A DNA stretch of 64,000 nt, from the NCBI GenBank assembly GCA_033580375.1, contig GCA_033580375.1_4527.1; one strand, written 5' to 3'. Both the position numbers and the translations under genes were made by a program. The notes under the pieces are model-generated. The model was not told the DNA's origin, did not search any database, and saw nothing but the letters and a program-made list of their open reading frames with translations. Positions within the stretch are counted from its first letter, which is position 1; each line of letters begins with the position of its first letter. Source of the stretch: a phage. This document shows positions 1 to 64,000 of the stretch, piece by piece.

Positions 1-173
1 ACCTTTAATGCATTGATAGATGGCATTGCATTATATTCGTTAACGTGGCTCTTTATAATTTTAAAGACATTTTTTGCCGGTCCACGCTCAAAATACTCAG
101 AATCCATATAAGGCCAGACCTTAGAAAAATAAGCCTGGTCGTATACGAGATGAGACAAAATAATTTCTACCAC
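1..173 (-). CDS. 41: Replicative DNA helicase gp41, N-terminal fragment (runs off window start)
   Basis: Minus-strand translation from GTG (171-173) gives VVEIILSHLVYDQAYFSKVWPYMDSEYFERGPAKN..., matching my recollection of the T4 gp41 N-terminus; AAGGAG SD at 178-183 (minus sense); synteny downstream of uvsX-40. Confidence 0.7.
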   Translation of the reverse strand, partial: MVEIILSHLVYDQAYFSKVWPYMDSEYFERGPAKNVFKIIKSHVNEYNAMPSINALK

Positions 174-182
174 GATAACTCC

Positions 183-524
183 TTAAAAGAATTTAAATTT
201 TTTCTTGGTTCGTTCATTAAAAGCTTGTTGTACCTGCATTGTAACACATTTTTCAACATGCGGCGCAAGTTCTGCTTTTCTGTCCTGGTCAAGAACTGCA
301 AAGTCCATTACGATTTTACCATCAACCCAGTCTAGTTTTGTAATATAGACTATATGATGAGAACCGTCTTCAAGTGTAATCAGAATCTCTTGAATGACGT
401 TTTCCATTGCTGAACGGATAATTTTAAGAGATTCATTAAACACTCGTTCTTTGCGAATGTCTTCCCCTTCCGAAGAAGGGGATTCATCAACGATTTCTAG
501 ATTTAAATCATCGAGATTATTCAT
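183..524 (-). CDS. 40: gp40-like head vertex assembly chaperone (113 aa)
   Basis: ORF track 183..545 begins with TTG; first ATG at 522-524 overlaps uvsX stop in an ATGAATAA arrangement; position between uvsX and 41 as in T4. Confidence 0.55.
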   Translation of the reverse strand: MNNLDDLNLEIVDESPSSEGEDIRKERVFNESLKIIRSAMENVIQEILITLEDGSHHIVYITKLDWVDGKIVMDFAVLDQDRKAELAPHVEKCVTMQVQQAFNERTKKKFKFF

Positions 525-1689
525 CGAAATCTTCCATTTCGTCAAGGTCGTTTTCTATATCTGCTGCAGATGGAGCATCAGAAGTTTTAACCGGAACTTT
601 AGTTGTTGCTTTGCAATTAATAAGGTCGTTAACTGCGTCATCAACTTCTTTAATAGAAGAGATAGCGCCTAGTTTATATTTAGTTTCAATTGCATCTCGG
701 AAAGGTTTGTGTTTAAACAACGGTCCCCAGAATTCTACGCAATCAGTAGCTTTAGCACGCCATGATTTCTCTTCACGAATCATTTCACCTGTTTCTTCGT
801 CAAGGAATTCACGAGCATACCAACCGGCTTTAGGTTTAACCACAAAACCAATTTCAGTTGCCATTTCTAACAAGCCACTGAATGGGTCAATACCGCCATC
901 AAAATTAACCGTGATCGGGAAAGTAGATTTCTCTTTAACAGTACGAGATTTTTCTGCTTTCAACGTGAAGTCATAACCGGTCAATTCTGTACCTTCTTTA
1001 ACCTGACGTTTAGAGATAAAGAATACAGTGTTAGCAGAGTAAAGAATACCTGTACCACCACCCATAATCTCTTTAGGATATAGTCCACCGATTTCCATTG
1101 CTGTATGGTTAATTGCAACACATGGAATATCTTTAATAGTCAGATACGGGGTCACAATACGGAACAGAGATTTAAGTGCCTTAGCACGAGACATATCACC
1201 TACGACTTTCTCGTTCAATGCATCTTCGGTTTCTTTCTTAGATGCAGTATTACCGATTGAATCGATAAAGATAATAACTTTATCACCGCGTTCAATAGCG
1301 TCAAGCTGATTAGTCATATCAACTTTAAGTTGTTCGACGGACTGAATTGGTGTGTGAACTACACGGTCTAAATCAACACCCATTGAACGAAAATAAGATT
1401 CTGAAGCACCGAATTCTGAATCATAGAACAAACAAATTGCATCTTTATATTTCTTCATATACGCTGCAACCATGGTCAGCCCAAACAATGTTTTAAAATG
1501 TTTAGAAGGTGCAGCAAAAATAGTCAAGCCTGATTGCAATCCTGCATTCAGAGCACCACCTAGTGCAATATTCAACATCGGAATACGAGTAGGGACTTCA
1601 TCGCGATTATTAAACAGCTTAGACTTAGTCAAGTCTGCAGTCATTTTAGAAGTAGAAGCTTTAATCAGACGAGATTTTAAATCAGACAT
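517..1689 (-). CDS. uvsX: UvsX recombinase (RecA-like), 390 aa
   Basis: MSDLKSRLIKASTSK... with RecA-fold motifs and strong resemblance to the T4 UvsX sequence as I recall it; ATG verified at 1687-1689. Confidence 0.95.
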   Translation of the reverse strand: MSDLKSRLIKASTSKMTADLTKSKLFNNRDEVPTRIPMLNIALGGALNAGLQSGLTIFAAPSKHFKTLFGLTMVAAYMKKYKDAICLFYDSEFGASESYFRSMGVDLDRVVHTPIQSVEQLKVDMTNQLDAIERGDKVIIFIDSIGNTASKKETEDALNEKVVGDMSRAKALKSLFRIVTPYLTIKDIPCVAINHTAMEIGGLYPKEIMGGGTGILYSANTVFFISKRQVKEGTELTGYDFTLKAEKSRTVKEKSTFPITVNFDGGIDPFSGLLEMATEIGFVVKPKAGWYAREFLDEETGEMIREEKSWRAKATDCVEFWGPLFKHKPFRDAIETKYKLGAISSIKEVDDAVNDLINCKATTKVPVKTSDAPSAADIENDLDEMEDFDE

Positions 1690-1757
1690 TGTATTTTTCC
1701 ATAGGCATCATTATATTTTACTCATGTTTAAAAGATAAGATGATTATATACTAATGA

Positions 1758-1766
1758 TTATACAGC
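1758..1766 (-). promoter_or_regulatory. Candidate extended -10 promoter (TGcTGTATAAT, minus sense) upstream of uvsX
   Basis: Minus strand reads ...AAATGCTGTATAATCAT... about 75 nt upstream of the uvsX ATG; no clear -35 seen. Confidence 0.35.
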
Positions 1767-1788
1767 ATTTAAAACTTTAAACAGGCTC

Positions 1789-2337
1789 TTAACGAGCCCA
1801 TTTGATGATTTCTGTAATCAAATCATTACGTTCGCTTGCATTAAATCCTATAACTTTGTTAGCACCATCATGATTAAGTAATTGATACGTTTGGATTTTG
1901 TTATGAATTGCAAACTCTTCAAAATGTGAAATGACTGTATTAAAACTGAGTGAAGACAAAGTAATAAGATCGTCTTCAAAACTTTCAGTCATTTCGTTAC
2001 GTGTTAAAATAATTGTGAACACGTCATGGTTTTGGCAAAGACGAACATAATCCTGCTCATAAACATCAAGAACCGAGTCCGCATCTTGTCGAATACGTCC
2101 ATAAACCCAGTTACTAATATATCCACGGTCTAACAGATAAATCTTAGTAGGGTCTAAATAATTCAACATCGTTTCGAAACAACCAACTTCATTTCGAGAC
2201 TTAACATCGAAACGTCCATCAACTGTTCGTTTAGGGAAATCAATCTTTACATATCTTTCACTAATTTCCATTATGACATTAATGAAAGTTGTTTTGCCGG
2301 CATTATCTGGGCCATCTACTAAAATAATTTTAGCCAT
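1789..2337 (-). CDS. P-loop nucleotide kinase-like protein (thymidylate-kinase-like), 182 aa
   Basis: Walker A GPDNAGKTT near N-terminus and LLDRGYISNWVYG (DRY-type motif of dNMP kinases); ATG at 2335-2337 with GAGGAA SD; occupies the locus where T4 has beta-gt. Confidence 0.6.
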   Translation of the reverse strand: MAKIILVDGPDNAGKTTFINVIMEISERYVKIDFPKRTVDGRFDVKSRNEVGCFETMLNYLDPTKIYLLDRGYISNWVYGRIRQDADSVLDVYEQDYVRLCQNHDVFTIILTRNEMTESFEDDLITLSSLSFNTVISHFEEFAIHNKIQTYQLLNHDGANKVIGFNASERNDLITEIIKWAR

Positions 2338-2338
2338 T

Positions 2339-3235
2339 TTATTCCTCGATTACGACATCTTCGTATTTAGGTATATTATACGGCGAAGAAATTAAAGCAT
2401 TAAAGTAGATGAACTCACCAAGACCTGGATGGAATACTTCTTCAGGATTTTCGAAATATTGAATCTTCGGACGTCCTTTAAGAATTTGATAGTACTCAGT
2501 TTTAGTTGGTTTAAAAATTCGAATCAGCGCTTCTTCAGGATACTTATTTCTGTCGAAGCTATTATTTGGATCGGTTATATAAAGTGGTTGTCCTAATTGA
2601 ATTGCACATTCAACCACTTGTTCAAAATGATAACACGGATCACTAATTCGAAATGGATGAAAAATACCATCTACATGAATAGGAGCCAAATCACCTACAA
2701 GACGCTGCATGATGGAAGGACGTATAACTTTCTGCGTTACGATAATCTTATTATCTGCGCCAGCGTTAACCAGCACTTCTTTTTGACGTTCATTCAACAC
2801 AGTAGTTTGAAGTGAACGATTAACCGACAACATGTCGGTTTTTAAGAATTCGTCAATATAAAAACGTGGTTTATTAGGGTCTGCAGTGATATTGAAATTG
2901 AATTCTACATCAAAAGCGCCGTCATATCCAGTGATATCTGTGATTAGAAAATCACAATCATAATAAGCAATTAATGAATCAACAACAAATTCATTTTCAG
3001 ACCAGAAATATTTACGAGTGTTATACGCGTTATCTTTATACCATAATGGAACAAACTTAAATTCTGGGAAAAGACGTTCACATTCTTTAATATCAGATGC
3101 ATTACGTGGATATGTAATCACATCACCCGGATTAGCACGGTGCAAATGAAGTTGGAAGTTGCCATCCTTAAGGATAGCATACTGTCCAGTTTCATAAGAC
3201 CGCATACTCAAGATTGGTACGCGGAAAATAGCCAT
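2339..3235 (-). CDS. Hypothetical protein, 298 aa (beta-gt locus; candidate DNA sugar transferase, unproven)
   Basis: Long intact ORF, ATG 3233-3235 overlaps gene 42 stop (TAATG); no family recognised by eye. Confidence 0.6.
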   Translation of the reverse strand: MAIFRVPILSMRSYETGQYAILKDGNFQLHLHRANPGDVITYPRNASDIKECERLFPEFKFVPLWYKDNAYNTRKYFWSENEFVVDSLIAYYDCDFLITDITGYDGAFDVEFNFNITADPNKPRFYIDEFLKTDMLSVNRSLQTTVLNERQKEVLVNAGADNKIIVTQKVIRPSIMQRLVGDLAPIHVDGIFHPFRISDPCYHFEQVVECAIQLGQPLYITDPNNSFDRNKYPEEALIRIFKPTKTEYYQILKGRPKIQYFENPEEVFHPGLGEFIYFNALISSPYNIPKYEDVVIEE

Positions 3236-3951
3236 TAGTCAAGGAATCCTTTAACATAATCAAAATCACGTTCAAACACATGGGCACTTACCATGGTATG
3301 AGTATAATCACCAACTTCTACACCGCATTCGTTAGCGATATAATGAAGTAATTTTCCTTGGAGATAAAAATCCAACTGCATAACAACAGCACAGTTCTGA
3401 GAACGCATATGACAGTGGGTATAAAGCTTACCATCACGAATATAATAAGTCACTGAGTCAGTACATGGATATTCAAGTGTTTCATCTGAATCAAGCAAAG
3501 CCTGATCAGAACTTTCTAGAATTTGGAACACAACTCTTCGAGAGTTAGGTTTTTCTTTAAGTTCTTTTAGAAGAGCTGGTAATTGAGCCGCAATGCGAGG
3601 ACCATAGAAAGTGTTGAAGTTTGCAGGCAAAGCATCTGATTTTGGTTTAGAAATAAATTTAGCGACATTAGGATATGCCTTAAACGCTTCTTCTGCATCA
3701 GTACCACCGGAAATCATAAACTTCCAGAAGTCTTCGGCATATTCATAAGATATGCGATTAATACGTGGGTCGGTCATTTTGAATGATGATGGAGTGTCAA
3801 CAACTACTGTCATAGACCCAATTTCATTACAACGTCCAATACGAGAATCAGTTACGAATTCTGGGTTTTCTAAAATTTCACGATTGACTGCTTTAAATGC
3901 GGTTTGAAAATCTGCGGCTTTGATATATTTCATTGTGTTATGTTTTCCCAT
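3235..3951 (-). CDS. 42: dCMP hydroxymethylase (thymidylate synthase family), 238 aa
   Basis: Catalytic-Cys region CTDSVTYYIRDGKLYTHCHMRSQN aligns with the ThyA/dCMP-hydroxymethylase active-site block (T4 gp42-like); ATG 3949-3951 with GAGGT SD; synteny. Confidence 0.8.
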   Translation of the reverse strand: MGKHNTMKYIKAADFQTAFKAVNREILENPEFVTDSRIGRCNEIGSMTVVVDTPSSFKMTDPRINRISYEYAEDFWKFMISGGTDAEEAFKAYPNVAKFISKPKSDALPANFNTFYGPRIAAQLPALLKELKEKPNSRRVVFQILESSDQALLDSDETLEYPCTDSVTYYIRDGKLYTHCHMRSQNCAVVMQLDFYLQGKLLHYIANECGVEVGDYTHTMVSAHVFERDFDYVKGFLD

Positions 3952-4132
3952 GTTTACCTCAATACAATTTATTATATACTCAATTCGTAAAGCTTATTTG
4001 AATTTCTTGGCAATGTTGATATAACGTAAAGCTTCAGCATCGATACTTCCAAGAACACTATGAAGAAATGCATCAGCTTAGTATTCTAATTGAACAGGTT
4101 CTTTAATCACTTTAGCCGCTTTGGTTTCAAAC

Positions 4133-4152
4133 AGGCCCATAAGGGCCTTTTT
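4133..4152. terminator. GC hairpin AGGCCC-ataa-GGGCCT followed by TTTT on the plus side
   Basis: Perfect 6-bp stem read directly; T-run only on the plus strand, so function for the minus-strand operon is uncertain. Confidence 0.35.
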
Positions 4153-4229
4153 AAGAATTTGTTCGTTAGTGTTCAGTTTCATAGTCAAAATCTCTTCATT
4201 AAGTTTATAATTAAAAGCTTTTCTAGAAA

Positions 4230-5390
4230 TCATTCCGGGTACCTCAAAGCGTCATCAGAGTTAGTTATATCAATAATAGATATGGAGTTTTCTGCTAACC
4301 CGTTTTTAGATAATTGACGTTTGTAATATCTTTCACAATATGTACACGTTGACCCACAGATTTCATTAGCACAATCGAAATCCGGATGTCTGAACCACCT
4401 TTTTTCTAAAAAGCCATCTAACAAAGAGGTTTCAATATTTACTGTATGTGAAAACTCAGTCTCATTTTCAAGAGTGAAAATAGTCTCTAAAGGCTTCCAC
4501 AGTTCTAACAAATTACCTTCAAACTTTTCAGAAGCGTATGCTTCAAGAACTTTCAAAATGTAGTCTGTGCTACCTGTACGTCCTGAAACTTTGAATTGAG
4601 TGATACCAATATCATTATAAAGTTTCAAATCTTGAGGACGAACAAAACGAGTTCTCAGCCAGTTAAATGGGTCTGTATCACGAGCTTTAATGCAGTGTTG
4701 CATTGGATATCCATTTAAGGATTTAGCATCATCAGCGGTAACATCAGTACTATGGAAAATATAGCAAGAGTCACGATAACTACAATGTGTTGTATACCCT
4801 TTACCAGCATTAGAACAGAACTCATTTACAAGAACTTCAAATATTATATTGTTCTTATTGCAAAACTCTGCTGCACGCTTCAGGAAAGAAACTGAACGGT
4901 TCTTATGAATTCCACAGCAGACCTTTTTGATATTATATTGGTCATGCAAGTATTTGATTTGAGTTACGGCATCAACATGTAGAATTGTTGAAACTTCAAT
5001 CTCAATATCTTTATTGACTTCACGAACAATTTCCATAACAACAGGGTTAGCGATAGTAATACGCCATACACCTATTGACCAAAGATACTGAACATAATCC
5101 TGAATAGCTTTCTTCTTCCACTCAACTAGTTCTCTTTTTGAACCAGGATTTATCGTGTTGAGTGTATAGTTAAAGCAAATACCTAATTCGTTACAACGTT
5201 TAACATAGTCTTCTAACATTTTTTTGTCAACGTCAGGAAGCCTAAAATCAGGTCTGGCTGCTACAAAAGCCATTTCTCTTGTAGAGCCATATACTTCGTT
5301 TATCAAGCTATTAGGATAAGTTTTATTGAGCTCTACGATTTTATCAAGAAGAGCTAAATCAAAATTCGTTCCGATTTTAAAAGTATTCAT
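4230..5390 (-). CDS. Hypothetical protein, 386 aa; possible TIM-barrel / peptidase-U32-like, Cys-rich C-terminus
   Basis: Intact ORF, ATG 5388-5390; N-terminal pattern EVYGS...ARPDF...CNELGICFNYTLNTIN and Cys cluster NEFCSNAGKGYTTHCSYRDSC weakly resemble U32-family proteins; C-terminal CANEICGSTCTYC; first gene of the inserted block. Confidence 0.55.
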   Translation of the reverse strand: MNTFKIGTNFDLALLDKIVELNKTYPNSLINEVYGSTREMAFVAARPDFRLPDVDKKMLEDYVKRCNELGICFNYTLNTINPGSKRELVEWKKKAIQDYVQYLWSIGVWRITIANPVVMEIVREVNKDIEIEVSTILHVDAVTQIKYLHDQYNIKKVCCGIHKNRSVSFLKRAAEFCNKNNIIFEVLVNEFCSNAGKGYTTHCSYRDSCYIFHSTDVTADDAKSLNGYPMQHCIKARDTDPFNWLRTRFVRPQDLKLYNDIGITQFKVSGRTGSTDYILKVLEAYASEKFEGNLLELWKPLETIFTLENETEFSHTVNIETSLLDGFLEKRWFRHPDFDCANEICGSTCTYCERYYKRQLSKNGLAENSISIIDITNSDDALRYPE

Positions 5391-5448
5391 TTTTTTGCAT
5401 CTCGCGTTAATTGATGCGATGGGTTTTTTGCAGGTCTTACTTAAATTA

Positions 5449-5835
5449 TTATAGATTCGGTTTATACGATTTAAATGTTTCGAATTCGCCTTTATTCATA
5501 AGAGCTTTGAATTCGTCAGGACGCATAGCTTTGTCGTCGATAATCCAATCATATACTGGTTTATGTGTTAGCAAATTATGGTACTTCAAACCAATGTTTT
5601 CCAAGTTCTGAATCAGACTTGGGAGAATGTCAATTGCTATACGACCAGGACCTACTGACTTCATACCACGAGCAGTGTAAAGCGTTATGGTATGCCCTGC
5701 ATCATACAGGGCATTAATGGCGGTCACCATTTCGACGTCTGGTTTGAAGTTCGCGTAATCACGATTGTTATTCCATTCCGTGATGCAATCATCGACATCA
5801 AAACAAAGATTAAGCATGTTTTCTACACGGCGCAT
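5449..5835 (-). CDS. HAD-superfamily phosphatase, about 128 aa
   Basis: HAD motif I LCFDVDDCIT near N-terminus; ATG at 5833-5835 overlaps upstream stop (TAATG); ORF track start 5850 is an alternative. Confidence 0.7.
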   Translation of the reverse strand: MRRVENMLNLCFDVDDCITEWNNNRDYANFKPDVEMVTAINALYDAGHTITLYTARGMKSVGPGRIAIDILPSLIQNLENIGLKYHNLLTHKPVYDWIIDDKAMRPDEFKALMNKGEFETFKSYKPNL

Positions 5836-7520
5836 TAGATTCGTTCCCATTGATGAGTGATATCGCCACCGATTGGACGATAGGAAACACCAGTTTCTTT
5901 ATCAGTTAGTACCCATTTACCAGGATTTTTTGTAATCAGAGTAGCCGTTACAGGTTCTGCTACGTCATAACTAATAGAGCCGTCTTGAAGTACACGACCC
6001 ATGTTACGTAATTGCTTAGTCAGAAGTTCCATACCTTTATAATATGCGGCTACCGCTTTAAGTGGATTATTCTTGAAATAACCACCTAATGCAATCCAGA
6101 TAATCGCCACTGCCAAATGATGATACTCGTTAAACGAACTCATCTTTCCATATTTGTAAACTAATGGATTGATGTTAATAGTCACATTACAAGTTGTTTC
6201 GTCAATAGTAAACTGTCCCCAGGTCGGATTAGCATTGAATTCATCATAACCTGAAACAGCATAAAGCACTTTAGCTTCATCGTACAATTTTGGCCCGTAA
6301 ATCTTGGTTTCACCAAAATATCCACGAGGGTCGATAAACTTGACTTCGCCGTTATCAGTAATCATAGTATTACTGAAGTTCGGGTCACCGTGAATAACAG
6401 AGTACTGTCCCTGAGAACGGTTATGATAACGAATAAGGTGTTCTAAAGCTTGTTTCAACATTGGCTTCAGACGTCCAATCTTAGTGTAGTTCACATGTGT
6501 GATTTTACCAAATGAATCAATCAATGGTTGAATGCTTTCACAACGATCAATAACTTTCGTATAGAATTCTTTAGTGAAATCACGACGAACAGTTTCAGGA
6601 CTTACAAAATAAATGTCTGTGCTGAATTTCAGTGCATCTAAAATTGCATCAACAATTTGTGGACGAGCAAGACTTGATTTGGATTTAATATATTCAAATG
6701 CTGGCTTACCTTTAATGCGTTCCATTTCAAAGTTATTTTCATTAACAGAAACTAACTGAGGAACTGAATCTGATTTTACTTTCAAATACCATGAAATCTC
6801 ATCTTTTTGAAGAGCTCGTCCCTGTTCTGTTAATGCGAATTTAGTTACAGTTTCTTCACCAATTTCAACTGCATTAAAACTACGATTAAGTTCACGAACT
6901 TCATGAGCCTTTTCAAGTTTAGGCATATCACCTAAATCAATTAGATTCATAAGCTCTGATTTATTGAATGCACTGCCGTAAAGGAATTCTACAAAATCAC
7001 GTCCTTTACAGTATTCGTGAATTTCCTCGTCAGTAGAACCCATGTAGAATTCCCAGTCTTTGAACTGATAAATTCCTACAACATTACCGCCTGTTGAACC
7101 TACGTTAGTGATATTTTCACCATCGAAATTATATCGACATTCATCACCCTTAACATAGATTGCGTTAACATTCCAAGACCATGAACCAAAATCTGGAATA
7201 ATATCACACCAGTTAACAACTACGTTATGGCCGTCTAAATCTTTATGTAATTTAGCAAGAGCATAAGCAGAACCATACGCTTCATCAACTGTACGAATAG
7301 TCACATTGAACCCTTCTTGCTCACAATAAGCTCGAACAGTTTCAGCAAATTTTGAATGAACTACTACAATAATTTCATCTGCACCAAGGTCAGAATAAAT
7401 TGTATACAAATTGCTCAGAATAGTGTCTTGTTTATAGTTCACAAGAACTTTTGGAATATGGTGAGTAATTGGATATAAACGAGTTGCCAGTCCAGCACCA
7501 AGAATAACAGCTTTTTTCAT
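5835..7520 (-). CDS. Bifunctional sugar-1-phosphate nucleotidyltransferase (N-term) / APH-like sugar kinase (C-term), 561 aa
   Basis: N-terminus MKKAVILGAGLATRLYPIT...PKVLV is a classic NDP-sugar pyrophosphorylase signature; C-terminal HGDPNFSNTMITDNGEVKFIDPRGYFG is an HxDxxxxN catalytic loop plus D-x-G of APH/choline-kinase-like kinases; ATG 7518-7520 with GAGGA SD. Confidence 0.8.
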   Translation of the reverse strand: MKKAVILGAGLATRLYPITHHIPKVLVNYKQDTILSNLYTIYSDLGADEIIVVVHSKFAETVRAYCEQEGFNVTIRTVDEAYGSAYALAKLHKDLDGHNVVVNWCDIIPDFGSWSWNVNAIYVKGDECRYNFDGENITNVGSTGGNVVGIYQFKDWEFYMGSTDEEIHEYCKGRDFVEFLYGSAFNKSELMNLIDLGDMPKLEKAHEVRELNRSFNAVEIGEETVTKFALTEQGRALQKDEISWYLKVKSDSVPQLVSVNENNFEMERIKGKPAFEYIKSKSSLARPQIVDAILDALKFSTDIYFVSPETVRRDFTKEFYTKVIDRCESIQPLIDSFGKITHVNYTKIGRLKPMLKQALEHLIRYHNRSQGQYSVIHGDPNFSNTMITDNGEVKFIDPRGYFGETKIYGPKLYDEAKVLYAVSGYDEFNANPTWGQFTIDETTCNVTININPLVYKYGKMSSFNEYHHLAVAIIWIALGGYFKNNPLKAVAAYYKGMELLTKQLRNMGRVLQDGSISYDVAEPVTATLITKNPGKWVLTDKETGVSYRPIGGDITHQWERI

Positions 7521-7548
7521 GTTGAAGTCCTCATTGGTAAGTAGGAGT

Positions 7549-7573
7549 ATTGTACACTATTCTAGTTAAAGCA
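7549..7573 (-). promoter_or_regulatory. Candidate MotA-dependent middle promoter (TGCTTTA box, 12 bp, TACAAT) upstream of the NTase/kinase gene
   Basis: Minus strand reads aTGCTTTAactagaatagtgTACAATactcc...; MotA-box consensus and spacing from established T4 knowledge. Confidence 0.4.
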
Positions 7574-7705
7574 TTCATACTTTGCTTGTAGTCCAATCAT
7601 AATCCATCCAATTACAAGTGTTGGAATCATTACTGGAGCCGTTAAGCTCCAGTAGATAGTCATGACAAGCATCAATAGTAAAAGTCCTATTGTTATTGCT
7701 TTCAT
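7562..7705 (-). CDS. Small membrane protein, 47 aa (not in ORF track)
   Basis: Hand translation MKAITIGLLLLMLVMTIYWSLTAPVMIPTLVIGWIMIGLQAKYECFN; ATG overlaps upstream stop as ATGA (translational coupling); single predicted TM helix. Confidence 0.45.
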   Translation of the reverse strand: MKAITIGLLLLMLVMTIYWSLTAPVMIPTLVIGWIMIGLQAKYECFN

Positions 7706-8337
7706 TGCTCGCCTCGTAACATGGCACCTAGAGCACCGCCAGGGTGGAACTTAAGGAAATCATTAGAGGTAAATCCACGTTCAGACGAAAGGTTGATAGC
7801 AAACGTATCGATAAGCGCTAACAACAATGTAGTGGACATGGTCGGAGCTAAAGAGTTCTCGTCAACTTCTACCGCGATACCGGTACAGAACGTATAATCA
7901 AAAAGAGCTTCGTATTCTTGCGGAATGTCAGGGTTACAATGTAACAGAATCTGTTTAACCTGAGGACGAATCATACGAAGATGTTTAGCAACACCTATCA
8001 TTTCTTCAGTCTTACCAGAACGACTGATGTGAACTAATACATCATTAGGTGCAATAAATCCTGCGTCGCCATGAGAATAATGCCCAGTGTTCAAATACAT
8101 GCTAGGAATACCGAGTGAAGCAAATGTCTCAGAAGCTTTAGTTGCAATATTAGCATTCTTACCAACACCTGTAATAATTACACGACTTTCATAATTACTC
8201 AGTCCAGGGCGTCGAAGAGTTTCAAGAATAGCATTATAACGAGCAGGGTTTTGACTAATTACTTTGGCCATAGCGGCCAAAGAAGAAGCTTGTTTTATGA
8301 TTGCGTCAATAGCGATAGTAATAGGAGTAGTTTTCAT
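7702..8337 (-). CDS. SIS-domain sugar-phosphate isomerase, arabinose-5-phosphate isomerase (KdsD/KpsF)-like, 211 aa
   Basis: GVGKNANIATKASETFASLGIPSMYL...HGDAGFIAPNDVLVHISRSGKTEE and FLKFHPGGALG closely resemble the KdsD/GutQ SIS domain; no CBS pair; ATG 8335-8337. Confidence 0.8.
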   Translation of the reverse strand: MKTTPITIAIDAIIKQASSLAAMAKVISQNPARYNAILETLRRPGLSNYESRVIITGVGKNANIATKASETFASLGIPSMYLNTGHYSHGDAGFIAPNDVLVHISRSGKTEEMIGVAKHLRMIRPQVKQILLHCNPDIPQEYEALFDYTFCTGIAVEVDENSLAPTMSTTLLLALIDTFAINLSSERGFTSNDFLKFHPGGALGAMLRGEQ

Positions 8338-8377
8338 ATTTCTCTCATTTAATTAGTTTACCGTCCTTGGCATTATA

Positions 8378-11089
8378 TCAAAAATCGAACATATCGAATA
8401 GAGATGCTTTCTTCTCGTAATCGAGTTTCGCTGCTGATGTGAATCCTTCAAGTGGTTTAATAAATGTCTTCTCAAGGAGAACAGTGTAGTCCATCCAATG
8501 AAGTACATCATCTTTGATTAAATCAGTGATTTCAGTACCAGAAGGCCATGCGATACATTTATCACCGAACGGGTTTCCTTCACGTAAAGGCAGAACATAT
8601 ACTTTTTCACCTTCTACAACTTGTGGTGCATCGATATTACCTTTGATAGCCCGGTTATACGTCAGAATTCCACGAATATGGAACGGACATTTAGGACCAG
8701 GGAATCCACCTACATCATATTTAGCAATGTTATTCGCAGAAGATACCGACGCGATGCTAATATAATTCAATTGACGGAATTCTTTTTCAAACTCTTTAAA
8801 ATATTCTTGTAATGATTCTTCACCTTCTTGAAGCATACGACGAATACATTCTTTAAGAGCTTTCTGTACCGCTTTAGGAGTTGAAGATTTCTGTGTTTCG
8901 AGACCCATGATTTTGAGTTTAGGCTCAGCGTAACGAGTACCTTCCATATCCCACACGTTTAATGCATAACGTTTCTTACCAGTCCAGAATCCGCCAATAC
9001 CTTTAGAACCGAGCGGAGGACCAGCGATAGCTTCTCGGTCCATGAACATTAAGTGTTGTTTATTGTTCATGTATTCACACATTTCACGGAAACCTCTATC
9101 AATAGCCGGTTCCATACGTTCACGAGCGAACTTATCTAAGAAGTCTACCCAATGGTTGGTATCACGGAATTTAGATTCACCAACCTTATCAATAATTTTA
9201 TCTGCAGATACATAAATGGAGTCTGTATCACCATAAAGAACGAAAGCTTCACCTTCTGTACCACAAACTTCGTTCAGATATTCATTAACTTTACGTTCAA
9301 TCCACTGTAAAGCCATTTGCCCGAATGTTGTGATTGCAGTAGCATTACGCAAATCGTAATAACGGAACCAAACGTTTCCAAGTGCACCATAAAGCGAGTT
9401 GATGAGTAATTTACGGTTAATCTGTGCAGTCATACCTGCAACTTCAGTACGTTGAGCTCTAAACAACATTTCATTAAGAGATTTAGCAGACAACTTTTTA
9501 ATCTTTTCTTTAATCTCGTCAGTGAAGTCGAAACGATAATCAACATCTAATGGTTCATCAACAGAAAGATTAGGATTATGCAATGCCTCTTTAATTATTT
9601 CACCATTACGTTGAGCTGCAAGCATGTAACCTTTATGTTCTTTACGCTGATTAAAGACCTTAGTGATTTCGGTTGGAACTACACCATCACGGTCTTTATA
9701 ATACATCATGCCATTAGGAGAGCAACTGTACACATCTGAAGGACGTTCAGCAACAGCGTTAATATAATCATGCAATGGAGCTACTTTAAACGTTCCTGCT
9801 ATTGTTTCTGGGCTAATATTCACTTGGCGAATAATACTTGGATACAGAGATGTAAGGTCGAAACTCATTACATATTTGTATCGATTTGGAATAGGTTCCT
9901 TAACAAAAGCGCCAGGATAAGGTTGAACCGGGTGAGAACGACCTTGTGGAATCACCTTGTTCTGCTCTTTAAGGCTATTAAAAATAATAGCATCCCATGT
10001 TTTAATTGGGCTAAACACAGATTGAATCTGTATCTTAGCATAATAACCCATGTCCAAACTCAAGTTGATGAACTGACGCTTAGCATCAATTTGCAATACA
10101 CGATACACGTCGATAATGTTATAAGAAATATATCGTTGGTGATTGCTTTCACGAAGCTTAGAAATAGGGCCTTCATATTTCAGTTTACCAACGTTCAATT
10201 CAAATTCTGAAATGTAATCCAGAGAATACGACGGTTGATTGGTAAAAGAGAATTTTTTGTAAAGGTCAATGTAATCAAGAACAGAGATACCGAACAATGT
10301 AATGATTTCACGAGAACCATACATGTTTTCGATAACTTTAACACGAGTTTTACGATGTGGTGATAAACGTTTCGCAGTAGATTCGCCAAAAATATTCTTG
10401 ATTCGGTTATACACATATGGAATATCAAATGACTCAACGTTCCATCCAGTCAAAATGACAGGAGTTTTCTGTTGCCAGAAGTTGAGATATTCCATCAACA
10501 ATTCTTTTTCGTTATCGAACGGCATATAAATGATTTTATCAATAATTTCGGATGGAACTTCATCACCACCTTGTTCTTGAAGCTTAGCCGCAATTTCGAT
10601 AGACCATTCTTCCACATTACCATATGGAGAATTCAATAGATCAAATACGTAGAACCTGTCGTCAATTGAGTCATAATGGGTGATAGCATCAATCGGATGT
10701 TTTGCTTGTGACGGCTCAGGGAACCCATCCGGAGATGTTACTTCGATGTCGAAGTTAGCCACACGAATTTTTGTATGGTCGTATTTGATTTCATAGTTAT
10801 AAGTGTCAGACAAATACGCTAATTTGAAATCGTCCATGCCAAGTGCTTCAAGTCCGATATCTTCCATGCGTTTAATCCATTGGGAGGCATCACGCATATT
10901 AGCGAACAACTTACGAGTACATGGCTTACCGTAGATATCGAAATATTTCGTAGCCTGACTTTCTGGACAATGAGCAAACAGTGATGGTTTATATTCTACT
11001 TCACGAGTACGTTCACGGCCGTTAGAATCGATGTAACGTTCAAAAATTGAATCACCGATCTGTTCAACCGTTAAGTAAAATTCTTTCAT
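8378..11089 (-). CDS. 43: DNA polymerase (family B), 903 aa
   Basis: MKEFYLTVEQIGDSIFERYIDSNGRERTREVEYKPSLFAHCPESQ... matches my recollection of RB69 gp43; exonuclease (FDIE) and polymerase (YGDTDS) motifs present. Confidence 0.98.
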   Translation of the reverse strand: MKEFYLTVEQIGDSIFERYIDSNGRERTREVEYKPSLFAHCPESQATKYFDIYGKPCTRKLFANMRDASQWIKRMEDIGLEALGMDDFKLAYLSDTYNYEIKYDHTKIRVANFDIEVTSPDGFPEPSQAKHPIDAITHYDSIDDRFYVFDLLNSPYGNVEEWSIEIAAKLQEQGGDEVPSEIIDKIIYMPFDNEKELLMEYLNFWQQKTPVILTGWNVESFDIPYVYNRIKNIFGESTAKRLSPHRKTRVKVIENMYGSREIITLFGISVLDYIDLYKKFSFTNQPSYSLDYISEFELNVGKLKYEGPISKLRESNHQRYISYNIIDVYRVLQIDAKRQFINLSLDMGYYAKIQIQSVFSPIKTWDAIIFNSLKEQNKVIPQGRSHPVQPYPGAFVKEPIPNRYKYVMSFDLTSLYPSIIRQVNISPETIAGTFKVAPLHDYINAVAERPSDVYSCSPNGMMYYKDRDGVVPTEITKVFNQRKEHKGYMLAAQRNGEIIKEALHNPNLSVDEPLDVDYRFDFTDEIKEKIKKLSAKSLNEMLFRAQRTEVAGMTAQINRKLLINSLYGALGNVWFRYYDLRNATAITTFGQMALQWIERKVNEYLNEVCGTEGEAFVLYGDTDSIYVSADKIIDKVGESKFRDTNHWVDFLDKFARERMEPAIDRGFREMCEYMNNKQHLMFMDREAIAGPPLGSKGIGGFWTGKKRYALNVWDMEGTRYAEPKLKIMGLETQKSSTPKAVQKALKECIRRMLQEGEESLQEYFKEFEKEFRQLNYISIASVSSANNIAKYDVGGFPGPKCPFHIRGILTYNRAIKGNIDAPQVVEGEKVYVLPLREGNPFGDKCIAWPSGTEITDLIKDDVLHWMDYTVLLEKTFIKPLEGFTSAAKLDYEKKASLFDMFDF

Positions 11090-11148
11090 TTAATTTCCTT
11101 TAGACGAGTTATTGTCTTTTGTTTGTTGATGAACTTATTATACTCCAA

Positions 11149-11166
11149 ATGGGACCGAAGTCCCAT
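11149..11166 (-). promoter_or_regulatory. Stable hairpin (GGGAC-UUCG-GUCCC on mRNA) in regA-43 intergenic region; candidate gp43 translational operator element or regA terminator
   Basis: Perfect 7-bp stem with UUCG tetraloop read from sequence; T4 gp43 autoregulates via an operator hairpin (established), but this hairpin is about 60 nt upstream of the ATG so the assignment is tentative. Confidence 0.3.
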
Positions 11167-11170
11167 TGCT

Positions 11171-11539
11171 TTAATTACCAATTGTATATTTTGCTTTCAA
11201 AGTCCAGTCATCTTTCTGTTTAAAAGAGATAACACGGAAGTTATTAGTCAGGCTAAATAGATCTTCACGAGCAGAGTCTTCAATAACAATTAATCCCCAG
11301 TCTTCAAGCAACTGAGCAATCGAATCACGTCGCTGATAGTCTTCACCATCAATATCAACCTGACGTCCGTCCATACGCAGCATTTCTTTAAAGTGGACGA
11401 TGTAATATTTACCTTGCTTTTGGAGGATATGACAGGACTGATAAAGGATTTTATCCTTGTTATTAGCGATGCCCATACGGGTCAAAGTCTCTTTGACTTT
11501 CAGAAAATCTTCAGGGTTCTTCAATTTAATTTCAATCAT
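11171..11539 (-). CDS. regA: RegA translational repressor, 122 aa
   Basis: MIEIKLKNPEDFLKVKETLTRMGIANNKDKILYQSCHILQK... resembles T4 RegA; start taken at MIEI (ORF track start 11548 adds 3 codons); synteny 62-regA-43. Confidence 0.85.
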   Translation of the reverse strand: MIEIKLKNPEDFLKVKETLTRMGIANNKDKILYQSCHILQKQGKYYIVHFKEMLRMDGRQVDIDGEDYQRRDSIAQLLEDWGLIVIEDSAREDLFSLTNNFRVISFKQKDDWTLKAKYTIGN

Positions 11540-11541
11540 TT

Positions 11542-12105
11542 TTACCATTCCAATGCTAATTTTTTAAATTGTTTTTGTTCTTTTACGTTTTTAGTAACTT
11601 CTTTGAGAAATTCATCAGTGACCATGGCCTTCAGTTCTTTAAGGACTATTGGCAGCTTGTTATTTTTTTCAAGGAGCCGCTTATACTCGGTAGCATCATT
11701 CATGTTGATTGTGTAATGTTTCATCAACAGTTTGATAACTAGTAACTCTGAAGTGTCTTCGACTAGTTTAGCCCATTTAGAGAATCGACGACCACGCGGA
11801 ATTGCCGCCATCATATAGTTGAAGTGCGCTTCATCACTTAATTCAGAACCGACTAAGTTCATCATGTAAACGGCTGGCATACATTCTGGGAACTGGGATA
11901 ATGAGTTCTCAATCATAAATTTTGAGTAGTCGACCTGAGCAATTGACATAGATTTCTTTTCATTAATGGCATTAATGATTTTAAAGAATTCATTCTCAGG
12001 TTTTTCTTTAAACATATCAGCACATTTTTGAATCGCATCAGCGTCATTAGACTTCCATGCAATTTGGTGCTCGTTAAGCTGGACGTCATCATCGAATAAG
12101 TTCAT
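11542..12105 (-). CDS. 62: Clamp-loader subunit gp62, 187 aa
   Basis: Sequence and length match T4 gp62 as recalled (...[20 protein letters not shown]); synteny. Confidence 0.9.
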
Positions 12106-12106
12106 A

Positions 12107-13069
12107 TTATTTCCAAGTCAGTTCACAGGTCAGTTGAAGAAGCATATACATAACATGTAATTCAATATTACTTGCTAGTCCATGAAACTTATTATTTTCG
12201 CCTGCAATTTCGTAAAGCGAAATAATACTTTTACCAGGTGCAACTTGGTCATAACATTCTGAAACTAATTTATCGATGAACCACGAATAATCTGCAGCAT
12301 ATTTTGGAGCTAATGCACGAAGCTGTTTGATATCTTTGTTCTTCATTGCTTCGATAACATCAGAGACTGTTCCACGGTCATTAGTTACGATAGACAGAAT
12401 ACCTGCATCAAGAACACCTTTAGACGAGTACTGGTCTAATTGGCCGATTGTGCGACGAAAGTCTGGGAAGTTCTTTTTAACCAGAGCTGCAACAACTTTC
12501 ATATCAGCGATTTCGATATTTTCATTCTTACAGATTTCAACCATACGATGAATCATTTTCTTCATCATCGAGATTTTATCTTCTTCGGTCGGACGACCGA
12601 ATTCGATAACTCGACAACGGCTACGTAATGGTTCAATAATTCCATCGATGTTGTTAGCAGTAATAATAATAGAACAGTTACTAGAGAATTCTTCCATGAA
12701 TGTACGAAGGTGACGTTGTGATTCGGCGAGGCCACTACGGTCAAATTCATCAATAACAATAACTTTAGGCTTGCCTTCCATTGAGACTGAACGAGCGAAT
12801 GCAGTTAACGGACCACGCACAAAATCAATTTTACAATCAGAACCGTTGACGAACATCATTTCGGCATTGATATCATTACATAATGCTTTTGCTACGGTTG
12901 TTTTACCTGTACCAGGAGATGGAGAGTGTAAAATAATATGAGGAAGTTTTCCTTTAGATACTAAAGACTTGAATGTTTCATGGTCATACGCAGGCAGAAT
13001 ACATTCGTCAATGGAAGAAGGACGATATTTCTGTTCTAGAATGTGTTCTTTGGAATTGATAGTAATCAT
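12107..13069 (-). CDS. 44: Clamp-loader ATPase gp44, 320 aa
   Basis: Walker [11 protein letters not shown], Walker [12 protein letters not shown] motif (LRSRC); synteny. Confidence 0.92.
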
Positions 13070-13095
13070 GTAATTTTCCTCATTATCATTAAACT

Positions 13096-13111
13096 GGAGG
13101 ATTTCTCCTCC
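13096..13111 (-). promoter_or_regulatory. Hairpin GGAGGA-gaaa-UCCUCC in the 45-44 intercistronic region
   Basis: Perfect 6-bp stem about 25 nt upstream of gene 44 ATG; possible attenuator or translational control element. Confidence 0.3.
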
Positions 13112-13144
13112 ATAATCGTACTACATTAAACGTAAAGCTTTAAC

Positions 13145-13831
13145 TTAGAAGTCGTGGGTAGAATCGGCTTCCATCGCAATAACATAACTTACTTGAGAGC
13201 TTTCAAACTTAGCTGCAACTTTATCACCAGCTCCCCACAACATTACTTTATAGTTACCTGGCTGGATTTTCATATTAGCCATATTGATTACGAAGTTAAA
13301 GTTATTAGAACCATCATAATCGGTAAGAGTCAAAGAATACTTAGGACGAGTTAGTCCAGAATCTTCAACTTTATTATAACCGTTGATAACAATTTTACCA
13401 TCTTTATTTGTAATAGCAATTGTATCAATCTGAAGACCACGTGAAACTCGAAGCAATTGTTGAAGGTCTTCAGCTTTAATTTCAGTAATCACCGAAGCCA
13501 CTGGGAATTGAATTGGCTTATTAGGAAAAACAATGGTGCTCTTGTCGGCAGCAGGCCAATAAACTGTGGAACGTGTATCTGCAATTTTAATATTGCCATC
13601 GGTGTGCATTGAAATTTCAGCATCATCAGACACTAGACTCAAAATGCTTAAGAAGCTATTCAAATCATAAAGTGCTACGTCAAAATCAATTTCATCAGAG
13701 ATATTTGCTTCCGCATAAGTGGTGCCATTAACTGCACGGGTCATAATAAATTTACCTTGACTCAGCAGAATGCCGGAGTTAATAGAGGCAAAGTTTTTCA
13801 GAATAGCGATAGTATCTTTAGACAGTTTCAT
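13145..13831 (-). CDS. 45: Sliding clamp gp45, 228 aa
   Basis: MKLSKDTIAILKNFASINSGI... matches T4 gp45 as recalled; ORF track start 13846 adds 5 codons. Confidence 0.9.
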   Translation of the reverse strand: MKLSKDTIAILKNFASINSGILLSQGKFIMTRAVNGTTYAEANISDEIDFDVALYDLNSFLSILSLVSDDAEISMHTDGNIKIADTRSTVYWPAADKSTIVFPNKPIQFPVASVITEIKAEDLQQLLRVSRGLQIDTIAITNKDGKIVINGYNKVEDSGLTRPKYSLTLTDYDGSNNFNFVINMANMKIQPGNYKVMLWGAGDKVAAKFESSQVSYVIAMEADSTHDF

Positions 13832-13873
13832 TTTATTTCCTTTCAAGACAATTCAAAGTTTAAAAAAAATTTA

Positions 13874-14290
13874 TTATGCAGCAACCATCTGCTTTTTAAT
13901 AGCTTCAGGCAGTGATTCAATATATTCTGGAATTTTAGAAGCAACAATTTCGCCGGCTGCAATTAATTGTTCGTCGGCATCAACACAGTAGAAATCTTCC
14001 AGACGCTCAGAACCATCTTTATCAAGAACGATTTTTCCACCAGCTTCAATAGAATCTTTATAGTGCTTACGCATCAGATGAATCCACATATCAGATACAT
14101 CGTTGTCGATAAAACCATAAATCATAAAACGAGTTTCTTGTGGCAAAGATTGAAGCTTTTTAGCACTTGCGTCATCACAATGCAGGACCCATGCTTTACG
14201 AACACGATTATGGTTATGTGGGTTAGCGTCAGTACGGATAGAAGTAACTTTCAGATCAGCAGCAGTAAAACCTTTAGCAGTAGTAAACAT
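13874..14290 (-). CDS. rpbA: RpbA-like RNA polymerase-binding protein, 138 aa
   Basis: Position between 45 and 46 as T4 rpbA; size similar; no sequence recall. Confidence 0.5.
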   Translation of the reverse strand: MFTTAKGFTAADLKVTSIRTDANPHNHNRVRKAWVLHCDDASAKKLQSLPQETRFMIYGFIDNDVSDMWIHLMRKHYKDSIEAGGKIVLDKDGSERLEDFYCVDADEQLIAAGEIVASKIPEYIESLPEAIKKQMVAA

Positions 14291-14302
14291 ATTATTTCTC
14301 TC

Positions 14303-14503
14303 TTATTCGTAGAAGTCGGTAACTGTCCATGCGGAATTGCGATTAGACATTATTTTATTATACTCATCTTTAAAAGCAGATTTGAGCATTTGTTCAGTAA
14401 CAATATGTTCTTCACCTGAAAACGTATTGGTCAAAACATATTTTTTAATTTCAGGGACAACAAGAAGATGTTGTCCGGTTGAATACTCCATGTTGTTCTC
14501 CAT
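14303..14503 (-). CDS. Hypothetical protein, 66 aa (45.2 position)
   Basis: ORF in operon context. Confidence 0.5.
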   Translation of the reverse strand: MENNMEYSTGQHLLVVPEIKKYVLTNTFSGEEHIVTEQMLKSAFKDEYNKIMSNRNSAWTVTDFYE

Positions 14504-14545
14504 TTAATTTGATGTGGTCATTATAACCACATCGTGTTAAAGCGT

Positions 14546-16234
14546 TTATGAAACAGTCATTACCGTAAATCGTCCAACTTTGCTCATCTGAAGATGTTGT
14601 CCATAAGCTTGTGGGTCATGGTCTCTGTGACTAATTATAAACACGTTTGCATCGGTTAGAGAGTTAAGAATTGTTGAAATAGCTTTAATACCTTCAGAAT
14701 CAGTCGCGGAATCCATGACTTCGTCCATAATTAATGTATTGATTCTAACACCAGAAACCTTTTCAGCAATATCTCGCCATGTAAACAACAATGCGATATC
14801 GATACGTGCTTTTTCACCTTGACTAAATGAAGCATAACTAAAATCTTCACGGCCGCGTGATTTTATAGATTCATTGAATTCTTCGTCAATAGAAAACACA
14901 TAATCAGCTTCCATGATTTTAAGATAATGGTTAATCTGCTTGTTGAACAGAGGCACATATTTTTTAATGATAGCACCTTTAATACCAGAATCTTTTAACA
15001 TATCTGTGATAATACCACGATGGTATTTTTCAAGAACGATATCCGATTTTGTTTTAATGATTTTATCAAGTTCTTTTTGAAGCAAAGCTATCTCATCGGC
15101 ATGGTCGATAAATTCCGCCGAGGCTTGTTCTATTGCAGCTTTAACTTTCTTAGCTTTATCAATAGTGGCAATCATTGCTTGTTTCTTGGTACGAATATCG
15201 GATGCAAGGTCCTGTTTAGTCTTAACATTAGCTCGATATTCGTCCACTAGGACACTCAGATTATCTCTGTGACAGGTAAGTTGCTCGAATGAGTGATTAC
15301 ATTCATGAAGCTTATCGGTAATCTTAGAGACAATAGGATCACCCTGGTGCAACTGCGATGCACAAGTAGGACATGTGCCACCATCGTGATACATCTTAAT
15401 AACTTTGTTATATGAGTCAATTTTAGATTTAATCAAGAATGCTTCTTGTCCGATCTTGTTGAACGCCTCAGTAGGGTCTTCATCAAGAACGATATTAAGT
15501 AGACGCTCATTAGCTTCTTCGATTTCTGCTTTTAATGAACGAGCTTCTTTGGCTAGGTCGTCATACATATTCTGTAGACGTGCTACATTATCGCCAGATA
15601 ATTTCTTTTGACGTTCGATATTCTCGTTATAAATCTTAATTTGTTGGATAATACCATCTTTCTTGGCATCGAGAACTTGTCCCTGGGAATTAAGTTCGCG
15701 AACTTGAGACTTATTGATTTTATCCATTTCAGCGAGTGTGCCGACTTCTAAAAGGTCTTCGACAAGTTTTCTACGAGCAGGGGTGCTAAGAGCCATGAAA
15801 GGGGTATACCCTGCCGTCCCAAGCACAACGATTTGTTTAAAAGACGCGTATGACATTCCGATGCTACGTTCAAATTCTTCTTGGAAGTCACGACTGCTGG
15901 CAGATTCATCGAGACGAACACCGTCAACGGAGATTTCGAAAATATTGGGCTTTTGGCCACGTTTAATGAAGTATTTTTTACCATCGAATTCCATCCAAAG
16001 CTCAACTAAGAGCTCTTTCTTGTTCGTGCTATTAATGATTTGTCCTTTCTTAACATCACGAAATGGTTTACCGAAAAGTCCGAAAGTAATGGCTTCTAAC
16101 ATCGTAGATTTACCACCGCCATTTTTACCAGTGATTAATGTCTTTTGGACTTTATCTAATTGGATATCGATAGGATTCCCACCTACCGACATGATGTTTT
16201 GATAACGAACACGATTTAATTTAAATGATTTCAT
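14546..16234 (-). CDS. 46: Recombination endonuclease subunit gp46 (Rad50/SbcC-like ATPase), 562 aa
   Basis: N-terminal Walker A GKNGGGKST, long coiled-coil middle with CPTC zinc hook, C-terminal signature/Walker B (LIMDEV); synteny. Confidence 0.92.
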   Translation of the reverse strand: MKSFKLNRVRYQNIMSVGGNPIDIQLDKVQKTLITGKNGGGKSTMLEAITFGLFGKPFRDVKKGQIINSTNKKELLVELWMEFDGKKYFIKRGQKPNIFEISVDGVRLDESASSRDFQEEFERSIGMSYASFKQIVVLGTAGYTPFMALSTPARRKLVEDLLEVGTLAEMDKINKSQVRELNSQGQVLDAKKDGIIQQIKIYNENIERQKKLSGDNVARLQNMYDDLAKEARSLKAEIEEANERLLNIVLDEDPTEAFNKIGQEAFLIKSKIDSYNKVIKMYHDGGTCPTCASQLHQGDPIVSKITDKLHECNHSFEQLTCHRDNLSVLVDEYRANVKTKQDLASDIRTKKQAMIATIDKAKKVKAAIEQASAEFIDHADEIALLQKELDKIIKTKSDIVLEKYHRGIITDMLKDSGIKGAIIKKYVPLFNKQINHYLKIMEADYVFSIDEEFNESIKSRGREDFSYASFSQGEKARIDIALLFTWRDIAEKVSGVRINTLIMDEVMDSATDSEGIKAISTILNSLTDANVFIISHRDHDPQAYGQHLQMSKVGRFTVMTVS

Positions 16235-16479
16235 ATGTATTCTCTTCGAATGAAGTCCTCTACATATTTTAACATGTCATCCCTATCAGCAAAATATTCA
16301 TCTAGTTCTGCATACATAACAACACCCGGTGCATACTCACAGGTAACATACATTGTTCCAAAGAAACGAGGAGATGATTCCTCGTAATTCTCAGTCCATT
16401 CAACGATACCAATATAACCGTCGCCAATACTAAATTCATGACGATGGATTTCATAGTCAGTCTTCGTCATTATACGCAT
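16231..16479 (-). CDS. Hypothetical protein, 82 aa (46.1 position)
   Basis: ORF overlapping neighbours by 4 nt in operon. Confidence 0.55.
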   Translation of the reverse strand: MRIMTKTDYEIHRHEFSIGDGYIGIVEWTENYEESSPRFFGTMYVTCEYAPGVVMYAELDEYFADRDDMLKYVEDFIRREYI

Positions 16480-16714
16480 CCTCGATACATGCTTCAGCCA
16501 TTTTAAGAATAGAGCCAGGAGTATCGTTGTCCATTATATTAAAGCTAAATTCAATAGCCCAGTCGGTACAGACATGAACGGCTTTAACTTCATTGCCTTC
16601 AACGCGTAATGGCTCAATCCAATACTTGATGGTGTTCTCGAATCCATCATCATCTTTAACGTCTATTTCAGCTTCAAGTCCGAGCCCAGCATTGTTAAAT
16701 TCATCTAAAGTCAT
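16457..16714 (-). CDS. Hypothetical acidic protein, 85 aa (46.2 position)
   Basis: ORF in operon. Confidence 0.55.
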   Translation of the reverse strand: MTLDEFNNAGLGLEAEIDVKDDDGFENTIKYWIEPLRVEGNEVKAVHVCTDWAIEFSFNIMDNDTPGSILKMAEACIEDAYNDED

Positions 16715-17730
16715 TGTGTTGCCTCAATATAAAGTTCGTTGGAATATTTGACCAGCGCTTCTCTGTCTTCGTCTGAGATATCTGGAATCGCGTCAATATA
16801 TTCTTTAATGATATCTTGAAGTGATTTAATCTCGATTTCCTGGTCGTCATCAGATTCAACACTGTTATCAACTTTAGAAACCATACGAAGAGAGTGAACT
16901 ACTTTTTCAAGTTCAGATTCAAACTTAGTCAACTCTGAATCAATTTCTGATACTATAACACGTACGGCTAGATTAGTATAATCAGAATAATTGATTTTGC
17001 CTTTAAACGGATAAGTGATTCGTCGATGCCATGTTGTTTCATTAGGAATAAATTCCATACGTTCAACATCAGTGTCAAATACCCAGAATCCGCGCGGGTC
17101 GTTCTCGTCACCTGCAGTAAGGGTCCATGGTGTCCCAATATATTTGACGTTAGCAGCTTCAGAGATTGTGTGGAAGTGGCCAGACCAGACTTGTTTATAG
17201 GTCTTTAAGAAATCAGGTTCAAGCCCATGAGACTTCATTCCTTTATAGAAATAAAAGCCATTCAGTTCCCAGTGCCCAACACAATATGCCGCAGAAGAAG
17301 TCTTGATGTGCTCTAAGATTTCACCTGTATTTTCTTCACACATCCACGGAACGATATCAATCAGACATCCGTCAAAATCTACAGTAGTTGGATGTTCGTA
17401 AATAGTAAAGTTTTCAAATTGAGTTAACAATTCAGAAACAGTGTTAGGTGTTATTGTATTCTTAAACGCCATGTCATGGTTTCCTATCGTGACATGAACG
17501 TGAATGCCTGCTTTAGAAATCATATCAACGATTTCACGATTGAATTCCATTGTACGATGTGTAATTGCTTTACGGACGTCAAACCAATCACCGTACTGAA
17601 TCCAAGTTTTAATCCCGTGTTTCTTAGAGTATTCAATTGCTTGACGAATACCATCACGTTGAATATCTTGAACCCATGGGTCATCTTGTTTGACTCCGAT
17701 ATGGAAGTCGCCTAAGTGCAAAATTTTCAT
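16711..17730 (-). CDS. 47: Recombination nuclease subunit gp47 (Mre11/SbcD-like phosphoesterase), 339 aa
   Basis: Calcineurin-like motifs (LHLGDFH, GDWFD, GNHD, GHWE, GHFH); synteny. Confidence 0.92.
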   Translation of the reverse strand: MKILHLGDFHIGVKQDDPWVQDIQRDGIRQAIEYSKKHGIKTWIQYGDWFDVRKAITHRTMEFNREIVDMISKAGIHVHVTIGNHDMAFKNTITPNTVSELLTQFENFTIYEHPTTVDFDGCLIDIVPWMCEENTGEILEHIKTSSAAYCVGHWELNGFYFYKGMKSHGLEPDFLKTYKQVWSGHFHTISEAANVKYIGTPWTLTAGDENDPRGFWVFDTDVERMEFIPNETTWHRRITYPFKGKINYSDYTNLAVRVIVSEIDSELTKFESELEKVVHSLRMVSKVDNSVESDDDQEIEIKSLQDIIKEYIDAIPDISDEDREALVKYSNELYIEATQ

Positions 17731-17753
17731 ATTATTTCCTCATTAGTTAATTC

Positions 17754-17777
17754 ATTCTATCATCCGTTTATAAAGCA
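17754..17777 (-). promoter_or_regulatory. Candidate MotA-dependent middle promoter for gene 47 (TGCTTTA, 11 bp, TAGAAT)
   Basis: Minus strand ...TGCTTTAtaaacggatgaTAGAATgaattaactaatgaggaaataatATG. Confidence 0.45.
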
Positions 17778-17802
17778 AAAAAAAAAGAACTCCGAAGAGT
17801 TC
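17778..17802 (-). terminator. Rho-independent terminator (GAACUC-uucg-GAGUUC followed by U9)
   Basis: Perfect 6-bp stem with UUCG loop and long T-run on minus strand. Confidence 0.75.
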
Positions 17803-17976
17803 CTATCCACATAGTACACCGTACAGAGGCTCATTTGAACTTTTAAATCGAATGGGCTTGTGCGTAATAGTTCCTTCGGCTTTAGCTTTATCATAAGACT
17901 CTTTAAAACGTCTCATTCTTTCTGCTTTGCCTTTACGGATTTTATCGAAATTTTCAGAGGTCAGGTCGTTCGTCAT
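17803..17976 (-). CDS. Hypothetical small basic protein, 57 aa (not in ORF track)
   Basis: Hand translation MTNDLTSENFDKIRKGKAERMRRFKESYDKAKAEG...; GAGGTG SD; sits where T4 has alpha-gt. Confidence 0.35.
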   Translation of the reverse strand: MTNDLTSENFDKIRKGKAERMRRFKESYDKAKAEGTITHKPIRFKSSNEPLYGVLCG

Positions 17977-18015
17977 GCATAAGCACCTCTCAGAAAATGC
18001 CTAAATCGATTTCTC

Positions 18016-18222
18016 TCATCGTTTCCACCATTTCTTAACTTGAAATGAATCGACCCACACGAGTTGTTTTGGGTCTGCCTTTACAATAGGCGGACAAATT
18101 TCTGTAATAGAACCGTCGTGATATTCCTTTTCAGAAATTTTAACACAAAGAGGACCACCCAATTTAATGGTGAACCCTGCGTTCAGCTTCAGACGTTTAA
18201 ATTTTGTTTGAACTAGCGCCAT
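18016..18222 (-). CDS. Hypothetical protein, about 68 aa
   Basis: ORF track 18016..18237 starts with TTG; first ATG at 18220-18222. Confidence 0.45.
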   Translation of the reverse strand: MALVQTKFKRLKLNAGFTIKLGGPLCVKISEKEYHDGSITEICPPIVKADPKQLVWVDSFQVKKWWKR

Positions 18223-18520
18223 TAATGATGTCCTCAATAGCCTGACGAGTAGTAATCCACTGGATTTTAATTAACTTGTCATTATATGGTTGTCGTAGAA
18301 TATCCCGAGATTTCTTAATAGCATATTCGTAAGCTTCGAAGTTGTTTTGAATTGCTGCTTCTTGAGCATGTGCATAAAGACGGTTTAGTTCAAAACGATT
18401 CTTTTTAAGAATCTTTTCAGATTTTTTACGTGCTTCAGCTTCATTTTTCTTTTGGATTTCTTGTAGCATTTTAGCCACTGCATCTTCTGCTTCTTTATTT
18501 TCAATAATCTCGGTAGTCAT
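18197..18520 (-). CDS. Hypothetical coiled-coil protein, 107 aa
   Basis: ATG verified 18518-18520. Confidence 0.55.
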   Translation of the reverse strand: MTTEIIENKEAEDAVAKMLQEIQKKNEAEARKKSEKILKKNRFELNRLYAHAQEAAIQNNFEAYEYAIKKSRDILRQPYNDKLIKIQWITTRQAIEDIINGASSNKI

Positions 18521-18521
18521 A

Positions 18522-18737
18522 TTATCTCATTAAATTAAAATAAAAACGTCCGTCCTCTTCAATACAGAACTCGTACTCAACTGGAGTCCCATTTATCGAA
18601 AATGACACGTCATGTGGGTTCAAAGGGTCGATGTCAAAATTAATTTTAAATTCTCGACCCAACAGTTTTACCAAATAAGGGATTGCTTCGTCAAAAGGTT
18701 CTTCTAAGTAGTTAGAGATATCAATTGTCATCCTCAT
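18522..18737 (-). CDS. Hypothetical protein, about 72 aa (start uncertain)
   Basis: ORF track start 18815 would overlap gp55 by 95 nt; internal ATGs at 18737 and 18731. Confidence 0.4.
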
Positions 18738-19278
18738 ATAAAAAATCCAAACTAGGTGAATCGCTAACAACTTCCTTCTTTTCAGCCCCAGGAGCTTTAT
18801 AAGCGGATTCTTCATAATGCGTCATTTTATCGTAGATGTCTTGAATAAACGTTTCATCTACCAACGCTACCATATCATCGTCATGACTGTCGTAGACGTT
18901 ATGAACGAAGTAACTATATTTCTTTGCAACTTCCTTACGTTCTTTTTTGATACGTTGGACAAAAGCATTAAAACAAGCTCGAGTTATGTATGCATGTGGG
19001 TTATTGTACTTAGTTTCGTCGAAATTATGAAGTCCCTTAATAGAGGCTTCAATCCCATCTGCAATCATCTCCTGCTTCCAAGACTGGGTATATCCTGAAA
19101 AGTTGAAACGTTTGGACAGGCCTTCGGCGATAAGCATAATTGCTAAACCGATGGTATCATTCTGACGAATAATTTTGTTTGGGTCTTTATTATTTAAGAG
19201 CTCCTTTTTCCACTCGATTATAGCGGCGAGAAGCTCTTTATTATTCACATAGTTATTTTTAGGTTTTTGTTCAGTCAT
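18721..19278 (-). CDS. 55: Late sigma factor gp55, 185 aa
   Basis: [25 protein letters not shown]...[39 protein letters not shown] matches T4 gp55 as recalled; ATG 19276-19278 with AGAGGT SD (ORF track start 19296 is TTG). Confidence 0.9.
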
Positions 19279-19433
19279 AAGTACCTCTTGGCTCAATTCA
19301 TAGGTCTATTATATCATAATATTTAGAGACCTATCTTAAAGCACGAGATACTATCAAAGATACGTAACTTTCATAAAGTTGACGACTTAAAATTCACCAA
19401 ACTTTTCTTCGGTTATAGCAATTCGAGATAGTT

Positions 19434-19661
19434 TCATTCTAATTCCTTCGCTGCAAATAAGGCAGCATCCAACGAATCAAATTGGTCAACGAAATCAATA
19501 TTCAACGCATCGTCAACCGTAGCATATAACCACCATTGTTTGAATTCGTATTCTAGAATAAATCCAGGACCTTCAATCTGAGGAAGACCTAGGCTATTTG
19601 TACCAACTTCGTAACCAGCTAGACGCAGGTCATTAATCAAAGTTTCTGTTAATACGCTCAT
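19434..19661 (-). CDS. Hypothetical protein, 75 aa
   Basis: ORF in operon. Confidence 0.5.
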   Translation of the reverse strand: MSVLTETLINDLRLAGYEVGTNSLGLPQIEGPGFILEYEFKQWWLYATVDDALNIDFVDQFDSLDAALFAAKELE

Positions 19662-19990
19662 TTTACCGCCTTAACAATTTTCAGGTCAACGAATTTTTTC
19701 TTACGTTGATTTTTCATACGACGGATAGTCTTTTCAGAGATTTCATGTTTCTGATAAGCTTTAGATTCAACACCAAATGCAGCAACGTCAAATTCAGAAA
19801 GAATATATTGTACTAGAATTTCGCGAATAGAATTACGTCCAATTTTCTGGTCGTGTTTTTGCATGATTTCATAAAGACGGAATTCCCACGCATCAAGAAC
19901 TTGAGGAGTAACAATATTGCCGGATTCCAGAAGAGCAACAACTTTATCGAAAGCGAAAGAATTAACTACGTTTTTGATTTTAGTAGACAT
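19658..19990 (-). CDS. Hypothetical protein, about 110 aa
   Basis: ATG 19988-19990 with GAGGAAAA SD; ORF track start 20038 lies inside the upstream promoter hairpin. Confidence 0.5.
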   Translation of the reverse strand: MSTKIKNVVNSFAFDKVVALLESGNIVTPQVLDAWEFRLYEIMQKHDQKIGRNSIREILVQYILSEFDVAAFGVESKAYQKHEISEKTIRRMKNQRKKKFVDLKIVKAVK

Positions 19991-20027
19991 ATTATTTTCC
20001 TCGGTTATTTTATTATCCAATGAGAGA

Positions 20028-20056
20028 ATTATACTCATCTCTCAAGAGTTTCTATA
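20028..20056 (-). promoter_or_regulatory. Early promoter in stem-loop (PeSL-like): -10 TATAAT inside GAGAGA...TCTCTC inverted repeat
   Basis: Near-copy of the element at 49798-49826. Confidence 0.45.
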
Positions 20057-20295
20057 CTATTTTTAAGCATGAAAAGTAAGTAATTTGTATCACGTGGAGT
20101 AATATCAACACCCATATCAAAGATGCCTTTATAGATTGGGTATTTGTTTTCGGTTGTATCGAAGCTGAAACTATTTCCATCACATCTAACAGTAATAGCA
20201 TCTGTTAAAATGTCATACTCAATCCTAACAATTGAATCCCCAATTTTAACGTCGAGGTGTTTTTTGAATTTGATAAAATCTAATTCTTCGGCCAC
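20035..20295 (-). CDS. Hypothetical protein, 86 aa
   Basis: ORF. Confidence 0.5.
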   Translation of the reverse strand: MAEELDFIKFKKHLDVKIGDSIVRIEYDILTDAITVRCDGNSFSFDTTENKYPIYKGIFDMGVDITPRDTNYLLFMLKNSIETLER

Positions 20296-20358
20296 GATAT
20301 TTTCCTCATTTTAAGACGATAGGAAGATAATAACATGTCTTCCTATCGTTGTACATTA

Positions 20359-20559
20359 TTAACCGAACTTTTTAGCGCCTTTCCAGCCTTCGTACATAAC
20401 TGCACAAGTCAGTAGTACAGCGTGCTGGCATTCTTTGTATTTGTAAATCCAGAACCAGCGTAAGAAGTCTTCGTCCTCAACACCATTGAGTTTCATATTG
20501 GCAAAGAATTCTGCACGTTCTTCACGAAGTTGCCATGACACAATATTTTCAGGATTCAT
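20359..20559 (-). CDS. Hypothetical protein, 66 aa
   Basis: ORF. Confidence 0.45.
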   Translation of the reverse strand: MNPENIVSWQLREERAEFFANMKLNGVEDEDFLRWFWIYKYKECQHAVLLTCAVMYEGWKGAKKFG

Positions 20560-20691
20560 TTAAATTTTCCAGTTACCGTTTTCATCAATAAATTTAATCC
20601 AGTCATTTACTGACCACTTAGTTGTATCGCCTTTTGGAGCAGAATTTAAAGTGTAGAACCCTTGCTTAAAAAGCCAGCGTTTGATATTCAT
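20560..20691 (-). CDS. Hypothetical protein, about 43 aa
   Basis: ATG 20689-20691 with GAGGAAA SD; ORF track N-terminal extension overlaps upstream gene. Confidence 0.4.
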   Translation of the reverse strand: MNIKRWLFKQGFYTLNSAPKGDTTKWSVNDWIKFIDENGNWKI

Positions 20692-20698
20692 AATTTCC

Positions 20699-20992
20699 TC
20701 AACTGTAACGATAACATTCGTTAGCTTTACGTTTGGCTTCAGTATGAGAAGTATTATAATCATACTCTTCTTTACTGTAAACATCTTTTTTCAACTTACG
20801 AACTTCTTTGCGGAGTTGTCGATTCATTTCATTCTTGACTTCAGAATCAACGCCTTTCATACGTTTCCATTTATCTGAGCGGAAGATGTTTTCAACCATG
20901 TCTTTGTGGCTAACACCGTCAGGAGCTTTACGCTTACCAAAATAGTCGTAATCGCGAACTTTCAAATCTTTACGACGATATGTTTTACCCAT
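20699..20992 (-). CDS. Hypothetical basic protein, about 97 aa
   Basis: ATG 20990-20992 with GAGGT SD. Confidence 0.5.
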   Translation of the reverse strand: MGKTYRRKDLKVRDYDYFGKRKAPDGVSHKDMVENIFRSDKWKRMKGVDSEVKNEMNRQLRKEVRKLKKDVYSKEEYDYNTSHTEAKRKANECYRYS

Positions 20993-20999
20993 AAGTACC

Positions 21000-21248
21000 T
21001 CAGAGGTTGATTGATACAATGCGTTTGATAAAATTCACTTCACTTACTGAAAGGTCTTTAAGACCGATTGATTCTAAACGCTGAGTAAGCGTCAACATTG
21101 GGATATAGTCCCAATGAGTTTTATTTGCTTGATAAGTACGAACGTCATTAGCAATTTCAACATGCAAATCGGAAATGGTAATGAATACCTGATGCTCGTC
21201 ATTAACTTTAAGGGTTAGAACAACCTTCTTTGAATCTAAACTAATCAT
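21000..21248 (-). CDS. Hypothetical protein, 82 aa
   Basis: ATG verified, ATGA overlap with upstream stop. Confidence 0.55.
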   Translation of the reverse strand: MISLDSKKVVLTLKVNDEHQVFITISDLHVEIANDVRTYQANKTHWDYIPMLTLTQRLESIGLKDLSVSEVNFIKRIVSINL

Positions 21249-21427
21249 GGCTTAATTTCCTTCGCAATTGAACAGAAGATACTACGGTCACAAAGCATTT
21301 CACCAATTTCTGGATATTTGATTGAACGGTACCAAACATCCAGGCTTGAAACTCTGGTTATCTGTACTGCGTTACCGTTGACAGAATAGTACTGCTCAAC
21401 CTTAATTTCTTTATCTTCAATTGTCAT
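21245..21427 (-). CDS. Hypothetical protein, about 60 aa
   Basis: ATG 21425-21427 with GAGGAAAA SD; ORF track N-terminal extension looks non-coding. Confidence 0.4.
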   Translation of the reverse strand: MTIEDKEIKVEQYYSVNGNAVQITRVSSLDVWYRSIKYPEIGEMLCDRSIFCSIAKEIKP

Positions 21428-21593
21428 TTTGTTTTCCTCTATAGCAGTTGGTTTAATCTTAACACATCTATCGAGGATGTAAACTGTTTTATGAAAAATA
21501 TTTTTGATTTGAGAGGGGCACAAGGAGATAGTGAAGTGAAGATTCCAATGGATTATATTAGAAATAGGATAAAGAAGACCAGGCGGCACCTGG

Positions 21594-21914
21594 TCAATCT
21601 TCTATGATATCAGAGTCGTATCCTAATGAAATCAAGGACTTTTTAAACTCTGCAATATTCTTTTGTTTCTTATCATTTAAAAATATGACAGGATAACGAA
21701 TATTAAGTGAAGTGAATCCTGCACGTTTAGCAAGAGATACGATTAAAGGACGGTCGTATTCAATCTTACCATTATTAGTGAGGACTTTATAAAATGTATA
21801 AGGAACATTGAGCTCCTTTAAAAGTTTTGTAACAGTATAACATCCTGGACAACGTCCAACTTCTTCAGGGATGCCATAAATTTCAATCTTGTTCTTTAAG
21901 TTCGAGTTTTGTTC
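21594..21914 (-). CDS. nrdH: Glutaredoxin-like protein (NrdH-like), about 106 aa
   Basis: CPGCY redox motif; candidate GTG start with AAGGA SD (no in-frame ATG near the conserved N-terminus); upstream of nrdG-nrdD. Confidence 0.6.
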   Translation of the reverse strand, partial: EQNSNLKNKIEIYGIPEEVGRCPGCYTVTKLLKELNVPYTFYKVLTNNGKIEYDRPLIVSLAKRAGFTSLNIRYPVIFLNDKKQKNIAEFKKSLISLGYDSDIIED

Positions 21915-22200
21915 CACGAGAAATAATTCCTTGGTAAGCCCAATAAGGAGGATTAACAGAATCCTCACCCGAGTTTTCTTCAGGAAAATAAACCTGGATA
22001 ACGAAGCCGGATTCATCAAATGTAAAATAAACTGTAGGCAGTTCACCTAACAATTCGGCGCGAGCATTAATTTCTTCGAGATCTCGTTCACGTCCAGCCC
22101 AAAAACTAGGATTTAGATTACATTCGTAAAAATAATAGTCATTACCGAACATATCAAACCCATTCCAACTCTCTACCACGTACCGCTCAAAACTAATCAT
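21883..22200 (-). CDS. Hypothetical protein, 105 aa
   Basis: ORF. Confidence 0.5.
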   Translation of the reverse strand: MISFERYVVESWNGFDMFGNDYYFYECNLNPSFWAGRERDLEEINARAELLGELPTVYFTFDESGFVIQVYFPEENSGEDSVNPPYWAYQGIISRGTKLELKEQD

Positions 22201-22202
22201 AA

Positions 22203-22418
22203 TTAAGCCTTTTTATCAAGAACAGAATTCAGTTTGTTAGTAATTTTATCCAGACGCTCATTGAACTCATTAGAAGATAAGCCCTTTTCTGGAGAAATTA
22301 AACTAATCACGAAAAATACACCAGTAAAAGGAATAAGAAAAATAGCTCCAACTGCCATAAACAAAAAGAACGTTACAGTTGTAAGAAAATCAGCTAAACC
22401 TTTACGAAATTTATACAT
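22203..22418 (-). CDS. Hypothetical membrane protein, 71 aa
   Basis: Hydrophobic segment LTTVTFFLFMAVGAIFLIPFTGVFFVISLI. Confidence 0.5.
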   Translation of the reverse strand: MYKFRKGLADFLTTVTFFLFMAVGAIFLIPFTGVFFVISLISPEKGLSSNEFNERLDKITNKLNSVLDKKA

Positions 22419-22532
22419 ATTTACCCTTAATTAATTAACCAAGCATTGATAAGCACTAAACTATATTGCGAATAAAATTCTGGACCAAAATGAAAAATCA
22501 TATCATTTATAGTATCCATAATGTAGTTCAAT

Positions 22533-23003
22533 TTAATCATGTTTCCACACCCCATCGGTATTTGACCAAAGTCGCTGATTATCTGATCCTCGCCATAGCT
22601 TTTTGGTCGGAAGATTTTTCTCATACTTCCCATCAATAATAACATCAACATATTTAAGCATTTCTAGCTGTTTAATATCTTCAAACTTATATCCTGTCCA
22701 CAACCAAATGCTTTTATTGGGATAAAGATTTTTAATAGTTTGAACCACAGAATGAATAACATCTCGGTTGTCAGGATAGAGAGGGTCTCCTCCAGATATA
22801 GTTAATCCTTCTATATAATCATTATTCAAACATTCAATTAATTGTTCTAGTGTCTCTCCGGTGAATGGAGCACCATTTCTAGCGTTCCATGTTGATTTAT
22901 TATAACACCCTTCACATTTATGCAAACACCCTGTAACGAAAAGAACGACCCTACAACCAGGGCCATTAACAAAATCGCAAGGATAAAATCTATCATAATT
23001 CAT
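22533..23003 (-). CDS. nrdG: Anaerobic ribonucleotide reductase activating enzyme NrdG (radical SAM), 156 aa
   Basis: CxxxCxxC cluster (GCLHKCEGC); ATGA overlap with nrdD stop. Confidence 0.9.
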   Translation of the reverse strand: MNYDRFYPCDFVNGPGCRVVLFVTGCLHKCEGCYNKSTWNARNGAPFTGETLEQLIECLNNDYIEGLTISGGDPLYPDNRDVIHSVVQTIKNLYPNKSIWLWTGYKFEDIKQLEMLKYVDVIIDGKYEKNLPTKKLWRGSDNQRLWSNTDGVWKHD

Positions 23004-24817
23004 TGGTGTTTAACCCTATGCATGATTTCTTTATTTTTACCGAGATTAAATCCGCGTTCGTTCGGATTTCCAAGATAACCGCATGTTCTTCTTATGGTGT
23101 TCATCTTTTTAGGATCAGTTTCTCCGCAAACTGAACAAACAAATCCATTTTCAGTAGGAGTCATTTCATGAGTACTTCCACATGTAAAACATTTATCTAC
23201 TGGCATATTAACACCAAAATAATCTAAATGTTGTGCAGCATAATCCCAGACAGCCTCAAGTCCCTTTAAATTGTTTTTCATATCAGGAAGTTCAACATAA
23301 GAAATGTGACCACCTGTCGCAATGAAATGATATGGCGCTTCACGAGAAATCTTTTCAAACGGAGTAATATTTTCTTCTACTGAAACGTGGAAACTATTAG
23401 TGTACCAGCCTTTATCGGTAACATCTTTTACACTTCCGTATTTTTCTGTATCAAGTTTACAGAAGCGATAACAAAGGTTTTCAGCAGGAGTCGAATATAA
23501 ACTAAAAGCAAATCCAGTTCTTTCAGTCCACTGTTTAAGATGAGCATTCATTTTAGTTAAAATTTCTTGCCCAATATCACGACCGACAAGAATATTCAAT
23601 TCGTGAATACCAATGTATCCCAAAGACACTGAACTTCTACCGTTTTTAAATAACTCAATTATGTCGTCATCTGGTTTAAGACGAACCCCGAATGCACCTT
23701 CTTGGTAAAGAATAGGAGCAACAGTCGCTTTAACTCCTTTTAAGGAACTAATTCTACACATCAAAGCTTCAAAACATAAATCCATTCGTTCATTGAATAA
23801 TTCAACAAATTTCTGTTCATTGAACTGTGTTCCAATATAAGAATCTAATGCGATACGAGGAAGATTCAGCGTTACAACACCGAGATTATTACGCCCATCA
23901 AGAATTTCATTACTGGTTGAATCTTTCCATACGCTCAAGAAACTACGGCAACCCATTGGAGAAACTGGAACTGAAGAACCGGTAATAACTTTGTTATTCT
24001 TAACCGAAATGATGTCAGGATACATTCTTTTGCTTGCACATTCTAACGCAAGCTGCTTAATATCATAGTTCGGGTCGTCTTTATAAAGATTAACACCTTC
24101 TTCAATGAACATAACAAGTTTAGGGAAAATAGGAGTTATTCCATCACGACCAAGACCTTTAATCCGATTTTTCAGAATTGCTTTCTGAATCATTCGTTCA
24201 GTCCAATCGGTTCCCGTACCAAATGTAATTGTTACAAAAGGCGTTTGTCCATTTGAACTAAAGAGAGTATTTACTTCATATTCATAAGCTTGGAATGCAT
24301 CGTATACGTCTTTTTCTGTTTTAGATTGAGCATAATTCAACGCATCAGCGATTTGCCATTTTTCTGCATCCTCAATATGTTTTGCATAGGTGCGTTTAAC
24401 ATAAGGAGAAAGTACTTTATCTACATTAGCAAAAGTCGTTCCGCCGTATTGATGTGAAGCAACTTGTGCAGTAATTTGTGCCATAATTGCAGTAGCAACA
24501 CCAATCGATTTAGGCGTTTCAATTTGAGCATTGCCTAATTTAAAACCATTCTCAAGCATCCCCTTTAAATCGACTAAACAGCAATTGGTAAACGGAAGAG
24601 CAGGAGAATAATCAATATCATGCATATGAATGATTCCGCTTTCATGCGCATTCATAATAAAAGACGGGACCATATTTTTGGCAATGTGCTTAGACACAAT
24701 ACCAGCCATAAGGTCCCGTTGAGTTGGAAAAACACGAGAATCTTTATTAGCATTCTCGTTCAAAAGATCTTTATTAGTTTTATAAATTAATCCTTCAATT
24801 TCTTTTTCAATTTTCAT
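23000..24817 (-). CDS. nrdD: Anaerobic ribonucleoside-triphosphate reductase NrdD, 605 aa
   Basis: C-terminal glycyl-radical motif RRTCGYLG and Zn-ribbon CxxC...CxxC; uninterrupted ORF (no intron). Confidence 0.95.
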   Translation of the reverse strand: MKIEKEIEGLIYKTNKDLLNENANKDSRVFPTQRDLMAGIVSKHIAKNMVPSFIMNAHESGIIHMHDIDYSPALPFTNCCLVDLKGMLENGFKLGNAQIETPKSIGVATAIMAQITAQVASHQYGGTTFANVDKVLSPYVKRTYAKHIEDAEKWQIADALNYAQSKTEKDVYDAFQAYEYEVNTLFSSNGQTPFVTITFGTGTDWTERMIQKAILKNRIKGLGRDGITPIFPKLVMFIEEGVNLYKDDPNYDIKQLALECASKRMYPDIISVKNNKVITGSSVPVSPMGCRSFLSVWKDSTSNEILDGRNNLGVVTLNLPRIALDSYIGTQFNEQKFVELFNERMDLCFEALMCRISSLKGVKATVAPILYQEGAFGVRLKPDDDIIELFKNGRSSVSLGYIGIHELNILVGRDIGQEILTKMNAHLKQWTERTGFAFSLYSTPAENLCYRFCKLDTEKYGSVKDVTDKGWYTNSFHVSVEENITPFEKISREAPYHFIATGGHISYVELPDMKNNLKGLEAVWDYAAQHLDYFGVNMPVDKCFTCGSTHEMTPTENGFVCSVCGETDPKKMNTIRRTCGYLGNPNERGFNLGKNKEIMHRVKHQ

Positions 24818-25287
24818 TTTAAACTCTTTCTAAGCTGCTTTTTGAATGAAGCTATTAATTGTGTTTTAGTATCAGATTCATTATATTCAAATCCTCTTTG
24901 AAGCATCTCAGCCATCATTTCCTCTTTACCTAGTCTTGAGAACTCTTTAGTTTTGTCTGGAACAAAATTAGGATGTATATTATTATCAGAATAATCTTGT
25001 TTCAAATAAGCAAGAAGAGCTTCAAGCCATTCGAGGTAGTCGACATCACGACCTTTAAGACCAGAACGGTTGAACTTATGCTTCATTTGGCCTTCTGCTG
25101 CGTTGCACAGAGAACAGAGTAACCCACGAACTCTACCGGCTTTTGGCCCGTTTAATTCATGGTCGTGGTCAAGATGGTTACCTTGAACATCAGAGTCTAA
25201 TTCACGGTGGCAAATAGGACACTTACCGTTCTGTGCATCATAAAATTTTTGTTTTTCTTCTTTATATTTTGCGCCTGATAATAACAT
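24814..25287 (-). CDS. 49: Endonuclease VII (Holliday junction resolvase) gp49, 157 aa
   Basis: MLLSGAKYKEEKQKFYDAQNGKCPICHRELD...HLDHDHELNGPKAGRVRGLLCSLCNAAEG matches T4 endo VII as recalled. Confidence 0.92.
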   Translation of the reverse strand: MLLSGAKYKEEKQKFYDAQNGKCPICHRELDSDVQGNHLDHDHELNGPKAGRVRGLLCSLCNAAEGQMKHKFNRSGLKGRDVDYLEWLEALLAYLKQDYSDNNIHPNFVPDKTKEFSRLGKEEMMAEMLQRGFEYNESDTKTQLIASFKKQLRKSLK

Positions 25288-25316
25288 GATAAACCCTTAC
25301 CTTAAATAGATAAGGG

Positions 25317-25324
25317 TATTTATA
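25317..25324 (-). promoter_or_regulatory. Late promoter TATAAATA upstream of gene 49
   Basis: Exact TATAAATA on minus strand about 30 nt upstream of the 49 ATG; T4 gene 49 is known to have a late promoter. Confidence 0.55.
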
Positions 25325-25326
25325 AT

Positions 25327-25524
25327 TTAGTAAACTTTATAAAAGTTACGATGAGAACGTTTAGCTTTGCGAAGCTGACGTTTAGTAGGACGAACTGTAA
25401 ATGGTTGTCCAGAGAAAAAATTCGGATCGGTTTTAATAAGCAAATACCAATCATGCTTGCCATTTTTTAATAAACGGTACAATAATTTAACTTGCATAAT
25501 AATCTCTTCCCATTTCCATATCAA
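25327..25524 (-). CDS. Hypothetical basic protein, 65 aa
   Basis: ORF. Confidence 0.45.
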   Translation of the reverse strand: MIWKWEEIIMQVKLLYRLLKNGKHDWYLLIKTDPNFFSGQPFTVRPTKRQLRKAKRSHRNFYKVY

Positions 25525-25625
25525 TTAATTCATTTATTGAAGGTTCATCATAACACGGTTCTTCGTCGTTGTAAACAGTTTCGACGTCTGGCTCGACAGT
25601 CTCCCATCGAGCAGAATACCACGGT

Positions 25626-25982
25626 TTAACCCCGGAGTTTATTGAGCTCTTCATAATCAATCCAGGATTCTAGTCCGGATGGCAGGTCACATTCAATGTT
25701 CCACAGAAGCTCTTCAATGGCTTGCAGGCGATTATATTCTTCAACGGTAATGGTAACCATTGGTGCAACCGGTTCTGCCTTTTTAACCATCATATCGTTC
25801 ATCAGGACGTAAAGGTCATCACGAACGACAGTGTCGTTCCAACCCCATGATTTGGCTTCGTAAGCTAATGATGAAGGGAGCACATTTAAAACTTCAATAA
25901 TAGTTGGAGCATCAGGACCAAGTTCATTGGCACAAACTTCGTATACATCTTGGAAATCTTTAAGATTTAATGAATATGTCAT
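25626..25982 (-). CDS. Hypothetical protein, 118 aa
   Basis: ORF, ATGA overlap with nrdC stop. Confidence 0.55.
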   Translation of the reverse strand: MTYSLNLKDFQDVYEVCANELGPDAPTIIEVLNVLPSSLAYEAKSWGWNDTVVRDDLYVLMNDMMVKKAEPVAPMVTITVEEYNRLQAIEELLWNIECDLPSGLESWIDYEELNKLRG

Positions 25983-26242
25983 TTAAAATATTCTCGTAGT
26001 TGGTCAAAGCCACCGATCGAAGTTCCATCAGGAGCAAACACCTGAGGCATAGTCAATCCAACTTGTGATTCACGTCCAAGCTTAACCAGAAGCTCAGCAA
26101 TTTTCTCATCATCGAACACACCTTTTTCTGGCATCACGTTAATGAATTCGAACGGCTGTTTCTTAACAGTCAGCAATCGTTTCGCATTATCACAATAAAT
26201 GCATTTATGAATAGTAGAGTCATACCCGTACACTTTAAACAT
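25979..26242 (-). CDS. nrdC: Thioredoxin/glutaredoxin NrdC, 87 aa
   Basis: MFKVYGYDSTIHKCIYCDNAKRLL... matches T4 NrdC as recalled (CxxC); ORF track start 26260 adds 6 codons. Confidence 0.85.
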   Translation of the reverse strand: MFKVYGYDSTIHKCIYCDNAKRLLTVKKQPFEFINVMPEKGVFDDEKIAELLVKLGRESQVGLTMPQVFAPDGTSIGGFDQLREYFK

Positions 26243-26648
26243 TATTTTTCCTTTCGTCAATTAAGCAATTAACACCCAATACAATACATGTAATAAAACC
26301 TGTGATACCGATAGAAAACATCAACACTGTACCAAAGAACCAAATGATGTTATCTCGAGTATTTTGCTGAATATCCATCTCACGAATTTCTATAGCTATA
26401 GTATCACCTTTATTCAGAAGCGTATAAAACGATGGTGATACATGCCTGTCAAAAACTCGTCCTTGCTCATCTTTATAGACTGCAATAAATTCTAATTTAG
26501 AATATTTTCCTGTAGATTGGCCTGAGATTAATTCCACTACCTCCACAGGAATTACTTTAGTTTCCATATAAGTATTCTGGCTGTTCCAAATGAATGGAAT
26601 AACAGCAAAAACTAAAGCTGCGATAAAACAACGAAGGCTATATCTCAT
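26235..26648 (-). CDS. Hypothetical membrane protein, 137 aa
   Basis: Two hydrophobic segments; TAATG overlap with upstream stop. Confidence 0.55.
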   Translation of the reverse strand: MRYSLRCFIAALVFAVIPFIWNSQNTYMETKVIPVEVVELISGQSTGKYSKLEFIAVYKDEQGRVFDRHVSPSFYTLLNKGDTIAIEIREMDIQQNTRDNIIWFFGTVLMFSIGITGFITCIVLGVNCLIDERKNNV

Positions 26649-26953
26649 TATAATGTTCTCTCAAATTTGTGGAAGCATTTACGGCATTTCAATTTCAAGT
26701 TATCAGTGGTCCAGTTAACCAATTGGACTTGGATAGTTCCACATTCCGGACATGGATGTTTTGCTGCCGATTTGGCAGCATTTTCACGTCGTTCAACCAT
26801 TTTCATTATTTCGTTCCATGCCGGAGGAACGAACTCTTCTTCACCATGGATTTTATCTCGCTGAACAAATTCAATCTTTGAACTATCATCAATAAACTTA
26901 ACTAAGCCATGATTAGTGTTCATATCAATATCCTCTAGAAGACGTAGGTTCAT
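26648..26953 (-). CDS. Hypothetical Zn-ribbon protein, 101 aa
   Basis: CPECG...CRKC C-terminal pair. Confidence 0.55.
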   Translation of the reverse strand: MNLRLLEDIDMNTNHGLVKFIDDSSKIEFVQRDKIHGEEEFVPPAWNEIMKMVERRENAAKSAAKHPCPECGTIQVQLVNWTTDNLKLKCRKCFHKFERTL

Positions 26954-27894
26954 TATAACACCTCAATGGCATTTCGTAAACCGTCCGCTTTCGCATTCAG
27001 AGCTTTTAACGATTTAGTCTGTTCTTTAATCTGAGCTTCGACTTCTTTCAGACGAGATTTGAGATATTCACGTTCTTCGCTCAGGTTATCAACCTTTTCA
27101 ACTTTAGGTTCTTTAGGCTTATACTCGTTAGGATTCTTCAGTTTAATTCGAATTCGAGAACTGAATAACATTGAACCGTTATCTTCGGTTTCGTCGAACA
27201 TTTCAACAACATCCATAGTCTGTAACATCACGCAGAGTTTATAAGACAACGAACGAATAGTTTTGTTGTGCTTATTAATTTCTTCGGCTTTCATGGTACC
27301 GAGATTACGTGAGTAGTAATAAGGAACCTGGATATCAATTGATAATGATGCGTTACCATTACCAGTTGGTTTGAATACTGCAGTAACCCAATCTTTAACA
27401 TGAACTTTATTTGTACGACCATCACCGCCTGTGAATAATTTACGAGAATGTTTAAAAAGCATATTCACTTGTTTATTGAATTCACAAGCAAATTTATCAG
27501 CAAATTTAGTTTCAGGAATGGTAGATAACCAATCAGCCAAATGAGTCTTTTTAACATCATTAACAATAGTGAATTCAACCAAATCGGTTTTAGATGTCAC
27601 AGATTTAATAAAGCTCGGTTTCATAAAGTTTTTAATGTTATCACGAGCTACAGTAGAAGATAATAAACGAGAACGTTTGAACCATTGAAGCAGCGTCCCT
27701 AATGAATGAGAATACGCATTCTGAGTATCTTTACAGATATGATTTTCTTGGCCTGTGTATGTACCAAAATCTCGAAGAATACCACTTACTACATCTCGGT
27801 GTGGAACATCAAATCCTAGTGCACCAGAAGCGCGCTGAGCATGAACGTTAGCGATAAGACCGGCAAAGTATTCAATGTAATGTGAACGCGTCAT
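26953..27894 (-). CDS. Hypothetical protein with C-terminal coiled coil, 313 aa
   Basis: Intact ORF; heptad-rich tail LKSRLKEVEAQIKEQTKSLKALNAKADGLRNAIEVL. Confidence 0.65.
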   Translation of the reverse strand: MTRSHYIEYFAGLIANVHAQRASGALGFDVPHRDVVSGILRDFGTYTGQENHICKDTQNAYSHSLGTLLQWFKRSRLLSSTVARDNIKNFMKPSFIKSVTSKTDLVEFTIVNDVKKTHLADWLSTIPETKFADKFACEFNKQVNMLFKHSRKLFTGGDGRTNKVHVKDWVTAVFKPTGNGNASLSIDIQVPYYYSRNLGTMKAEEINKHNKTIRSLSYKLCVMLQTMDVVEMFDETEDNGSMLFSSRIRIKLKNPNEYKPKEPKVEKVDNLSEEREYLKSRLKEVEAQIKEQTKSLKALNAKADGLRNAIEVL

Positions 27895-27922
27895 AATATT
27901 TTCCTCTCGTTAAGATAGAAAG

Positions 27923-27952
27923 ATTATACTCCAACCATCCTTGGTTGTAAAC
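27923..27952 (-). promoter_or_regulatory. Early promoter (TTTACA-17-TATAAT) containing CAACCA/TGGTTG hairpin
   Basis: Minus strand tcaGTTTACAaccaaggatggttggagTATAATctt; 27-bp core identical to 28944-28970. Confidence 0.6.
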
Positions 27953-27956
27953 TGAT

Positions 27957-28916
27957 TTATGATTTTAATGCATTCATTGCGTTAAAAAGTTTAGAGTACT
28001 GCAACTGGAGATTGGTCACCACCTGTTGAGCATCACGAAGCTTAGCTTGTGCTTTATCAAGTTCAACGGATAGTTGGTCTACAGTGGCCTTGATTTGATT
28101 ATAATGGTAGTCTTCGGCAGGAAGAAGGTCATTAGAAACATTTAGTTTTACTGCAGACAGTTTGCACACATTTGGCAAACCTTTAAACATACCAGATTGT
28201 GCTGGAGAATATGCACCTAGAACCTCTGCATTACCGACTGGTGTTGCTGTAATATTGCCTTCAAACAATGCATTTTCCTTTTTAAGATTTTGATAGTATT
28301 CAGAGTCTTTGTGCCACCATGGTGCAGGAACCTTTTTACCAATAGATACACGAGCTTGGATAGCGATATGGCCCTTATTCTTGATAAGGTCGACAATATT
28401 AAGCTCACGAGAATAAATTGCTTTAATCTGGTGGATATTATCACCTAAAACTTCCAACGCTTGGTGGAATACACGAGCAACGTTATCATTCTTAGGTTTA
28501 TACGTAAGAGTGAACTCATTCTCACTGATAACCATGATTTCCAACTTATCGTAAGTATATTTCAAATGTTTCATGTTAATTGCTTGAGGACGAATACGAG
28601 AAGCAATGGCCATCAGATTGTTAAGGTTATTCCGGAACTGCTTAGCGAAATATTGTCCTTCACCGTCAATACAAAAATTACGAAGTTTCTGTTTGGCTAA
28701 TAAACGGCTGAACTCACCATTTTTAATGAACTCTTTAACGGGTGTGTTAGTAACGCATTCAAATTGAGTAAACTTACGAGAAGTAATCCCATAATACGAA
28801 CAGACTTCCTCAATCTCTTCAGGAGTCTTTACAGGCATACGGATAGGATTAGGTCCTGGAGTATATGCGTTCGAGGTAAATTCTTTGATAAGTTCTCTAC
28901 GTGTAATAAAAGACAT
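27957..28916 (-). CDS. Hypothetical protein with C-terminal coiled coil, 319 aa
   Basis: Intact ORF with own promoter. Confidence 0.65.
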   Translation of the reverse strand: MSFITRRELIKEFTSNAYTPGPNPIRMPVKTPEEIEEVCSYYGITSRKFTQFECVTNTPVKEFIKNGEFSRLLAKQKLRNFCIDGEGQYFAKQFRNNLNNLMAIASRIRPQAINMKHLKYTYDKLEIMVISENEFTLTYKPKNDNVARVFHQALEVLGDNIHQIKAIYSRELNIVDLIKNKGHIAIQARVSIGKKVPAPWWHKDSEYYQNLKKENALFEGNITATPVGNAEVLGAYSPAQSGMFKGLPNVCKLSAVKLNVSNDLLPAEDYHYNQIKATVDQLSVELDKAQAKLRDAQQVVTNLQLQYSKLFNAMNALKS

Positions 28917-28942
28917 TTTATATTCCTCATGTTGAAAAAATT

Positions 28943-28971
28943 ATTATACTCCAACCATCCTTGGTTGTACA
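28943..28971 (-). promoter_or_regulatory. Early promoter (TGTACA-17-TATAAT) with the same 27-bp hairpin core
   Basis: ttatactccaaccatccttggttgta repeated exactly. Confidence 0.55.
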
Positions 28972-29967
28972 TCATTCCTTAAGAAGTTTTACTACTTGAA
29001 TAAGATTAGCTCGTTCTGTTTTATTTTTACCGTTTAAGCCTGCTAATCGTGAGATTTCATCGTCAGTCTGTTGAATAGTTACATTAAGTTCGTTAATCAA
29101 AGCTTCAAAGTATTTGATTTGCTCAGCATGTTTTGATTCAAATTTCTGAACCGGAATAACGTCTTGGTTCAGTTCATCAATAAGGTCTTTAAGAGCATCT
29201 TCTTGGTTGATATCGTATTCAACTTCTTTTATTTCTTCAACGAGCTCGTCTTTATATCTAACGTCTTTTAGTCCTGGTGCTGGTCCTGAAATCTCTTCTT
29301 TAAGAGTACAAACATACCCAATACGGTATCCAATGCCGTCTCGCTTGATATCAACTTCGTCGATAAATCCACAATGTTTAAGTCCAGAGCCGATTATGTC
29401 AAAATATCCTTGACGTCGTCCTTCAAACGTTACACGAACTACTAAGACAGTTTTGCCACCAACCTTTTGAAGCTCACATTTATAAAAGTCTGTTGAACCT
29501 GAATAACGTGGATGAGTTTTAAAGTTCATCTGACGATCTAGGCCCATTTGTAAACGTGCTGTTACAGCCATAAAACGTGTTTGGTTCTCGTTAAGATGAG
29601 CAACGATCCATTTCAAAGGCATTTTACACTGTTCACGACCGAACAAGTCGGTATGTCCTAGATTACGCAGGATGTTGTTAGAGTTAATCATCGACAGAAC
29701 GTTAAGTTTATTCAGCGCGCTGAAGATTCCATCAGCCATTGATTTTCCATAACCTTTACACGCTTTAATAAGTGCTCGCGGCAGATTAGTATAGATTTCG
29801 GACGGCATATGAAAATCAAATTTACTAGTCAGTAATTGATGAACCTGGATAGCAATTTGCTCATAATTAAGTGCTCTGCGATCGTTATGGTCTTTAAACC
29901 ACACTTTAATCTGTGAAGCACATAAACCGTTAATTTCATGTTTTACCGCATCAGATGTAATGCTCAT
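28972..29967 (-). CDS. Hypothetical protein with C-terminal coiled coil, 331 aa
   Basis: Intact ORF. Confidence 0.65.
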   Translation of the reverse strand: MSITSDAVKHEINGLCASQIKVWFKDHNDRRALNYEQIAIQVHQLLTSKFDFHMPSEIYTNLPRALIKACKGYGKSMADGIFSALNKLNVLSMINSNNILRNLGHTDLFGREQCKMPLKWIVAHLNENQTRFMAVTARLQMGLDRQMNFKTHPRYSGSTDFYKCELQKVGGKTVLVVRVTFEGRRQGYFDIIGSGLKHCGFIDEVDIKRDGIGYRIGYVCTLKEEISGPAPGLKDVRYKDELVEEIKEVEYDINQEDALKDLIDELNQDVIPVQKFESKHAEQIKYFEALINELNVTIQQTDDEISRLAGLNGKNKTERANLIQVVKLLKE

Positions 29968-30029
29968 AACTATTTCCTCAGATTGAATTGGAACTCAAAA
30001 CCATTATAACCCGTCCTTGGGTAAAGCGT

Positions 30030-30557
30030 TTATGCGTGAACCGTCTTTAAACGTTCTTCAAATTTCCGAAGAGTACTAATACGTTCTGCTTTCTGTTTTG
30101 TGTAGTTTGCAATACGTTCTGAAGTGAGAGCGTATCGTTCGTTTACTGTTTCTTTCATGAAGTCAGGGATTTCACGAGAAGCTTTAATTTCATCAAACTT
30201 ATCGAGTACTGCCTGGTCTTCAGCAATTAAATTTTCGTACATCTCGATATCTTTCTTAATGAACTCGATATCTTCCTGGGTTACTTTGGATAAACGAAAT
30301 GCTTTATCCTTTTTGTACTGCTCGTTGGTTTCACGAGACCAGAATAATGTACGTTTTTTATTAGTGTTTTTGTAGACTTCCACAATTCCAACTAAATCGA
30401 TGATAACAATCCAATTCCAGCGAGATTTGAAAATCTGACCTCCGTCCACGGTAATCTCGTTACCATAAGCAACGTCATTAAAGAACTTGCTTTGTGCTTC
30501 AGATTTAAATTTACCGTCGTTATAATTTACCAGGTTGAAAATATCTTTAGCGTTCAT
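30030..30557 (-). CDS. Hypothetical protein, 175 aa
   Basis: Intact ORF. Confidence 0.6.
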   Translation of the reverse strand: MNAKDIFNLVNYNDGKFKSEAQSKFFNDVAYGNEITVDGGQIFKSRWNWIVIIDLVGIVEVYKNTNKKRTLFWSRETNEQYKKDKAFRLSKVTQEDIEFIKKDIEMYENLIAEDQAVLDKFDEIKASREIPDFMKETVNERYALTSERIANYTKQKAERISTLRKFEERLKTVHA

Positions 30558-30583
30558 GTTTTACCTCCAGTAGTTGATAGGTC

Positions 30584-30613
30584 TATAATAACATAACCAT
30601 AGACCTTGTAAAC
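30584..30613 (-). promoter_or_regulatory. Early promoter (GTTTACA-17-TATTAT) with AGGTCTAT/ATAGACCT inverted repeat
   Basis: Read directly. Confidence 0.5.
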
Positions 30614-30615
30614 AA

Positions 30616-30891
30616 CTAAAAGAAACTTTTTTCGGTATTTTTTCCACTGAACCAAACAGACTTCGGGATTTTTTGTAATTTTTCAGATTTAAGTTTCTCT
30701 TCCTGTTCTTTCTTATACGCATCCTTGTCGTACTGGAGCATCTCTATGGCATTCTTTTGCAAACGATCTAAGGTAATTAAGGCTTTAGTTTTTCCTTTCA
30801 AGGAAGAGTCCTGGCGAACCTCCTCGCTATATTGTTCTGTTGCACTAATCATACGATGGGCATATAATTCACGACTGGCTTGGATATTCAT
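30616..30891 (-). CDS. Hypothetical protein, 91 aa
   Basis: ORF. Confidence 0.5.
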   Translation of the reverse strand: MNIQASRELYAHRMISATEQYSEEVRQDSSLKGKTKALITLDRLQKNAIEMLQYDKDAYKKEQEEKLKSEKLQKIPKSVWFSGKNTEKSFF

Positions 30892-30898
30892 AATTTCC

Positions 30899-31891
30899 TC
30901 ATTTCAGTAAAGTTACTTCGGAGATTTCCTCCCAACCATCTTTATCAGTTGAAATAAAATCTGCTACATAAAGAGCCGTACGTAATGATACATTGCGAAG
31001 ACGAGATATGTTAGCCTTCATCCAGGACAATGCTTTGTACGTTTCTGCATCCGTCAGGCCACGTTTCTGCATCATGTCAGTAGATAATATTACATCTTCA
31101 ACTCGGACCATAATCTCTTCATTAGAGTGTACTCCAAGGTCCAAATACACTGAACGAGATACTAAAGCTTGAAGGTGTGGAGCAAGTTTCGAACCGCGTT
31201 CTAACTCTTTATCGATATCAACGTTTGTAATGAAAACGATAGTACCTTCAAACTCAAATTCTTTATCTATACCCTTATCATCAAGATAAGATGATGCAGT
31301 GCTCCAGCAAACTTTGCGTTTATCGCCAGTATCTAATGCTGCTTTAAGAAGGTTCAAGATGTCCATATCAGAGAATACGTCAACGTCATCGATTAAGAGA
31401 ACGCTGTCTGCATCACGGTTGAGCCAAAGTTGTTCGTAAAGGCCAATACCAGAGATTTTGCCATTAATGCTTTTGTATTTGATGAAACCATTATCATTAG
31501 CATTATTAAGCGCTTTATCCAGAGAATATGTCTTACCAATACCGGCTGCACCTGAAATAATGAGTGAACGAATTTTGCCATCGATAATGCCATTCGTCAT
31601 CATGTTCATTACTTTAAAGCGTTTGTTGATACGAGTTTTCATATCTTCAGCGTTTTCAACAACTGCAACTGGTGATGTCTCAACTCCTTCCATTACGATG
31701 TCTGATTTGAAGACCCATACTCCACGTTCAGAACCATCAATCATAACGAAAATTTTACCGTCACCTAAGTGGGAACATTCAGGATTAAGCTTTGCCGGGA
31801 ACCATGTCTTTGTGGCAACATAAGAACCAGAGATTTCGTTATTACGATAGATACCTTTTTTGATTTGAACGTTGAACATTTTATTCTCCAA
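30899..31891 (-). CDS. P-loop ATPase (AAA-like), 330 aa
   Basis: Walker A GAAGIGKT and Walker B LLIDDVD. Confidence 0.7.
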   Translation of the reverse strand: MENKMFNVQIKKGIYRNNEISGSYVATKTWFPAKLNPECSHLGDGKIFVMIDGSERGVWVFKSDIVMEGVETSPVAVVENAEDMKTRINKRFKVMNMMTNGIIDGKIRSLIISGAAGIGKTYSLDKALNNANDNGFIKYKSINGKISGIGLYEQLWLNRDADSVLLIDDVDVFSDMDILNLLKAALDTGDKRKVCWSTASSYLDDKGIDKEFEFEGTIVFITNVDIDKELERGSKLAPHLQALVSRSVYLDLGVHSNEEIMVRVEDVILSTDMMQKRGLTDAETYKALSWMKANISRLRNVSLRTALYVADFISTDKDGWEEISEVTLLK

Positions 31892-31918
31892 ATTTACTCA
31901 TTTCGTTTCGATAGGTCT

Positions 31919-31947
31919 ATAATAACATGTTTAAAGCAAAAGTAAAC
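31919..31947 (-). promoter_or_regulatory. Early promoter (GTTTAC-17-TATTAT)
   Basis: gataggtctataataacat...gtaaac pattern. Confidence 0.5.
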
Positions 31948-31949
31948 AA

Positions 31950-32168
31950 TTATTTGCGACGAGATTTTTTGGTAAGAGGTTGAAAGAACACTGCTTTACC
32001 AGCAGGAGTCAAAGTGACTCGTAATGCATTACCGATTCCTAAGGATGCTTTAACTAGACCTTTAGCTTTCAGTTCACCGAATGCTTGACGTTGGTCTGCA
32101 TCACGAGTGTTAACCATAAGACCTTTATCACCAGCTTCACGAATCATTTCTAACATTTTGGTTTTCAT
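31950..32168 (-). CDS. Hypothetical small protein, 72 aa (possible winged-helix)
   Basis: ORF. Confidence 0.5.
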   Translation of the reverse strand: MKTKMLEMIREAGDKGLMVNTRDADQRQAFGELKAKGLVKASLGIGNALRVTLTPAGKAVFFQPLTKKSRRK

Positions 32169-32198
32169 TTTGTTTTCTCCTCTTGTTTTGATAGGTCT

Positions 32199-32226
32199 AT
32201 AATAACATATCCTAAAAGCATGTACA
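32199..32226 (-). promoter_or_regulatory. Early promoter (TGTACA-16-TATTAT)
   Basis: gataggtctataataacat...tgtaca. Confidence 0.45.
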
Positions 32227-32256
32227 CTACTTTTTAAAAATATTTTGACCCCCTAA

Positions 32257-32272
32257 AGGGCCCGAAGGCCCT
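32257..32272 (-). terminator. GC hairpin AGGGCC-uucg-GGCCCU immediately after the NTase-like gene stop (weak U-run)
   Basis: Perfect 6-bp stem with UUCG loop; may be a stability or processing element rather than a terminator. Confidence 0.3.
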
Positions 32273-32274
32273 TA

Positions 32275-33264
32275 TCATTTATAGTATGAATTGTGGTTTT
32301 CTAAGTAGACTTGCTCAAGGAAGTCATCCCAGAAACTCATATCTACTTTTTGCTGCATACCGTTCTTAGCAGCTTGTTCTGCCGCATGTTCAACTTGGTC
32401 AACGATATCTTCTAGGAATTCTTGTACGGTTTTAAACGTATGTTTACCAAGCTTAACATCGAGAATAAATGGAGCATCCTGAAGCGGGTAAACCAGGTCG
32501 CCGGTTTTGTAAATTTCTAAGAGCTGAAGTCCACCACGGCATGCGTGACTCAATGCTTTCCAATCAATACCTTCATTGGCTTCTGCCTTACGAGCACGTT
32601 CACCGTAGTTCTCTTCAAGTTTAACCAGGATGGCATTGAACTCTTTGTTAGTTAACGTATCTTGGAATTTACGGTCTAACAGATTATAGAATGTTTGCTT
32701 ACCTGTTTTCTCGTTTTCGGTTTCAACCCATGAAGCAAATTCACCTACAGGCAGAACATTCTTCATATGTGATAAACGAATTACTGCACCATTATCAAAG
32801 TATTGTCCCCATTCATTAGAACGTTTAAGGGCTTGACGAAGAACAGCCAGTCGAGAACCCTTGACACCGTATTTAGAAGCTTGCTTACGGACATACCCTA
32901 AATAAGATTTCATGTTAGTAGTATAGAAACGAGACCTGTTATCTTGAATATACTTCCATACATCAGGCAAATCAGATTTAACTACTAGACTTGGTGGAGT
33001 GTGAAGCATATCTAATGCGACAGTTTCACCATCTGCAGCTAGTTTAAAGAAATATTTGAGACTATATAACTCATGGTCCACGTCGTCTTTTGTGTTCTTA
33101 GAAGATGTGTTATTCGTGTTCTTGCTCATATGTTCTTTAACGTTACCGGTCAAAATATCACGAGCATGAGGGACATAAATTTCTTTAAAATCGACGTCAG
33201 ATTCAGGAGTAGACGTTCCATAAAGGTGGCTACCAAAGTAGCCTTTCATAATTGTTTTCATCAT
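32275..33264 (-). CDS. Pol-beta superfamily nucleotidyltransferase-like protein, 329 aa
   Basis: N-terminal FGSHLYGTSTPESDVDF fits the GSx(9-13)Dx[DE] minimal nucleotidyltransferase motif. Confidence 0.6.
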   Translation of the reverse strand: MMKTIMKGYFGSHLYGTSTPESDVDFKEIYVPHARDILTGNVKEHMSKNTNNTSSKNTKDDVDHELYSLKYFFKLAADGETVALDMLHTPPSLVVKSDLPDVWKYIQDNRSRFYTTNMKSYLGYVRKQASKYGVKGSRLAVLRQALKRSNEWGQYFDNGAVIRLSHMKNVLPVGEFASWVETENEKTGKQTFYNLLDRKFQDTLTNKEFNAILVKLEENYGERARKAEANEGIDWKALSHACRGGLQLLEIYKTGDLVYPLQDAPFILDVKLGKHTFKTVQEFLEDIVDQVEHAAEQAAKNGMQQKVDMSFWDDFLEQVYLENHNSYYK

Positions 33265-33734
33265 TTAGCCTTATATTCAAGAGTAGGACAGACTTTTTCT
33301 TTACGAGCTTTAAGGTATTCACCTATTAATGATTTCTTACGTTCAATAGGCTCAAGTCCATTTTTAATTCGTTCTTGGTTTTGTGCAATGAGCTCAACTT
33401 CTTTATAATACTTCCGCTCTCTGTATAAGTCGATTAGCCATGGTATGCCTAATACTAAAACTATAGAAATACCAACACATAATGCAATGAATAAAACACC
33501 TACACCAATTGAGGCCGGAACTAATGTCCATAAACTACTAAAGACAAAGAATTTAGTTAAAATTTCCTGGCCAATGATTGTGGCTGCTGCTAAAATCGCA
33601 AATCCAATAATCGAAACAAACAATACAGGGAGAAACGTTTTCCAAAAATAAGCACACAGCGTTTTCGGACGATTCCATGTACTATTGAACGCGGCATAAA
33701 TTTTAAAGTGCCAAGAGTTTTCATTGATAATCAT
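33261..33734 (-). CDS. Hypothetical polytopic membrane protein, 157 aa
   Basis: Three or four hydrophobic helices. Confidence 0.6.
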   Translation of the reverse strand: MIINENSWHFKIYAAFNSTWNRPKTLCAYFWKTFLPVLFVSIIGFAILAAATIIGQEILTKFFVFSSLWTLVPASIGVGVLFIALCVGISIVLVLGIPWLIDLYRERKYYKEVELIAQNQERIKNGLEPIERKKSLIGEYLKARKEKVCPTLEYKAK

Positions 33735-33743
33735 AATAATTCC

Positions 33744-34274
33744 TTATTTCAAAGTCGGGATAACAGAATCAAGATAAGCTTTAAGAGCAACAGCTTCGTC
33801 TTTGGTAAACGTAGTAATATGTGAACGTAAATCATCAATTTGGCGAATAACTACGACATCACCGTCTTCATAAGAAGGATTAACGCCCAAGACAGTTGTA
33901 GAGTCAGGGTTGGCCAGATTTGTAATAAAAGCATTACGGCATTTAGCCCATTGAAGTTTGGCCTTTTTGGCTGTTTCAGATTCAATGAATTCTTTCACCT
34001 TAGTGACGAATGTTTTCCAATTATTAATAGAAAAACATTCGTCTTCAGTTTCGATATTAACCCCACTATAAAGTCCGTGATAAAAACGAACTTGAAGGTC
34101 TTCATCAATGTTAATTACAGATGCATGGCCTGGTGGATTTAGTTTCAAAATCTTGTCCAGTTCCATAGGAAGAATAGTAACAGCATCATCTTCTTGTGTC
34201 AGAACGTAAGCGTAACCACGTTTTTCGATACATAAATCACCAAACAACTCAGTTGTTTCAATTACAGTTTTCAT
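33744..34274 (-). CDS. Hypothetical protein, about 176 aa
   Basis: ATG 34272-34274 (ORF track start 34286 is TTG). Confidence 0.6.
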   Translation of the reverse strand: MKTVIETTELFGDLCIEKRGYAYVLTQEDDAVTILPMELDKILKLNPPGHASVINIDEDLQVRFYHGLYSGVNIETEDECFSINNWKTFVTKVKEFIESETAKKAKLQWAKCRNAFITNLANPDSTTVLGVNPSYEDGDVVVIRQIDDLRSHITTFTKDEAVALKAYLDSVIPTLK

Positions 34275-34275
34275 A

Positions 34276-34455
34276 TTATTCACCAATTAAAGTTTCAACA
34301 AAATTCACCAAATCATTCAGACAAGCATCAACCTGATTTTCATAAAACTCTTCGTTATCATTTACCGCATGATAAGCTACATCATTCAAATCTGAATCGG
34401 CTTCACGTAAGTTACGGATAAGTTCCATCAATTTATTAGCTTGTTCACGGGTCAT
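34276..34455 (-). CDS. Hypothetical acidic protein, 59 aa (not in ORF track)
   Basis: Hand translation MTREQANKLMELIRNLREADSDLNDVAYHAVNDNEEFYENQVDACLNDLVNFVETLIGE. Confidence 0.4.
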   Translation of the reverse strand: MTREQANKLMELIRNLREADSDLNDVAYHAVNDNEEFYENQVDACLNDLVNFVETLIGE

Positions 34456-34562
34456 TTTACCATACTCGTTTCAATAAGATTCACTATGCCGTTTACCATG
34501 TTATAAGTAAACATCGGATAATTGTATTGTACTACAACATAAGCGATAAGCAAAAGTTTCAT
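34452..34562 (-). CDS. Hypothetical hydrophobic peptide, 36 aa (not in ORF track)
   Basis: MKLLLIAYVVVQYNYPMFTYNMVNGIVNLIETSMVK; GGAGAA SD, ATGA coupling to next ORF, directly downstream of promoter 34591-34620. Confidence 0.3.
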   Translation of the reverse strand: MKLLLIAYVVVQYNYPMFTYNMVNGIVNLIETSMVK

Positions 34563-34590
34563 TTTGTTCTCCATTCGTTTTAGTAGGACT

Positions 34591-34620
34591 ACTATAACAT
34601 AGTCCTACCAAGATGTAAAC
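34591..34620 (-). promoter_or_regulatory. Early promoter in stem-loop (GTTTAC-18-TATAGT inside TAGGACTA/TAGTCCTA inverted repeat)
   Basis: Member of repeated family (also 45692, 46984, 53910, 54239). Confidence 0.55.
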
Positions 34621-34856
34621 TACCGATTGTGTTTTAAATGTTGATAAAGTTCTTCAACTTGTTTAGGGTCCAAAACAATTAAGTCATTTTCTTGACGAAG
34701 ATAAATCCATCCCTTATCCCCAGGACCATTTTTACAAAACATCACCGTCGTCATATCATCATCTTCAGCGCTTTCAGGTAAAAGTTCAAGTACGCCGTCT
34801 TCAGATTTTCCAGTATAATCGTAAAGCATAATGTCCTCACATAATCTCGTTAACAT
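34620..34856 (-). CDS. Hypothetical protein, 78 aa
   Basis: ORF. Confidence 0.5.
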   Translation of the reverse strand: MLTRLCEDIMLYDYTGKSEDGVLELLPESAEDDDMTTVMFCKNGPGDKGWIYLRQENDLIVLDPKQVEELYQHLKHNR

Positions 34857-35016
34857 ACATTTGCAATTCAGTGTGCGTATCAGCCATCTTTTTCATTGCC
34901 TTATTGATATCGATATCACCGTCTTCACACCCATGGGCATTTTCCCAATCAGATACAGCATTAGCATACTCTTCAATCAAAAACATTAACTTAGAAATTT
35001 TTTCTTTACGTGACAT
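34837..35016 (-). CDS. Hypothetical protein, about 59 aa
   Basis: ATG 35014-35016 with GAGGAG SD. Confidence 0.45.
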   Translation of the reverse strand: MSRKEKISKLMFLIEEYANAVSDWENAHGCEDGDIDINKAMKKMADTHTELQMYVNEIM

Positions 35017-35043
35017 AACGTTCTCCTCTAGTAAGTAAGGTCT

Positions 35044-35072
35044 ACTATAACACAACCTGAGGAGAAGTAAAC
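35044..35072 (-). promoter_or_regulatory. Early promoter (GTTTAC-17-TATAGT)
   Basis: Read directly. Confidence 0.5.
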
Positions 35073-35081
35073 TGATAGATA

Positions 35082-35111
35082 CAAAAAAGCCCCAACCTTT
35101 CGGAAGGGGCT
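35082..35111 (-). terminator. Rho-independent terminator (AGCCCC...GGGGCU hairpin + U7); 24-bp hairpin identical to 51581-51604
   Basis: Hairpin plus T-run on minus strand. Confidence 0.7.
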
Positions 35112-35117
35112 AGTAAA

Positions 35118-35420
35118 TTAGATAGATGTAGGCTCTAATTTTATTTTCATGAACTCGGCAAATTGTCTGGCAGTTTTTATGCCTTGTTCCTGGCATTCAA
35201 ATGCATCATCACAGGGGCTATTTTTGTAATGCTTTGCCATATACTTATAAAATTTTTCAGAATTCTCAACATTTTGAATTTCGAACAAAGTATATACGTT
35301 TTTAATCCCTGATTCCATAAAGTTATCAAAGTACGGGTCAACATATGCAGTACCAACAATAGGAGTCGTTGCTGCAAAAAACCCCAGCATCGCCACAATG
35401 GCTATCGCTCTTAAGGCCAT
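35118..35420 (-). CDS. Hypothetical secreted/periplasmic protein, 100 aa
   Basis: N-terminal signal-peptide-like MALRAIAIVAMLGFFAATTPIVGTA. Confidence 0.55.
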   Translation of the reverse strand: MALRAIAIVAMLGFFAATTPIVGTAYVDPYFDNFMESGIKNVYTLFEIQNVENSEKFYKYMAKHYKNSPCDDAFECQEQGIKTARQFAEFMKIKLEPTSI

Positions 35421-35432
35421 ATAGGCCTCCTG

Positions 35433-35645
35433 TTAATTTTGGCCAGTATTTATTTTTCGCCTTTGAACGGCCTTAACATCTGCGAGGTATTTTTCCAGCT
35501 TGCGCTTGCGTGTATAATCAGCTTTAGAACCAGTTTGACGGATATCCTCGTTTAAATGAGAAATAGAATGTCCTAATTCTCTTCGGATTTCATCCAATTG
35601 GGTTACAGTAAGATTACGAAGTTGTCTTTCGTTTAATTGCTGCAT
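35433..35645 (-). CDS. Hypothetical protein, 70 aa
   Basis: ORF. Confidence 0.5.
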
Positions 35646-35672
35646 ATATACCTCTTGGTTAGATATTAGTAT

Positions 35673-36254
35673 TTATAACAACCCTGTCAAATCATTCCAA
35701 TGCTTCCGGCATAATGACACATATCTATCGGTATCACCAATTTCAATTTGTCCACCGTCTGTAATTGGAAGTCCATCTTCCGTGACTCTAGCTACCATAG
35801 TGGCCTTTTTACCACAATGACAGACACCTTTAAGTTCAACAAGCTTGTCGGCAATAGCCATTAATGCTTGAGAACCTTCAAATAGATTACCTTTAAAATC
35901 TGTTCGTAGTCCATATGCCATTACTGGCACATTGTATACGTCAACAATACGACTAAGTTGATACACCTTTTCAGTAGTTAAGAACTGAGCTTCGTCAACA
36001 AATACACAGTGAATATCCTTTTGTGCTGCAGCCCATTTATAGAATTCAAAGATATCCATGTCTTTTGTAATTATATTGGCATCCTGACGAATACCAATAC
36101 GAGAGACTATTTCACCTTTTGAATCACGAGTATCAATATCCGGTTTAAGAACTAATACACCCATGCCACGTTCTTTATAGTTATGTGCGGCAGTAAGTAA
36201 TGAAGCAGACTTACCAGCGTTCATTGCTGCATAAGTAAAAATTAAACTCGCCAT
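35673..36254 (-). CDS. tk: Thymidine kinase, 193 aa
   Basis: P-loop MNAGKSASLL, C-terminal Zn-binding CHCG...LCRKHW. Confidence 0.92.
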   Translation of the reverse strand: MASLIFTYAAMNAGKSASLLTAAHNYKERGMGVLVLKPDIDTRDSKGEIVSRIGIRQDANIITKDMDIFEFYKWAAAQKDIHCVFVDEAQFLTTEKVYQLSRIVDVYNVPVMAYGLRTDFKGNLFEGSQALMAIADKLVELKGVCHCGKKATMVARVTEDGLPITDGGQIEIGDTDRYVSLCRKHWNDLTGLL

Positions 36255-36263
36255 AAGAGTCCC

Positions 36264-36446
36264 TTATAATGAATTCACATAGTCAATGAGTTCTTGTTCT
36301 TTCCTGTCAAATGATTCCAACAACGCTTGATATTCTTCATCTGTTAAAGGAGCATATTCATCGTACGCATTGGTGGCTGCTTGCTCATCCAATAGGTCAT
36401 GGATAAGTTCGAACAGTTTAGCTTTCTCTTCTTTAGTCAATTTCAT
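36264..36446 (-). CDS. Hypothetical acidic protein, 60 aa
   Basis: ORF. Confidence 0.45.
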   Translation of the reverse strand: MKLTKEEKAKLFELIHDLLDEQAATNAYDEYAPLTDEEYQALLESFDRKEQELIDYVNSL

Positions 36447-36670
36447 TTAGGTTCACCTTCTTTAACGAAATCTGGGTAAGGGTAAAATCCTGAGTAAAAC
36501 CCTTCACCTTTGTGATTGCTACAACCTTTGTTCGAACAGTAGCACCAATAATCAAAATCACAAGCCATTTCATCATTGCATAAAGCAAAAACTACAGGCC
36601 ATTCACATCTTTCGCATTTAGCACCTGTAAGAATTTTTGTTTGACTCATAACCATTTGACCTGCATGCAA
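36443..36670 (-). CDS. Hypothetical Cys-rich protein, 75 aa
   Basis: Multiple Cys (CERCEW...CNDEMAC...CYCSNKGC). Confidence 0.5.
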   Translation of the reverse strand: MHAGQMVMSQTKILTGAKCERCEWPVVFALCNDEMACDFDYWCYCSNKGCSNHKGEGFYSGFYPYPDFVKEGEPK

Positions 36671-36858
36671 TATTCTTCGACATGCTTTTTACGACCTTTC
36701 TTATCAATAAAGGTGTATTCCATAAAGCGTCCATGATAACGACGTTCAACATCGTGAGGGGTGTTAATAGGACACTTAGTCTGACGAATTTCTTCCCATT
36801 CACGAATAATAACTGCTTTATTCTTTGGGTCATACGGGTGAGGATAATGCACATTCAT
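36646..36858 (-). CDS. Hypothetical protein, about 70 aa
   Basis: ATG 36856-36858 in ATGA overlap with macro gene stop. Confidence 0.45.
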   Translation of the reverse strand: MNVHYPHPYDPKNKAVIIREWEEIRQTKCPINTPHDVERRYHGRFMEYTFIDKKGRKKHVEEYCMQVKWL

Positions 36859-37352
36859 AATAATGGTTCCCAATCAACAATCACAATTTCTAGTTTAGTG
36901 GAATATGTATCAAGAATTTCTTCGATAACGTCCCAGTTTCCACCACCGATACCTGCACCAATTCTTGGCATATAAATTACAGGCTTTGTTATCTTATTCT
37001 TTCCGAATTCATTTAATTCTATTATACAATTCATTAAAGCAGAGTACTCAAAATTAGGTCCCGGCTCAAACTGTGTATAAAGATTAAAGCAATAAGCTTT
37101 ATGGGTCTTAAAATATTTTTCATAAACTGAATAAGACCCGAGTTTAGACTCGTCTCCGAATTCGGTTTGAAGTTTATCAGCTTCCAGAATTTTTGGATAA
37201 GCCTTTGCTAATTGTCCTGCCACACCAGCGCCCATTGTATGAAAACAATTACACCCATGAGCAATATTGTTACCTTTAGAAAACAGGGCGACAATATCGC
37301 CCTTGATATAGTTTTTAATCACTTGCTGCAAGTCCTCTAGTATAAGAGTCAA
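36855..37352 (-). CDS. Macro-domain protein (ADP-ribose binding/processing), 165 aa
   Basis: NIAHGCNCFHTMGAGVAGQL and MPRIGAGIGGGNW match macro-domain signature blocks. Confidence 0.75.
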   Translation of the reverse strand: MTLILEDLQQVIKNYIKGDIVALFSKGNNIAHGCNCFHTMGAGVAGQLAKAYPKILEADKLQTEFGDESKLGSYSVYEKYFKTHKAYCFNLYTQFEPGPNFEYSALMNCIIELNEFGKNKITKPVIYMPRIGAGIGGGNWDVIEEILDTYSTKLEIVIVDWEPLL

Positions 37353-37662
37353 CTAGACGGTCCACCATAGAATTGCATGCTGCCTTATCTTTAGGTTCCG
37401 CCACCGAGCATTCTAATATTTGCCATTTTTTATGATATCGTTTAATTAAGGTAGACGCCTTGAACCTACTAGACGCCCCATCTTTTTCTCCGTCTTTATA
37501 TGCGTATAACAATTTTTGTGAAAAATCTACTTTACACTCTTGACTTTTACCACAATAATCAGACGCCGTTCTGTTTGTATACTCCGTTACATCAGTATAT
37601 GTAGTATTAGCAAGAGCGTTAAATGAAACCAAGCCAACTATTAAAGCCAACATTTTGGTCAT
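37315..37662 (-). CDS. Hypothetical secreted protein, 115 aa
   Basis: Signal-peptide-like N-terminus MTKMLALIVGLVSFNALA. Confidence 0.55.
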   Translation of the reverse strand: MTKMLALIVGLVSFNALANTTYTDVTEYTNRTASDYCGKSQECKVDFSQKLLYAYKDGEKDGASSRFKASTLIKRYHKKWQILECSVAEPKDKAACNSMVDRLVDSYTRGLAASD

Positions 37663-38201
37663 TCTTTTACTTCCAGTAGTTTATTTGATTTAAGGTAATT
37701 AGCCTTTTCTAGGACTTCAGAAGCATATTTACTTCCAGCACTTGTCTTCCATCCCGCATTATATGAGGATATAGCTTTTCTTATATCCCCGTTATGTATA
37801 TTTAACCAATAAGAAAATTCGATATAAGCCCATCTGGCTGAATTAGACCGCTTAGATAGCATTTTCTTAATTTGGGCATCAGTCATATTATAACCAAGCT
37901 GGTTAATTCTTGCCCTCATTGTTGGTAGATAGTTTTGGAACATTCCATACGCATGGTGACCTTTCTTATCTTTAAGATTAACACCGGCAGATGATTCCTG
38001 CCATAGTATTGCGGCCATTATGTATCCAAGTCCTTTCTTATGCATATTTTCATGCGTTTTAAATTTTCCGTCCTTAGAAAACTGTTCCCCAAACTGATAA
38101 GCATAATTCAAGTTATCGAGTTGGACATTACTAAAAGTATGCTCGGAGCTATGTGCTGATAACGAAAGAGCAAATAGACCAGCGAGTAGTGCTTTTCTCA
38201 T
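37659..38201 (-). CDS. Periplasmic lytic-transglycosylase-like protein (SLT domain), 180 aa
   Basis: Signal peptide plus AILWQESSAG resembling the SLT catalytic E-S motif. Confidence 0.55.
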   Translation of the reverse strand: MRKALLAGLFALSLSAHSSEHTFSNVQLDNLNYAYQFGEQFSKDGKFKTHENMHKKGLGYIMAAILWQESSAGVNLKDKKGHHAYGMFQNYLPTMRARINQLGYNMTDAQIKKMLSKRSNSARWAYIEFSYWLNIHNGDIRKAISSYNAGWKTSAGSKYASEVLEKANYLKSNKLLEVKE

Positions 38202-38209
38202 GTTTACCT

Positions 38210-38668
38210 CTAGATTTTAATAACTGCTTTAGAAGCTTTTCCTGGTAGTCGTTTACTGTTAATAATAGCCATTCTACATTGAAGAGTCTTCATTTTGAAT
38301 GCCGGATTTTCGCGACAAACTGTAAGGCCTAGCCAAAGATTTCCATCAGTTATTTCTAAACGGCCTGGGCGGTATTCGACACCTTCGACAAAATCTTCAT
38401 CAACATCTGGACGTGCCGGCATTGATAAAAATTCTGCAACTTCTTTAACGTGATTTTTTACTTTACGAAATAATTCAAAAACGTAATTCTCATCTATTTC
38501 TCTCTGGATGGCACGATCTAAGAGATGTTGAGAATACTTGATATGAAAGCCTGGTAGTCCAAGAGACTTTGCAGCATCTTTTATACCGGCATTTATTTTG
38601 CGGAACTCCGTTTCAAAGATTCGACGGAGTTTATTACGGCGGATAAAAACTTCCGAATTGATAGTCAT
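38210..38668 (-). CDS. regB: RegB site-specific endoribonuclease, 152 aa
   Basis: MTINSEVFIRRNKLRR... resembles T4 RegB as recalled; preceded by early promoter. Confidence 0.7.
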   Translation of the reverse strand: MTINSEVFIRRNKLRRIFETEFRKINAGIKDAAKSLGLPGFHIKYSQHLLDRAIQREIDENYVFELFRKVKNHVKEVAEFLSMPARPDVDEDFVEGVEYRPGRLEITDGNLWLGLTVCRENPAFKMKTLQCRMAIINSKRLPGKASKAVIKI

Positions 38669-38694
38669 TTTGATTTCTCCTCTAGTTGACAGGT

Positions 38695-38725
38695 CTATAG
38701 TAACACAACTAGAGGAGAAGTAAAC
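38695..38725 (-). promoter_or_regulatory. Early promoter (GTTTAC-17/18-TAnnnT)
   Basis: gacaggtctatagtaacac...gtaaac. Confidence 0.45.
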
Positions 38726-38729
38726 TACT

Positions 38730-38945
38730 TTATTGATAAAATGGAGTTAAAGCCCAAGATTCTTTAGATACCATATCGGCGAAATGCCTCATCTCTTCGA
38801 TTTGGCGACGACGCTGGTCAGCATAGTCTTCTTCGCCTTCTTCTTTACAATCTTCAAGGTCTTCTTCAAGATACTTTAAGTATTCACTACAAATTTTGTT
38901 GATCTTTTCCTGGAAGTCCAATAACCCAGTAATAGTAGAAGCCAT
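38730..38945 (-). CDS. Hypothetical acidic protein, 71 aa
   Basis: ORF. Confidence 0.5.
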   Translation of the reverse strand: MASTITGLLDFQEKINKICSEYLKYLEEDLEDCKEEGEEDYADQRRRQIEEMRHFADMVSKESWALTPFYQ

Positions 38946-39210
38946 TAGTATTTTTCCTCAGGTCGAAATACTGCGCGGCATGCCCACATGCTGGCTTCTT
39001 TTAGATGTTGCTTAGCATACTTAAGAGCCTGCACTGCATCCATATCTTCTTTGGTTTGTTGCTCTGTTTCATTTTCTTTCAAGATATATGCTTCTTCAAT
39101 CAGAGCATCAAACAACAATCCAAGACGGACTTCAGCATCTTTAATAGCGTTCACTTTACCAATTTTATCATCGGTATGCGGCTTGTAGCCTTTGATGTCT
39201 TCAATCGACA
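38945..39210 (-). CDS. Hypothetical protein, about 88 aa
   Basis: ATG 39208-39210 with GAGGAAA SD (ORF track start 39379 is an extension). Confidence 0.5.
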
Positions 39211-39425
39211 TAAGGAATTTCCTCATCGGTGGCAAGGTCATATTCGACCAATTGGATAGGCTCATTAATACCATATCCACGTACAGTGATATCAGTTGTC
39301 GGATAGTTTCCAGTAATATCACCCATTCTAAATGCTTCAATGAATGATTGCTCGCCTGAGCAACTAAACCAGGCGGCAAAACATTTTAAAACATCTTCAG
39401 ACCCTTCTATAATCAATTTAGCCAT
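39201..39425 (-). CDS. Hypothetical protein, 74 aa
   Basis: ORF. Confidence 0.5.
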   Translation of the reverse strand: MAKLIIEGSEDVLKCFAAWFSCSGEQSFIEAFRMGDITGNYPTTDITVRGYGINEPIQLVEYDLATDEEIPYVD

Positions 39426-39787
39426 TATAGACTCTCAGTAAAGGTACGAGCGATAACGTCGCGCTGCTGTTCTGGAGTCAGAGAGTTAAAGCGAACTGCA
39501 TAACCGGATACACGAATGGTCAGCTGAGGATATTTTTCCGGATGCTTAACTGCATCTTCCAGAGTTTCACGACGCAGAACGTTAACGTTCAGATGTTGAC
39601 CACCTTCAATTTTAACTTTAGGTTGATGTTCAATTTCAATTTCACGGGCATTCAAACCGTAGAAAATTTCAGGGTCTACAATAGCGTCTTCTTTAAAAGT
39701 CTTAGAGACAATAATCCGGGCTTGAGTACCGTCTTCAAAATAAATAGTGCCTTTATGTGCACCTTCAAGAATTTGATATGCTTTCAT
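39425..39787 (-). CDS. Autonomous glycyl radical cofactor (GrcA/YfiD-like), 120 aa
   Basis: C-terminus [61 protein letters not shown] is the PFL glycyl-radical module (RVSGYAV). Confidence 0.88.
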
Positions 39788-39793
39788 ATAACC

Positions 39794-40102
39794 TCAATTA
39801 GAAAATAAATTTATCCAAGTTTTTTCTTTAATCAAAAATGGGTCGGAATTAAACGCCATTAAACTTTGAGTGATTAATCCCTTAAATGGCCCATCAATAA
39901 ATTCCATTTTGAAATGCGGAATACTAGTCATCAACCGTGCATTAGGAGCAGTACAAAGAACCTGCTGACCTGCGAATGGACCTTTAGTCAAACGATATCG
40001 TTTAGGTTTAAAATGGTAGATCTCGTAATTTTCTACAAGAGCCCTTTTATTGCATACTGGGCTATTATAACAATATTCAAAAACTTCAATAGTGGTCATC
40101 AT
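39794..40102 (-). CDS. Hypothetical protein, about 102 aa
   Basis: Internal ATG chosen to avoid 67-nt overlap; start uncertain. Confidence 0.4.
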   Translation of the reverse strand: MMTTIEVFEYCYNSPVCNKRALVENYEIYHFKPKRYRLTKGPFAGQQVLCTAPNARLMTSIPHFKMEFIDGPFKGLITQSLMAFNSDPFLIKEKTWINLFSN

Positions 40103-40638
40103 TGCATTCCAATCACAAAAAATTGAGGACGAGCAATACCGCCGATGCAATATTTGCTTTTGCAACAGTGTTGGACTGTTTTAATATGTATGTTATAAAT
40201 CTTATCCATATCAGGAGCTTTAATAGGCTCGTCAATTATATACAGAATACGAGAAAGCGTTAATCCACGGAATTTAGAACCTTCGTTGCCAATAAAACTA
40301 CGGACAGAATCAGTAAATAAACGGAATCGAATATCGTCGCTAGAATAACGAGAAAATTCTTTTTTAATGTTGCCAGCAGAAATTTTAGAATAAGCTGAAG
40401 TATTAGAAAGAATAATAACTGTTCCACCATCATACAGCCAATTAACAGCAAAATTAGTTACTGCGGTCGATTTACCTGATTGTCTGCCGCCGTCTAAACG
40501 AAGTGTACAGTACTGCTTGAGTACGTCTTCAAATGGTGGGGCATAACCGTTCTTACAAATTTCTTCTACTCTAGCATCAGAATGGTGTGTAAAAGCATTC
40601 ATCAGGGATAGATAAGGTCCAGTTAAAAATGTTCTCAT
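40099..40638 (-). CDS. P-loop NTPase, about 179 aa (start uncertain; ORF track extends to 40752)
   Basis: Walker A GGRQSGKST; ATG at 40636-40638 preceded by AAGAGAAA; the N-terminal extension from 40752 is basic and lacks an SD. Confidence 0.55.
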   Translation of the reverse strand: MRTFLTGPYLSLMNAFTHHSDARVEEICKNGYAPPFEDVLKQYCTLRLDGGRQSGKSTAVTNFAVNWLYDGGTVIILSNTSAYSKISAGNIKKEFSRYSSDDIRFRLFTDSVRSFIGNEGSKFRGLTLSRILYIIDEPIKAPDMDKIYNIHIKTVQHCCKSKYCIGGIARPQFFVIGMQ

Positions 40639-40818
40639 ATTATTTCTCTTAAGGTTGGGGGCCATTCCATGGCGCATGAATTGTCCATTTCTGTATTTAC
40701 CCATTACCGCACTTGGGCTCGACCTTATTACAGGTTGGCGGGAATCCCTCATAGAATCATGAGGTCCAGGTTGTTCCCATTTTATTTGAATGTAAATATT
40801 TTTGCCACGTGTTTACGA

Positions 40819-40846
40819 ATTATACCAAAAAAAAAACACGTGGCAA
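40819..40846 (-). promoter_or_regulatory. Sigma70-like promoter TTGCCA-16-TGgTATAAT embedded in a 12-bp palindrome (TTGCCACGTGTT / AACACGTGGCAA)
   Basis: Minus strand ttgccacgtgttttttttttggtataattcgtaaacacgtggcaa; read directly. Confidence 0.4.
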
Positions 40847-40915
40847 TTCACAGTATTCGGCGATTAAATGTTGATCAGCAAATTTAGATACTAAAGTCAA
40901 ATTAATATAAGTCAT
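40820..40915 (-). pseudogene. denV 5-prime remnant: 31-codon [31 protein letters not shown]... truncated after codon 28
   Basis: 22 of 28 residues identical to the N-terminus of the intact DenV at 42225-42638; upstream leader also resembles the denV leader; follows ipII as denV does in T4. Confidence 0.5.
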
Positions 40916-40940
40916 TTACCCATCCAAGTAATTATGAATA

Positions 40941-40969
40941 TACTATCACAATTCTAGGAGAAAGTAAAC
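40941..40969 (-). promoter_or_regulatory. Early promoter remnant (GTTTAC + weak -10) upstream of the denV fragment
   Basis: GTTTACtttctcctagaattgtgatagtat, parallel to the promoter at 42666-42695. Confidence 0.35.
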
Positions 40970-40971
40970 TG

Positions 40972-41274
40972 TTATTTACCTTTAATTACTTTAGCTGCTT
41001 CGATAGCCGCTTGCTGAAGGTCATCCATAGACATACCGAATTTAGAAGCAAAGTTATCAATTTTCTTTTCGACAGCATTCAAAGGCTTGGCCTGTTTACC
41101 TTCATTAGCGCCAGGAAGAGCGAGAATACGCTCTTTGTCAATATAAAGGCTTACAAGTTTCTTACGGTCTTTATCGGACAAATCATGAAATGAATGGGCC
41201 TTTTTATTTATAGCGGCTTCTAATTTACCTGCACTCACTCGAGCTTCAGTAATAAATTCTTGATATGTTTTCAT
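40972..41274 (-). CDS. ipII: Internal protein with capsid-targeting sequence (IPII-like), 100 aa
   Basis: N-terminal MKTYQEFITEA (T4 internal-protein CTS, cleaved by the prohead protease); overall resembles T4 IPII as recalled. Confidence 0.7.
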   Translation of the reverse strand: MKTYQEFITEARVSAGKLEAAINKKAHSFHDLSDKDRKKLVSLYIDKERILALPGANEGKQAKPLNAVEKKIDNFASKFGMSMDDLQQAAIEAAKVIKGK

Positions 41275-41315
41275 ATGTTTCCTTTAAATGTAAATAGGCC
41301 TATACTTAGACCTTA

Positions 41316-41894
41316 TTAATTACCACGGGCTGCATTAGCAACGGCGTAAGCGTACTGAACATTAGCGTCTTTAAACGTACCTTTAGATGTATCTATTTCT
41401 GCCTTAAAGCCACCTTTAGCCATAACATCGGCAAATTCTTTACGGAAAGCCATTGCATCAAGACCTTTCCATGATGATTTATGCTTGGCAAATTCAAGAC
41501 CAGCGTAGTTGACAGCTTTAGCTAATTTATTATCAATAACCCATTTACCGGCTTTAGGCACAAACTTCGGGCCTTTTTGTTTAGAGAACAGTTTTAAATT
41601 CCAGCGACGAAGGTCACTGTCGGCTTTAACAAAAGCTGCGTCTAAGTTACTAGCAACAACATCTTCAATATGAGCAAATTTAAGTCCGTCAACTTCAATA
41701 TTTAGATCGTTACGCCAGCGTAGTCCTTCCCAAGCGAAGGCTTTAAAATCAGAAGCCTTTGTAGCTAAGTACCGTTCAATAGGAGCTGTTTTAGGGTCAA
41801 AGCCGTTTCCGCCACGATAAGTCCACTCGTCCTTATTAATGCCTTGAGCTTTTCCTGCAAAGGCCTCGGCGATAAATTCTTTATACGTTTTCAT
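41316..41894 (-). CDS. ipIII: Internal protein with CTS (IPIII-like), 192 aa
   Basis: N-terminal MKTYKEFIAEA; size and position like T4 IPIII. Confidence 0.65.
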   Translation of the reverse strand: MKTYKEFIAEAFAGKAQGINKDEWTYRGGNGFDPKTAPIERYLATKASDFKAFAWEGLRWRNDLNIEVDGLKFAHIEDVVASNLDAAFVKADSDLRRWNLKLFSKQKGPKFVPKAGKWVIDNKLAKAVNYAGLEFAKHKSSWKGLDAMAFRKEFADVMAKGGFKAEIDTSKGTFKDANVQYAYAVANAARGN

Positions 41895-41957
41895 TTTTGT
41901 TTCCTTGTTTGTTTTGATAGAGTAATTATACCATATTAATACTTAAGCGTAAACAAT

Positions 41958-42218
41958 TTAAGCTTTACCGCCAGAAATAATTCCGAAGTTGTTAAAATCG
42001 TATCCAATATCGTCAGCATCTACTTTAGGACTTGCTACAACATAAGCAATTTCACTACGTTTTGCATAGGTGTTGATTTCTTTACCATCGCCACCTAAGA
42101 AAGAATACCCATTACGTTTTAATGAGCCAAAGTCTTCCGCATCACCAATGAAAGCTTTAACTTTAAATTTGGGGTCTTTGGCATCCGCTTCAGTGATAAA
42201 TTCTTGATACATTTTCAT
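41958..42218 (-). CDS. CTS-bearing internal protein, 86 aa
   Basis: N-terminal MKMYQEFITEA. Confidence 0.6.
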   Translation of the reverse strand: MKMYQEFITEADAKDPKFKVKAFIGDAEDFGSLKRNGYSFLGGDGKEINTYAKRSEIAYVVASPKVDADDIGYDFNNFGIISGGKA

Positions 42219-42224
42219 TTTTCC

Positions 42225-42638
42225 TTAGTAAATTGATTTACCATAGTATTTGTACCAAGTGGGACGTTGAGCAATTTTTTCATCTAAGCGTGCTTGACTT
42301 ATCGCAATGGACGCTTCGGACGGGACATAATTATTACGAAATTCTACAGGAATGTCGGAAATATCCTGGACTGTCGTGTCCTTGATTTTGAAACCACGTT
42401 TCAAACATTCAGCTATTAGCTCGATTTGACGTAAACGTAAAAATTCGAGTTTGTCGTAAAAGAATGTTACGTGGCCCGTGCCTAAAATAAATGTTGGAGA
42501 GATTTTAAAATCTTTTACACGTTTACCATTTTGAACATGTTTACGGACTGCACCGAATACACGAGGTAATTCACGATACTCAGCCATAAGATGTTGGTCG
42601 GTCAGTTCAGAAACAAGTGTTAAATTGATACGGGTCAT
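42225..42638 (-). CDS. denV: Endonuclease V (pyrimidine-dimer DNA glycosylase) DenV, 137 aa
   Basis: [35 protein letters not shown]... matches T4 endo V as recalled; ORF track start 42650 adds 4 codons. Confidence 0.92.
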
Positions 42639-42665
42639 AATTTCCTCCAAGTAGTTGATAGATGT

Positions 42666-42695
42666 ATAGTATCAAAACCCTTGGAGGAAGTAAAC
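42666..42695 (-). promoter_or_regulatory. Early promoter (GTTTAC-18-TACTAT) for denV
   Basis: Read directly. Confidence 0.45.
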
Positions 42696-42696
42696 A

Positions 42697-42978
42697 CTAT
42701 TTTTCTGAAGCGCCTGAAATATATTTTTCAAGACGTTGTTTCATCAGCGAGCCGTTCTTAGCGATTTCTTCGGGTTTATCGCACATACGCAACAGTGCTT
42801 CAAGCTTAACGATATCACTGGTGCGCTCAAATTTGCGAGTATCTATCTTACTGGCAAGTTCAGAAATACGTGCTAATAGACTTTCAGCTTCGACCAAAGC
42901 TGCACCTAGCTTAGTTGCAAATGTGTCAGTAGCTTCATTAAGAATAGATTCTGATAAAAATTCATTATATGTTTTCAT
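42697..42978 (-). CDS. CTS-bearing internal protein, about 93 aa
   Basis: [11 protein letters not shown] at second ATG (42976-42978); ATGA-type overlap with lysozyme stop. Confidence 0.6.
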
Positions 42979-43463
42979 ATATACGCTTTCCAAGTTCCTG
43001 TTTTAAATGTTGAGATTACGCGTTTCGCGCGATTAGGTGTCTGACGATACCATTTAGATTGGGCGAGATTTACTGCCGCTTCATCCCAACGTTTCTGTTG
43101 AAGCATACGAAGAGAATTAGTAAAACCAGCAACGCCTGCTACACCCATTTGGAAGACCATATTGACCAATGCACATCGACGAACTGCATCTAAAGAATCA
43201 TATACCGGTTTAAGTTTAGCATTACCCAAGATTCCGCGAACGGCTTTATCAACATCTTCATTAAATAGCTTTTCAGCCTCATCAAGGGTAATTGTACCGT
43301 TGCATTTACGACCGATCATTCTATCAAGTTCAGCTTTAGCTACGGCTAAAGACGGGTTCTTTGTTACCAAATGGCCTATGCCAATAGTCCAAAAGCCTTC
43401 GGTGTCTTTGTATAAAGACAGTCTAAGACCTTCGTCATTACGAAGCATTTCAAATATATTCAT
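42975..43463 (-). CDS. e: Lysozyme (endolysin, gene e), 162 aa
   Basis: [32 protein letters not shown]... matches T4 lysozyme as recalled; ORF track start 43475 adds 4 codons. Confidence 0.95.
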
Positions 43464-43497
43464 AATACCTCCCACGTTTATAGGAGGTATTTATTAC

Positions 43498-43956
43498 TTA
43501 TAGGAGTGTAGTGAGCACCTTATATAATGATTTGCCCATCACATATTCCCATTGAGAAGGTTTAATTAAAGCGAATGCATCAAATTCAGGAATCTGTCGT
43601 CCGTCTGGGAATGTATGATAGGAATTACAAACACTGTTTCTGAATTGCTCGTGCTCTACAGGGATGGTATATAGGAACAGATGAATATTCTTATTGTCTG
43701 AGTAATGATGTTCGCCTAGGTCTTTCAGGAAGGCAGGGTCATATTGTGTAAACCCAGTTTCTTCTTCGCATTCACGAATAGCGGCTTCGATAGGAGATTC
43801 GCCGGGTTCGACACGGCCTTTAGGAATATCCCACCGATGAGCTAAAGAACCTTTAGGACGAGAACCAGTTACACGGCCCATGAATAACTCTTTATCTTCG
43901 GTAAGGAAAATAATACCGGCTGATAGCTCTTTCACTTTATTTTTCTTACTCATCAT
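43498..43956 (-). CDS. nudE: Nudix hydrolase NudE, 152 aa
   Basis: Nudix box GRVEPGESPIEAAIRECEEETGF. Confidence 0.85.
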   Translation of the reverse strand: MMSKKNKVKELSAGIIFLTEDKELFMGRVTGSRPKGSLAHRWDIPKGRVEPGESPIEAAIRECEEETGFTQYDPAFLKDLGEHHYSDNKNIHLFLYTIPVEHEQFRNSVCNSYHTFPDGRQIPEFDAFALIKPSQWEYVMGKSLYKVLTTLL

Positions 43957-44197
43957 CTCGGTCCCATGATTTAGCCATTAATTCGGACATAAATTCTTCA
44001 ATGCGCGTTTCTTTAGATGGACTTTCACTATTAGAGACCGCAAGTTTGTAATCTGCAATAGGACGGAACAAATCAAGGTCCATATTAAGATCGTCTTTGA
44101 TTTTTTCTTCTGACACATCTTTATCATATGTGTACAGATAACTATCACATGATTCTGATTTAATGTAAATTGCTATACTCATCTCAAATTCCTGCAT
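43946..44197 (-). CDS. Hypothetical acidic protein, 83 aa
   Basis: ORF. Confidence 0.5.
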   Translation of the reverse strand: MQEFEMSIAIYIKSESCDSYLYTYDKDVSEEKIKDDLNMDLDLFRPIADYKLAVSNSESPSKETRIEEFMSELMAKSWDRDDE

Positions 44198-44670
44198 TCG
44201 GTAATAAAACGTTCAACTTCATTATTCTTGGCTTTTATCTTGTCTTTACGTTCCTGTAAACTACTTTTAACAAGATTAATAATGATGCCTATAGTACCTC
44301 CACCAATAATACCACCAATAATACTTACGATAGTAGATGCTAATAATATAGCGATAATATCTGGTATGGCAAAGGCACTTACTTTAGTACTAAAAAACCA
44401 TACCGACGGTGCAAATATAATCCATCCTGTTATCCATTGGCACTTATTGAAAAACTTTTCAAGCTCAGCTTGAGTTGTTCGTATTACTTCATCGATAGGT
44501 TGATATCCATTAATGTATCTGTTCACGATAATACCTGCTGGCTGGTCGATTTTAAATTCTTGGCAAATACGTTTCACTAAGTAGGATGGACATCCTGTCC
44601 AATCTACTGAGTAGTACGAAATACCTTCATTACCGTCGTCTATATTAGACCAATATGTTTTGTTAATCAT
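44179..44670 (-). CDS. Hypothetical membrane protein, 163 aa
   Basis: Two hydrophobic segments, Gly-rich TM (IIGGIIGGGTIGIIINL). Confidence 0.55.
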   Translation of the reverse strand: MINKTYWSNIDDGNEGISYYSVDWTGCPSYLVKRICQEFKIDQPAGIIVNRYINGYQPIDEVIRTTQAELEKFFNKCQWITGWIIFAPSVWFFSTKVSAFAIPDIIAILLASTIVSIIGGIIGGGTIGIIINLVKSSLQERKDKIKAKNNEVERFITECRNLR

Positions 44671-45356
44671 TACCAGCCTTCCATAGGGAATTCCAGATAA
44701 ACTTGGGCATTGACACGAATTTCATTGGTAATCTTTTTAACTCGGTCTGTATTACGAGATACACGTCCGAACCAACGCCATCCATTACTAATTGCACGAG
44801 AACCAGTGTGCCATGTTTGCCAATCAAACTGAAGAAGAGTACGGTCTGGAGCTTCCCATTTCTCTAGTTCACCTTTTTCAATTTTTTCGAGGACTTCTTT
44901 GTGCCATTGTCGATAGATAAGTTCGCCATCAGGAATCTGACTGAACTCTGCAGTTCCTGTTGCAAAATGAGTAGGACACACGTCAGCGTTAACAAGGCCA
45001 AGAATATGTTCAGACAAATAGCGAGGATTGTCATAATCAGGTTGTCCTGCAGTAATAAAATGTTGACCAACTGGAATATCCGGGCGTGGTACATCGTCAT
45101 GGTGATAACCTGGGATAGCAGGGTACCAACCAGGCATCAGCATGTGGACTCGTGAATCAAATACCACATCCGAGCCTTTCCAATCGTCAGGGAGATTTTG
45201 GATAAAGCTACGAGTAATTGGGCCGCCATTATCAAAAGCAAAATTCAAATCGCAGTTAAAGAACATAGGCTCGTTTTTAATCTGGTCATTTTTAATCGCA
45301 TGAGCAAAACCACCTACTGCACGAGCTTGACTATTAAACACTTTAGAACTATTCAT
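44670..45356 (-). CDS. Hypothetical protein, 228 aa
   Basis: Intact ORF. Confidence 0.6.
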   Translation of the reverse strand: MNSSKVFNSQARAVGGFAHAIKNDQIKNEPMFFNCDLNFAFDNGGPITRSFIQNLPDDWKGSDVVFDSRVHMLMPGWYPAIPGYHHDDVPRPDIPVGQHFITAGQPDYDNPRYLSEHILGLVNADVCPTHFATGTAEFSQIPDGELIYRQWHKEVLEKIEKGELEKWEAPDRTLLQFDWQTWHTGSRAISNGWRWFGRVSRNTDRVKKITNEIRVNAQVYLEFPMEGW

Positions 45357-45357
45357 A

Positions 45358-45663
45358 TTATTTTCCTCGACATTCTTTAATGAAATTTTCTAGATTGGTA
45401 GATTCAATAGCTTTTTTACGAGCTTCTGCATGTTCTTCTTCAGACAATTTACATTTATAATTAACCCAGACGTTATGGTCAAAACTAGTCGTGGCGTATA
45501 ATAACAAAGCCCCGACAAATAATAAAAATGGTGATAAGAATACAAAACCAGGAACACCATCCATATCGTAAGCCTTTTGTAATACTGCAACAGAAAGAGC
45601 TGCATAAAAAGGTGATGCAAATATTGTTAAAAGACCAATTCGGTTGGTTTCTGTTAATTTCAT
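45358..45663 (-). CDS. Hypothetical membrane protein, 101 aa
   Basis: Two TM segments. Confidence 0.55.
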   Translation of the reverse strand: MKLTETNRIGLLTIFASPFYAALSVAVLQKAYDMDGVPGFVFLSPFLLFVGALLLYATTSFDHNVWVNYKCKLSEEEHAEARKKAIESTNLENFIKECRGK

Positions 45664-45691
45664 AATATTCTCCTCATGTTTTAATAGGACT

Positions 45692-45721
45692 ACTATAACA
45701 TAGTCCTATAATTGTGTAAAC
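45692..45721 (-). promoter_or_regulatory. Early promoter in stem-loop (TAGGACTA/TAGTCCTA family)
   Basis: Repeat family member. Confidence 0.55.
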
Positions 45722-45733
45722 AGTTTTGCGAAA

Positions 45734-46690
45734 TTATTTGAAAGGTTTTACCATATGGAAATTTTGTTTGAAACGTTTGACGTAATCATCATGTCCTAAG
45801 CTTTGGTACATACTTACTACTTTGCTGTAGTTTTCCCAAGCGTATTCACGGAACCAACCGGAGGTGATGCTTGTGCAGACTTTTTCTAATGCCATCATAA
45901 AACTGGCTTCAGGGTTAATTTTAAAGTCATTAGGAATCTGAGAACGTTCTAATGCTAGTACACATGATTCTTCGTATACACCGGCCAATTTGACCATTTC
46001 TGGTAATGATTCGAACTTCTCGCGTGAGGTCATGACTTCAGAACCATCTTTCATGTAAAACGTATAAGCAGGGCGGTCTGTTAGTGCAATGGCTTCGTGA
46101 ATAGTATCATGGACATACGTATAGATGTCATCTTTAAAGAATGCGCTTTTAGAAGTGTCAAGAACTGGGTGAGCATAGTTCAAGGTTTCTTTCTGGCGTT
46201 TCAGCATAATTTCAGTAAGTTCATCGTTCAGTGTAACACCTTTACCACGAAGATACTGAATATGGTTCATAGTCTTTAAAAAGAATGGATTATTTTTCTT
46301 GAAACGATGAGACATCTTAATTGCAAGACACATCTCAGGAGTTGCCCAGTAAAACCCGTTCAAACGGTCTTTAGTCAAATTTTTCTTGGCGTATTTTAAA
46401 AGGTCATAAGAAGACGTGAAATCTTCAGGAGTGAGTTCACCGACTAATTCACGGACATTAGTGATTGCCGGAACAATATATGCTTCAAAATGAGTTTCGC
46501 GTCCATTATGGAAGCATTTGAAAACTTGGACATCAGGATTATCTTGGTGAACATATACACCCATCATTTGATTTTTGAATGCATTCCAAGAACCTTGGTC
46601 CGCAATAAAGTCCCAGTCACTATTTTTAATAGCGCTAGAATCAATAAGGCCGTGATAGTGAAGTGCACGAGAACCAATAACTAACATCAT
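45734..46690 (-). CDS. Hypothetical protein, 318 aa
   Basis: Intact ORF. Confidence 0.6.
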   Translation of the reverse strand: MMLVIGSRALHYHGLIDSSAIKNSDWDFIADQGSWNAFKNQMMGVYVHQDNPDVQVFKCFHNGRETHFEAYIVPAITNVRELVGELTPEDFTSSYDLLKYAKKNLTKDRLNGFYWATPEMCLAIKMSHRFKKNNPFFLKTMNHIQYLRGKGVTLNDELTEIMLKRQKETLNYAHPVLDTSKSAFFKDDIYTYVHDTIHEAIALTDRPAYTFYMKDGSEVMTSREKFESLPEMVKLAGVYEESCVLALERSQIPNDFKINPEASFMMALEKVCTSITSGWFREYAWENYSKVVSMYQSLGHDDYVKRFKQNFHMVKPFK

Positions 46691-46715
46691 AATAATTTCC
46701 TCGAATTTAGATTAC

Positions 46716-46967
46716 TTAAATTTCGCGACATGCGATATTATATTCATCCCAGAGGTCATCGTGTGAAGCCTCTACCAATGGAACGATTGTACCGTTTATG
46801 TCTTCATTATAAGGACAAATTGTACAGTGCGCATCTTCGAATCGTATGCCTTTGTGTTCAGATTTTTTATAACGCATATCGAATATCTTTGCAAACTTTT
46901 CACGAGTAATGGTTTTACCAACCACTTTGGTTCCGATACTTTCGTAATAAATCATTGTGGACTCCAT
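46716..46967 (-). CDS. Hypothetical protein, 83 aa
   Basis: ORF. Confidence 0.5.
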   Translation of the reverse strand: MESTMIYYESIGTKVVGKTITREKFAKIFDMRYKKSEHKGIRFEDAHCTICPYNEDINGTIVPLVEASHDDLWDEYNIACREI

Positions 46968-46983
46968 TTAATTTGATAGGACT

Positions 46984-47013
46984 ACTATAACATAGCCCTA
47001 TCTTGTTGTAAAC
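46984..47013 (-). promoter_or_regulatory. Early promoter in stem-loop (same family)
   Basis: Repeat family member. Confidence 0.5.
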
Positions 47014-47017
47014 TGTT

Positions 47018-47215
47018 TTAGCAAGAATAACTAGACGATACCCAGCCTTGAACAGTAATACTATTATTGGATAATGAGATTGCGTTCTGGAGATTCAGAC
47101 CTGCGTTATCTTCAATCCACAATGTAACTTCTTCGCGTTCTTCTGTTGCAATTTGGAACAGGTTTTCCAGAGCAGCTACTGCCGTACGTACAGCACAATC
47201 TAATTCACGAGACAT
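47018..47215 (-). CDS. Small protein, 65 aa, C-terminus ...QGWVSSSYSC (paralog 3 of 3)
   Basis: Shared C-terminal motif with the two upstream ORFs. Confidence 0.55.
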   Translation of the reverse strand: MSRELDCAVRTAVAALENLFQIATEEREEVTLWIEDNAGLNLQNAISLSNNSITVQGWVSSSYSC

Positions 47216-47224
47216 ATGGTTTCC

Positions 47225-47497
47225 TTAGCAAGTGTGAGAAGATGCAACCCAACCGCCGTCTTCAAGGCTCAGGTTGTAGTCGTATTGGTAAACGTCAGCC
47301 CATTCAGCATAACCGTTTTTTGTACAACGTTCAAGATCGGCTTTAAGATGTCCAGGTGAATGATAGGTTCCACCCATACCATAAGCTGGATACAAGTCGA
47401 ATGTTGTGTTTTGTTTATTAGCAATTTCTTTGGCTGCCTCAATAGCTGCATAGATTTTTGCTACGGCTTCAGCCAGTTCGGTTTGTTCTTTAGACAT
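47225..47497 (-). CDS. Small protein, 90 aa, C-terminus ...GGWVASSHTC (paralog 2 of 3)
   Basis: Shared C-terminal motif. Confidence 0.55.
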   Translation of the reverse strand: MSKEQTELAEAVAKIYAAIEAAKEIANKQNTTFDLYPAYGMGGTYHSPGHLKADLERCTKNGYAEWADVYQYDYNLSLEDGGWVASSHTC

Positions 47498-47506
47498 AAT
47501 GATTCC

Positions 47507-47812
47507 TTAGCACAATGCAGAAGAGGAAACCCAAGCACCTTCAGTAATAACGTAACCATTACCTTCACGCTTAACATCGCCACCATTATTTTCAATTTCA
47601 TCTTTCATCCACTGGGATACAATTTCACCCTTAGGATAATAAGTACGACCGCTACCATAATCACCTACAGAAAACGATACGGCGTATTGGTCTGCGATCT
47701 TTGTTGCTTCTTCTTCGATACGTTCAGCTTGATTCAGAAGTTTATAAATTGCATCTGAAGCGGATTTGGCATCATTAAACTCTGGTACTTTAATTTCGAT
47801 AATCTTACTCAT
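47507..47812 (-). CDS. Small protein, 101 aa, C-terminus ...GAWVSSSALC (paralog 1 of 3)
   Basis: Shared C-terminal motif. Confidence 0.55.
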   Translation of the reverse strand: MSKIIEIKVPEFNDAKSASDAIYKLLNQAERIEEEATKIADQYAVSFSVGDYGSGRTYYPKGEIVSQWMKDEIENNGGDVKREGNGYVITEGAWVSSSALC

Positions 47813-48168
47813 TTTCTACATTCCTTAATAAAGTTTTCGATTGTTTCATTTTCACGTTTAGCTAGGAGTTCATTATAACTAATCATTTGAGAAGCGTAAA
47901 CCTTTTTATTTTTCTTGTTATGGTTTATAAAATCGTAGTAAAAATAGACTACAGTACAAAATGATGCGATGGATGCAAAGGCTTGGGTATACCGTAAGTC
48001 CTGCCATTGGTCTGTGAATCCACCAGTGTTCCCTATAAATCCTAACACAACGCCGTCAATAATAAATCCAACTAATCCAAAGGCAAATCCCATGCCAATA
48101 CTCATAATAAAAATTAGAATGTTCTCGCCAAGAGAAGGCCATACGGTTAAGAGTTGAGGCTTTTGCAT
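47809..48168 (-). CDS. Hypothetical membrane protein, 119 aa
   Basis: Hydrophobic segments. Confidence 0.55.
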   Translation of the reverse strand: MQKPQLLTVWPSLGENILIFIMSIGMGFAFGLVGFIIDGVVLGFIGNTGGFTDQWQDLRYTQAFASIASFCTVVYFYYDFINHNKKNKKVYASQMISYNELLAKRENETIENFIKECRK

Positions 48169-48542
48169 CTTATTTCCTTAACGAATTCCATAGCTTCTTC
48201 ATATTCATACTTTTTAACAGCTTCATCATACTGAGCTTGGGCTTTTGCGCACTGAACTTTCCATTCTCTTAATCGGGCTCTGTGATGACGGCCTTGGTGC
48301 CAATATCCGGCCCAATTAATAGGCATTAATAAAAACGGTACAATAAGTGGTGCGACGAACATTAATGAAAACGCTGCATCAGACGATATAACTTTATTGG
48401 AATCTAAAATAGCTCCTATAATCATAAAGATTAAAAATGCTAAAGCTAAAATAGGACCAAACAACACTTCATTTGGGATTAATTTACGCTTGTATTCATA
48501 CGCCCAGGGCTTACTTGGCATGTATAGGGTTGGCTTTGACAT
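48147..48542 (-). CDS. Hypothetical membrane protein, about 131 aa (start uncertain)
   Basis: ORF track start 48572 is TTG; ATG at 48540-48542. Confidence 0.45.
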   Translation of the reverse strand: MSKPTLYMPSKPWAYEYKRKLIPNEVLFGPILALAFLIFMIIGAILDSNKVISSDAAFSLMFVAPLIVPFLLMPINWAGYWHQGRHHRARLREWKVQCAKAQAQYDEAVKKYEYEEAMEFVKEIRCKSLNS

Positions 48543-49113
48543 ATTCTCTACATTCCATAATAAATTGCTCAAGGATTAAATTGTTAGTGAAATTAGGACT
48601 AACAACCATAGTTTCATAAAGCGCATCAATAGCACTTAAAGCATCAACTCTTTTAAGCAAAGGCTTGCCTTCATACATAGTTTCAGAATCTACGATTAAC
48701 GTAAAGTAATATTTTTTATTATCGACTAGAACTTCAGTATCGATATAAAACATGTTAGACCTTAAAAGCTTATCTCTAAAACCATAATAATCTTCAGAGC
48801 GTTCGCTGATATATTCCCATTCGGTGTTTAAACAACAAACAGACCACGTAGGAGCAACGAAATCAGTGAATCTAATATCATGGTCTGCAACTAGTTTAGC
48901 AATAGCTCCGATATCATTAATCATAATACCTGGGGCTAATAAAGATTTTCTGCTATGGCTAGCCGTTTTCTCAGTAGTCTCATAAGAAGACGACCAGTAC
49001 CATTTACGTCCAGTTGCAACATATCGTAATGAATCAACTAAAGACGTAGGTGGATTTACCTTATCTCGGAACTCTTCGAACATTGAGTCAATATCATTAT
49101 TTTGGTTTCGCAT
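48511..49113 (-). CDS. Hypothetical protein, about 200 aa
   Basis: ATG 49111-49113 with AAGGAG SD (ORF track start 49134 is TTG). Confidence 0.6.
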   Translation of the reverse strand: MRNQNNDIDSMFEEFRDKVNPPTSLVDSLRYVATGRKWYWSSSYETTEKTASHSRKSLLAPGIMINDIGAIAKLVADHDIRFTDFVAPTWSVCCLNTEWEYISERSEDYYGFRDKLLRSNMFYIDTEVLVDNKKYYFTLIVDSETMYEGKPLLKRVDALSAIDALYETMVVSPNFTNNLILEQFIMECREYVKANPIHAK

Positions 49114-49162
49114 GTTAACTCCTTTATTATCCAAAAGGAGGACCGGAGTCCTCCGTATTATT

Positions 49163-49771
49163 TTATTTCAAAGAGTTAATATATTCTTGTACATCAGCAG
49201 AAGTGGTTTCGACACCAGCTGGAGCGCCATTGAACGTTTCAACACGAGTCAGAGTGTCTTCGATATCAACCTTAGTCAGTGCAGCGATTTCAATTACATC
49301 ATCAGCCGTAGAGATACCAAGGGCATTGGCTGCTCGAGTTTCACGAATGTATTCGAGTTTGATTGCCAGGTTCTGACGAGCATCGTCAAGTTCAACCACC
49401 TTACGAGCAATTTCAATTCGCATAGCGGCATACCCGTCAGCTTTTGTATTAAGTTGTTCGGCAGTTCGACGATACAGAAGACCAAGCTTAGCATGCATGG
49501 TAACATCTTGTCCTTCAGCCAGGAGCTTACGAATTTCACGTTCTTTAGAAGCGGCTTGCTTGTTCTTTTCATTAACAAGTTCTCGAATACGTTTTTCTTC
49601 GTTAATAGATTTAACAGAAGCAGTTTTTAGTTCTTTGATTTGGGTAATCAACTTATCTGCGGCTGCGTTATACTGTTCTTCGACAGTCAGATTTTTAGCC
49701 ATAGCAGTACCCAGTTTAGTGCGGATGAATTCAACAAGTTTCTTCAGTGTGTTCATATTATTACCTTTCAA
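49163..49771 (-). CDS. Hypothetical coiled-coil protein, 202 aa (composition reminiscent of PspA/IM30, unverified)
   Basis: Long heptad-rich helical sequence. Confidence 0.55.
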
Positions 49772-49797
49772 TTGGTGGTTTATTATCCAACGAGAGC

Positions 49798-49826
49798 ATT
49801 ATACTCTGCTCTCAAGAGTTTGTACA
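49798..49826 (-). promoter_or_regulatory. Early promoter in stem-loop (TGTACA-17-TATAAT inside GAGAGC/GCTCTC inverted repeat)
   Basis: Near-copy at 20028-20056. Confidence 0.5.
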
Positions 49827-50054
49827 TTATTTTTTAATCAAATTGACATAAAACTCTGCGTCTTCCGGGTGCATGCCTTCGCAGTATTCTTCAACCATGA
49901 ACTTCTTAACAGCTTCATAAGGACCACTCAGATTAAGCTCAGTTGTCCAAAACTTGGAATCTTGGGCTGAATCGATACGAACTTCAGGGTGACGGTTGCG
50001 AATAACTTCTTCGGTGTATTCATAATCAACGACATCAATACTAACTTTAGCCAT
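49827..50054 (-). CDS. Hypothetical protein, 75 aa
   Basis: ORF. Confidence 0.5.
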   Translation of the reverse strand: MAKVSIDVVDYEYTEEVIRNRHPEVRIDSAQDSKFWTTELNLSGPYEAVKKFMVEEYCEGMHPEDAEFYVNLIKK

Positions 50055-50083
50055 TTTGTTTCTCCTCTGTAGTTGATAAGTTT

Positions 50084-50111
50084 ATAGTATCACCATCATT
50101 GGTGCTTGTAC
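50084..50111 (-). promoter_or_regulatory. Early promoter (TGTACA + TAnnnT)
   Basis: Read directly. Confidence 0.4.
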
Positions 50112-50121
50112 ATCATTATTT

Positions 50122-50427
50122 TTAATTTTTCCAACTTAACAACTTGTAGTGTCCTTCATTCGTACGAGGTTTATCCCAAGAAATACTAATATATGATTCG
50201 CTGTCAATAGAAGTCGCCGGGTTTTTCTCTACAGTAAGACCTTCGCTTTCCAGCCATTCAATAGTGTTTGCGCATAAATCAGAAGAACACCTCATTGGAA
50301 ACTGACAAGATTTTTCACCTTTAGCTGCAGTGTTATACATCTTTTCTAAAATACGCTTTTGCACGTTTTTAAAAATAGTTTCAGCAGATTCTTCAGATTT
50401 TTTATTCAGTTCAGTATAAAGACTCAT
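50122..50427 (-). CDS. Hypothetical protein, about 101 aa
   Basis: ATG 50425-50427; ORF track start 50454 lies inside the promoter hairpin. Confidence 0.45.
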   Translation of the reverse strand: MSLYTELNKKSEESAETIFKNVQKRILEKMYNTAAKGEKSCQFPMRCSSDLCANTIEWLESEGLTVEKNPATSIDSESYISISWDKPRTNEGHYKLLSWKN

Positions 50428-50452
50428 AACATTCTTCTCGTTAATAGGGCTC

Positions 50453-50482
50453 ATAATATCTTAATCATGAGCCCATGTAAAC
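50453..50482 (-). promoter_or_regulatory. Early promoter in stem-loop (GTTTAC-18-TATTAT inside GGGCTCAT/ATGAGCCC inverted repeat)
   Basis: Read directly. Confidence 0.45.
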
Positions 50483-50484
50483 AA

Positions 50485-50760
50485 TTATTTCATATTATTG
50501 AAATAATCTTCCGCATCAAAATCGTTATCATGATAAACTTTGGTAGACGATTTGGCGTAGCCTTCAGCTGAGAACATATTAATCACAACTTTAATTGTAT
50601 ACCACTGCCCGTCTTCATTACCCATTACTGCGTAGGTTTCATACACTGGGTGTTCAGGTCCAATAACTTTAATATCATTCACCGTACGTCCGAAATCTTC
50701 TGGAACGCATTTCATAAAGAAGTTGAACAGTTCACCGTAATTATCCATTTCATTCTCCAA
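50485..50760 (-). CDS. Hypothetical protein, 91 aa
   Basis: ORF. Confidence 0.5.
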   Translation of the reverse strand: MENEMDNYGELFNFFMKCVPEDFGRTVNDIKVIGPEHPVYETYAVMGNEDGQWYTIKVVINMFSAEGYAKSSTKVYHDNDFDAEDYFNNMK

Positions 50761-50790
50761 GGTTTTTCTGTATCGGTAGTTGATAGTTGT

Positions 50791-50820
50791 ATAGTACCAC
50801 GGAAGAACAGGGATGTAAAC
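50791..50820 (-). promoter_or_regulatory. Early promoter (GTTTACA-18-TACTAT)
   Basis: Read directly. Confidence 0.45.
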
Positions 50821-50888
50821 AGTTTTGTGAAAAAAATTTTTAAAAAGTTTTGGGGAATTCTAGGACAGGGAGAGGAAAGGCCTAGATA

Positions 50889-50917
50889 CCAAAAAGCCCT
50901 ATCTAAATGATAGGGCT
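50889..50917 (-). terminator. Rho-independent terminator (AGCCCUAUC-auuua-GAUAGGGCU + U5)
   Basis: 9-bp stem plus T-run immediately after the stop of 50923-51486. Confidence 0.7.
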
Positions 50918-50922
50918 TAAAA

Positions 50923-51486
50923 TTATTTACCTAGTTTAGTTATTATAGCTTCGGCAGCAGCTTTTAGCTTAGATGCAGTGTTAATACGATTTTTAATTTC
51001 AGTATACGCATCGCCAAGAACATCAAGGCTATCAGAATAAACACTTACACTATTGCGTTCGCTATTTGAAATAGAACCTTTAGTTTTACGATCAAAATCA
51101 GTGTACACGTCTTGAAGATCACGGGCTGCCTTCTTTGCATCATCCAATGCATCAAGAGCTTTATTCAAAGCATTGACATATTTTTTAGTGTCAAACATAT
51201 TCTTAGAAATTTTAACAGGTGCACGTTCAGGAGTAGCTAAGGCGGATTTAGGAACCTGCGTGCCAGATGCCAGTTTCTTAGAAATTTTGAAAAACGCTTT
51301 ATTGAAACTATTTTCTTGACTCATCGTAAAAGAACTAGTATCGATGTTATACATTTCAATAGCTTTAGCTTTCCACTTAAGAAAATCGCCACGGTCTTTT
51401 GGATCCAAGTTGAAGAATACTTTAGTAAGATCTGCTTCAGATGGTAATTTTGCTGCTTCGGTTAAAAATTCGGCGTAGGTTTTCAT
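50923..51486 (-). CDS. CTS-bearing internal protein, 187 aa
   Basis: N-terminal MKTYAEFLTEA. Confidence 0.6.
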   Translation of the reverse strand: MKTYAEFLTEAAKLPSEADLTKVFFNLDPKDRGDFLKWKAKAIEMYNIDTSSFTMSQENSFNKAFFKISKKLASGTQVPKSALATPERAPVKISKNMFDTKKYVNALNKALDALDDAKKAARDLQDVYTDFDRKTKGSISNSERNSVSVYSDSLDVLGDAYTEIKNRINTASKLKAAAEAIITKLGK

Positions 51487-51573
51487 TTAAAATCCTTGAA
51501 ATAATTTATCGGTTGGTTATTAATTATTTATTACTTTGGTATTATCAGTAACAGCATTCTCTGAGAGATTCAA

Positions 51574-51604
51574 ACTAAAAAGCCCCAACCTTTCGGAAGG
51601 GGCT
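51574..51604 (-). terminator. Rho-independent terminator; 24-bp hairpin identical to 35088-35111
   Basis: AGCCCC...GGGGCU hairpin plus U-run on minus strand, downstream of the tRNA/stable-RNA region. Confidence 0.65.
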
Positions 51605-51900
51605 AAGCCTTGCGGCGACCTTGTCGGGGTTCCACCTGCTAAGGCAAGTGTTTGTACGAAACGCCGGGATTCGAACCCGGTTATTAAGCAGTTGACGCTA
51701 CTCAATATTTTTAAAAGGCCATATCTCGACCATATCCGAACGTTCCGTCAAAAACGCTACTCGGCTTACGGCAAAGATATTTCCTCGAATCGATAATTCT
51801 GTGCGCCGTTTCTGCTGTGATGTAAGGGGATATTAACGAATCATAAAGATTTATTAAGACCAGTCCTTACTCAGGGAACATCAGTCCGACGACTTGCCGG
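51605..51900 (-). other. ORF-free region with a perfect tRNA-type T-arm (CCGGG-UUCGAAU-CCCGG); possible small stable RNA(s) or degenerate tRNA
   Basis: T-arm consensus read on minus strand at about 51665-51681; I could not complete a canonical cloverleaf by hand. Confidence 0.3.
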
Positions 51901-51917
51901 TAGCGACCCGGCTTCTC

Positions 51918-52262
51918 TTATTTTGGCATATCATCAATTTGCTCTCTACGCCGACGCCATAGATTAATCGCTTCATAGGCACATTCTGCGTTTGGTATAT
52001 GACGGCAATAATATAATGATTCACGTTTCTGAAACCGATGTTGCAATGGGATTTCGTTTAAAAGGTCTTTACGATCAAAGTATTCAAAACTAGTTAACCC
52101 TGAACGGTTTTTAATGAACTTCCAATGACCGAATTCATTTTGAACATAGATGTAATCAGCGTGTTGATAAAGTGAATTAATCAATCGGTCTGAAATAACT
52201 GTATCATGTTCGTTAAAATAAAACGTTAAATCATGAACTACTAAATAGACATTACCTTTCAT
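51918..52262 (-). CDS. Hypothetical protein, about 114 aa, embedded in the tRNA region
   Basis: ATG 52260-52262 with GAGGAAA SD; ORF track start 52310 would overlap tRNA-Arg. Confidence 0.5.
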   Translation of the reverse strand: MKGNVYLVVHDLTFYFNEHDTVISDRLINSLYQHADYIYVQNEFGHWKFIKNRSGLTSFEYFDRKDLLNEIPLQHRFQKRESLYYCRHIPNAECAYEAINLWRRRREQIDDMPK

Positions 52263-52280
52263 ATTTTCCTCACTTATAAT

Positions 52281-52357
<77 letters not shown>

Positions 52358-52363
52358 AATATA

Positions 52364-52437
52364 TGACCCAGACCAGATTCGAACTGGTAACCTTTCCCTT
52401 ATGAGGGGACTGCTACTAACCGTTGAGCTACAGGGCC
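52364..52437 (-). tRNA. tRNA with CAU anticodon (Met, or Ile if lysidine-modified), 74 nt, no encoded CCA
   Basis: Hand-folded: acceptor GGCCCUG/CUGGGUC (one U-U mismatch), anticodon loop CUCAUAA, T-arm ACCAG-UUCGAAU-CUGGU. Confidence 0.7.
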
Positions 52438-52516
52438 TAAATAACTTTCTATTATGAAAGGCACTTTAGAGCACCTTTGGTAATAGAGGGTATGAGTTAA
52501 TAATAACACATAATTC

Positions 52517-53032
52517 TTAAAGCAAATCAATCATTTTAACAGTCGGCAAAACGATTTCTTCTTCAATATAAGCAAATTCAACACATTCAACTACACGCAA
52601 GAAATCATAATCATAATATTCAGAAGCATAGCCAAGAATATCAATGAGACCTTCTGATACTAAATATCCATTCTCACGGAACAGGTCAAATACACGTGAT
52701 TCATCTTCTTCAGATTTATTACCGAGGTCGACTTCAATATCAAAGACCTTTTTAATGAATTCTGGATAAAGCTGGTCTGAGAACAATCCTTCAACCAAGT
52801 ATTCATAGATTAAAAGCGAGCAATCACTGAATGGTGTATTACCACAGTAACGTTCAGCTTTAGTGCTAGAATGACGACTCTTAAATTTCTTCAAAAGATA
52901 TTTAAACTGTTGGAGCTCATGCTCTTCCACTTCAAACAATGTTTTGGTTTTATAGTTGTCACCATCATTTTCATAGGTAGTGACATCAATTACATAACCC
53001 TTAGGAATTGTACTGCCTAAACAAATATTCAT
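52517..53032 (-). CDS. Hypothetical protein, 171 aa
   Basis: Intact ORF. Confidence 0.6.
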   Translation of the reverse strand: MNICLGSTIPKGYVIDVTTYENDGDNYKTKTLFEVEEHELQQFKYLLKKFKSRHSSTKAERYCGNTPFSDCSLLIYEYLVEGLFSDQLYPEFIKKVFDIEVDLGNKSEEDESRVFDLFRENGYLVSEGLIDILGYASEYYDYDFLRVVECVEFAYIEEEIVLPTVKMIDLL

Positions 53033-53036
53033 TTAC

Positions 53037-53327
53037 TCACCGTACCATATTAATGTAATTATATTCAATGCAACGTAATTTCAAAGGATTCTTGAAAATA
53101 TCATATTCAAGAGGACCTTTTTCTGTTTCAATAAAGAAATCAAAGTTAACTGTATTAAATTTATCATCTTCACAGAGTAATTTAACTTGCGAAGATGAAC
53201 GGTCGATATAAACCTTTTCAACCTCAAAGTTAGTCAGAATACCGTAGTCATCAACTAGTGCTTTAGCTGCACGTTGGTCGCTTTCGTATCCGTTCTCAAT
53301 AGATGACACTTTAGCATAAAGAATCAT
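53037..53327 (-). CDS. Hypothetical protein, 96 aa
   Basis: ORF, ATGA overlap with upstream gene. Confidence 0.5.
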   Translation of the reverse strand: MILYAKVSSIENGYESDQRAAKALVDDYGILTNFEVEKVYIDRSSSQVKLLCEDDKFNTVNFDFFIETEKGPLEYDIFKNPLKLRCIEYNYINMVR

Positions 53328-53686
53328 GAATGTTCCACCACTTCAAAGCTATGAGCATCAACAATATGATACCAGTCAAAATTTTCTTCTGCGTTTTTAT
53401 AAATTTCGCGAAGAGCTTCAACAGTTTTTCCTGTAGCAACAAGATCATCAATACCACCAAGAGGATAACAGTCATAACCAGCAAACAGAAGGAAATTAAT
53501 AGTTTCTGTAGGTTCTGGATGCAGAACACCGTTATCATCTACCACTTCAAAGAAAGTGTAAGAAGGAGTACAAGTTTTAATCCAAGCCCATGCTTGAGAT
53601 GCCGAATCAAATGGTCTACGTATCAAACGACAATCAGGGTCTTTAGAAGGATTTGCTTCAAAATCTGCATATACATGATATTTCAT
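53324..53686 (-). CDS. Hypothetical protein, 120 aa
   Basis: ORF. Confidence 0.55.
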   Translation of the reverse strand: MKYHVYADFEANPSKDPDCRLIRRPFDSASQAWAWIKTCTPSYTFFEVVDDNGVLHPEPTETINFLLFAGYDCYPLGGIDDLVATGKTVEALREIYKNAEENFDWYHIVDAHSFEVVEHS

Positions 53687-53893
53687 TTACTCACCTTTTG
53701 CAATTTTATCCATAACAATAGCGATTAAACCGATTAGAAATGCTACTACCAATGAGATAGAATTTTCGGTTGTTGTCAGTAGTCCGCAAATGAATCCTAC
53801 AAACATCGAAAAACTAAAAGCCATTGAAGCAATTACTACAGCAACATTACGAATCAGTTCAGCGCGTTTCATTTTATTTCTCCATTTACTCAT
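53687..53893 (-). CDS. Hypothetical membrane protein, 68 aa
   Basis: Two hydrophobic helices. Confidence 0.5.
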   Translation of the reverse strand: MSKWRNKMKRAELIRNVAVVIASMAFSFSMFVGFICGLLTTTENSISLVVAFLIGLIAIVMDKIAKGE

Positions 53894-53909
53894 TTTGTTT
53901 TGATAGGAC

Positions 53910-53938
53910 TACTATAACATATCCATATAGGCTTGTAT
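53910..53938 (-). promoter_or_regulatory. Early promoter in stem-loop (TAGGACTA family)
   Basis: Repeat family member. Confidence 0.5.
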
Positions 53939-53942
53939 ACCT

Positions 53943-54206
53943 TTATTTCAAATATATTGCGTATTTTTTATAGCCACCAGGCTCATGTCGAAGACCTTTA
54001 TCATTCGCAAAACGTTGAATGTTATTGAACTGATTTTCGTCAAGTTCGGATGTGTCAAATATGAAAAAGTTTCGTTTGTTACCAAGCGTGATATGCGGAG
54101 TTAAGTCAATGTTATACAAATTAAGAATATCAGCAATAACCTGATTGACCGCTTTGTTAATTTTCACACCAGACGATTCTGAGATGAATTCGTTGAAAGT
54201 TTTCAT
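53943..54206 (-). CDS. CTS-bearing internal protein, about 87 aa
   Basis: MKTFNEFISES at second ATG. Confidence 0.55.
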   Translation of the reverse strand: MKTFNEFISESSGVKINKAVNQVIADILNLYNIDLTPHITLGNKRNFFIFDTSELDENQFNNIQRFANDKGLRHEPGGYKKYAIYLK

Positions 54207-54238
54207 TTTAGGTTCCATTTGGTTGTTTTGTTAGGACT

Positions 54239-54268
54239 ACTATAACATAGTCCTACAAAGATGTAAAC
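54239..54268 (-). promoter_or_regulatory. Early promoter in stem-loop (TAGGACTA/TAGTCCTA family)
   Basis: Repeat family member. Confidence 0.55.
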
Positions 54269-54579
54269 TATTTTATGCCTTTAGATGAAATAGTGTTCTG
54301 GCGTTTAACCCCAGTTTGTGAAAAATCATGGTTATCAATTTGGTCAACTCGCATAACACCAAACGCAGATTTAATTTTGGCCTTTGAACCTTTTTTGATA
54401 CTAATTACCATATAAGTGTCATTTTTCTTATATTCGTAATTTGATACTTCAACGCCTTGATTAGAAATTGACTTAATAATAGCATTAGCGTATTCATCAT
54501 CTAACGGGCCGTTAGTGTTAATAACAAAATTTTTATCCGCTTTAGTAGCTTCCGCGATGAATTCTTGATAGGTTTTCAT
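54268..54579 (-). CDS. CTS-bearing internal protein (IPI position), 103 aa
   Basis: N-terminal MKTYQEFIAEA; adjacent to 57B as ipI is in T4. Confidence 0.6.
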   Translation of the reverse strand: MKTYQEFIAEATKADKNFVINTNGPLDDEYANAIIKSISNQGVEVSNYEYKKNDTYMVISIKKGSKAKIKSAFGVMRVDQIDNHDFSQTGVKRQNTISSKGIK

Positions 54580-54613
54580 TTTATTTCCTTGAGGTTGTTT
54601 ATTTGATAGGATG

Positions 54614-54653
54614 ATAGTAACACACCGTCATCCTTATGTAAACTGTTTTGTGA
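54614..54653 (-). promoter_or_regulatory. Early promoter with GGATGA/TCATCC inverted repeat
   Basis: gtaaac at 54648-54653 plus TAnnnT. Confidence 0.45.
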
Positions 54654-54656
54654 AAA

Positions 54657-55342
<686 letters not shown>

Positions 55343-55346
55343 TTTA

Positions 55347-56081
55347 TTACCTTAAGATTTTTTCAATTTTAGAATAAAGCTCTTCTAACGAGCCGTCGTT
55401 TGTAATAACTAAGTCGCCTTCTTCAATAGGCAACCCAGCTTCTGTAATATGTTTATCAGTGGATTCCGTACCAGAGCGAACCACATGAATAACTGTAGCA
55501 CCCATCGCTCTAGCGGTTTCCATTTCATGGACTTGGCGTGTATCGGTCACAACGTAGTAATCGAAATCACTTCCAATATAATCCATATAGTTTAATGCAA
55601 AAAGCTTAACCCAATACATACGGTCAAATAAATTAACGACAACATCCGTACCGAGGGCTTGCATAAGACGGCGGATCGACCATGTGTCGTTGATATTATT
55701 TATAGCTTCACGCAGGGCTTCGTACGGTTTAATATCTAGATATGAATATCCACCTTCTAGTGATGATAATACGTTAACACCATTAATTGGCAGGTATTGT
55801 CGTTGTAAATAAATTAGTGTTTCTTCCATTAATTCAATAACATCCAATTTATTGAGATTTAATGGTGTTTCACGGTCGTATCCAATGCCTTCAAAGTATT
55901 CATATTTCAACTCGGTGAATACATCAGGGTTTTCGGCATGTTTACGCTCCCAAGCTATTGCTAGAGCGTCTTTAATTGGATATGCTAATTGATATTTTAT
56001 GGATTTAAAGTTTGAATTGATGTAATCAGCAGTAGTGTCTTTACCACTACGTTTGATGCCGCTTAAAAAGATTAGCTCCAT
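55347..56081 (-). CDS. 1: Deoxynucleoside monophosphate kinase gp1, 244 aa
   Basis: MELIFLSGIKRSGKDTTADYI...ARAMGATVIHVVRSGTESTDKHITEAGLPI matches T4 gp1 as recalled. Confidence 0.9.
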   Translation of the reverse strand: MELIFLSGIKRSGKDTTADYINSNFKSIKYQLAYPIKDALAIAWERKHAENPDVFTELKYEYFEGIGYDRETPLNLNKLDVIELMEETLIYLQRQYLPINGVNVLSSLEGGYSYLDIKPYEALREAINNINDTWSIRRLMQALGTDVVVNLFDRMYWVKLFALNYMDYIGSDFDYYVVTDTRQVHEMETARAMGATVIHVVRSGTESTDKHITEAGLPIEEGDLVITNDGSLEELYSKIEKILR

Positions 56082-56134
56082 AGGTTTTCCTCATATAATT
56101 TATGAACGATTATAACATATGGAGCTAGAAGCGA

Positions 56135-56719
56135 TTAACGCAAGGAAGGGTGTCTAGAAATGGATTTAGATTCGGCTGCTTGACGAGGCTGTTGAGATAC
56201 AATGACTTCACCGTCTTTTTCTATCGTCATATACGCGTAGTGAATAGTTGCTACGCACGTAACGGCAGGATCAGAATCTTCAGTGTAACTAAATTCAATT
56301 TCGCTCAAATCAGAAATCCATGGTTTATAGAAATTTGCCGTCAAAACTACTTCCGTCTTATTGTTGTTTAAAATGTGCAAAGTAACAAACTCAGGACCAT
56401 CGGCATGGGCTGTATTATGACCGGTTATATAGTTATTAGTGCTGAGCATCCATTTATACATGTTCATCCAGGACGTCATGTCTTCATCAACTATAAATCG
56501 TACAATAAAAGGGTCATATTCAAATGTAGTGCCTGCACGCATTGCACGCCCTAGCCCCATTGTGCCTGTCACAGTTTCAACAACAGGAATTCTCACACCT
56601 GGCAATGGTGCTGTTTGGGCGTTGAGCACAAAACCTGAAGTTCGTGTACTATCCGGGATATCCACAACAAAGTTTGTTATATTTGTTTGGTTAAAAATCT
56701 GTCTCGCTGGACGAGTCAT
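56135..56719 (-). CDS. 3: Tail completion / sheath stabiliser gp3, about 194 aa
   Basis: Synteny 1-3-2-4; ATG 56717-56719 (ORF track start 56725 is GTG). Confidence 0.65.
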   Translation of the reverse strand: MTRPARQIFNQTNITNFVVDIPDSTRTSGFVLNAQTAPLPGVRIPVVETVTGTMGLGRAMRAGTTFEYDPFIVRFIVDEDMTSWMNMYKWMLSTNNYITGHNTAHADGPEFVTLHILNNNKTEVVLTANFYKPWISDLSEIEFSYTEDSDPAVTCVATIHYAYMTIEKDGEVIVSQQPRQAAESKSISRHPSLR

Positions 56720-56821
56720 AAGCACCTCAAAAACGCTTTAATAAAAATGCAGTATAATGGTTTTAGGTCTCTTCCATTAATCCGGTTCAACAGAATATCA
56801 GAAGAACGGAAGAGAATAGAA

Positions 56822-57643
56822 TTAAGATTTCCAAACAGTATTCGCAGAGAAACGTTTTCCTTTTGACATAAACTGCTGAGTAGGTAACATGATTATGTTA
56901 GCCCAGTCTTTAGGAGCGATTTCTGTTATTGTTCCTCTAATGTGTCCTGGCAGGTATGCTTTAATCATTTTGTCAGCACCTTGAAATCCTTTCACTTTGC
57001 TCCAGTCTATCTTCAACTTTGTGTTATTAGTAATAGTAGTTGTGCTAGCATATTGCTTCAGCAATTCTTCAAGAAACTGTTGACGTGCTTTAGGTGGGAT
57101 ATAGTGCAAGTTTAGCCCATACATCAAATTATGTTTACCTAATCCTAAATAAATAATCAAAGGATATCTGTCCCAGTATGGCAGAGTATCTTTATGTTTA
57201 GCATCATACACATAAGTATAAATTTTACCTGGCGTAGGCTTGACTACTTTATGACCTTTTACACTTTTCTTAATTGTTTCAACAAACCACTTGGATGATT
57301 TGTTGTTTACTGCTGCGCCTTCATTTCTAATCTTTTCTCGTATTGAACTGCGAAACGAGTTTATCATCAGAAGTTGACGTTCTTGCTTATTGAGTTTATT
57401 TTTAGGTTTAGATTCAAGCGTTTCAATTTTCTGTGCAGTCTTAATAGATGATGCATATCTAGACATTGCAGATGTAAACGACGAGTATTTTATTCCTTTT
57501 GATTCAGCAAATGCTTTTGCGGTGATTCCTTTCTCTTTAGCTTTCTTGTATTCTAATCCTATCTCAATCCATTTTCTTTCATTCATAGACTGAGCAATCT
57601 TAGGGGCTTGTACGCCTTCAGATATAATTTGGAATATGCTCAT
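56822..57643 (-). CDS. 2: DNA end-protector protein gp2, 273 aa
   Basis: Synteny and size as T4 gp2. Confidence 0.7.
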
Positions 57644-57645
57644 AA

Positions 57646-58095
57646 TTACCCCTTGTATCCGAGTTTCCTAAGTCCGTCTTCAGTTAGAACTCGAAATTTT
57701 ATATTTCTCTTTTCTGCGACAGCAGAAGCAGCTTTCCATTTGTCACAATTCACAGACCAGGTGTATATTTCATTCATATAACGTTTCTTTGCTGCGGTCG
57801 TAAGATTTGCAGGCTTAATAGGTGGCTGAGTTTCTTTCTTTGGTTTTATTTCTACAAAGAACTCTTGACCTGATGCATCTTTCATCCATATATCCATAAA
57901 GTATCGACGTTTTTTACCTTCTGCGTTACAGAAATATGGAATTACTGCTGTTTCGCTGCCCCATGCAATAATTTCTGGATTTTTATCCAACCATTCGAAA
58001 AAGAATTTTTCCCAGTTTGAACGATACGTTATTTTGGTATGGTCTCCACGGTATTTTTTTAAATTTTTTGGGACCCATTTACCAGAGTAGGCCAT
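57646..58095 (-). CDS. 4: Head completion protein gp4, 149 aa
   Basis: Synteny and size as T4 gp4; late promoter immediately upstream. Confidence 0.7.
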
Positions 58096-58106
58096 GTTGT
58101 CCTCCT

Positions 58107-58114
58107 TATAAATA
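58107..58114 (+). promoter_or_regulatory. Late promoter TATAAATA for gene 53
   Basis: Exact TATAAATA about 43 nt upstream of the gene 53 start. Confidence 0.6.
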
Positions 58115-58122
58115 GTATTATT

Positions 58123-58130
58123 ATTTATAC
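58123..58130 (-). promoter_or_regulatory. Late promoter TATAAATA (minus strand) for gene 4
   Basis: Exact TATAAATA about 28 nt upstream of the gene 4 ATG; divergent with the gene 53 promoter. Confidence 0.6.
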
Positions 58131-58156
58131 CAATTTAATATTGGAAGGAGACTATC

Positions 58157-58732
58157 TTGTTATTTACATTCTTCGACCCAATAGGATATAGTGCTAAAAC
58201 CATTAATAAGAACGCACCTACTATTCCTATGACAGACATATTTCGTAATTATAAAGAGTACTTTAAACGTGTTGCGACCAACTATAGATTACAAACTTAT
58301 TATATTAAAGGTTCTCCGCGCCCAGAAGAACTAGCAAATATCATTTATGGTAATCCACAATTATACTGGGTGCTTTTGATGTGTAATGATAACTATGATC
58401 CGTATTATGGATGGATTACATCTCAGGAAGCTGCGTATCAGGCATCTATTCAGAAGTATGCAAATGCAGGTGGAGACCAAATTCTTTATCATATTAACGA
58501 AAAACGCGAGAAATTTTATAACTTAGTTTCATATCCAGATGAGCCATTAGTATGGTATGATAAAGGCGATAAAGCTCGTAAGTATCCACAATATAAAGGA
58601 CCTTTAGCTGCAGTAGATACTTATGAAGCTGCTGTACTAGATAATGAAAAACTTCGTAAAATAAAAATTGTTGCAAAAGAAGATATAAACTCGTTTATTA
58701 CTGATTTGATTCGTGAGATGGAGATTGCATAA
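58157..58732 (+). CDS. 53: Baseplate wedge protein gp53, 191 aa (TTG start)
   Basis: LFTFFDPIGYSAKT... as T4 gp53; AAGGAG SD 5 nt upstream of TTG. Confidence 0.8.
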   Translation: MLFTFFDPIGYSAKTINKNAPTIPMTDIFRNYKEYFKRVATNYRLQTYYIKGSPRPEELANIIYGNPQLYWVLLMCNDNYDPYYGWITSQEAAYQASIQKYANAGGDQILYHINEKREKFYNLVSYPDEPLVWYDKGDKARKYPQYKGPLAAVDTYEAAVLDNEKLRKIKIVAKEDINSFITDLIREMEIA

Positions 58733-60465
58733 TGGAAATGATTAGCAGTAGCCTTAATTGGTTCGTGGGTGTTGTCGAGGACAGAATGGACCCATTGAAA
58801 CAAGGGCGTGTTCGAGTACGAGTCGTAGGACTTCATCCTGCGCAGAGAGCACAAGGTGACGTACAAGGTATTCCTACCGAAAAACTTCCATGGATGACTG
58901 TTATTCAACCTATTACATCTGCATCAATGTCGGGTATTGGTGGTTCTGTTACAGGCCCTGTTGAAGGAACTCGAGTATATGGTCATTTCTTAGACAAATG
59001 GAAAACAAACGGTATTGTACTCGGTACATATGGTGGAATTGTACGCGAAAAGCCTAATAGACTCGAAGGTTTTTCCGACCCGACAGGCCAATATCCACGA
59101 CGTTTAGGTAATGATACGAACGTATTAAACCAAGGTGGTGAAGCTGGTTATTATTCGAACTCTAACGTAATTCAAGATAACAACTTAGATTATGGTATAA
59201 ACCCAGATGATACAGATTTAGCAAATATTCCAGAAGATGATGACCCTAATTTTACAATAACAGAAATGTTACGTCGTGATGAAGGTCTTCGTGATAAAGT
59301 GTATTGGGACCATCTAGGGTATCCTACAGTAGGTATTGGACACCTTATCGTAATGGAAAAGACCCGAGACATGACTCGAATTAATAAATTGTTATCCGAT
59401 CAAGTAGGGCGTGAAGTAACAGGAAATCCAGGAACTATTACATTAGAAGAAGCAACAGCTCTATTTGAGAAGGACCTTGCTAAGATGCAGAAAGACATTC
59501 GTTCTAATTCTAAAGTAGGTCCTGTTTATGCTAAAATGAACAGGTCTCGCCAAATGGCATTAGAAAACATGTGTTTCCAAATGGGCGTTGGCGGTGTAGC
59601 AAAATTCAATACTATGCTTAAAGCAATGGCCACAGGCGATTGGAAAACTGCATACAAATCTGGGCGTGATTCATTATGGTTCCAACAGACTAAAGGGCGT
59701 GCTTCACGTGTAACAACAATTATTTTAACTGGTAACATGGAATCATACGGTGTTCCTGTTAAAACATCACCTTCACCAGGAGTCGGTGCCGATTTAGTTA
59801 CTAGAAATACCGATCCAGAAGACCCGGCTGGTCCTCCTGTTCCATTAGATTCGCGTATCCTTTTTAAAGAACCTGAATCAAGTTATCGTGGTGAATACCC
59901 GTATGTTCATGCTATGGAAACAGAAAGCGGTCATATCCAAGAATTTGATGACACTCCAGGTAACGAACGTTATCGCTTAGTTCATCCAACAGGGTCATAT
60001 GAGGAAGTTTCTCCATCCGGGCGTCGTACTCGTAAAACTGTAGAAGACCTTTTTGACATCACTAATGGTGATGGGAATTTCCTGGTTTCTGGTGATAAAC
60101 TTGTTAACGTTGGTGCTAACGAAATATATTATAACATGGCGGACCGCCTCCATCAAATAGACGGCAACGACACAATCTTTATTCGCGGTAACCAAACTAA
60201 AACTGTTGAAGGTGATGGAACTCTTTACGTTAAGGGTAATATCAAAATAGTTGTTGACGGAAATGCAGATATTCTTGTTAAAGGTGATGCTAAAACTCAG
60301 GTCGAAGGGAATCATGACTATACTGTCAATGGTAATGTTAAATGGACTGTCAATGGTAATGTTGATATGACTGTTGCCGGGGATTGGGCAGAAACAATGT
60401 CTACAATGAGCTCAATAGCTTCAGGACAATATACTGTTGACGGGTCTCGTATTGATATTGGGTAA
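58732..60465 (+). CDS. 5: Baseplate hub / tail-associated lysozyme gp5, 577 aa
   Basis: MEMISSSLNWFVGVVED..., internal lysozyme domain (TEMLRRDEGLRDKVYWDHLGYPTVGIGHL) and C-terminal VxGxxxxx beta-helix repeats. Confidence 0.93.
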   Translation: MEMISSSLNWFVGVVEDRMDPLKQGRVRVRVVGLHPAQRAQGDVQGIPTEKLPWMTVIQPITSASMSGIGGSVTGPVEGTRVYGHFLDKWKTNGIVLGTYGGIVREKPNRLEGFSDPTGQYPRRLGNDTNVLNQGGEAGYYSNSNVIQDNNLDYGINPDDTDLANIPEDDDPNFTITEMLRRDEGLRDKVYWDHLGYPTVGIGHLIVMEKTRDMTRINKLLSDQVGREVTGNPGTITLEEATALFEKDLAKMQKDIRSNSKVGPVYAKMNRSRQMALENMCFQMGVGGVAKFNTMLKAMATGDWKTAYKSGRDSLWFQQTKGRASRVTTIILTGNMESYGVPVKTSPSPGVGADLVTRNTDPEDPAGPPVPLDSRILFKEPESSYRGEYPYVHAMETESGHIQEFDDTPGNERYRLVHPTGSYEEVSPSGRRTRKTVEDLFDITNGDGNFLVSGDKLVNVGANEIYYNMADRLHQIDGNDTIFIRGNQTKTVEGDGTLYVKGNIKIVVDGNADILVKGDAKTQVEGNHDYTVNGNVKWTVNGNVDMTVAGDWAETMSTMSSIASGQYTVDGSRIDIG

Positions 60466-60468
60466 TAT

Positions 60469-60984
60469 ATGGCACAAATACTTCCTTTAAATACCGACTT
60501 AGGAGAAGACATGGAAGGGGCGTCTATTGACGTCCTTTTTACTCCGCAGTTAGAAACTACCGAAACTTTGGTGTCAATAAATATAATAGATTATGAACCA
60601 ACACAAGGCATTACAGTTGACGGTAATCACTTATATGGAACATACGAAAGCGTATTTAGCTTTTCTTCAGATGCATTGAAATATCGATTAAACGATGATT
60701 TTAAAACTGCATCTTCATGGGAAGATTTACCAAAAGACCAAAGCACTCAACTATATTTGTGGAGAGCTCCTCAGAACCTCCGTAAAGTATTTAGTTATAC
60801 GGTTGAAATGATTTATAACTACCAAGAAGAAGGTTCATCAGGCGGCTCAAGAAGTGACTCTAGTATAGAACCTCCGCCAGCTCCGGTGCAAAAAACTCTT
60901 ACTAAGGTTTATACAAAAACTATAGTAGGGAATTGGAGCAAATGGGCTCAACAATTACGAAATTATGTTTATGCGAGGCCATAA
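60469..60984 (+). CDS. gp5.1-like protein, 171 aa
   Basis: Position between 5 and 5.4. Confidence 0.55.
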
Positions 60985-60986
60985 AA

Positions 60987-61280
60987 ATGTCTGGATTAAG
61001 TTACGACCAGTGCGTTACAACAGGTCATGAAGCATGGCCTCCTACAGTAATTAATGCTTCTCAATCTAAAGTATTCACCGGCGGTATTCCTGTTCTTGTA
61101 GCAGGAGACCAAATAACACCTCATACAGAAATTAAAAAACCGTACGAGACTCATGGTGGTGTTACTGAACCTCGTACATCTAAAGTATATGTCACCGGTA
61201 AAAAGGCCGTTCAAATGGCTGACCCAATTTCATGCGGGGACACTGTTTCTCAGGCCTCGTCAAAAGTCTTTATAAAATAG
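60987..61280 (+). CDS. 5.4: PAAR-like spike tip protein gp5.4, 97 aa
   Basis: Size and position as T4 gp5.4; start taken at MSGLSYDQ. Confidence 0.7.
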
Positions 61281-61288
61281 GAATTAAA

Positions 61289-63259
61289 ATGGCAAACACT
61301 CCTGTAAATTATCAGTTAGTCAGAACGGCGAATGCTATTCCCGAAATTTTTATCGGGGGCACATTTGCCGAAATTAAAACAAATATAATCGAATGGCTCA
61401 ATGGACAGAACGAATTTCTTGATTATGATTTTGAAGGTTCGCGTTTAAACGTATTGTGTGACCTTTTAGCATATAATACTCTTTATATCCAACAGTTCAG
61501 TAATAGCGCAGTGTATGAAAGCTTTATGCGTACTGCTAACTTGCGCAGTTCCGTTGTACAAGCGGCTCAGGATAATGGATATCTGCCTGCATCTAAATCG
61601 GCAGCACAAACAGAAATTATGCTCACATGTACGGATGCATTAAATAGAAACTATATCACTATTCCACGTGGTACTCGTTTCCTGGCGTATGCTAAAGGTA
61701 CTTCTGTAAATCCATATAACTTTGTTTCCACTGAAGACGTCATTGTAGTTAAAGATAAAAATAATCAATATTTCCCACGTCTTAGGTTAGCTCAGGGACG
61801 TATTGTTCGTACTGAATTAACATTTGATAAATTAAAACCTATCATTATTCGTGATAAGAACATTGACCGTAATTTGGTTAAATTGTATGTTGACGGAGCA
61901 GAATGGATTAACTGGACTCGCAAATCGATGGTTCATGCTGGTTCTACTTCAACCATTTATTATATGCGAGAAACTGTTGACGGGAACACTGAATTTTATT
62001 TTGGTGAAGGTGAAATCTCTATTAACACGTCAGAAGGTGCTTTAACATCTAACTACATTGGCGGCCTTAAACCTGTCCAGGGTTCTAAAATCGTAATTGA
62101 ATATATTTCTACTAACGGTGCTGAAGCAAATGGTGCAGTAGGATTCTCTTATGCTGATACATTAGCTAATATCACAGTTATTGGAATTAATGAAAACCCG
62201 AGTAATAACCCTGATTTCGTTGGTGCGGATGGCGGTGGCGACCCTGAAGATATTGAACGTATCCGTGAATTAGGTACAATTAAACGTGAAACTCAACAAC
62301 GATGTGTGACTGCGACCGATTACGACACATTCGTCTCCGAACGATTTGGTTCTATTATTCAAGCGGTTCAGACATTTACGGATTCATCTAAGCCTGGGTA
62401 CGCATTTATTGCTGCTAAACCTAAGTCTGGGTTATATTTGACTTCCGTCCAACGAGATGATATTAAAAATTATCTTAATGAGTATAACTTAGGGACGATA
62501 ACTCCTGTTGTTATTTCTCCTGATTATTTGTTTATTAAAATGAATATTCGCGTTACGTATGCATTGAACAAATTACAGGAATCTGAACAATGGTTAGAAG
62601 GCCAAATTATTAATAAAATCGACCGGTATTATATTGAAGACGTGGAAATTTTTAACTCGTCATTCGCAAAATCTAAAATGCTAACGTATGTCGATGACGC
62701 AGATATTTCTATCATTGGTTCGTCTGCGACTATTCAAATGGTTCGCGAGGTACAGAACTTCTACAAAACACCTGAAACAGGTATTAAATACAATAACCAG
62801 ATTAAAGATAGAACATTAGAATCTAACGTGTTTTCATTTGATAGTTTACGCGTTGACCCTGAAACGGAAGCTACCATTAAATACGATGTTCGCATTGTAG
62901 GTTCAGATAGAAATGACCGTGGCATTGGACAAGTTATCATTGGCCCGTTTGCAGATGGCGACGTTATGGAAAATGCTTATATTCAACCATATACTGGTGA
63001 CGATTTTAATAAACTTCATGTTACGGACGGAAGAAACAAATATTACTCTATAGGTGAAGTAAATTATCCGGCTGATTCAATTTATTGGAATATAGCTAAA
63101 ATTGATTTAACATCTGATAGGTTTGAAGTTCAAACTATTGAACTCTATTCAGACCCAGCTGATGATGTTATCTTTACTAAAGACGGGTCATTAATTGTAT
63201 TTGAAAATGACTTACGTCCACAATATTTAACCATAGATTTGGAGCCTATTTCACAATGA
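61289..63259 (+). CDS. 6: Baseplate wedge protein gp6, 656 aa
   Basis: MANTPVNYQLVRTANAIPEIFIGGTFAEIK... as T4 gp6; ORF track start 61232 is an extension. Confidence 0.9.
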   Translation: MANTPVNYQLVRTANAIPEIFIGGTFAEIKTNIIEWLNGQNEFLDYDFEGSRLNVLCDLLAYNTLYIQQFSNSAVYESFMRTANLRSSVVQAAQDNGYLPASKSAAQTEIMLTCTDALNRNYITIPRGTRFLAYAKGTSVNPYNFVSTEDVIVVKDKNNQYFPRLRLAQGRIVRTELTFDKLKPIIIRDKNIDRNLVKLYVDGAEWINWTRKSMVHAGSTSTIYYMRETVDGNTEFYFGEGEISINTSEGALTSNYIGGLKPVQGSKIVIEYISTNGAEANGAVGFSYADTLANITVIGINENPSNNPDFVGADGGGDPEDIERIRELGTIKRETQQRCVTATDYDTFVSERFGSIIQAVQTFTDSSKPGYAFIAAKPKSGLYLTSVQRDDIKNYLNEYNLGTITPVVISPDYLFIKMNIRVTYALNKLQESEQWLEGQIINKIDRYYIEDVEIFNSSFAKSKMLTYVDDADISIIGSSATIQMVREVQNFYKTPETGIKYNNQIKDRTLESNVFSFDSLRVDPETEATIKYDVRIVGSDRNDRGIGQVIIGPFADGDVMENAYIQPYTGDDFNKLHVTDGRNKYYSIGEVNYPADSIYWNIAKIDLTSDRFEVQTIELYSDPADDVIFTKDGSLIVFENDLRPQYLTIDLEPISQ

Positions 63260-64000
63260 CAGTAAAAGCGCCAGCAGTCACGAGTCTCAGATTATCTAAA
63301 TTGTCCGCAAACCAAGTTCAAATTCGCTGGGACGAGGTTGGCGCTAATTTCTACTATTTTGTAGAAATAGCTGAGACCAAAACAGCTAATGGGGAAGCAA
63401 TTCCCCGTAATAGCTATAGATGGACTAATTTAGGATATACCGCTGATAACAATTTCTTTGAGTCTGGTTTAAATTCATTAACAACATATATGATGCGTGT
63501 GGCTACAGCAGCGGAGGGATTTGAGCAGTCTGATTGGAGATACACCGAAGAGTTTGAAACATTTGAAATAAACGCTTACACATTCCAACATATGATTGAA
63601 ATGCAATTAGCTAACGAGTTTATTTCTGAAAAATTTACAAAAAATAATACAAACTACGTTGATTTTAATAATGACACGATCATGGCAGCACTGATGAGCG
63701 AGTCGTTCCAATTTAGTCCTGCATACACCGATGTGTCATCGATTAGAAATTTTATAATTGGTGAAAATCAGTATCATGAAATCCAGGGGCATATCCAGGA
63801 TGTATGTAAAGATATAAATCGAGTATATCTAATGGAATCTGAAGGAATTCTTTACCTTTTTGAAAGATTCCAACCTATTGTAAAAGTGTCTAATGATAAA
63901 GGCCAAACATGGAAAGCGGTTAAATTGCTTAATGACCGTGTAGGATATCCACTTTCACGAACCGTATATTACCAATCAGAATATACGACGTATTTGCTCG
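63256..64000 (+). CDS. 7: Baseplate wedge protein gp7, N-terminal part (runs off window end)
   Basis: MTVKAPAVTSLRLSKLSANQVQIRWDEVGANFYYFVEIA...; ATGA overlap with gp6 stop. Confidence 0.8.
   Translation, partial: MTVKAPAVTSLRLSKLSANQVQIRWDEVGANFYYFVEIAETKTANGEAIPRNSYRWTNLGYTADNNFFESGLNSLTTYMMRVATAAEGFEQSDWRYTEEFETFEINAYTFQHMIEMQLANEFISEKFTKNNTNYVDFNNDTIMAALMSESFQFSPAYTDVSSIRNFIIGENQYHEIQGHIQDVCKDINRVYLMESEGILYLFERFQPIVKVSNDKGQTWKAVKLLNDRVGYPLSRTVYYQSEYTTYLL

Follow-up and report, generated by a model that had tools for sequence, protein, structure and literature searches.

A conserved, probably structured non-coding RNA element beside a decayed denV copy in a T4-like phage

The segment upstream of vs.8 in the phage contig studied here (GenBank assembly GCA_033580375.1; the whole analysed stretch of 64,000 nt is called the window in the following) most likely holds two unrelated things on the minus strand, i.e., a decayed copy of denV (40915-40781) and a structured non-coding RNA that belongs to a conserved family (40778-40661). 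We put the probability of this reading at roughly 0.72. The GC-rich RNA is the interesting part of the finding; a palindrome and a promoter-like site within the denV copy are of little wider importance. The analysis also leads to a corrected start of vs.8 and identifies the putative denV pseudogene as such.

The window phage is T4-like (genus Mosigvirus), and its region 40400-41000 is 98.7% identical to Escherichia phage JS09. The genes flanking the finding all lie on the minus strand and follow one another downstream in the order nudE, e, an internal-protein (ip) gene, intact denV (42650-42225), three ip genes, the finding, vs.8, vs.7, vs.6 and so on to regB. The intact denV lies 1.5 kb upstream of the decayed copy; in T4 itself, denV is found directly upstream of vs.8. 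The main features are:

40940-40969, minus strand: former denV early promoter of T4 type, with GTTTAC/TTTACT (-35), a 17-nt spacer and TAGTAT (-10)
40781-40915, minus strand: denV remnant, a second copy and putative pseudogene, based on the JS09 annotation, DNA alignment and the frame-corrected peptide
40802-40846, no strand assigned: perfect 13-bp inverted repeat centred on CACGTG, arms 40802-40814 and 40834-40846
40819-40846, minus strand: sigma-70-like site TTGCCA-16-TATAAT, with TTGCCA at 40846-40841, TATAAT at 40824-40819 and TG before the -10
40661-40778, minus strand: predicted structured ncRNA element, based on pair counts on three alignments, conservation and frame tests
40697-40741, minus strand: its three-way-junction core of 45 nt (P2, H2, H2b), the part common to non-T4 phages
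40099-40650, minus strand: vs.8, encoding a P-loop protein of 179 aa (Walker A GGRQSGKST), start ATG 40638-40636

Fold and covariation of the RNA element

The fold is based on pattern scans of IMG/VR and metagenomes, which provided about 80 instances with 45 distinct cores. It comprises the following helices:

40778-40774 with 40744-40740, minus strand: P1
40764-40759 with 40752-40747, minus strand: H1, an irregular hairpin nested in the P1 loop
40769-40767 with 40693-40691, minus strand: P3, the candidate pseudoknot
40739-40736 with 40703 and 40701-40699, minus strand: P2, with G40702 bulged
40735-40732 with 40725-40722, minus strand: H2, with loop GUAAUA
40718-40717 with 40710-40709, minus strand: H2b
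40688-40684 with 40680-40676, minus strand: H4
40673-40671 with 40663-40661, minus strand: H3

That is, P1, whose loop contains H1 and the 5' strand of P3, is directly followed by P2, the H2/H2b junction, a short linker and the 3' strand of P3. The core junction carries the invariant GGUCGAGC and GCGGUAA as well as the bulged G. H2 has the form ACCU-GUAAnA-AGGU, and H2b consists of GC, a variable loop and GC. Among 39 distinct cores, the unpaired junction bases GUAAnA, CGA and GGUAA are nearly invariant together with the bulged G. T4-like phages add H4 and H3, both invariant, where H3 reads GCC-AnGGAAU-GGC and is followed by CCC.

Respective pair statistics support this fold. For 20 diverse T4-type sequences, 89.5% of the cells are paired, compared to 25-45% when the partners are slid, and the covariation score is 0.200 vs. 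about 0.03, a value reached by 0/500 shuffles. Within this T4-type alignment, the P3 pairs are never unpaired, i.e., pair 17-113 is found as CG (12), AU (5) and GC (3) and pair 18-112 as GC (10), CG (8) and AU (2). Pair 20-56 is AU in 10 and CG in 10 sequences, while pair 67-100 occurs as UA, UG, AU and CG. For P2, we counted the pairs over the 39 distinct cores from all phage types and obtained CG 30/GC 7 for one pair, CG 27/UA 6/GC 4/AU 1 for another and AU 27/UA 5/CG 3/UG 3 for a further one; every P2 pair changes on both sides. The subtype of the window is 97% paired on the shared fold with little variation, and its compensatory changes are AU to GC in P1 and CG to UA in H1. A diverged tandem copy (L040) pairs GCCU with AGGC in H2 and GUC with GAC in H2b. 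G-U pairs are frequent, which shows the gene-sense strand to be the folding one. Finally, a covariance model of the core (R1) has a single significant match in the window, located at 40741-40697 (69.7 bits, E 2e-23).

Some observations count against this fold or limit its support. P3 of the window subtype has only 3 bp (CUG/CAG) and is nearly invariant, such that its support comes from the homologous columns of the other subtype. A crude comparison of cognate and swapped duplex energies for P3 did not separate the true from the false tails. Helices are broken in two cases, i.e., a second copy in pzk-kv4 is without P2 and T2 has a mismatch in H2. When applied to a mixed MAFFT alignment, RNAalifold recovered H1, H2, H2b and H3 only, owing to an offset of 3 columns at P1 between the two subtypes; we thus counted pairs per subtype. 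The RNA structure prediction proposed by the first-pass annotation gave a divided answer: the folding energy of the single window element is no better than that of shuffled sequences (z +0.35 and +0.48), but the fold is supported by covariation. From this comparison of sequences, 40778-40661 appears to be a conserved, covarying and strand-specific structured ncRNA with a pseudoknot and a three-way junction.

Two further ideas on the element were dropped. CsrA-type ANGGA motifs are present in H4/H3, where the first lies largely within a stem, and a complementarity of the core to vs.8 codons 5-9 is not conserved in other subtypes.

Composition, coding potential and the start of vs.8

The first-pass annotation had described 40640-40815 as much more GC-rich than its surroundings. 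For the interval as given, this is overstated: it has 42% GC vs. a window mean of 37% (z 1.3), and 10% of equal-sized segments are as rich. The true GC-rich unit is 40661-40778, with 49.2% GC (z 2.7), which places it in the top 0.7%. The GC-richest spot of the window is the rnaC homologue with its terminator at 51551-51707.

The stretch had been considered to be either a long structured leader or an N-terminal extension of the P-loop protein. The leader part is borne out by the covarying fold at 40778-40661 upstream of vs.8, but not the extension from 40752. The extension would follow the T4 reference record, which annotates a Vs.8 of 219 aa, and the frame starting at ATG 40752 is indeed open both in the window and in T4; furthermore, the window, T4 and T2 differ by multiples of 3 nt in the distance from the element to the vs.8 ATG. 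On the other hand, only 2/47 distinct homologous instances (the window and T4 types) have a start codon and an open frame over the element. Each of the three frames has stop codons in 41-45 of 46 instances, with 41/46 for the frame in question. T2 shows an in-frame stop, and Melville has an upstream TAG without a start codon. The observed substitutions compensate RNA pairs and are not synonymous, and the peptide is rich in R, S, P and G, which is typical of translated GC-rich non-coding sequence. This is also reflected in the protein profiles, i.e., the profile of PHROG 1488, which has 177 positions, covers residues 3-179 of the 179-aa Vs.8 and leaves the extension outside, while Pfam matches neither the short nor the long form. 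Given these numbers, we consider the extension scarcely credible.

The short form has signals of its own. An SD-like AAGAG is located at 40650-40646, and all Vs.8 homologues share the N-terminus M[RK][TFY][FL]LT (MRTFLTGPYL in the window). In every vs.8-linked copy, the vs.8 start is 15-27 nt past H3, and JS09 annotates the short form as well. The comparison thus points to ATG 40638, not 40752, as the conserved vs.8 start and to 40778-40661 as non-coding rather than as an N-terminal extension of Vs.8.

We also looked at other frames over the element. A small upstream ORF (MDNSCAMEWPP..., with an ATGA overlap with the vs.8 start in the window, T4 and T2) is kept in 7/46 instances only, and a short Cys-containing frame (TCNKVEPKCGNG) lacks a start codon; neither was retained. 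A Yersinia phage has a separate ORF that ends in ATGA.

In T4, where the element occupies record positions 64938-64821 (complement) and the expected vs.8 start is 64792, the element is hidden because the reference annotation reads about the first 40 codons of vs.8 there. That is, within one of the best-studied genomes, a 120-nt stretch is annotated as protein (Vs.8 residues 1-40) where the comparison indicates an RNA.

The denV remnant and its promoter-like palindrome

The origin of 40975-40781 was read from an alignment of the window, five close relatives, T4 denV and the window's intact denV. The remnant holds the start codon (40915), about 29-37 N-terminal codons, a frameshift at a T-run and the last few C-terminal codons (GKNIYI), with about 290 bp deleted in between. 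At the homologous place, JS09_060 is annotated as a DenV fragment of 45 codons. When corrected for the frameshift, the remnant peptide is 73% identical to the intact DenV (42225-42650; E 4e-17). Phages with an intact denV at this place match our 601-bp query in two pieces over about 890 bp, owing to the deletion of about 290 bp in the window's remnant. No full-length DenV-homologous ORF is found at 40915-40781, i.e., the region comprises N-terminal and short C-terminal pieces, separated by frameshift and deletion. By its alignment, 40915-40781 is a pseudogene of denV, the pyrimidine-dimer glycosylase gene.

The promoter at 40969-40940 corresponds in the alignment to those preceding denV in T4 and the intact denV of the window, and all five close relatives have retained it. 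Its form (TTTACT-17-TAGTAT) is near the T4/PST early promoter consensus TTTACW-N17-TAYWAT (PMC4122927). It would drive the transcription of the denV remnant, the RNA element and vs.8.

Within the remnant, a CACGTG-centred palindrome of 12 bp had been reported that embeds a sigma-70-like promoter. The palindrome is real and perfect, with a length of 13 rather than 12 nt per arm: TTGCCACGTGTTT (40802-40814) and AAACACGTGGCAA (40834-40846) are perfectly complementary and 19 nt apart. Its pattern occurs once in the window and in 0 of 100 shuffles. The embedded TTGCCA-16-TATAAT with its upstream TG is likewise present on the minus strand and matches 11/12 consensus positions.

What the alignment argues against is a functional unit of both. 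The arms are denV codons, i.e., the left arm corresponds to ELPRVF and the right one to RKHVA, and the arm segments are weakly complementary in T4 denV and in the window's intact copy. The T-run at 40827-40836 is T10 in the window, T5 in JS09, TU01 and T4, and T6 in AV110 and pEK20; in the relatives with T5-T6, the spacer has 11-12 nt. It is thus only the extension of a T5 run (codons GTT TTT) to T10, seen in the window alone, that brings the spacer to 16 nt. The -10 hexamer reads TATAGT in TU01, TGTAAT in ESCO47 and TGCAGT in T4, and in AV110, TU01, ESCO47 and T4 the arms or the -10 hexamer are imperfect. TATAAT itself is derived from GGTGCAGTT. Judged from these relatives, the near-consensus site seems to have arisen via a few substitutions (GGTGCAGTT to GGTATAATT) and the T5-to-T10 expansion seen in the window alone. 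The site is located in drifting pseudogene sequence and is not conserved, and an IMG/VR scan for the palindrome with a variable T-run returned no matches. A scan of 40640-40850 for intrinsic terminators found no terminator-like site; where a terminator would have its U-tract, A-rich and C-rich sequence comes after the palindrome's 3' arm and after hairpin H3.

One could still regard the site as a regulated vs.8 promoter, with the arms serving as the operator of a dimeric regulator or as a hairpin that modulates initiation. A model for this exists in the PeSL promoter/stem-loop cassettes described for T4-like phages (PMC2839356, PMC4122927), in which a stem-loop likewise accompanies an early promoter of sigma-70-like type within the hyperplastic region by the internal-protein genes. 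The 11/12 match, the TG before the -10 and a perfect palindrome where none is expected by chance fit this, and so does the location within the hyperplastic internal-protein region, where PeSL cassettes occur (PMC4122927). However, PeSL cassettes have the stem-loop upstream of the -35 hexamer and the consensus TTTACW-N17-TAYWAT (PMC4122927), whereas the window's arms straddle the promoter: arm 40846-40834 overlaps the -35 and arm 40814-40802 is downstream of the -10. The hexamers and spacer (TTGCCA-16-TATAAT) deviate from this consensus, too. Furthermore, PeSL cassettes recur at many sites, while the window palindrome is single and unconserved. Together with the inherited arms, the degenerate hexamers and the 11-12-nt spacers of five relatives, this renders a regulated promoter improbable; moreover, the length of the T10 homopolymer could be due to a sequencing error. 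The palindrome and the sigma-70-like site rather look incidental, i.e., like ordinary by-products of a dead denV copy. In this one phage, the T10 site may have promoter activity, and at most it illustrates how a near-consensus promoter emerges from decaying coding sequence.

Distribution, possible functions and known relatives

A 163-nt stretch around the element matches 1030 phage records, with 95-98% identity in T4 and T2. Its 43-nt core also matches rV5-like phages and a Pseudomonas phage at 92-95%, and the R1 model scores 60-70 bits at loci of rV5-like, N4-like, 46-kb Klebsiella and Pseudomonas phages. The T4-like copies of the element lie between the vs.8 ribosome-binding site and the stop codon of the preceding gene (denV, its remnant or an ip gene), while in Klebsiella Jiaodavirus phages it can precede an ip gene instead of vs.8. 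Some genomes carry two copies. Vs.8 is about 37% identical in Klebsiella and Citrobacter phages, where the RNA core is nearly identical; as far as such identities can tell, this indicates that the element is under far stronger constraint than the neighbouring genes.

The non-T4 carriers are rV5 (Vequintavirinae), a second group of 130-140-kb contigs, Pseudomonas PsgM04F, Klebsiella KpCHEMY26 (Schitoviridae) and 46-kb Klebsiella phages such as VLCpiS13d. Here, the core is always on the strand of nearby tRNA genes. It usually lies inside a tRNA array or precedes one by a few hundred nt, with further structured non-coding units around it. For KpCHEMY26, it is about 1.1 kb downstream of four tRNA genes; at another locus (L086), the element begins within about 10 nt of a tRNA 3' end. 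The rV5 neighbours ORF77 and ORF74 were considered as vs.8 homologues and are not homologous. Within 5,426 E. coli genomes, the element was not found. Among 185,579 bacterial and archaeal species (one genome each), there were three matches, all without the flanking motif, and the covariance model gave no hit for two of them and 20 bits (E 5.5e-4) for the third (L049). The distribution clearly suggests that the element moved horizontally between virulent phage families.

No Rfam family matches the element in the Rfam scan that had been proposed for this stretch. At gathering thresholds, Rfam 15 reports only two tRNAs for the window. When relaxed to E values up to 10, matches within 40500-41000 are at chance level, with at most 22 bits compared to thresholds of 43-245, and nothing is found at the element in the rV5 and PsgM04F loci. 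ARAGORN and the Rfam tRNA model also do not identify a tRNA, tRNA-like structure or tmRNA there. We thus regard the element as a candidate for a new family of phage structured RNAs, which may already stand in large uncurated catalogues (about 10,000 viral RNA candidates, PMC10690425).

As to its function, the element would be transcribed within an early polycistronic RNA, starting from 40969-40940 and possibly also from the T10 site, and would fold on its own. Its invariant junction is probably recognised by a conserved partner, which may be a small ligand, an RNA or a protein of the host. In T4-like phages, this recognition might be linked to how stable the following cistron (vs.8 or an internal-protein gene) is or how it is translated, while in other phages the element would act on the transcripts of tRNA genes and other stable RNAs. 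Since these contexts differ (mRNA leader vs. tRNA/stable-RNA regions), the core function should not depend on vs.8, and with downstream genes as varied as vs.8, internal-protein genes and tRNAs, one cis function common to all copies is not apparent. A cis-acting role, i.e., transcript protection as a 5' stabiliser, a processing signal or put-like antitermination/licensing, is a tentative proposal that we would give some credit. A stable RNA or decoy acting in trans is possible but doubtful. Equally doubtful, if possible, is a new functional class of phage RNA, i.e., a portable module of pseudoknot and three-way junction that serves as ribozyme, ligand sensor or host-factor binder/decoy and that would have been exchanged horizontally among at least four virulent lineages (Straboviridae, Vequintavirinae, Schitoviridae, the unclassified 46-kb Klebsiella phages, a Pseudomonas phage). 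Such a module might target an RNase, a defence nuclease directed against tRNAs, or RNA polymerase or Rho, in the last two cases for the antitermination of tRNA transcripts, which are not translated. The core's place beside tRNA genes in unrelated virulent Escherichia, Klebsiella and Pseudomonas phages points to a portable function in phage RNA metabolism or host takeover.

A more specific role would be that of a cis-regulatory leader dedicated to vs.8, acting on its ribosome-binding site either as a translational operator similar to that of gene 32 or as a riboswitch. Within T4-like phages, the element is nearly always found just upstream of vs.8 with H3 in the short distance to the start given above, vs.8 is present in 1011 and the element in 1030 phage records, and the T4-specific H4 and H3 are invariant. 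A structured aptamer with invariant unpaired nucleotides, as expected for a riboswitch, is also seen in the 39 distinct cores. In contrast, a riboswitch's uniform class of downstream genes and expression platform are not observed, i.e., vs.8, ip genes, tRNAs or other ncRNAs follow the element, and no terminator or conserved SD-sequestering helix was found. Furthermore, the core exists without vs.8 by the tRNA genes of rV5-like, N4-like, 46-kb Klebsiella and Pseudomonas phages and precedes internal-protein genes in Jiaodavirus, while vs.8 homologues are confined to T4-like phages. A dedication to vs.8 is thus unlikely. A conservation at the DNA level, e.g., as a recombination hotspot, cassette boundary or protein-binding site, could explain why the element is found at the edge of the hyperplastic internal-protein region and moved between phage families. 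It would not account for pairing that is kept by compensatory changes, for many G-U pairs that are A-C mismatches on the other strand, or for an orientation that always follows the neighbouring genes and tRNAs; we hold it for very improbable.

By analogy to HDV-like theta ribozymes, which adjoin phage tRNA genes (PMC10879173), the element could also be a small self-cleaving ribozyme that processes polycistronic or tRNA transcripts. Both are small pseudoknotted RNAs in tRNA arrays of phages, and their helix strands follow one another in a similar order from 5' to 3' (P1 5', P3 5', hairpin, P1 3', hairpin domain, P3 3'), and the compact fold with its invariant unpaired nucleotides as well as the copy about 10 nt from a tRNA 3' end would suit this role. 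However, HDV-like RNAs form a nested double pseudoknot with P1.1, whereas a single one (P1 crossed by P3) is supported for the element, whose P1 3' strand adjoins the P2 domain with no nucleotides left for a P1.1. A long H1 stands where HDV-like ribozymes have a 3-bp P3. The catalytic cytosine at the first position of J4/2 (criterion of PMC10879173) is absent as well: the equivalent position holds U in subtype 2 (A2 column 104) and in type B, while the subtype of the window has A. Given that no Rfam ribozyme family scores even at E up to 10, a ribozyme is quite improbable.

Another RNA without an Rfam model is the pseudoknot of the T4 gene 32 leader (PMC10690425). Like the element, it is a pseudoknotted gene leader conserved in T4-like relatives. 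There is no similarity in sequence or architecture to this autogenous translational operator, i.e., the element has a three-way junction between its pseudoknot stems. Furthermore, it is, unlike the gene 32 leader, not tied to one gene and also present in non-T4 phages by tRNA genes.

The put RNA of phage HK022 is a cis-acting antitermination RNA, which is folded in the nascent transcript and acts within the same transcription unit, as a rule ahead of untranslated or distal genes. By analogy, put-like antitermination would fit the element's position ahead of tRNA arrays and delayed-early genes. We know of no sequence similarity between the element and HK022 put, and in some phages the element is inside or after the tRNA array.

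Finally, the T4 RNAs rnaC and rnaD (species 1 and 2) are phage-encoded structured RNAs by tRNA genes, too. Their homologues in the window are at 51925-51680, and an rnaD-like 3' end (CGGCGCACCA) adjoins the element in 46-kb Klebsiella phage contigs. A relationship was nevertheless rejected, as there is no sequence or structural similarity. In contrast to rnaC/rnaD, the element of T4-like phages is located about 6-11 kb from the tRNA cluster and within an mRNA leader. With T4 genetics at hand, a short RNA and clear helices, it provides a tractable entry to the long-open role of phage stable RNAs such as rnaC and rnaD.

Reading frame and RNA in the vs.8 region

In the T4 reference annotation (NC_000866), vs.8, i.e., the P-loop protein gene that follows the RNA element, encodes 219 aa, and the RNA element coincides with its first 40 annotated codons (locus positions 5791-5913, corresponding to 64790-64912 of the record). 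Comparison with the related loci puts the conserved start at record position 64792, which would shorten the T4 protein to about 179 aa. Within the T2 record (NC_054931, locus positions 2650-3185), the vs.8 frame is disrupted (…KNEYPAI*) such that only a 111-aa piece is annotated. Here, denV is missing, and the RNA element is kept with one mismatch in hairpin H2.

We also compared the RNA core with the vs.8 coding sequence of the window. Codons 5-9 (CUGGACCUUAU, 40612-40622) are complementary to the core (AUAAGGUCGAG, 40718-40728) at 10/11 positions, and the sequence CCAACCU recurs just 5' of the vs.8 ribosome-binding site (40658-40652). Since neither the complementarity nor the repeat is kept in the Yersinia or Klebsiella subtypes, both are probably due to chance.

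The decayed second denV copy carries a T10 homopolymer (40827-40836, minus strand), while five relatives and T4 show 5-6 T at this position. The run, which is the cause of both the frameshift of the denV remnant and its promoter-compatible spacer, reflects either slippage or a sequencing error.

A second GC-rich locus in the window

The highest GC content of the whole window is observed for the following features:

51680-51925, minus strand: homologues of rnaD and rnaC, two stable RNAs of T4
~51575-51615: GC-rich terminator hairpin with T-run, after the rnaD/rnaC homologues

No Rfam match was found at this location.

Copies and neighbours of the RNA element in other phages

A single 177-kb T4-like contig (L040, 5094-5249, minus strand) harbours the RNA element twice in tandem. 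Its second copy is diverged (37.8 bits) but shows compensatory changes in the junction hairpins H2 and H2b.

In five rV5-like loci (L004, L046, L060, L066, L083), the RNA element is flanked on either side by the motif AGAGGGCUUGA(U/A)AGUGC, preceded by a small CCCU/GGG hairpin, and strong sigma-70 promoters (TTGACA-N17-TAAAAT or TAAACT) are located directly downstream. This arrangement suggests an independent small-RNA gene in these phages.

In VLCpiS13d-like Klebsiella phage contigs, a distinct structured non-coding unit is located just upstream of the RNA element (L036, ~8905-9110, minus strand). Long hairpins separate the units of this region, which are closed by GUUGUGR/YCACAAC stems. With blastn, the upstream unit matches more than 900 records of phages, among them Kuttervirus-, Felixounavirus- and N4-like ones, and it thus seems to represent a further RNA that is common in phages and lies close to tRNA genes.

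Follow-up and report, generated by a model that had tools for sequence, protein, structure and literature searches.

The window analysed here, a single stretch of 64,000 nucleotides, belongs to a T4-type phage of the genus Mosigvirus (RB69/JS09-like); over positions 39400–43500, its best matches are Mosigviruses, at 96–97% identity. Every gene around the feature of interest lies on the minus strand (Table 1). In the direction of transcription, the lysozyme gene e is followed by a small open reading frame (ORF) with an internal-protein leader, an intact resident copy of the UV-repair gene denV, a second small ORF, ipIII and ipII; then come the remains of another denV, a non-coding stretch with a candidate structured RNA, and the vs genes. 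Pfam has no match for either of the two small ORFs (93 and 86 aa). The internal-protein leader repeat (family D1) is present in four copies in the window and, as one of them sits on the ORF between e and denV (42697–42978), the resident denV itself lies among ip cassettes.

In T4, as in VIPECOOM01 and JE01, the gene order is e–ipIII–ipII–denV–vs.8, so that denV occupies the very place, directly downstream of ipII, where the remnant is found in the window – a correspondence already pointed out in the initial annotation of this DNA. An intact denV next to e is present in every Mosigvirus locus examined and in Moonvirus CF1, which argues against the accompanying suggestion that denV had been moved. 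At simple loci, denV stands directly upstream of the conserved vs.8 leader, as in ESh25 (e–denV–vs.8) and Moonvirus CF1 (e–orf–denV–vs.8); the apparently imported block of the window is placed between the resident denV and this leader.

Table 1. Features around the denV remnant, with the identity of successive segments to the Tequatrovirus VIPECOOM01 (window coordinates).
Feature	Position	Strand	Remarks
e (lysozyme)		minus	first in transcription order
93–98-aa ORF with internal-protein leader	42697–42978	minus	between e and intact denV
Intact resident denV (RB69-type allele), 137 aa	42225–42638	minus	100% protein identity to DenV of many Mosigvirus-like phages
86-aa ip-like ORF	41958–42218	minus	
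ipIII	41316–41894	minus	
ipII	40972–41274	minus	
Apparently imported block, ipIII + ipII + remnant	up to 41906	minus	probable Tequatrovirus-like donor
denV remnant	40820–40971	minus	followed by ~180 nt of non-coding DNA
Predicted denV early promoter and leader (PeSL-type cassette)	40916–40971	minus	GTTTAC 40969–40964; TAGTAT 40945–40940; eroded ribosome-binding site GGATGGG 40925–40919
31-codon ORF	40820–40915	minus	codons 1–28 homologous to DenV N-terminus; stop from frameshift
13-bp perfect inverted repeat, TTGCCACGTGTTT / AAACACGTGGCAA	40802–40846		denV coding sequence and junction
Sigma-70 promoter-like site TTGCCA-N16-(TGg)TATAAT	40819–40846	minus	created by T10 expansion; this window alone
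T10 run (A10 on plus strand)	40827–40836	minus	+5 expansion shifts frame; early TAA at 40822–40820
Deletion junction, single GGCAAA (6-bp microhomology)	40801–40806	minus	292 bp between parental copies absent
Last codons of deleted allele, GGC AAA AAT ATT TAC ATT = GKNIYI	40786–40806	minus	out of frame; stop TAA changed to CAA
Candidate structured RNA, about 85–105 nt	40692–40779	minus	between denV remnant and vs.8
vs.8 (ATG at 40638), vs.7, vs.6 (GrcA-like)		minus	3' of the non-coding stretch
e, nudE segment	42980–43946		71% identity to VIPECOOM01
Resident denV segment	42273–42695		70.8% identity to VIPECOOM01
ipIII segment	41318–41906		91.2% identity to VIPECOOM01
Remnant + ipII segment	40801–41297		96.2% identity to VIPECOOM01
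vs gene segment	38940–40806		80.5% identity to VIPECOOM01
Further downstream segment	37689–38725		76.7% identity to VIPECOOM01

The 31-codon ORF at the start of the remnant had been described as matching the intact DenV at 22/28 N-terminal residues, and we obtain the same count. In tblastn, with this ORF as query, the resident allele is hit at E = 1.6e-8 and the ESh25-type allele at E = 4e-10. At the DNA level, the alignment of 40780–40975 with 42500–42705 scores 72, as against 18.2 ± 2.4 (maximum 28) for 500 shuffles, and the local alignment with the resident denV covers about 37 codons in addition to the leader and the ATG. The resemblance of the two leaders is likewise as had been stated, with GTTTAC...GATAsTATA...CTTGGAG in common and 81% identity over 31 nt in repeat family D5. 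The core of the initial annotation – that the 5' end of a denV has decayed here, together with a promoter and leader of its own, as a scar of recombination or deletion – is therefore borne out. Common descent with denV is further evident from the 91–92% DNA identity to the intact allele that other phages carry at the same locus.

What is left does not amount to a DenV of about 137–138 aa: there are 31 codons, a 292-bp internal deletion and a +5 frameshift. No Pfam family matches the 31-aa peptide at E ≤ 0.01; the intact DenV matches PF03013 at 53.4 bits (cut-off 23). Thr2, Glu23 and Arg26 are retained, Arg3 has become Tyr and Arg22 has become Cys – the five being known catalytic and DNA-binding residues of T4 endonuclease V. 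The 31-codon ORF is without DenV function.

The origin of the remnant can be read from its first 109 nt, which are identical to VIPECOOM01 and JE01 at 100/109 positions (91.7%), to ESh25 at 99/109 (90.8%), to T4 at 87/109 (79.8%) and to the window's own intact denV at only 75/109 (68.8%). As its closest relative is thus the allele that other phages – some Tequatroviruses – carry at exactly the same place, the remnant is not a copy of the resident gene, and the initial description of it as duplicated has to be given up. An intact gene at this position in related phages had been named as an observation that would count against a decayed denV; T4, VIPECOOM01 and JE01 do have one, which reveals the parent of the remnant and refutes nothing. 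Furthermore, alignment with T4, ESh25 and JS09 places the last codons of the ESh25-type allele (GKNIYI), together with its downstream flank, at the end of the remnant. Since this 3' end is kept, the gene has suffered an internal deletion of 292 bp rather than a truncation.

The layout of the remnant – promoter, leader, about 36 codons, the last six codons of denV and then the normal downstream flank – follows from this deletion. In the intact denV of ESh25, VIPECOOM01 and JE01, GGCAAA occurs at gene positions 105–110 and 397–402 (1-based); this direct repeat marks both parental ends of the deletion, and a single copy is left in the window, codons 36–132 being absent. A pattern of this kind is what recombination or slippage at short direct repeats leaves behind. 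The length of 292 bp is not divisible by three, and the deletion is thus enough by itself to abolish the reading frame. In laboratory evolution of T4, deletions and amplifications have been observed between microhomologies of 6–10 bp, including loss of ipIII (Srikant et al. 2022, PMC9391042).

The ORF had been said to be cut off by a palindromic sequence. The palindrome is real: its two 13-nt arms (40802–40814 and 40834–40846) are 100% complementary across a 19-nt loop, and as RNA it would fold at −21.4 kcal/mol (z = −4.1). It is built from denV codons 24–28 and 33–36 together with the deletion junction. What ends the ORF, though, is the +5 expansion of the T run within its loop. The palindrome is largely inherited, as VIPECOOM01 already pairs 12/13 positions. 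We had considered that it was perfected by three compensatory changes through quasi-palindrome template switching, ESh25 pairing 10/13; from the VIPECOOM01 state, a single change is needed, and this idea was dropped. A role as an intrinsic terminator was likewise rejected, since the hairpin is without a U-tract on either strand.

Decay has continued since the deletion. Measured against the nearest intact allele, the window fragment carries nine substitutions in 109 nt, six of them non-synonymous and three synonymous; the amino-acid changes are R3Y, E11K, L12F, R22C and V31I. The ribosome-binding site has been eroded from GGAGAGG in the parent to GGATGGG (GGAG to GGAT). The T run measures T5 in the intact parent as well as in JS09 and TU01, T6 in pEK20 and AV110, and reads GTTTT in ESCO47; T10 is peculiar to this window, where it brings the stop after 31 codons, JS09 reading 42 codons from the same ATG. 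A homopolymer sequencing error may be hidden in this run. Among the carriers, several ancestral bases survive in TU01, and additional changes are seen in ESCO47. Taken over six carriers – a small sample – the 6:3 ratio, the eroded ribosome-binding site and the lineage-specific indels and substitutions are those of relaxed selection.

The identical 292-bp GGCAAA deletion is found in JS09, pEK20, AV110, TU01 and ESCO47, all of them JS09-like Mosigviruses and, in one search, the only records to align across the junction. JS09 is 98.5% identical to the window over 401 nt and has R3Y and other substitutions in common with it. A second deletion, with its junction in a GACTCG repeat, is seen in PHB12, AV113 (both Mosigvirus) and W143 (classified as a Tequatrovirus, with the same gene order): here the same promoter and leader run into ATGACTCG, after which the sequence resumes in the final ~70 nt of the ESh25-type gene. 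Each of the two types has retained something that is missing from the other, 5' sequence in type 1 and 3' sequence in type 2, so that both must go back to a full-length second copy. The junction sequences of the two deletion types are CACGTGGCAAAAATAT and AAATGACTCGATGAAAAA; an exact-pattern search of IMG/VR for the junction gave no match.

The locus also occurs in other states. In phi25-307, a different ip gene stands where the remnant would be, and phages of the phiE142 type have lost ipII and the promoter as well as the remnant. In the window, ipII plus the remnant lie between the two copies of a 10-bp direct repeat, TATTTACATT (minus strand, 41287–41296 and 40789–40798). The phiE142-type junction (locus L103) fits a deletion between these repeats, which would make it a third independent microhomology deletion. 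The spacer between ipIII and ipII holds, in VIPECOOM01 (L005 3971–4078) and W143 (L008 2167–2248), a degenerate copy, ~75% identical, of the 3' half of the structured RNA and the vs.8 leader box (…GGACAATTCATGCG…), and a leader-box copy also lies 5' of the extra ip gene of phi25-307. Judged by their sequence, these copies suggest past cassette insertions in the ip region.

The identity to VIPECOOM01 along the locus is uneven (Table 1), and because the block of ipIII, ipII and the remnant stands at 91–96% between flanks at 71–80%, it appears to be a recent import into a more distant backbone. This contrast points to a horizontally acquired cassette that would have given a Mosigvirus a second denV; the direction of transfer and the donor are read from identity contrasts against a few reference genomes rather than from a phylogeny. 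On the downstream side, the recombination boundary is hidden by the near-invariance of the region upstream of vs.8 in all these phages.

We regard the feature as very probably a pseudogene – the remains of a second denV of a different allele, imported and then gutted by the 292-bp deletion. The Mosigvirus backbone would already have carried its own denV next to e when it acquired, by recombination in the internal-protein hyperplastic region, a Tequatrovirus-type segment ending in ipIII–ipII–denV (ESh25-type). The left crossover probably fell within the repeated promoter/leader cassettes and the right one in the conserved region upstream of vs.8, and the import would have produced a genome with two denV genes. 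What the sequences show is that this copy was inactivated between the 6-bp GGCAAA repeats, by microhomology-mediated illegitimate recombination or slippage, and that the fragment has drifted since, with the T5-to-T10 expansion closing the frame after 31 codons in the window. The double-copy intermediate is inferred, since two intact denV genes in one genome were found neither among 74 IMG/VR loci nor by places-per-record counts in 50,697 phage records. In those records, the places hit by tblastn number 1126 (in 1120 records) for the resident DenV and 1136 (in 1115 records) for the ESh25-type DenV; the known remnants account well for the extra places.

The promoter of the remnant has fared differently from its coding part. 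Over its 44 nt, the promoter segment does not differ at all from the denV leader of VIPECOOM01 and JE01, and the 11-nt Shine–Dalgarno (SD) spacer shows two substitutions and one indel. GTTTAC-N18-TAGTAT, a putative sigma-70-type early promoter, is invariant in relatives; it is absent from our list of scanned sigma-70 sites because it matches only 8/12 consensus positions. Substitutions in the window thus number 0/44 in the promoter, 2/11 in the SD spacer and 9/104 in the coding remnant (plus a 5-nt indel), and across the six type-1 carriers they range over 0–1 in 44 nt, 1–3 in 11 and 3–14 in ~104, respectively. The 0/44 conservation is weakly significant and could reflect a short divergence time. 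Both deletion types (GGCAAA and GACTCG) spare the promoter. The predicted early promoter of the dead gene is probably still transcribing into the structured RNA and the vs.8–vs.1 genes, which would explain why each independent deletion has spared it.

By eye, the inverted repeat of the leader (TCTCCTAG/CTTGGAGA) pairs at 7/8 positions in the parent and at 5/8 in the window, after the mutation of the ribosome-binding site; the corresponding repeat pairs at 8/8 in the resident denV (CCTCCAAG/CTTGGAGG) and at 10/10 in T4. The ip and denV leaders are copies of one cassette type. It has GTTTAC and a −10-like hexamer, together with an inverted repeat that overlies the ribosome-binding site with its 3' arm, and this is why the two denV leaders resemble each other. 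The cassettes recur between small non-essential ORFs (families D1 and D5), and their content differs in JS09, PHB12, phi25-307, W143, T4 and ESh25. PMC2839356 (citing Repoila 1994) and PMC4122927 describe internal-protein loci as being exchanged via such promoter/stem-loop cassettes, which are proposed as the mediators of the shuffling.

A second promoter-like site, TTGCCA-N16-TGgTATAAT, lies across the T10 run. It matches 11/12 positions, has the extended −10 TG and is the best site in 40000–43600; sites with at least 11/12 and TG number one in the whole 64 kb, the one in the remnant, with 0.24 expected by chance. With T5 or T6, the spacer of this promoter-like site would be 11–12 nt.

Several other accounts of the remnant can be weighed against an imported and deleted second denV. 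That the 5' end of the resident denV and its promoter were copied next to ipII when denV moved, and then decayed, would explain both the 22/28 identical residues and the similar leader, and was the original interpretation. We now consider it very improbable, given that the remnant is 69% identical to the resident gene and 91–92% identical to another allele sitting at the same position in other phages, retains the 3' end and flank of that other allele, and has a promoter segment identical over 44 nt to the leader of the latter. Slightly less improbable, yet hardly to be expected, is a functional micro-protein, for instance a DNA-binding or dominant-negative N-terminal fragment of DenV. An ATG-initiated ORF is indeed present in all six carriers and is annotated as a coding sequence (JS09_060, and 'endonuclease' in pEK20, TU01, ESCO47 and RefSeq NC_024124.2); however, the length of this coding sequence varies from 138 nt in JS09 and 129 nt in TU01 and ESCO47 to 99 nt in pEK20 and 31 codons here, its ribosome-binding site is eroded, the 6:3 ratio of non-synonymous to synonymous changes looks neutral, with Arg3 and Arg22 among the residues hit, and Pfam offers no match. 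An assembly or sequencing artefact, which the error-prone T10 homopolymer might bring to mind, is the least credible of all: the same junction occurs in five independently sequenced phages, and only the length of the T run is unique to the window.

A regulatory role is a more serious contender, albeit one we still think unlikely. Here the fragment would be under selection as a cassette whose early promoter drives vs.8 and the downstream vs genes, with T10 adding a second, near-consensus sigma-70 promoter within the dead coding sequence. The sparing of the promoter by all deletion types, its 0/44 substitutions as compared with about 9% in the coding remnant, and the 11/12 match of TTGCCA-N16-TGgTATAAT, unique of its kind in 64 kb, are all in keeping with this. 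Yet phages of the phiE142/Av-05 type (locus L103) are viable isolates without ipII, promoter and remnant, and the new promoter-like site exists in this sequence only and depends on the length of a homopolymer. That the dead fragment has been recruited as regulatory DNA, the old promoter serving the structured RNA and the vs.8 operon and a new sigma-70 promoter arising from the T run, strikes us as distinctly improbable; were it true, a promoter would have been born from a pseudogene by homopolymer slippage. The imported, deleted denV remains our preferred explanation, and in itself the remnant is an ordinary pseudogene scar, at a locus long known as a polymorphic recombination hot spot of T4-like phages.

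The more promising lead is the conserved structured RNA directly downstream, rather than the remnant. Mosigvirus and Tequatrovirus share an invariant 40-nt core, CCAACCTGTAATAAGGTCGAGCCCAAGTGCGGTAATGGGT, which is absent from 185,579 bacterial species genomes. The RNA is laid out as a basal helix P1, a hairpin P2 that varies, a second hairpin that does not (ACCU-GUAAUA-AGGU) and a conserved single strand that ends in a short closing helix. Rfam gave no match and ARAGORN no tRNA call on the remnant, its flank and the RNA element, and the literature on vs.8 or ribozymes in T4-like phages yielded nothing relevant. Its distribution extends to Moonvirus and several other T4-like lineages, to Vequintavirus (rV5-like) and to unrelated phage contigs from metagenomes, and a covariance model built for the element recovers 37 + 13 places. 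P1 comes in many compensating versions, as GGGAA/UUCCC, GGGAG/CUCCC, AAAGG/CCUUU, AAAGC/GCUUU and AAAGA/UCUUU, and further as GGGG/CCCC, GAAUG/CAUUC, GAGUG/CACUC, UGAGG/CCUCA and GGAAC/GUUCC; all five of its pairs vary on both sides and 93% of cells are paired, in an alignment that was itself fitted to the model. An HDV-like nested double pseudoknot, formed between the P1–P2 loop and the 3' tail, was tried and rejected, as per-sequence shuffles gave p = 0.1–0.9 and several variants break it; a nested 3-bp closing helix is in better agreement with the metagenomic variants.

The genomic setting of the RNA element varies. In four rV5-like contigs (L088, L102, L129 and L177) and one unclassified contig (L120), it lies 200–570 nt upstream of a tRNA-Arg(UCU), and in most of these it heads the tRNA cluster; in one contig from the human gut (L160), a tRNA cluster precedes it by about 1.1 kb. 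A T4-like contig (L021, IMG/VR contig 3300045988_118042) has two tandem copies of the RNA motif, at 5414–5519 and 5549–5630, directly downstream of denV. At the denV/ip locus, all deletions and cassette swaps end just upstream of the element.

A longer version of vs.8 (216–217 aa), annotated in T4 and open in the window, has an N-terminal extension that reads through the RNA element (40639–40752 in the window; 2540–2650 in the T4 locus, L002). ESh25 and phi25-307 do not preserve the frame of this extension, and their substitutions in it lack codon periodicity; for this reason, the 179-aa vs.8 start (ATG at 40638) is probably real and the long T4 annotation doubtful, as far as these comparisons go.

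The remnant illustrates clearly, and from nature, what T4-type phages do with the redundancy that modular gene exchange creates. A second repair gene comes in with a cassette, and short-repeat deletions then remove that copy bit by bit, at least two times independently, while the promoter survives. In practical terms, the e-proximal denV is the only functional copy, and the short 'endonuclease V' coding sequences of JS09-like genomes, RefSeq included, are pseudogene fragments.

The closest known counterparts are the JS09-like records themselves: JS09_060, 'endonuclease V N-glysidase' (KF582788.2; RefSeq NC_024124.2), whose annotation cites a DenV entry from phage Pol (CAA84453.1), and its equivalents in pEK20, TU01, ESCO47 and AV110 have the same locus, deletion and shared substitutions. 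They differ from the window in having T5, T6 or GTTTT, and hence longer ORFs, lack the promoter-like spacing, and are annotated as protein-coding rather than as a pseudogene. The intact ESh25/VIPECOOM01/JE01-type denV (T4 endonuclease V, a pyrimidine-dimer DNA glycosylase, PF03013) shares with the remnant its position after ipII, its promoter and leader, the first 109 nt at 91–92% identity, and the last 21 nt with the downstream flank; the remnant is without the 292 bp (codons 36–132), frameshifted and devoid of Arg3 and Arg22.

On a broader scale, the leader resembles the promoter-early stem-loop (PeSL) cassettes and the ~70-bp promoter/inverted-repeat elements of the internal-protein loci. 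In Arbiol 2010 (PMC2839356) and Comeau 2014 (PMC4122927), with Repoila 1994 as cited there, these consist of a sigma-70-type early promoter that an inverted repeat overlaps; they recur 5' of ip genes and denV in the hyperplastic region, with content that varies between close relatives. In contrast to PeSL shuffling, the inactivating deletion here lies between 6-bp intragenic repeats and not between PeSLs, and the PeSL stem of the remnant is degraded from the 7/8 pairs of the parent to 5/8. The T4 deletions of Srikant et al. 2022 (PMC9391042) are alike in being bounded by 6–10 bp repeats, in retaining one copy and in affecting the ip region; those, however, arose in laboratory evolution under genome-size pressure, whereas the deletions of the remnant took place in nature, have become fixed in lineages and do away with a gene that was redundant.

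Follow-up and report, generated by a model that had tools for sequence, protein, structure and literature searches.

Seven genes sharing a capsid-targeting tag in an RB69-like Mosigvirus, a candidate repertoire of packaged internal proteins

Seven tagged genes and their surroundings

The window (the whole 64-kb stretch of phage DNA that we analyzed) derives from an RB69-like Mosigvirus and is 96-97% identical to RB69, ESh27 and phiE142, the identity to RB69 extending across ~60 kb. A six-frame regular-expression search of the window with MK[TM][YF].EF[IL][TAS]E returned seven matches, all on the minus strand (Table 1), when 2.4e-6 are expected by chance per window (analytic) and none was found in 200 shuffles. 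A profile scan with the first 11 residues found no eighth tagged member in the 64 kb; the runner-up, which sits within another ORF, scored 15 vs 33-41 for the seven. A preliminary description had listed seven genes beginning MKT, and the number is exact, but the gene at 41958-42218 opens MKMYQEF. The genes listed there are likewise real, but the positions given for them are their low (stop-codon) ends; the starts lie at 41274, 41894, 42218, 42978, 51486, 54206 and 54579. For two of the genes the mechanical ORFs open further upstream (TTG at 42993 and ATG at 54218), and we chose the methionine of the MKT sequence as the start because the five other tagged genes and the homologues in T4, PST and ESh27 begin there. 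(Note that the annotation of RB69 ipI instead opens at an upstream MEPK start.)

Table 1 Features in the window; a slash marks the predicted prohead-protease site
Feature	Position	Strand	Particulars
Decayed remnant of the 5' end of a second denV	40820..40915	minus	just downstream of ipII; alignable with the beginning of T4 denV
IpII orthologue	40972..41274	minus	100 aa; MKTYQEFITE/A; mature 90 aa, pI 9.7
IpIII orthologue	41316..41894	minus	192 aa; MKTYKEFIAE/A; mature 182 aa, pI 9.6
Early-type promoter	41925..41953	minus	TTTACG-N17-TATAAT; 5' of ipIII; identical to that of RB69ORF124c
86-aa tagged protein	41958..42218	minus	MKMYQEFITE/A; acidic, pI 5.2; RB69ORF125c
Functional denV	42225-42650
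93-aa Ip5-like protein	42697..42978	minus	LSE/S site; second candidate site LNE/A at residue 15; RB69ORF127c
Intrinsic-terminator-like hairpin and T-run	50894..50918	minus	directly 3' of the 187-aa gene
187-aa tagged protein	50923..51486	minus	MKTYAEFLTE/A; basic, pI 9.5; predicted all-helical
87-aa Ip9-like protein	53943..54206	minus	MKTFNEFISE/S; in the RB69/T4 ipI slot
Early-type promoter and stem-loop	54239..54267	minus	TTTACA-N17-TATAGT; 5' of the Ip9-like gene; -14.4 kcal/mol, z-score -4.9
103-aa Ip7-like protein	54268..54579	minus	MKTYQEFIAE/A; RB69ORF156c; adjoins 57B
Early-type promoter and stem-loop over the -10	54614..54642	minus	TTTACA-N17-TACTAT; 5' of the Ip7-like gene; z-score -3.1

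Amber-suppressor genetics in T4 assigned residues 4 and 7 of the tag to targeting and residues 8 and 10 to cleavage by the prohead protease gp21, whose motif is L/I-X-E (PMC9026906). When the seven N-termini were aligned, all four of these positions were kept in every gene: Y/F at 4 and F at 7, then I/L at 8 and E at 10 followed by Ala or Ser. In gene order the sites read ITE/A, IAE/A, ITE/A, LSE/S, LTE/A, ISE/S and IAE/A. The codons vary, with all four Thr codons in use at position 3 and both codons each for Tyr, Phe and Glu, and the 97 pairwise codon differences comprise 42 synonymous and 55 non-synonymous changes, the latter at tolerated positions only. With amino acids kept while synonymous codons vary, selection acts on the tag peptide and not on the DNA.

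Behind the tag, the seven bodies, which the preliminary description had called divergent, show no relationship to one another (best BLASTP E 0.007). Five of the mature bodies are basic (pI 9.0-9.7); the remaining two, with pI 5.2 and 6.3, fall in the acidic to neutral range, unlike the basic T4 Ips. Depletion of internal (L/I)-x-E sites, tested as a possible consequence of exposure to gp21, was not significant (4 observed vs 5.6 expected in composition-matched shuffles, P 0.31). Searches with the bodies for a functional clue gave no Pfam match above curated cut-offs, nothing in NCBIfam, nothing significant in the PDB by sequence (best E 0.06) and no more than a generic fold match. Structure prediction had been proposed earlier as a check. 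In the 103-residue protein AlphaFold models a beta-alpha-beta-beta-alpha-beta core (residues 15-82, pLDDT ~90) followed by a disordered basic tail; the model of the 187-residue protein has a pLDDT of 61.

PeSL elements are promoter-plus-stem-loop intergenic cassettes of T4-like phages. Elements of this type (consensus TTTACW-N17-TAYWAT plus a stem-loop; PMC4122927) lie 5' of the Ip7-like and the Ip9-like genes, the region upstream of the latter being conserved with that upstream of RB69 ipI. The promoter 5' of ipIII, of T4 early type like those in the two PeSL-type elements, comes with no significant stem-loop, and no element of this kind was found upstream of ipII or of the genes for the 86-, 93- and 187-residue proteins. 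The T4 ipI promoter has the same architecture as that of the Ip7-like gene, and the architectures of T4 ipI, ipII and ipIII are matched overall. The canonical late promoter TATAAATA is absent from the 150 nt upstream of each of the seven genes, and also from the 130 nt upstream of each of the three T4 ip genes; that the proteins are made while heads assemble is therefore an assumption.

Relatives of the tagged proteins and exchange of their bodies

Two of the seven proteins are direct orthologues of T4 proteins: the IpII orthologue (phrog_7857, 'internal virion protein', E 4.5e-55) shares 93% of its amino acids with T4 IpII, and the IpIII orthologue (phrog_5341, E 8e-118) 94% with T4 IpIII. 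The tag had been ascribed to T4 IPI, IPII and IPIII alike, but T4 IpI, whose start, MKTFKEFTSTTTPVSTITE, is a 19-residue propeptide, lacks this exact 10-residue tag. Three further proteins are related to members of the T-even Ip4-Ip12 set (Repoila et al. 1994; RB15 ip5/ip9, GenBank Z35082; Ip7 of ATK47 and EC.W14-2), which likewise combines unrelated bodies with one leader. The 93-residue protein is 48% identical to RB15 Ip5 and PST ipV (phrog_3499, 'internal head protein', E 1e-46); the 103-residue protein is 67-69% identical to Ip7 (internal head protein 7) of EC.W14-2 and ATK47 and to a T2 'internal head protein' (phrog_2667, E 8e-39); and the 87-residue protein is 72% identical to RB32 Ip9 and 71% to RB15 Ip9 (phrog_7673, 'internal head protein', E 7e-49). 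The 86-residue protein falls into the same PHROG as the Ip7-like protein ('internal head protein', E 1e-21), is 96% identical to RB69ORF125c and occurs in 218 phage records, with the annotation 'internal head protein' in several of them. Internal head or virion protein families thus hold six of the seven, in agreement with the preliminary description of these genes as internal protein genes. Homology to proteins found experimentally in T4 heads extends to two of the seven (IpII and IpIII); relatives of the remaining five are either Ips defined by sequence alone or lacking altogether.

The layout also resembles that of T4, in which ip genes with the same tag, (L/I)-x-E site and early-type promoters (accompanied by a stem-loop solely at the ipI locus) occupy two loci, one by 57B and one between e and vs.8/denV. 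These two loci hold six of the seven tagged genes, the exception being the gene for the 187-residue protein, which also sets it apart from the T-even Ip set. (The ATG chosen for the 93-residue protein gene overlaps the stop codon of the lysozyme gene e, as ATGA, a further reason to place the start there.) Unlike in T4, denV stands between ip genes, T4 IpI is missing and an Ip9-like body occupies its slot. The phage encodes seven such proteins where T4 has three, so that the set is indeed expanded, as had been claimed, but it is not new: many Ips in addition to the three of T4 have been on record since 1994 (Repoila et al., cited by PMC12373910), RB69 has its own seven Ip-type genes, and the GenBank record of phage mogra, which has the same layout, labels five genes as coding for internal head proteins (ipII, IpIII, Ip9, Ip7 and one without a name). 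Such sets have accordingly been known since 1994, and it is the 'hypothetical' 187-residue member that stands apart.

Homology to RB69 breaks at 40739-41865 and 53941-54179, intervals whose ends correspond to the end of the tag codons and to a stop codon. In the IpIII gene the homology stops exactly past tag codon 10, and when the Ip9-like gene is compared with RB69 ipI the body alone differs. Thus two bodies are swapped relative to RB69, and in each case one of the breakpoints falls where the tag codons end on the 3' side, which indicates that they were exchanged as cassettes. The ipII/ipIII block has 87-92% DNA identity to T4 vs roughly 70-80% for neighboring shared genes, and the denV fragment beside it is the scar of an imported T4-type ipIII-ipII-denV block. 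As described for PeSL cassettes (Arbiol 2010; Comeau 2014), the ip genes on the 57B side carry a promoter with a stem-loop over the -10, and swaps end there. In contrast to those cassettes, the 5' recombination boundary in the window reaches past the ribosome-binding site and ends within the tag codons, which leaves nothing but the protein body as the exchanged unit; the promoter of ipIII, with no significant stem-loop, also differs from them. Recombination would use conserved flanks. The 5' flank would be made up of the early promoter (plus, at the ipI locus, a stem-loop), ribosome-binding site and tag codons, and the 3' flank of the next promoter or the next gene, such that only the body would change.

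Packaging, injection and anti-defense function

We consider it likely (a probability of roughly 0.85) that the seven genes constitute the Ip repertoire of this phage, whose products would be packaged by means of the tag, cleaved and injected, with each body disarming a first-response defense and the bodies turning over as cassettes. Packaging, cleavage, injection and targets are inferred by analogy. From experiments with T4, the 10-residue tag would bind each protein to the scaffolding core during prohead assembly and gp21 would cut after Glu10; the mature protein would remain in the head with the DNA, in tens to hundreds of copies, and would enter the host with the DNA ahead of any phage gene expression. 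The protease and scaffold genes lie outside the window and are known from RB69, which encodes gp20, 67, 68, 21, 22 and 23, its gp22 being 76% identical to that of T4. In the searchable literature we found no Mosigvirus virion proteome.

GmrSD-type enzymes attack sugar-modified cytosine DNA. Among these type IV restriction enzymes, T4 Ip1, Ip2 and Ip3 have one GmrSD variant apiece that they inhibit (PMC12373910), and on that account extra members are, on the accepted reading and as the preliminary description had proposed, candidate injected anti-defense proteins. Given the 93-94% identity to T4, this inhibition may be carried over to IpII and IpIII of the window. The cytosine DNA of T4 is glucosylated, whereas that of the window phage, which has the arabinosylation cluster of RB69, is probably arabinosylated and would as such be a substrate for a GmrSD-family enzyme; one member of that family, BrxU, restricts an arabinosylated Mosigvirus (PMC13390438).

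A parallel may be drawn with the Dar head proteins of P1, which also counter restriction, form part of the capsid and enter the host together with the DNA. The Dar proteins are not known to be related to the Ips in sequence or to have a common tag; they follow another hierarchy of incorporation and counter type I restriction.

It is fairly unlikely that only some of the seven are packaged, and that others, such as the acidic 86-residue and the 187-residue proteins, carry the tag by descent or recombination but function in the cytoplasm once synthesized de novo. Three of the seven genes have early-type promoters of their own, which makes early cytoplasmic expression plausible. Moreover, the RB69 copy of the 93-residue protein gene carries a scrambled tag and that of the 187-residue protein gene is frameshifted, so that, going by the RB69 sequence as deposited, the phage can dispense with intact versions. 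Against this, the tag of the 187-residue family is invariant in nine aligned members, save for Ala or Thr at variable position 5, and in P0013, a relative with 31% identity, a tag-like start is kept (MITFNEFLNE). In addition, the peptide by itself suffices in T4 to send any cargo into heads, GFP and other foreign proteins, acidic ones included (PMC9026906).

A mainly structural role, in which the seven are basic core or DNA-condensing proteins that aid head assembly and neutralize DNA charge with no specific anti-defense role, is less probable still. The basic pI of five of the mature bodies would fit such a role, as would the findings that T4 IPIII mutants yield more polyheads (PMC9026906) and that T4 Ips touch DNA phosphates via lysines (PMC3012670). 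The other two bodies, however, are acidic or neutral, T4 Ip1-3 are directed at one specific GmrSD target each, and T4 IpIII works in the cytoplasm when supplied without its tag. Bodies are also swapped or absent among the near-identical phages RB69, ESh27 and that of the window, a turnover that argues for accessory rather than structural genes.

That the shared 30 nt are instead a nucleic-acid element, either a translation-initiation region or a recombination site, with the peptide likeness a by-product and packaging not needed, would agree with the breakpoints on the tag codons and with ATG AAA being a favorable start context. This is very improbable given that amino acids are kept while codons vary, that the peptide pattern persists in P0013 and in marine SAM lyases although the DNA has diverged greatly, and that the T4 peptide alone carries cargo into heads (PMC9026906).

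The 187-residue protein and the tag in other phages

The gene for the 187-residue protein lies between e.8 and the rnaC/rnaD homologues, where T4 has just 78 nt, and PhAPEC2 annotates a terminator at the place equivalent to the hairpin that follows it. The protein belongs to phrog_2280 ('unknown function') and occurs in 165 phage records, all but one of them at least 95% identical; variation of a few percent is atypical of an arms-race protein. None of the records checked annotates it as an Ip, the rows listed reading hypothetical or phage protein, and the named members of its cluster are all 'hypothetical' or 'uncharacterized' except for one stray dioxygenase label. It matches none of the named Ips that we compared, but may be mentioned in Repoila et al. 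1994. Our suggestion that it is a true packaged and injected Ip that disarms a specific host defense, and that the tag is a portable address label beyond the T-evens, is tentative, and we hold it at somewhat less than even odds. One possible target is an enzyme of the GmrSD/BrxU type that acts on arabinosylated DNA. [quoted passage not shown] A relative of this family, the SAM hydrolase of cyanophage S-CREM2, begins with a diverged, tag-like sequence, MKDFDSFLEE, in which positions 2, 4, 7, 8 and 10 are kept. Since this hydrolase has also been detected in virions by mass spectrometry, it provides independent support for the tag as a predictor of packaging. In IMG/VR, at least ~53 unrelated cargo families, the SAM-lyase family included, stand behind the tag among the matches listed.

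Seven genes headed by a capsid-targeting sequence

Seven genes in the window, all on the minus strand, encode products starting with MK[T/M][Y/F]xEF[I/L][T/A/S]E, the ten-residue N-terminal capsid-targeting sequence (tag) of T4-type internal proteins (Ip). This pattern is expected 2.4e-6 times per six-frame translation of the window and occurred in 0 of 200 shuffles, and a position-weight scan of all frames of the window found no eighth member. The preliminary description had MKT(Y/F)xEF..E heading seven ORFs; seven matches were indeed found, but the 86-aa gene departs from MKT at its third residue. Two of the mechanically called ORFs run on to start codons upstream of the tag Met; for both, the tag Met was chosen, since that is where the other five tagged genes and the homologues in T4, PST and ESh27 begin. 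(Note that the RB69 ipI annotation uses an upstream start, MEPK.) The ATG of the 93-aa gene overlaps the stop codon of the lysozyme gene e as ATGA.

Coordinates of the tagged genes and of the promoter-bearing intergenic repeats
Feature	Coordinates	Strand	N-terminus
100-aa gene (ipII)	41274-40972	-	tag
192-aa gene (ipIII)	41894-41316	-	tag
86-aa gene	42218-41958	-	tag, MKMY, not MKT
93-aa gene (Ip5-like)	42978-42697	-	tag
187-aa gene	51486-50923	-	tag
87-aa gene (Ip9-like)	54206-53943	-	tag
103-aa gene (Ip7-like)	54579-54268	-	tag
PeSL-like repeats	41863-41920, 45647-45721, 46961-47020, 53867-53937, 54201-54275, 54557-54611		

Beyond residue ten the remainders of the proteins (the bodies) are mutually unrelated, the best pairwise E being 0.007. 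Alignment of the seven N-termini, the check proposed in the preliminary description, bore out the shared sequence: the ten residues are held across all seven while their codons drift. All four Thr codons are used at position 3, Tyr, Phe and Glu each appear in both of their codons, and synonymous changes account for 42 of the 97 pairwise codon differences in the tag. A recent duplication that spread the N-terminus was considered and rejected, since the bodies are unrelated and the synonymous codons differ; judged from its codons, the N-terminus is a peptide signal. In T4, genetics has assigned targeting to residues 4 and 7 and processing to residues 8 and 10, and cleavage by the prohead protease gp21 follows L/I-X-E (PMC9026906). 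These same targeting and processing residues are the invariant or conservatively varying positions of the tag in the window. Genes for the protease and the scaffold fall beyond the window; in RB69 they are present (gp20, 67, 68, 21, 22 and 23), with a gp22 76% identical to that of T4, and from this close relative we infer that the T4 mechanism of packaging and cleavage would apply to the window phage.

Exposure to gp21 might leave the bodies short of internal (L/I)-x-E sites, and this was tested. They contain 4 such sites where composition-matched shuffles predict 5.6, which is not a significant difference (P 0.31). Two of the bodies are acidic or neutral, which, like this test, is a weak point of the packaging reading. 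Their density is lower than in the other ORFs of the window (0.51 versus 1.33 per 100 aa), a difference that may be an effect of composition, since the composition-controlled shuffle shows no depletion.

Members of the set and their setting in an RB69-like phage

By sequence comparison the region is that of an RB69-like phage of the genus Mosigvirus. Megablast identity is 97% to ESh27 and phiE142 and 96% to RB69 (952 records give some match), and RB69 22257-62000 aligns collinearly with positions 1-39362 (94-98% identity). This part of the window includes the counterpart of RB69 genes 45-55 (about 1790-8340, minus strand, 97% identity), which in RB69 lead to arabinosylated 5-hydroxycytosine DNA (2026 paper). 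Because the window carries this RB69-type cluster, its DNA is probably arabinosylated instead of glucosylated, and the type of DNA sugar bears on which type IV restriction enzymes the injected proteins must counter.

Two members are close to T4 proteins, the 100-aa protein to IpII (93% identity) and the 192-aa protein to IpIII (94%). Relatives of the others were sought in 50,697 phage records with a translated search. There the 87-aa protein matched Ip9 of RB32 (72% identity) and RB15 (71%), the 103-aa protein matched proteins annotated Ip7 (67-69%), and the 93-aa protein matched Ip5/ipV (48%), with copies 95-99% identical in about 230 records. The 86-aa protein is present in 218 records, several of which label it an internal head protein. 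Six of the seven fall in internal head or virion protein families of PHROGs, the 86- and 103-aa proteins in one and the same family. Phage mogra, with the same layout, has annotations of ipII, IpIII, putative internal head protein, Ip9 and internal head protein 7. RB69 itself carries seven tagged genes. In its deposited sequence the 93-aa gene (3332-3613) has a scrambled tag, MKTYMNFYQNLSLNE, produced by two compensating frameshifts, and a frameshift breaks the 187-aa gene (11838-12400) in two, ORF149c and ORF148c; either the 2003 record contains sequencing errors here or the genes have really decayed.

The 187-aa protein, whose PHROG is annotated as of unknown function, has copies in 165 records, a single one of them below 95% identity. 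Each of the matches listed reads hypothetical or phage protein, and the 16 named members of its cluster, including RB14ORF136 and Shfl2p135, are called "hypothetical" or "uncharacterized", with one stray enzyme label. Relative to T4 the gene is a clean 0.7-kb presence/absence difference. Just one distant relative was found among 1.84 billion representatives; it has 31% identity and begins with MITFNEFLNE, and since this start is kept at such identity, the tag outlasts the body. (Next to this relative, L005:2092-2526 encodes an ART-PolyVal ADP-ribosyltransferase with the start MITFKQFLNES, itself one of the tagged cargos described below.) AlphaFold gave an all-helical model of low confidence for the 187-aa protein (pLDDT 61), and a Foldseek search of the PDB with it gave no match better than E 0.7.

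The gene order near the ip genes is gene 1, 57A, 57B, two ip genes, homologues of trna.4-trna.2, two tRNAs, rnaC/rnaD homologues, the 187-aa gene, e.8 through nudE, e, ip, denV, ip, ipIII, ipII and vs.8. The two tRNA genes at 52281-52437 (minus strand), where T4 has eight, are Arg(UCU) and a CAU-anticodon tRNA, called Met here and Ile (ATA) in the Bas46 record. Directly upstream of the 187-aa gene comes a G+C-rich segment (51574-51917, minus strand) that has spurious ORFs on both strands and matches the T4 region of rnaC/rnaD (species 1 and 2 stable RNA) at 92% identity; when 40-56 kb was scanned with Rfam, the two tRNAs alone came out above gathering score, and nothing at 51574-51917. Three tandem small ORFs of 65, 90 and 101 aa at 47018-47812 (minus strand; RB69ORF136c-139c region) share a C-terminal W-V-[S/A]-S-S-x-x-C, ending in GWVSSSYSC, GWVASSHTC and AWVSSSALC. 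Five ORFs (44179-44670, 45358-45663, 47809-48168, 48147-48572 and 48511-49134, minus strand) carry F-[I/V]-x-E-[C/I]-R near the C-terminus, in the forms ERFITECRNLR, NFIKECRGK, NFIKECRK, EFVKEIRCK and QFIMECREY; three of them are the counterparts of e.2, e.3 and e.4, predicted membrane proteins in the RB69 annotation.

Exchange of bodies and the promoters around them

Homology with RB69 is broken at exactly two places, 40739-41865 and 53941-54179. At the first, RB69 has ORF123c and ORF124c, tagged genes with other bodies, in the place of ipII and ipIII; identity stays near-perfect up to codon 10, covering the promoter, the ribosome-binding site and the tag, and ends directly after that codon. 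At the second, an IpI orthologue in RB69 stands against the Ip9-like body; here identity fades inside the tag and picks up again in the following promoter, just past the stop codon. At the DNA level the ipII/ipIII block has 87-92% identity to T4, compared with roughly 70-80% for neighbouring shared genes. Just downstream of ipII lies a decayed 5' fragment of a second denV (40915-40820, minus strand), preceded by a T4-type early promoter (40935-40969, minus strand); the functional denV is at 42225-42650. The order in T4 is e-ipIII-ipII-denV, and the fragment appears to be a scar left when a T4-type ipIII-ipII-denV block was brought in by recombination.

The 150 nt upstream of each of the seven genes contain no canonical late promoter (TATAAATA), another weak point of the packaging reading, nor do the 130 nt upstream of the T4 ip genes. 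Late transcription might still reach them by read-through, either from gene e or from the TATAAATA found at 55704. (A candidate upstream of the 187-aa gene, GATAAATT, matches at only 6 of 8 positions and was discounted.) T4-early-type promoters, TTTACW-N17-TAYWAT, precede the Ip7-like, Ip9-like and ipIII genes, an arrangement that matches that of the T4 ip genes, and significant stem-loops cover the -10 region of the Ip7-like and Ip9-like promoters. These elements match the published promoter-plus-stem-loop (PeSL) cassettes. A family of 45-75-nt intergenic repeats with early promoters of the TTTACA-N17-TATAGT type, some copies with a stem-loop, recurs between small variable genes region-wide, beyond the neighbours of the ip genes.

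The phenomenon itself, most of the families and the idea of a cassette are already in the literature and databases, and the tagged set leaves existing knowledge unchanged; its value is as a list of candidates, one unannotated family and a picture of body exchange. In the literature and databases checked, three items appear to be unrecorded: the tag on the 187-aa family with its third locus, the nucleotide-resolved swap breakpoints between RB69 and the window at the tag boundary, and the denV scar.

Candidate functions and the tag beyond T-even phages

Internal proteins arrive with the DNA, ahead of phage gene expression, and so are the first answer to restriction enzymes. T4 IpIII is active in the cytoplasm also without its tag. 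Each of the T4 proteins Ip1, Ip2 and Ip3 inhibits a GmrSD type IV restriction enzyme of its own, without cross-protection (PMC12373910), and BrxU, of the GmrSD family, restricts a Mosigvirus with mono- and di-arabinosyl cytosine DNA (PMC13390438). The IpII and IpIII orthologues of the window would be expected to act on the GmrSD variants of ECOR21 and ECOR17, respectively. By analogy, the five uncharacterised bodies are most likely inhibitors of first-response defences, which makes them candidates against defences that recognise arabinosylated DNA; the DNA sugar of Mosigvirus is arabinose, unlike that of T4, and such inhibitors would be relevant to host range in phage therapy. Searches of the seven proteins gave only matches below the curated cut-offs in Pfam and none in NCBIfam, and a PDB sequence search with four of them gave nothing significant (best E 0.06). 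The Ip7-like protein has a confident core of generic ferredoxin/ACT-like fold (best E 2e-3) and a disordered basic tail, with no functional lead; T4 IPI* was absent among the 50 matches listed for its model.

A scan of IMG/VR for tag-encoding DNA found at least 120 stretches with at least 137 tag-encoding ORF starts, and only 1 of 137 ORFs among the matches listed was shorter than 40 aa. The tagged bodies, of 52-836 aa, form at least about 53 BLASTP families, 23 of them metagenome-only among those listed; the published count of Ips is 'at least 10'. Among the cargos matched by Pfam are a SAM lyase, a GNAT acetyltransferase and a ParB-like domain. (DUF6267 and very lysine-rich proteins were also seen among the tagged cargos.) The tagged SAM lyase (viral record L036:9076-9585, plus strand; Pfam S-AdoMet_lyase, E 5e-15) starts MKTFKEFLEES-SLSRI. 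Its family has about 377 relatives in viral contigs and is found in marine T4-like contexts beside UvsW, gp46/47-like and gp44-like genes; the isolate P-TIM68 carries a member too. Among the best 79 of these 377 relatives, 71 start with MK[T/S][F/Y]x[E/D/Q/N][F/Y] or a one-residue variant, and in those starts an acidic cleavage-type site is followed by a conserved SSLSRI. No paper linking this family to the tag was found. A T4 vaccine-engineering paper was all that literature searches for the tag peptides brought up. The homologue in Synechococcus phage S-CREM2 (gp6), with the start MKDFDSFLEE and a virion-protein annotation, has been detected in virions by mass spectrometry (PMC10665884) and so lends independent support to the tag as a predictor of packaging. 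These findings suggest that the tag is in use well beyond T-even phages and that the tagged SAM lyase is a packaged, injected anti-restriction enzyme.
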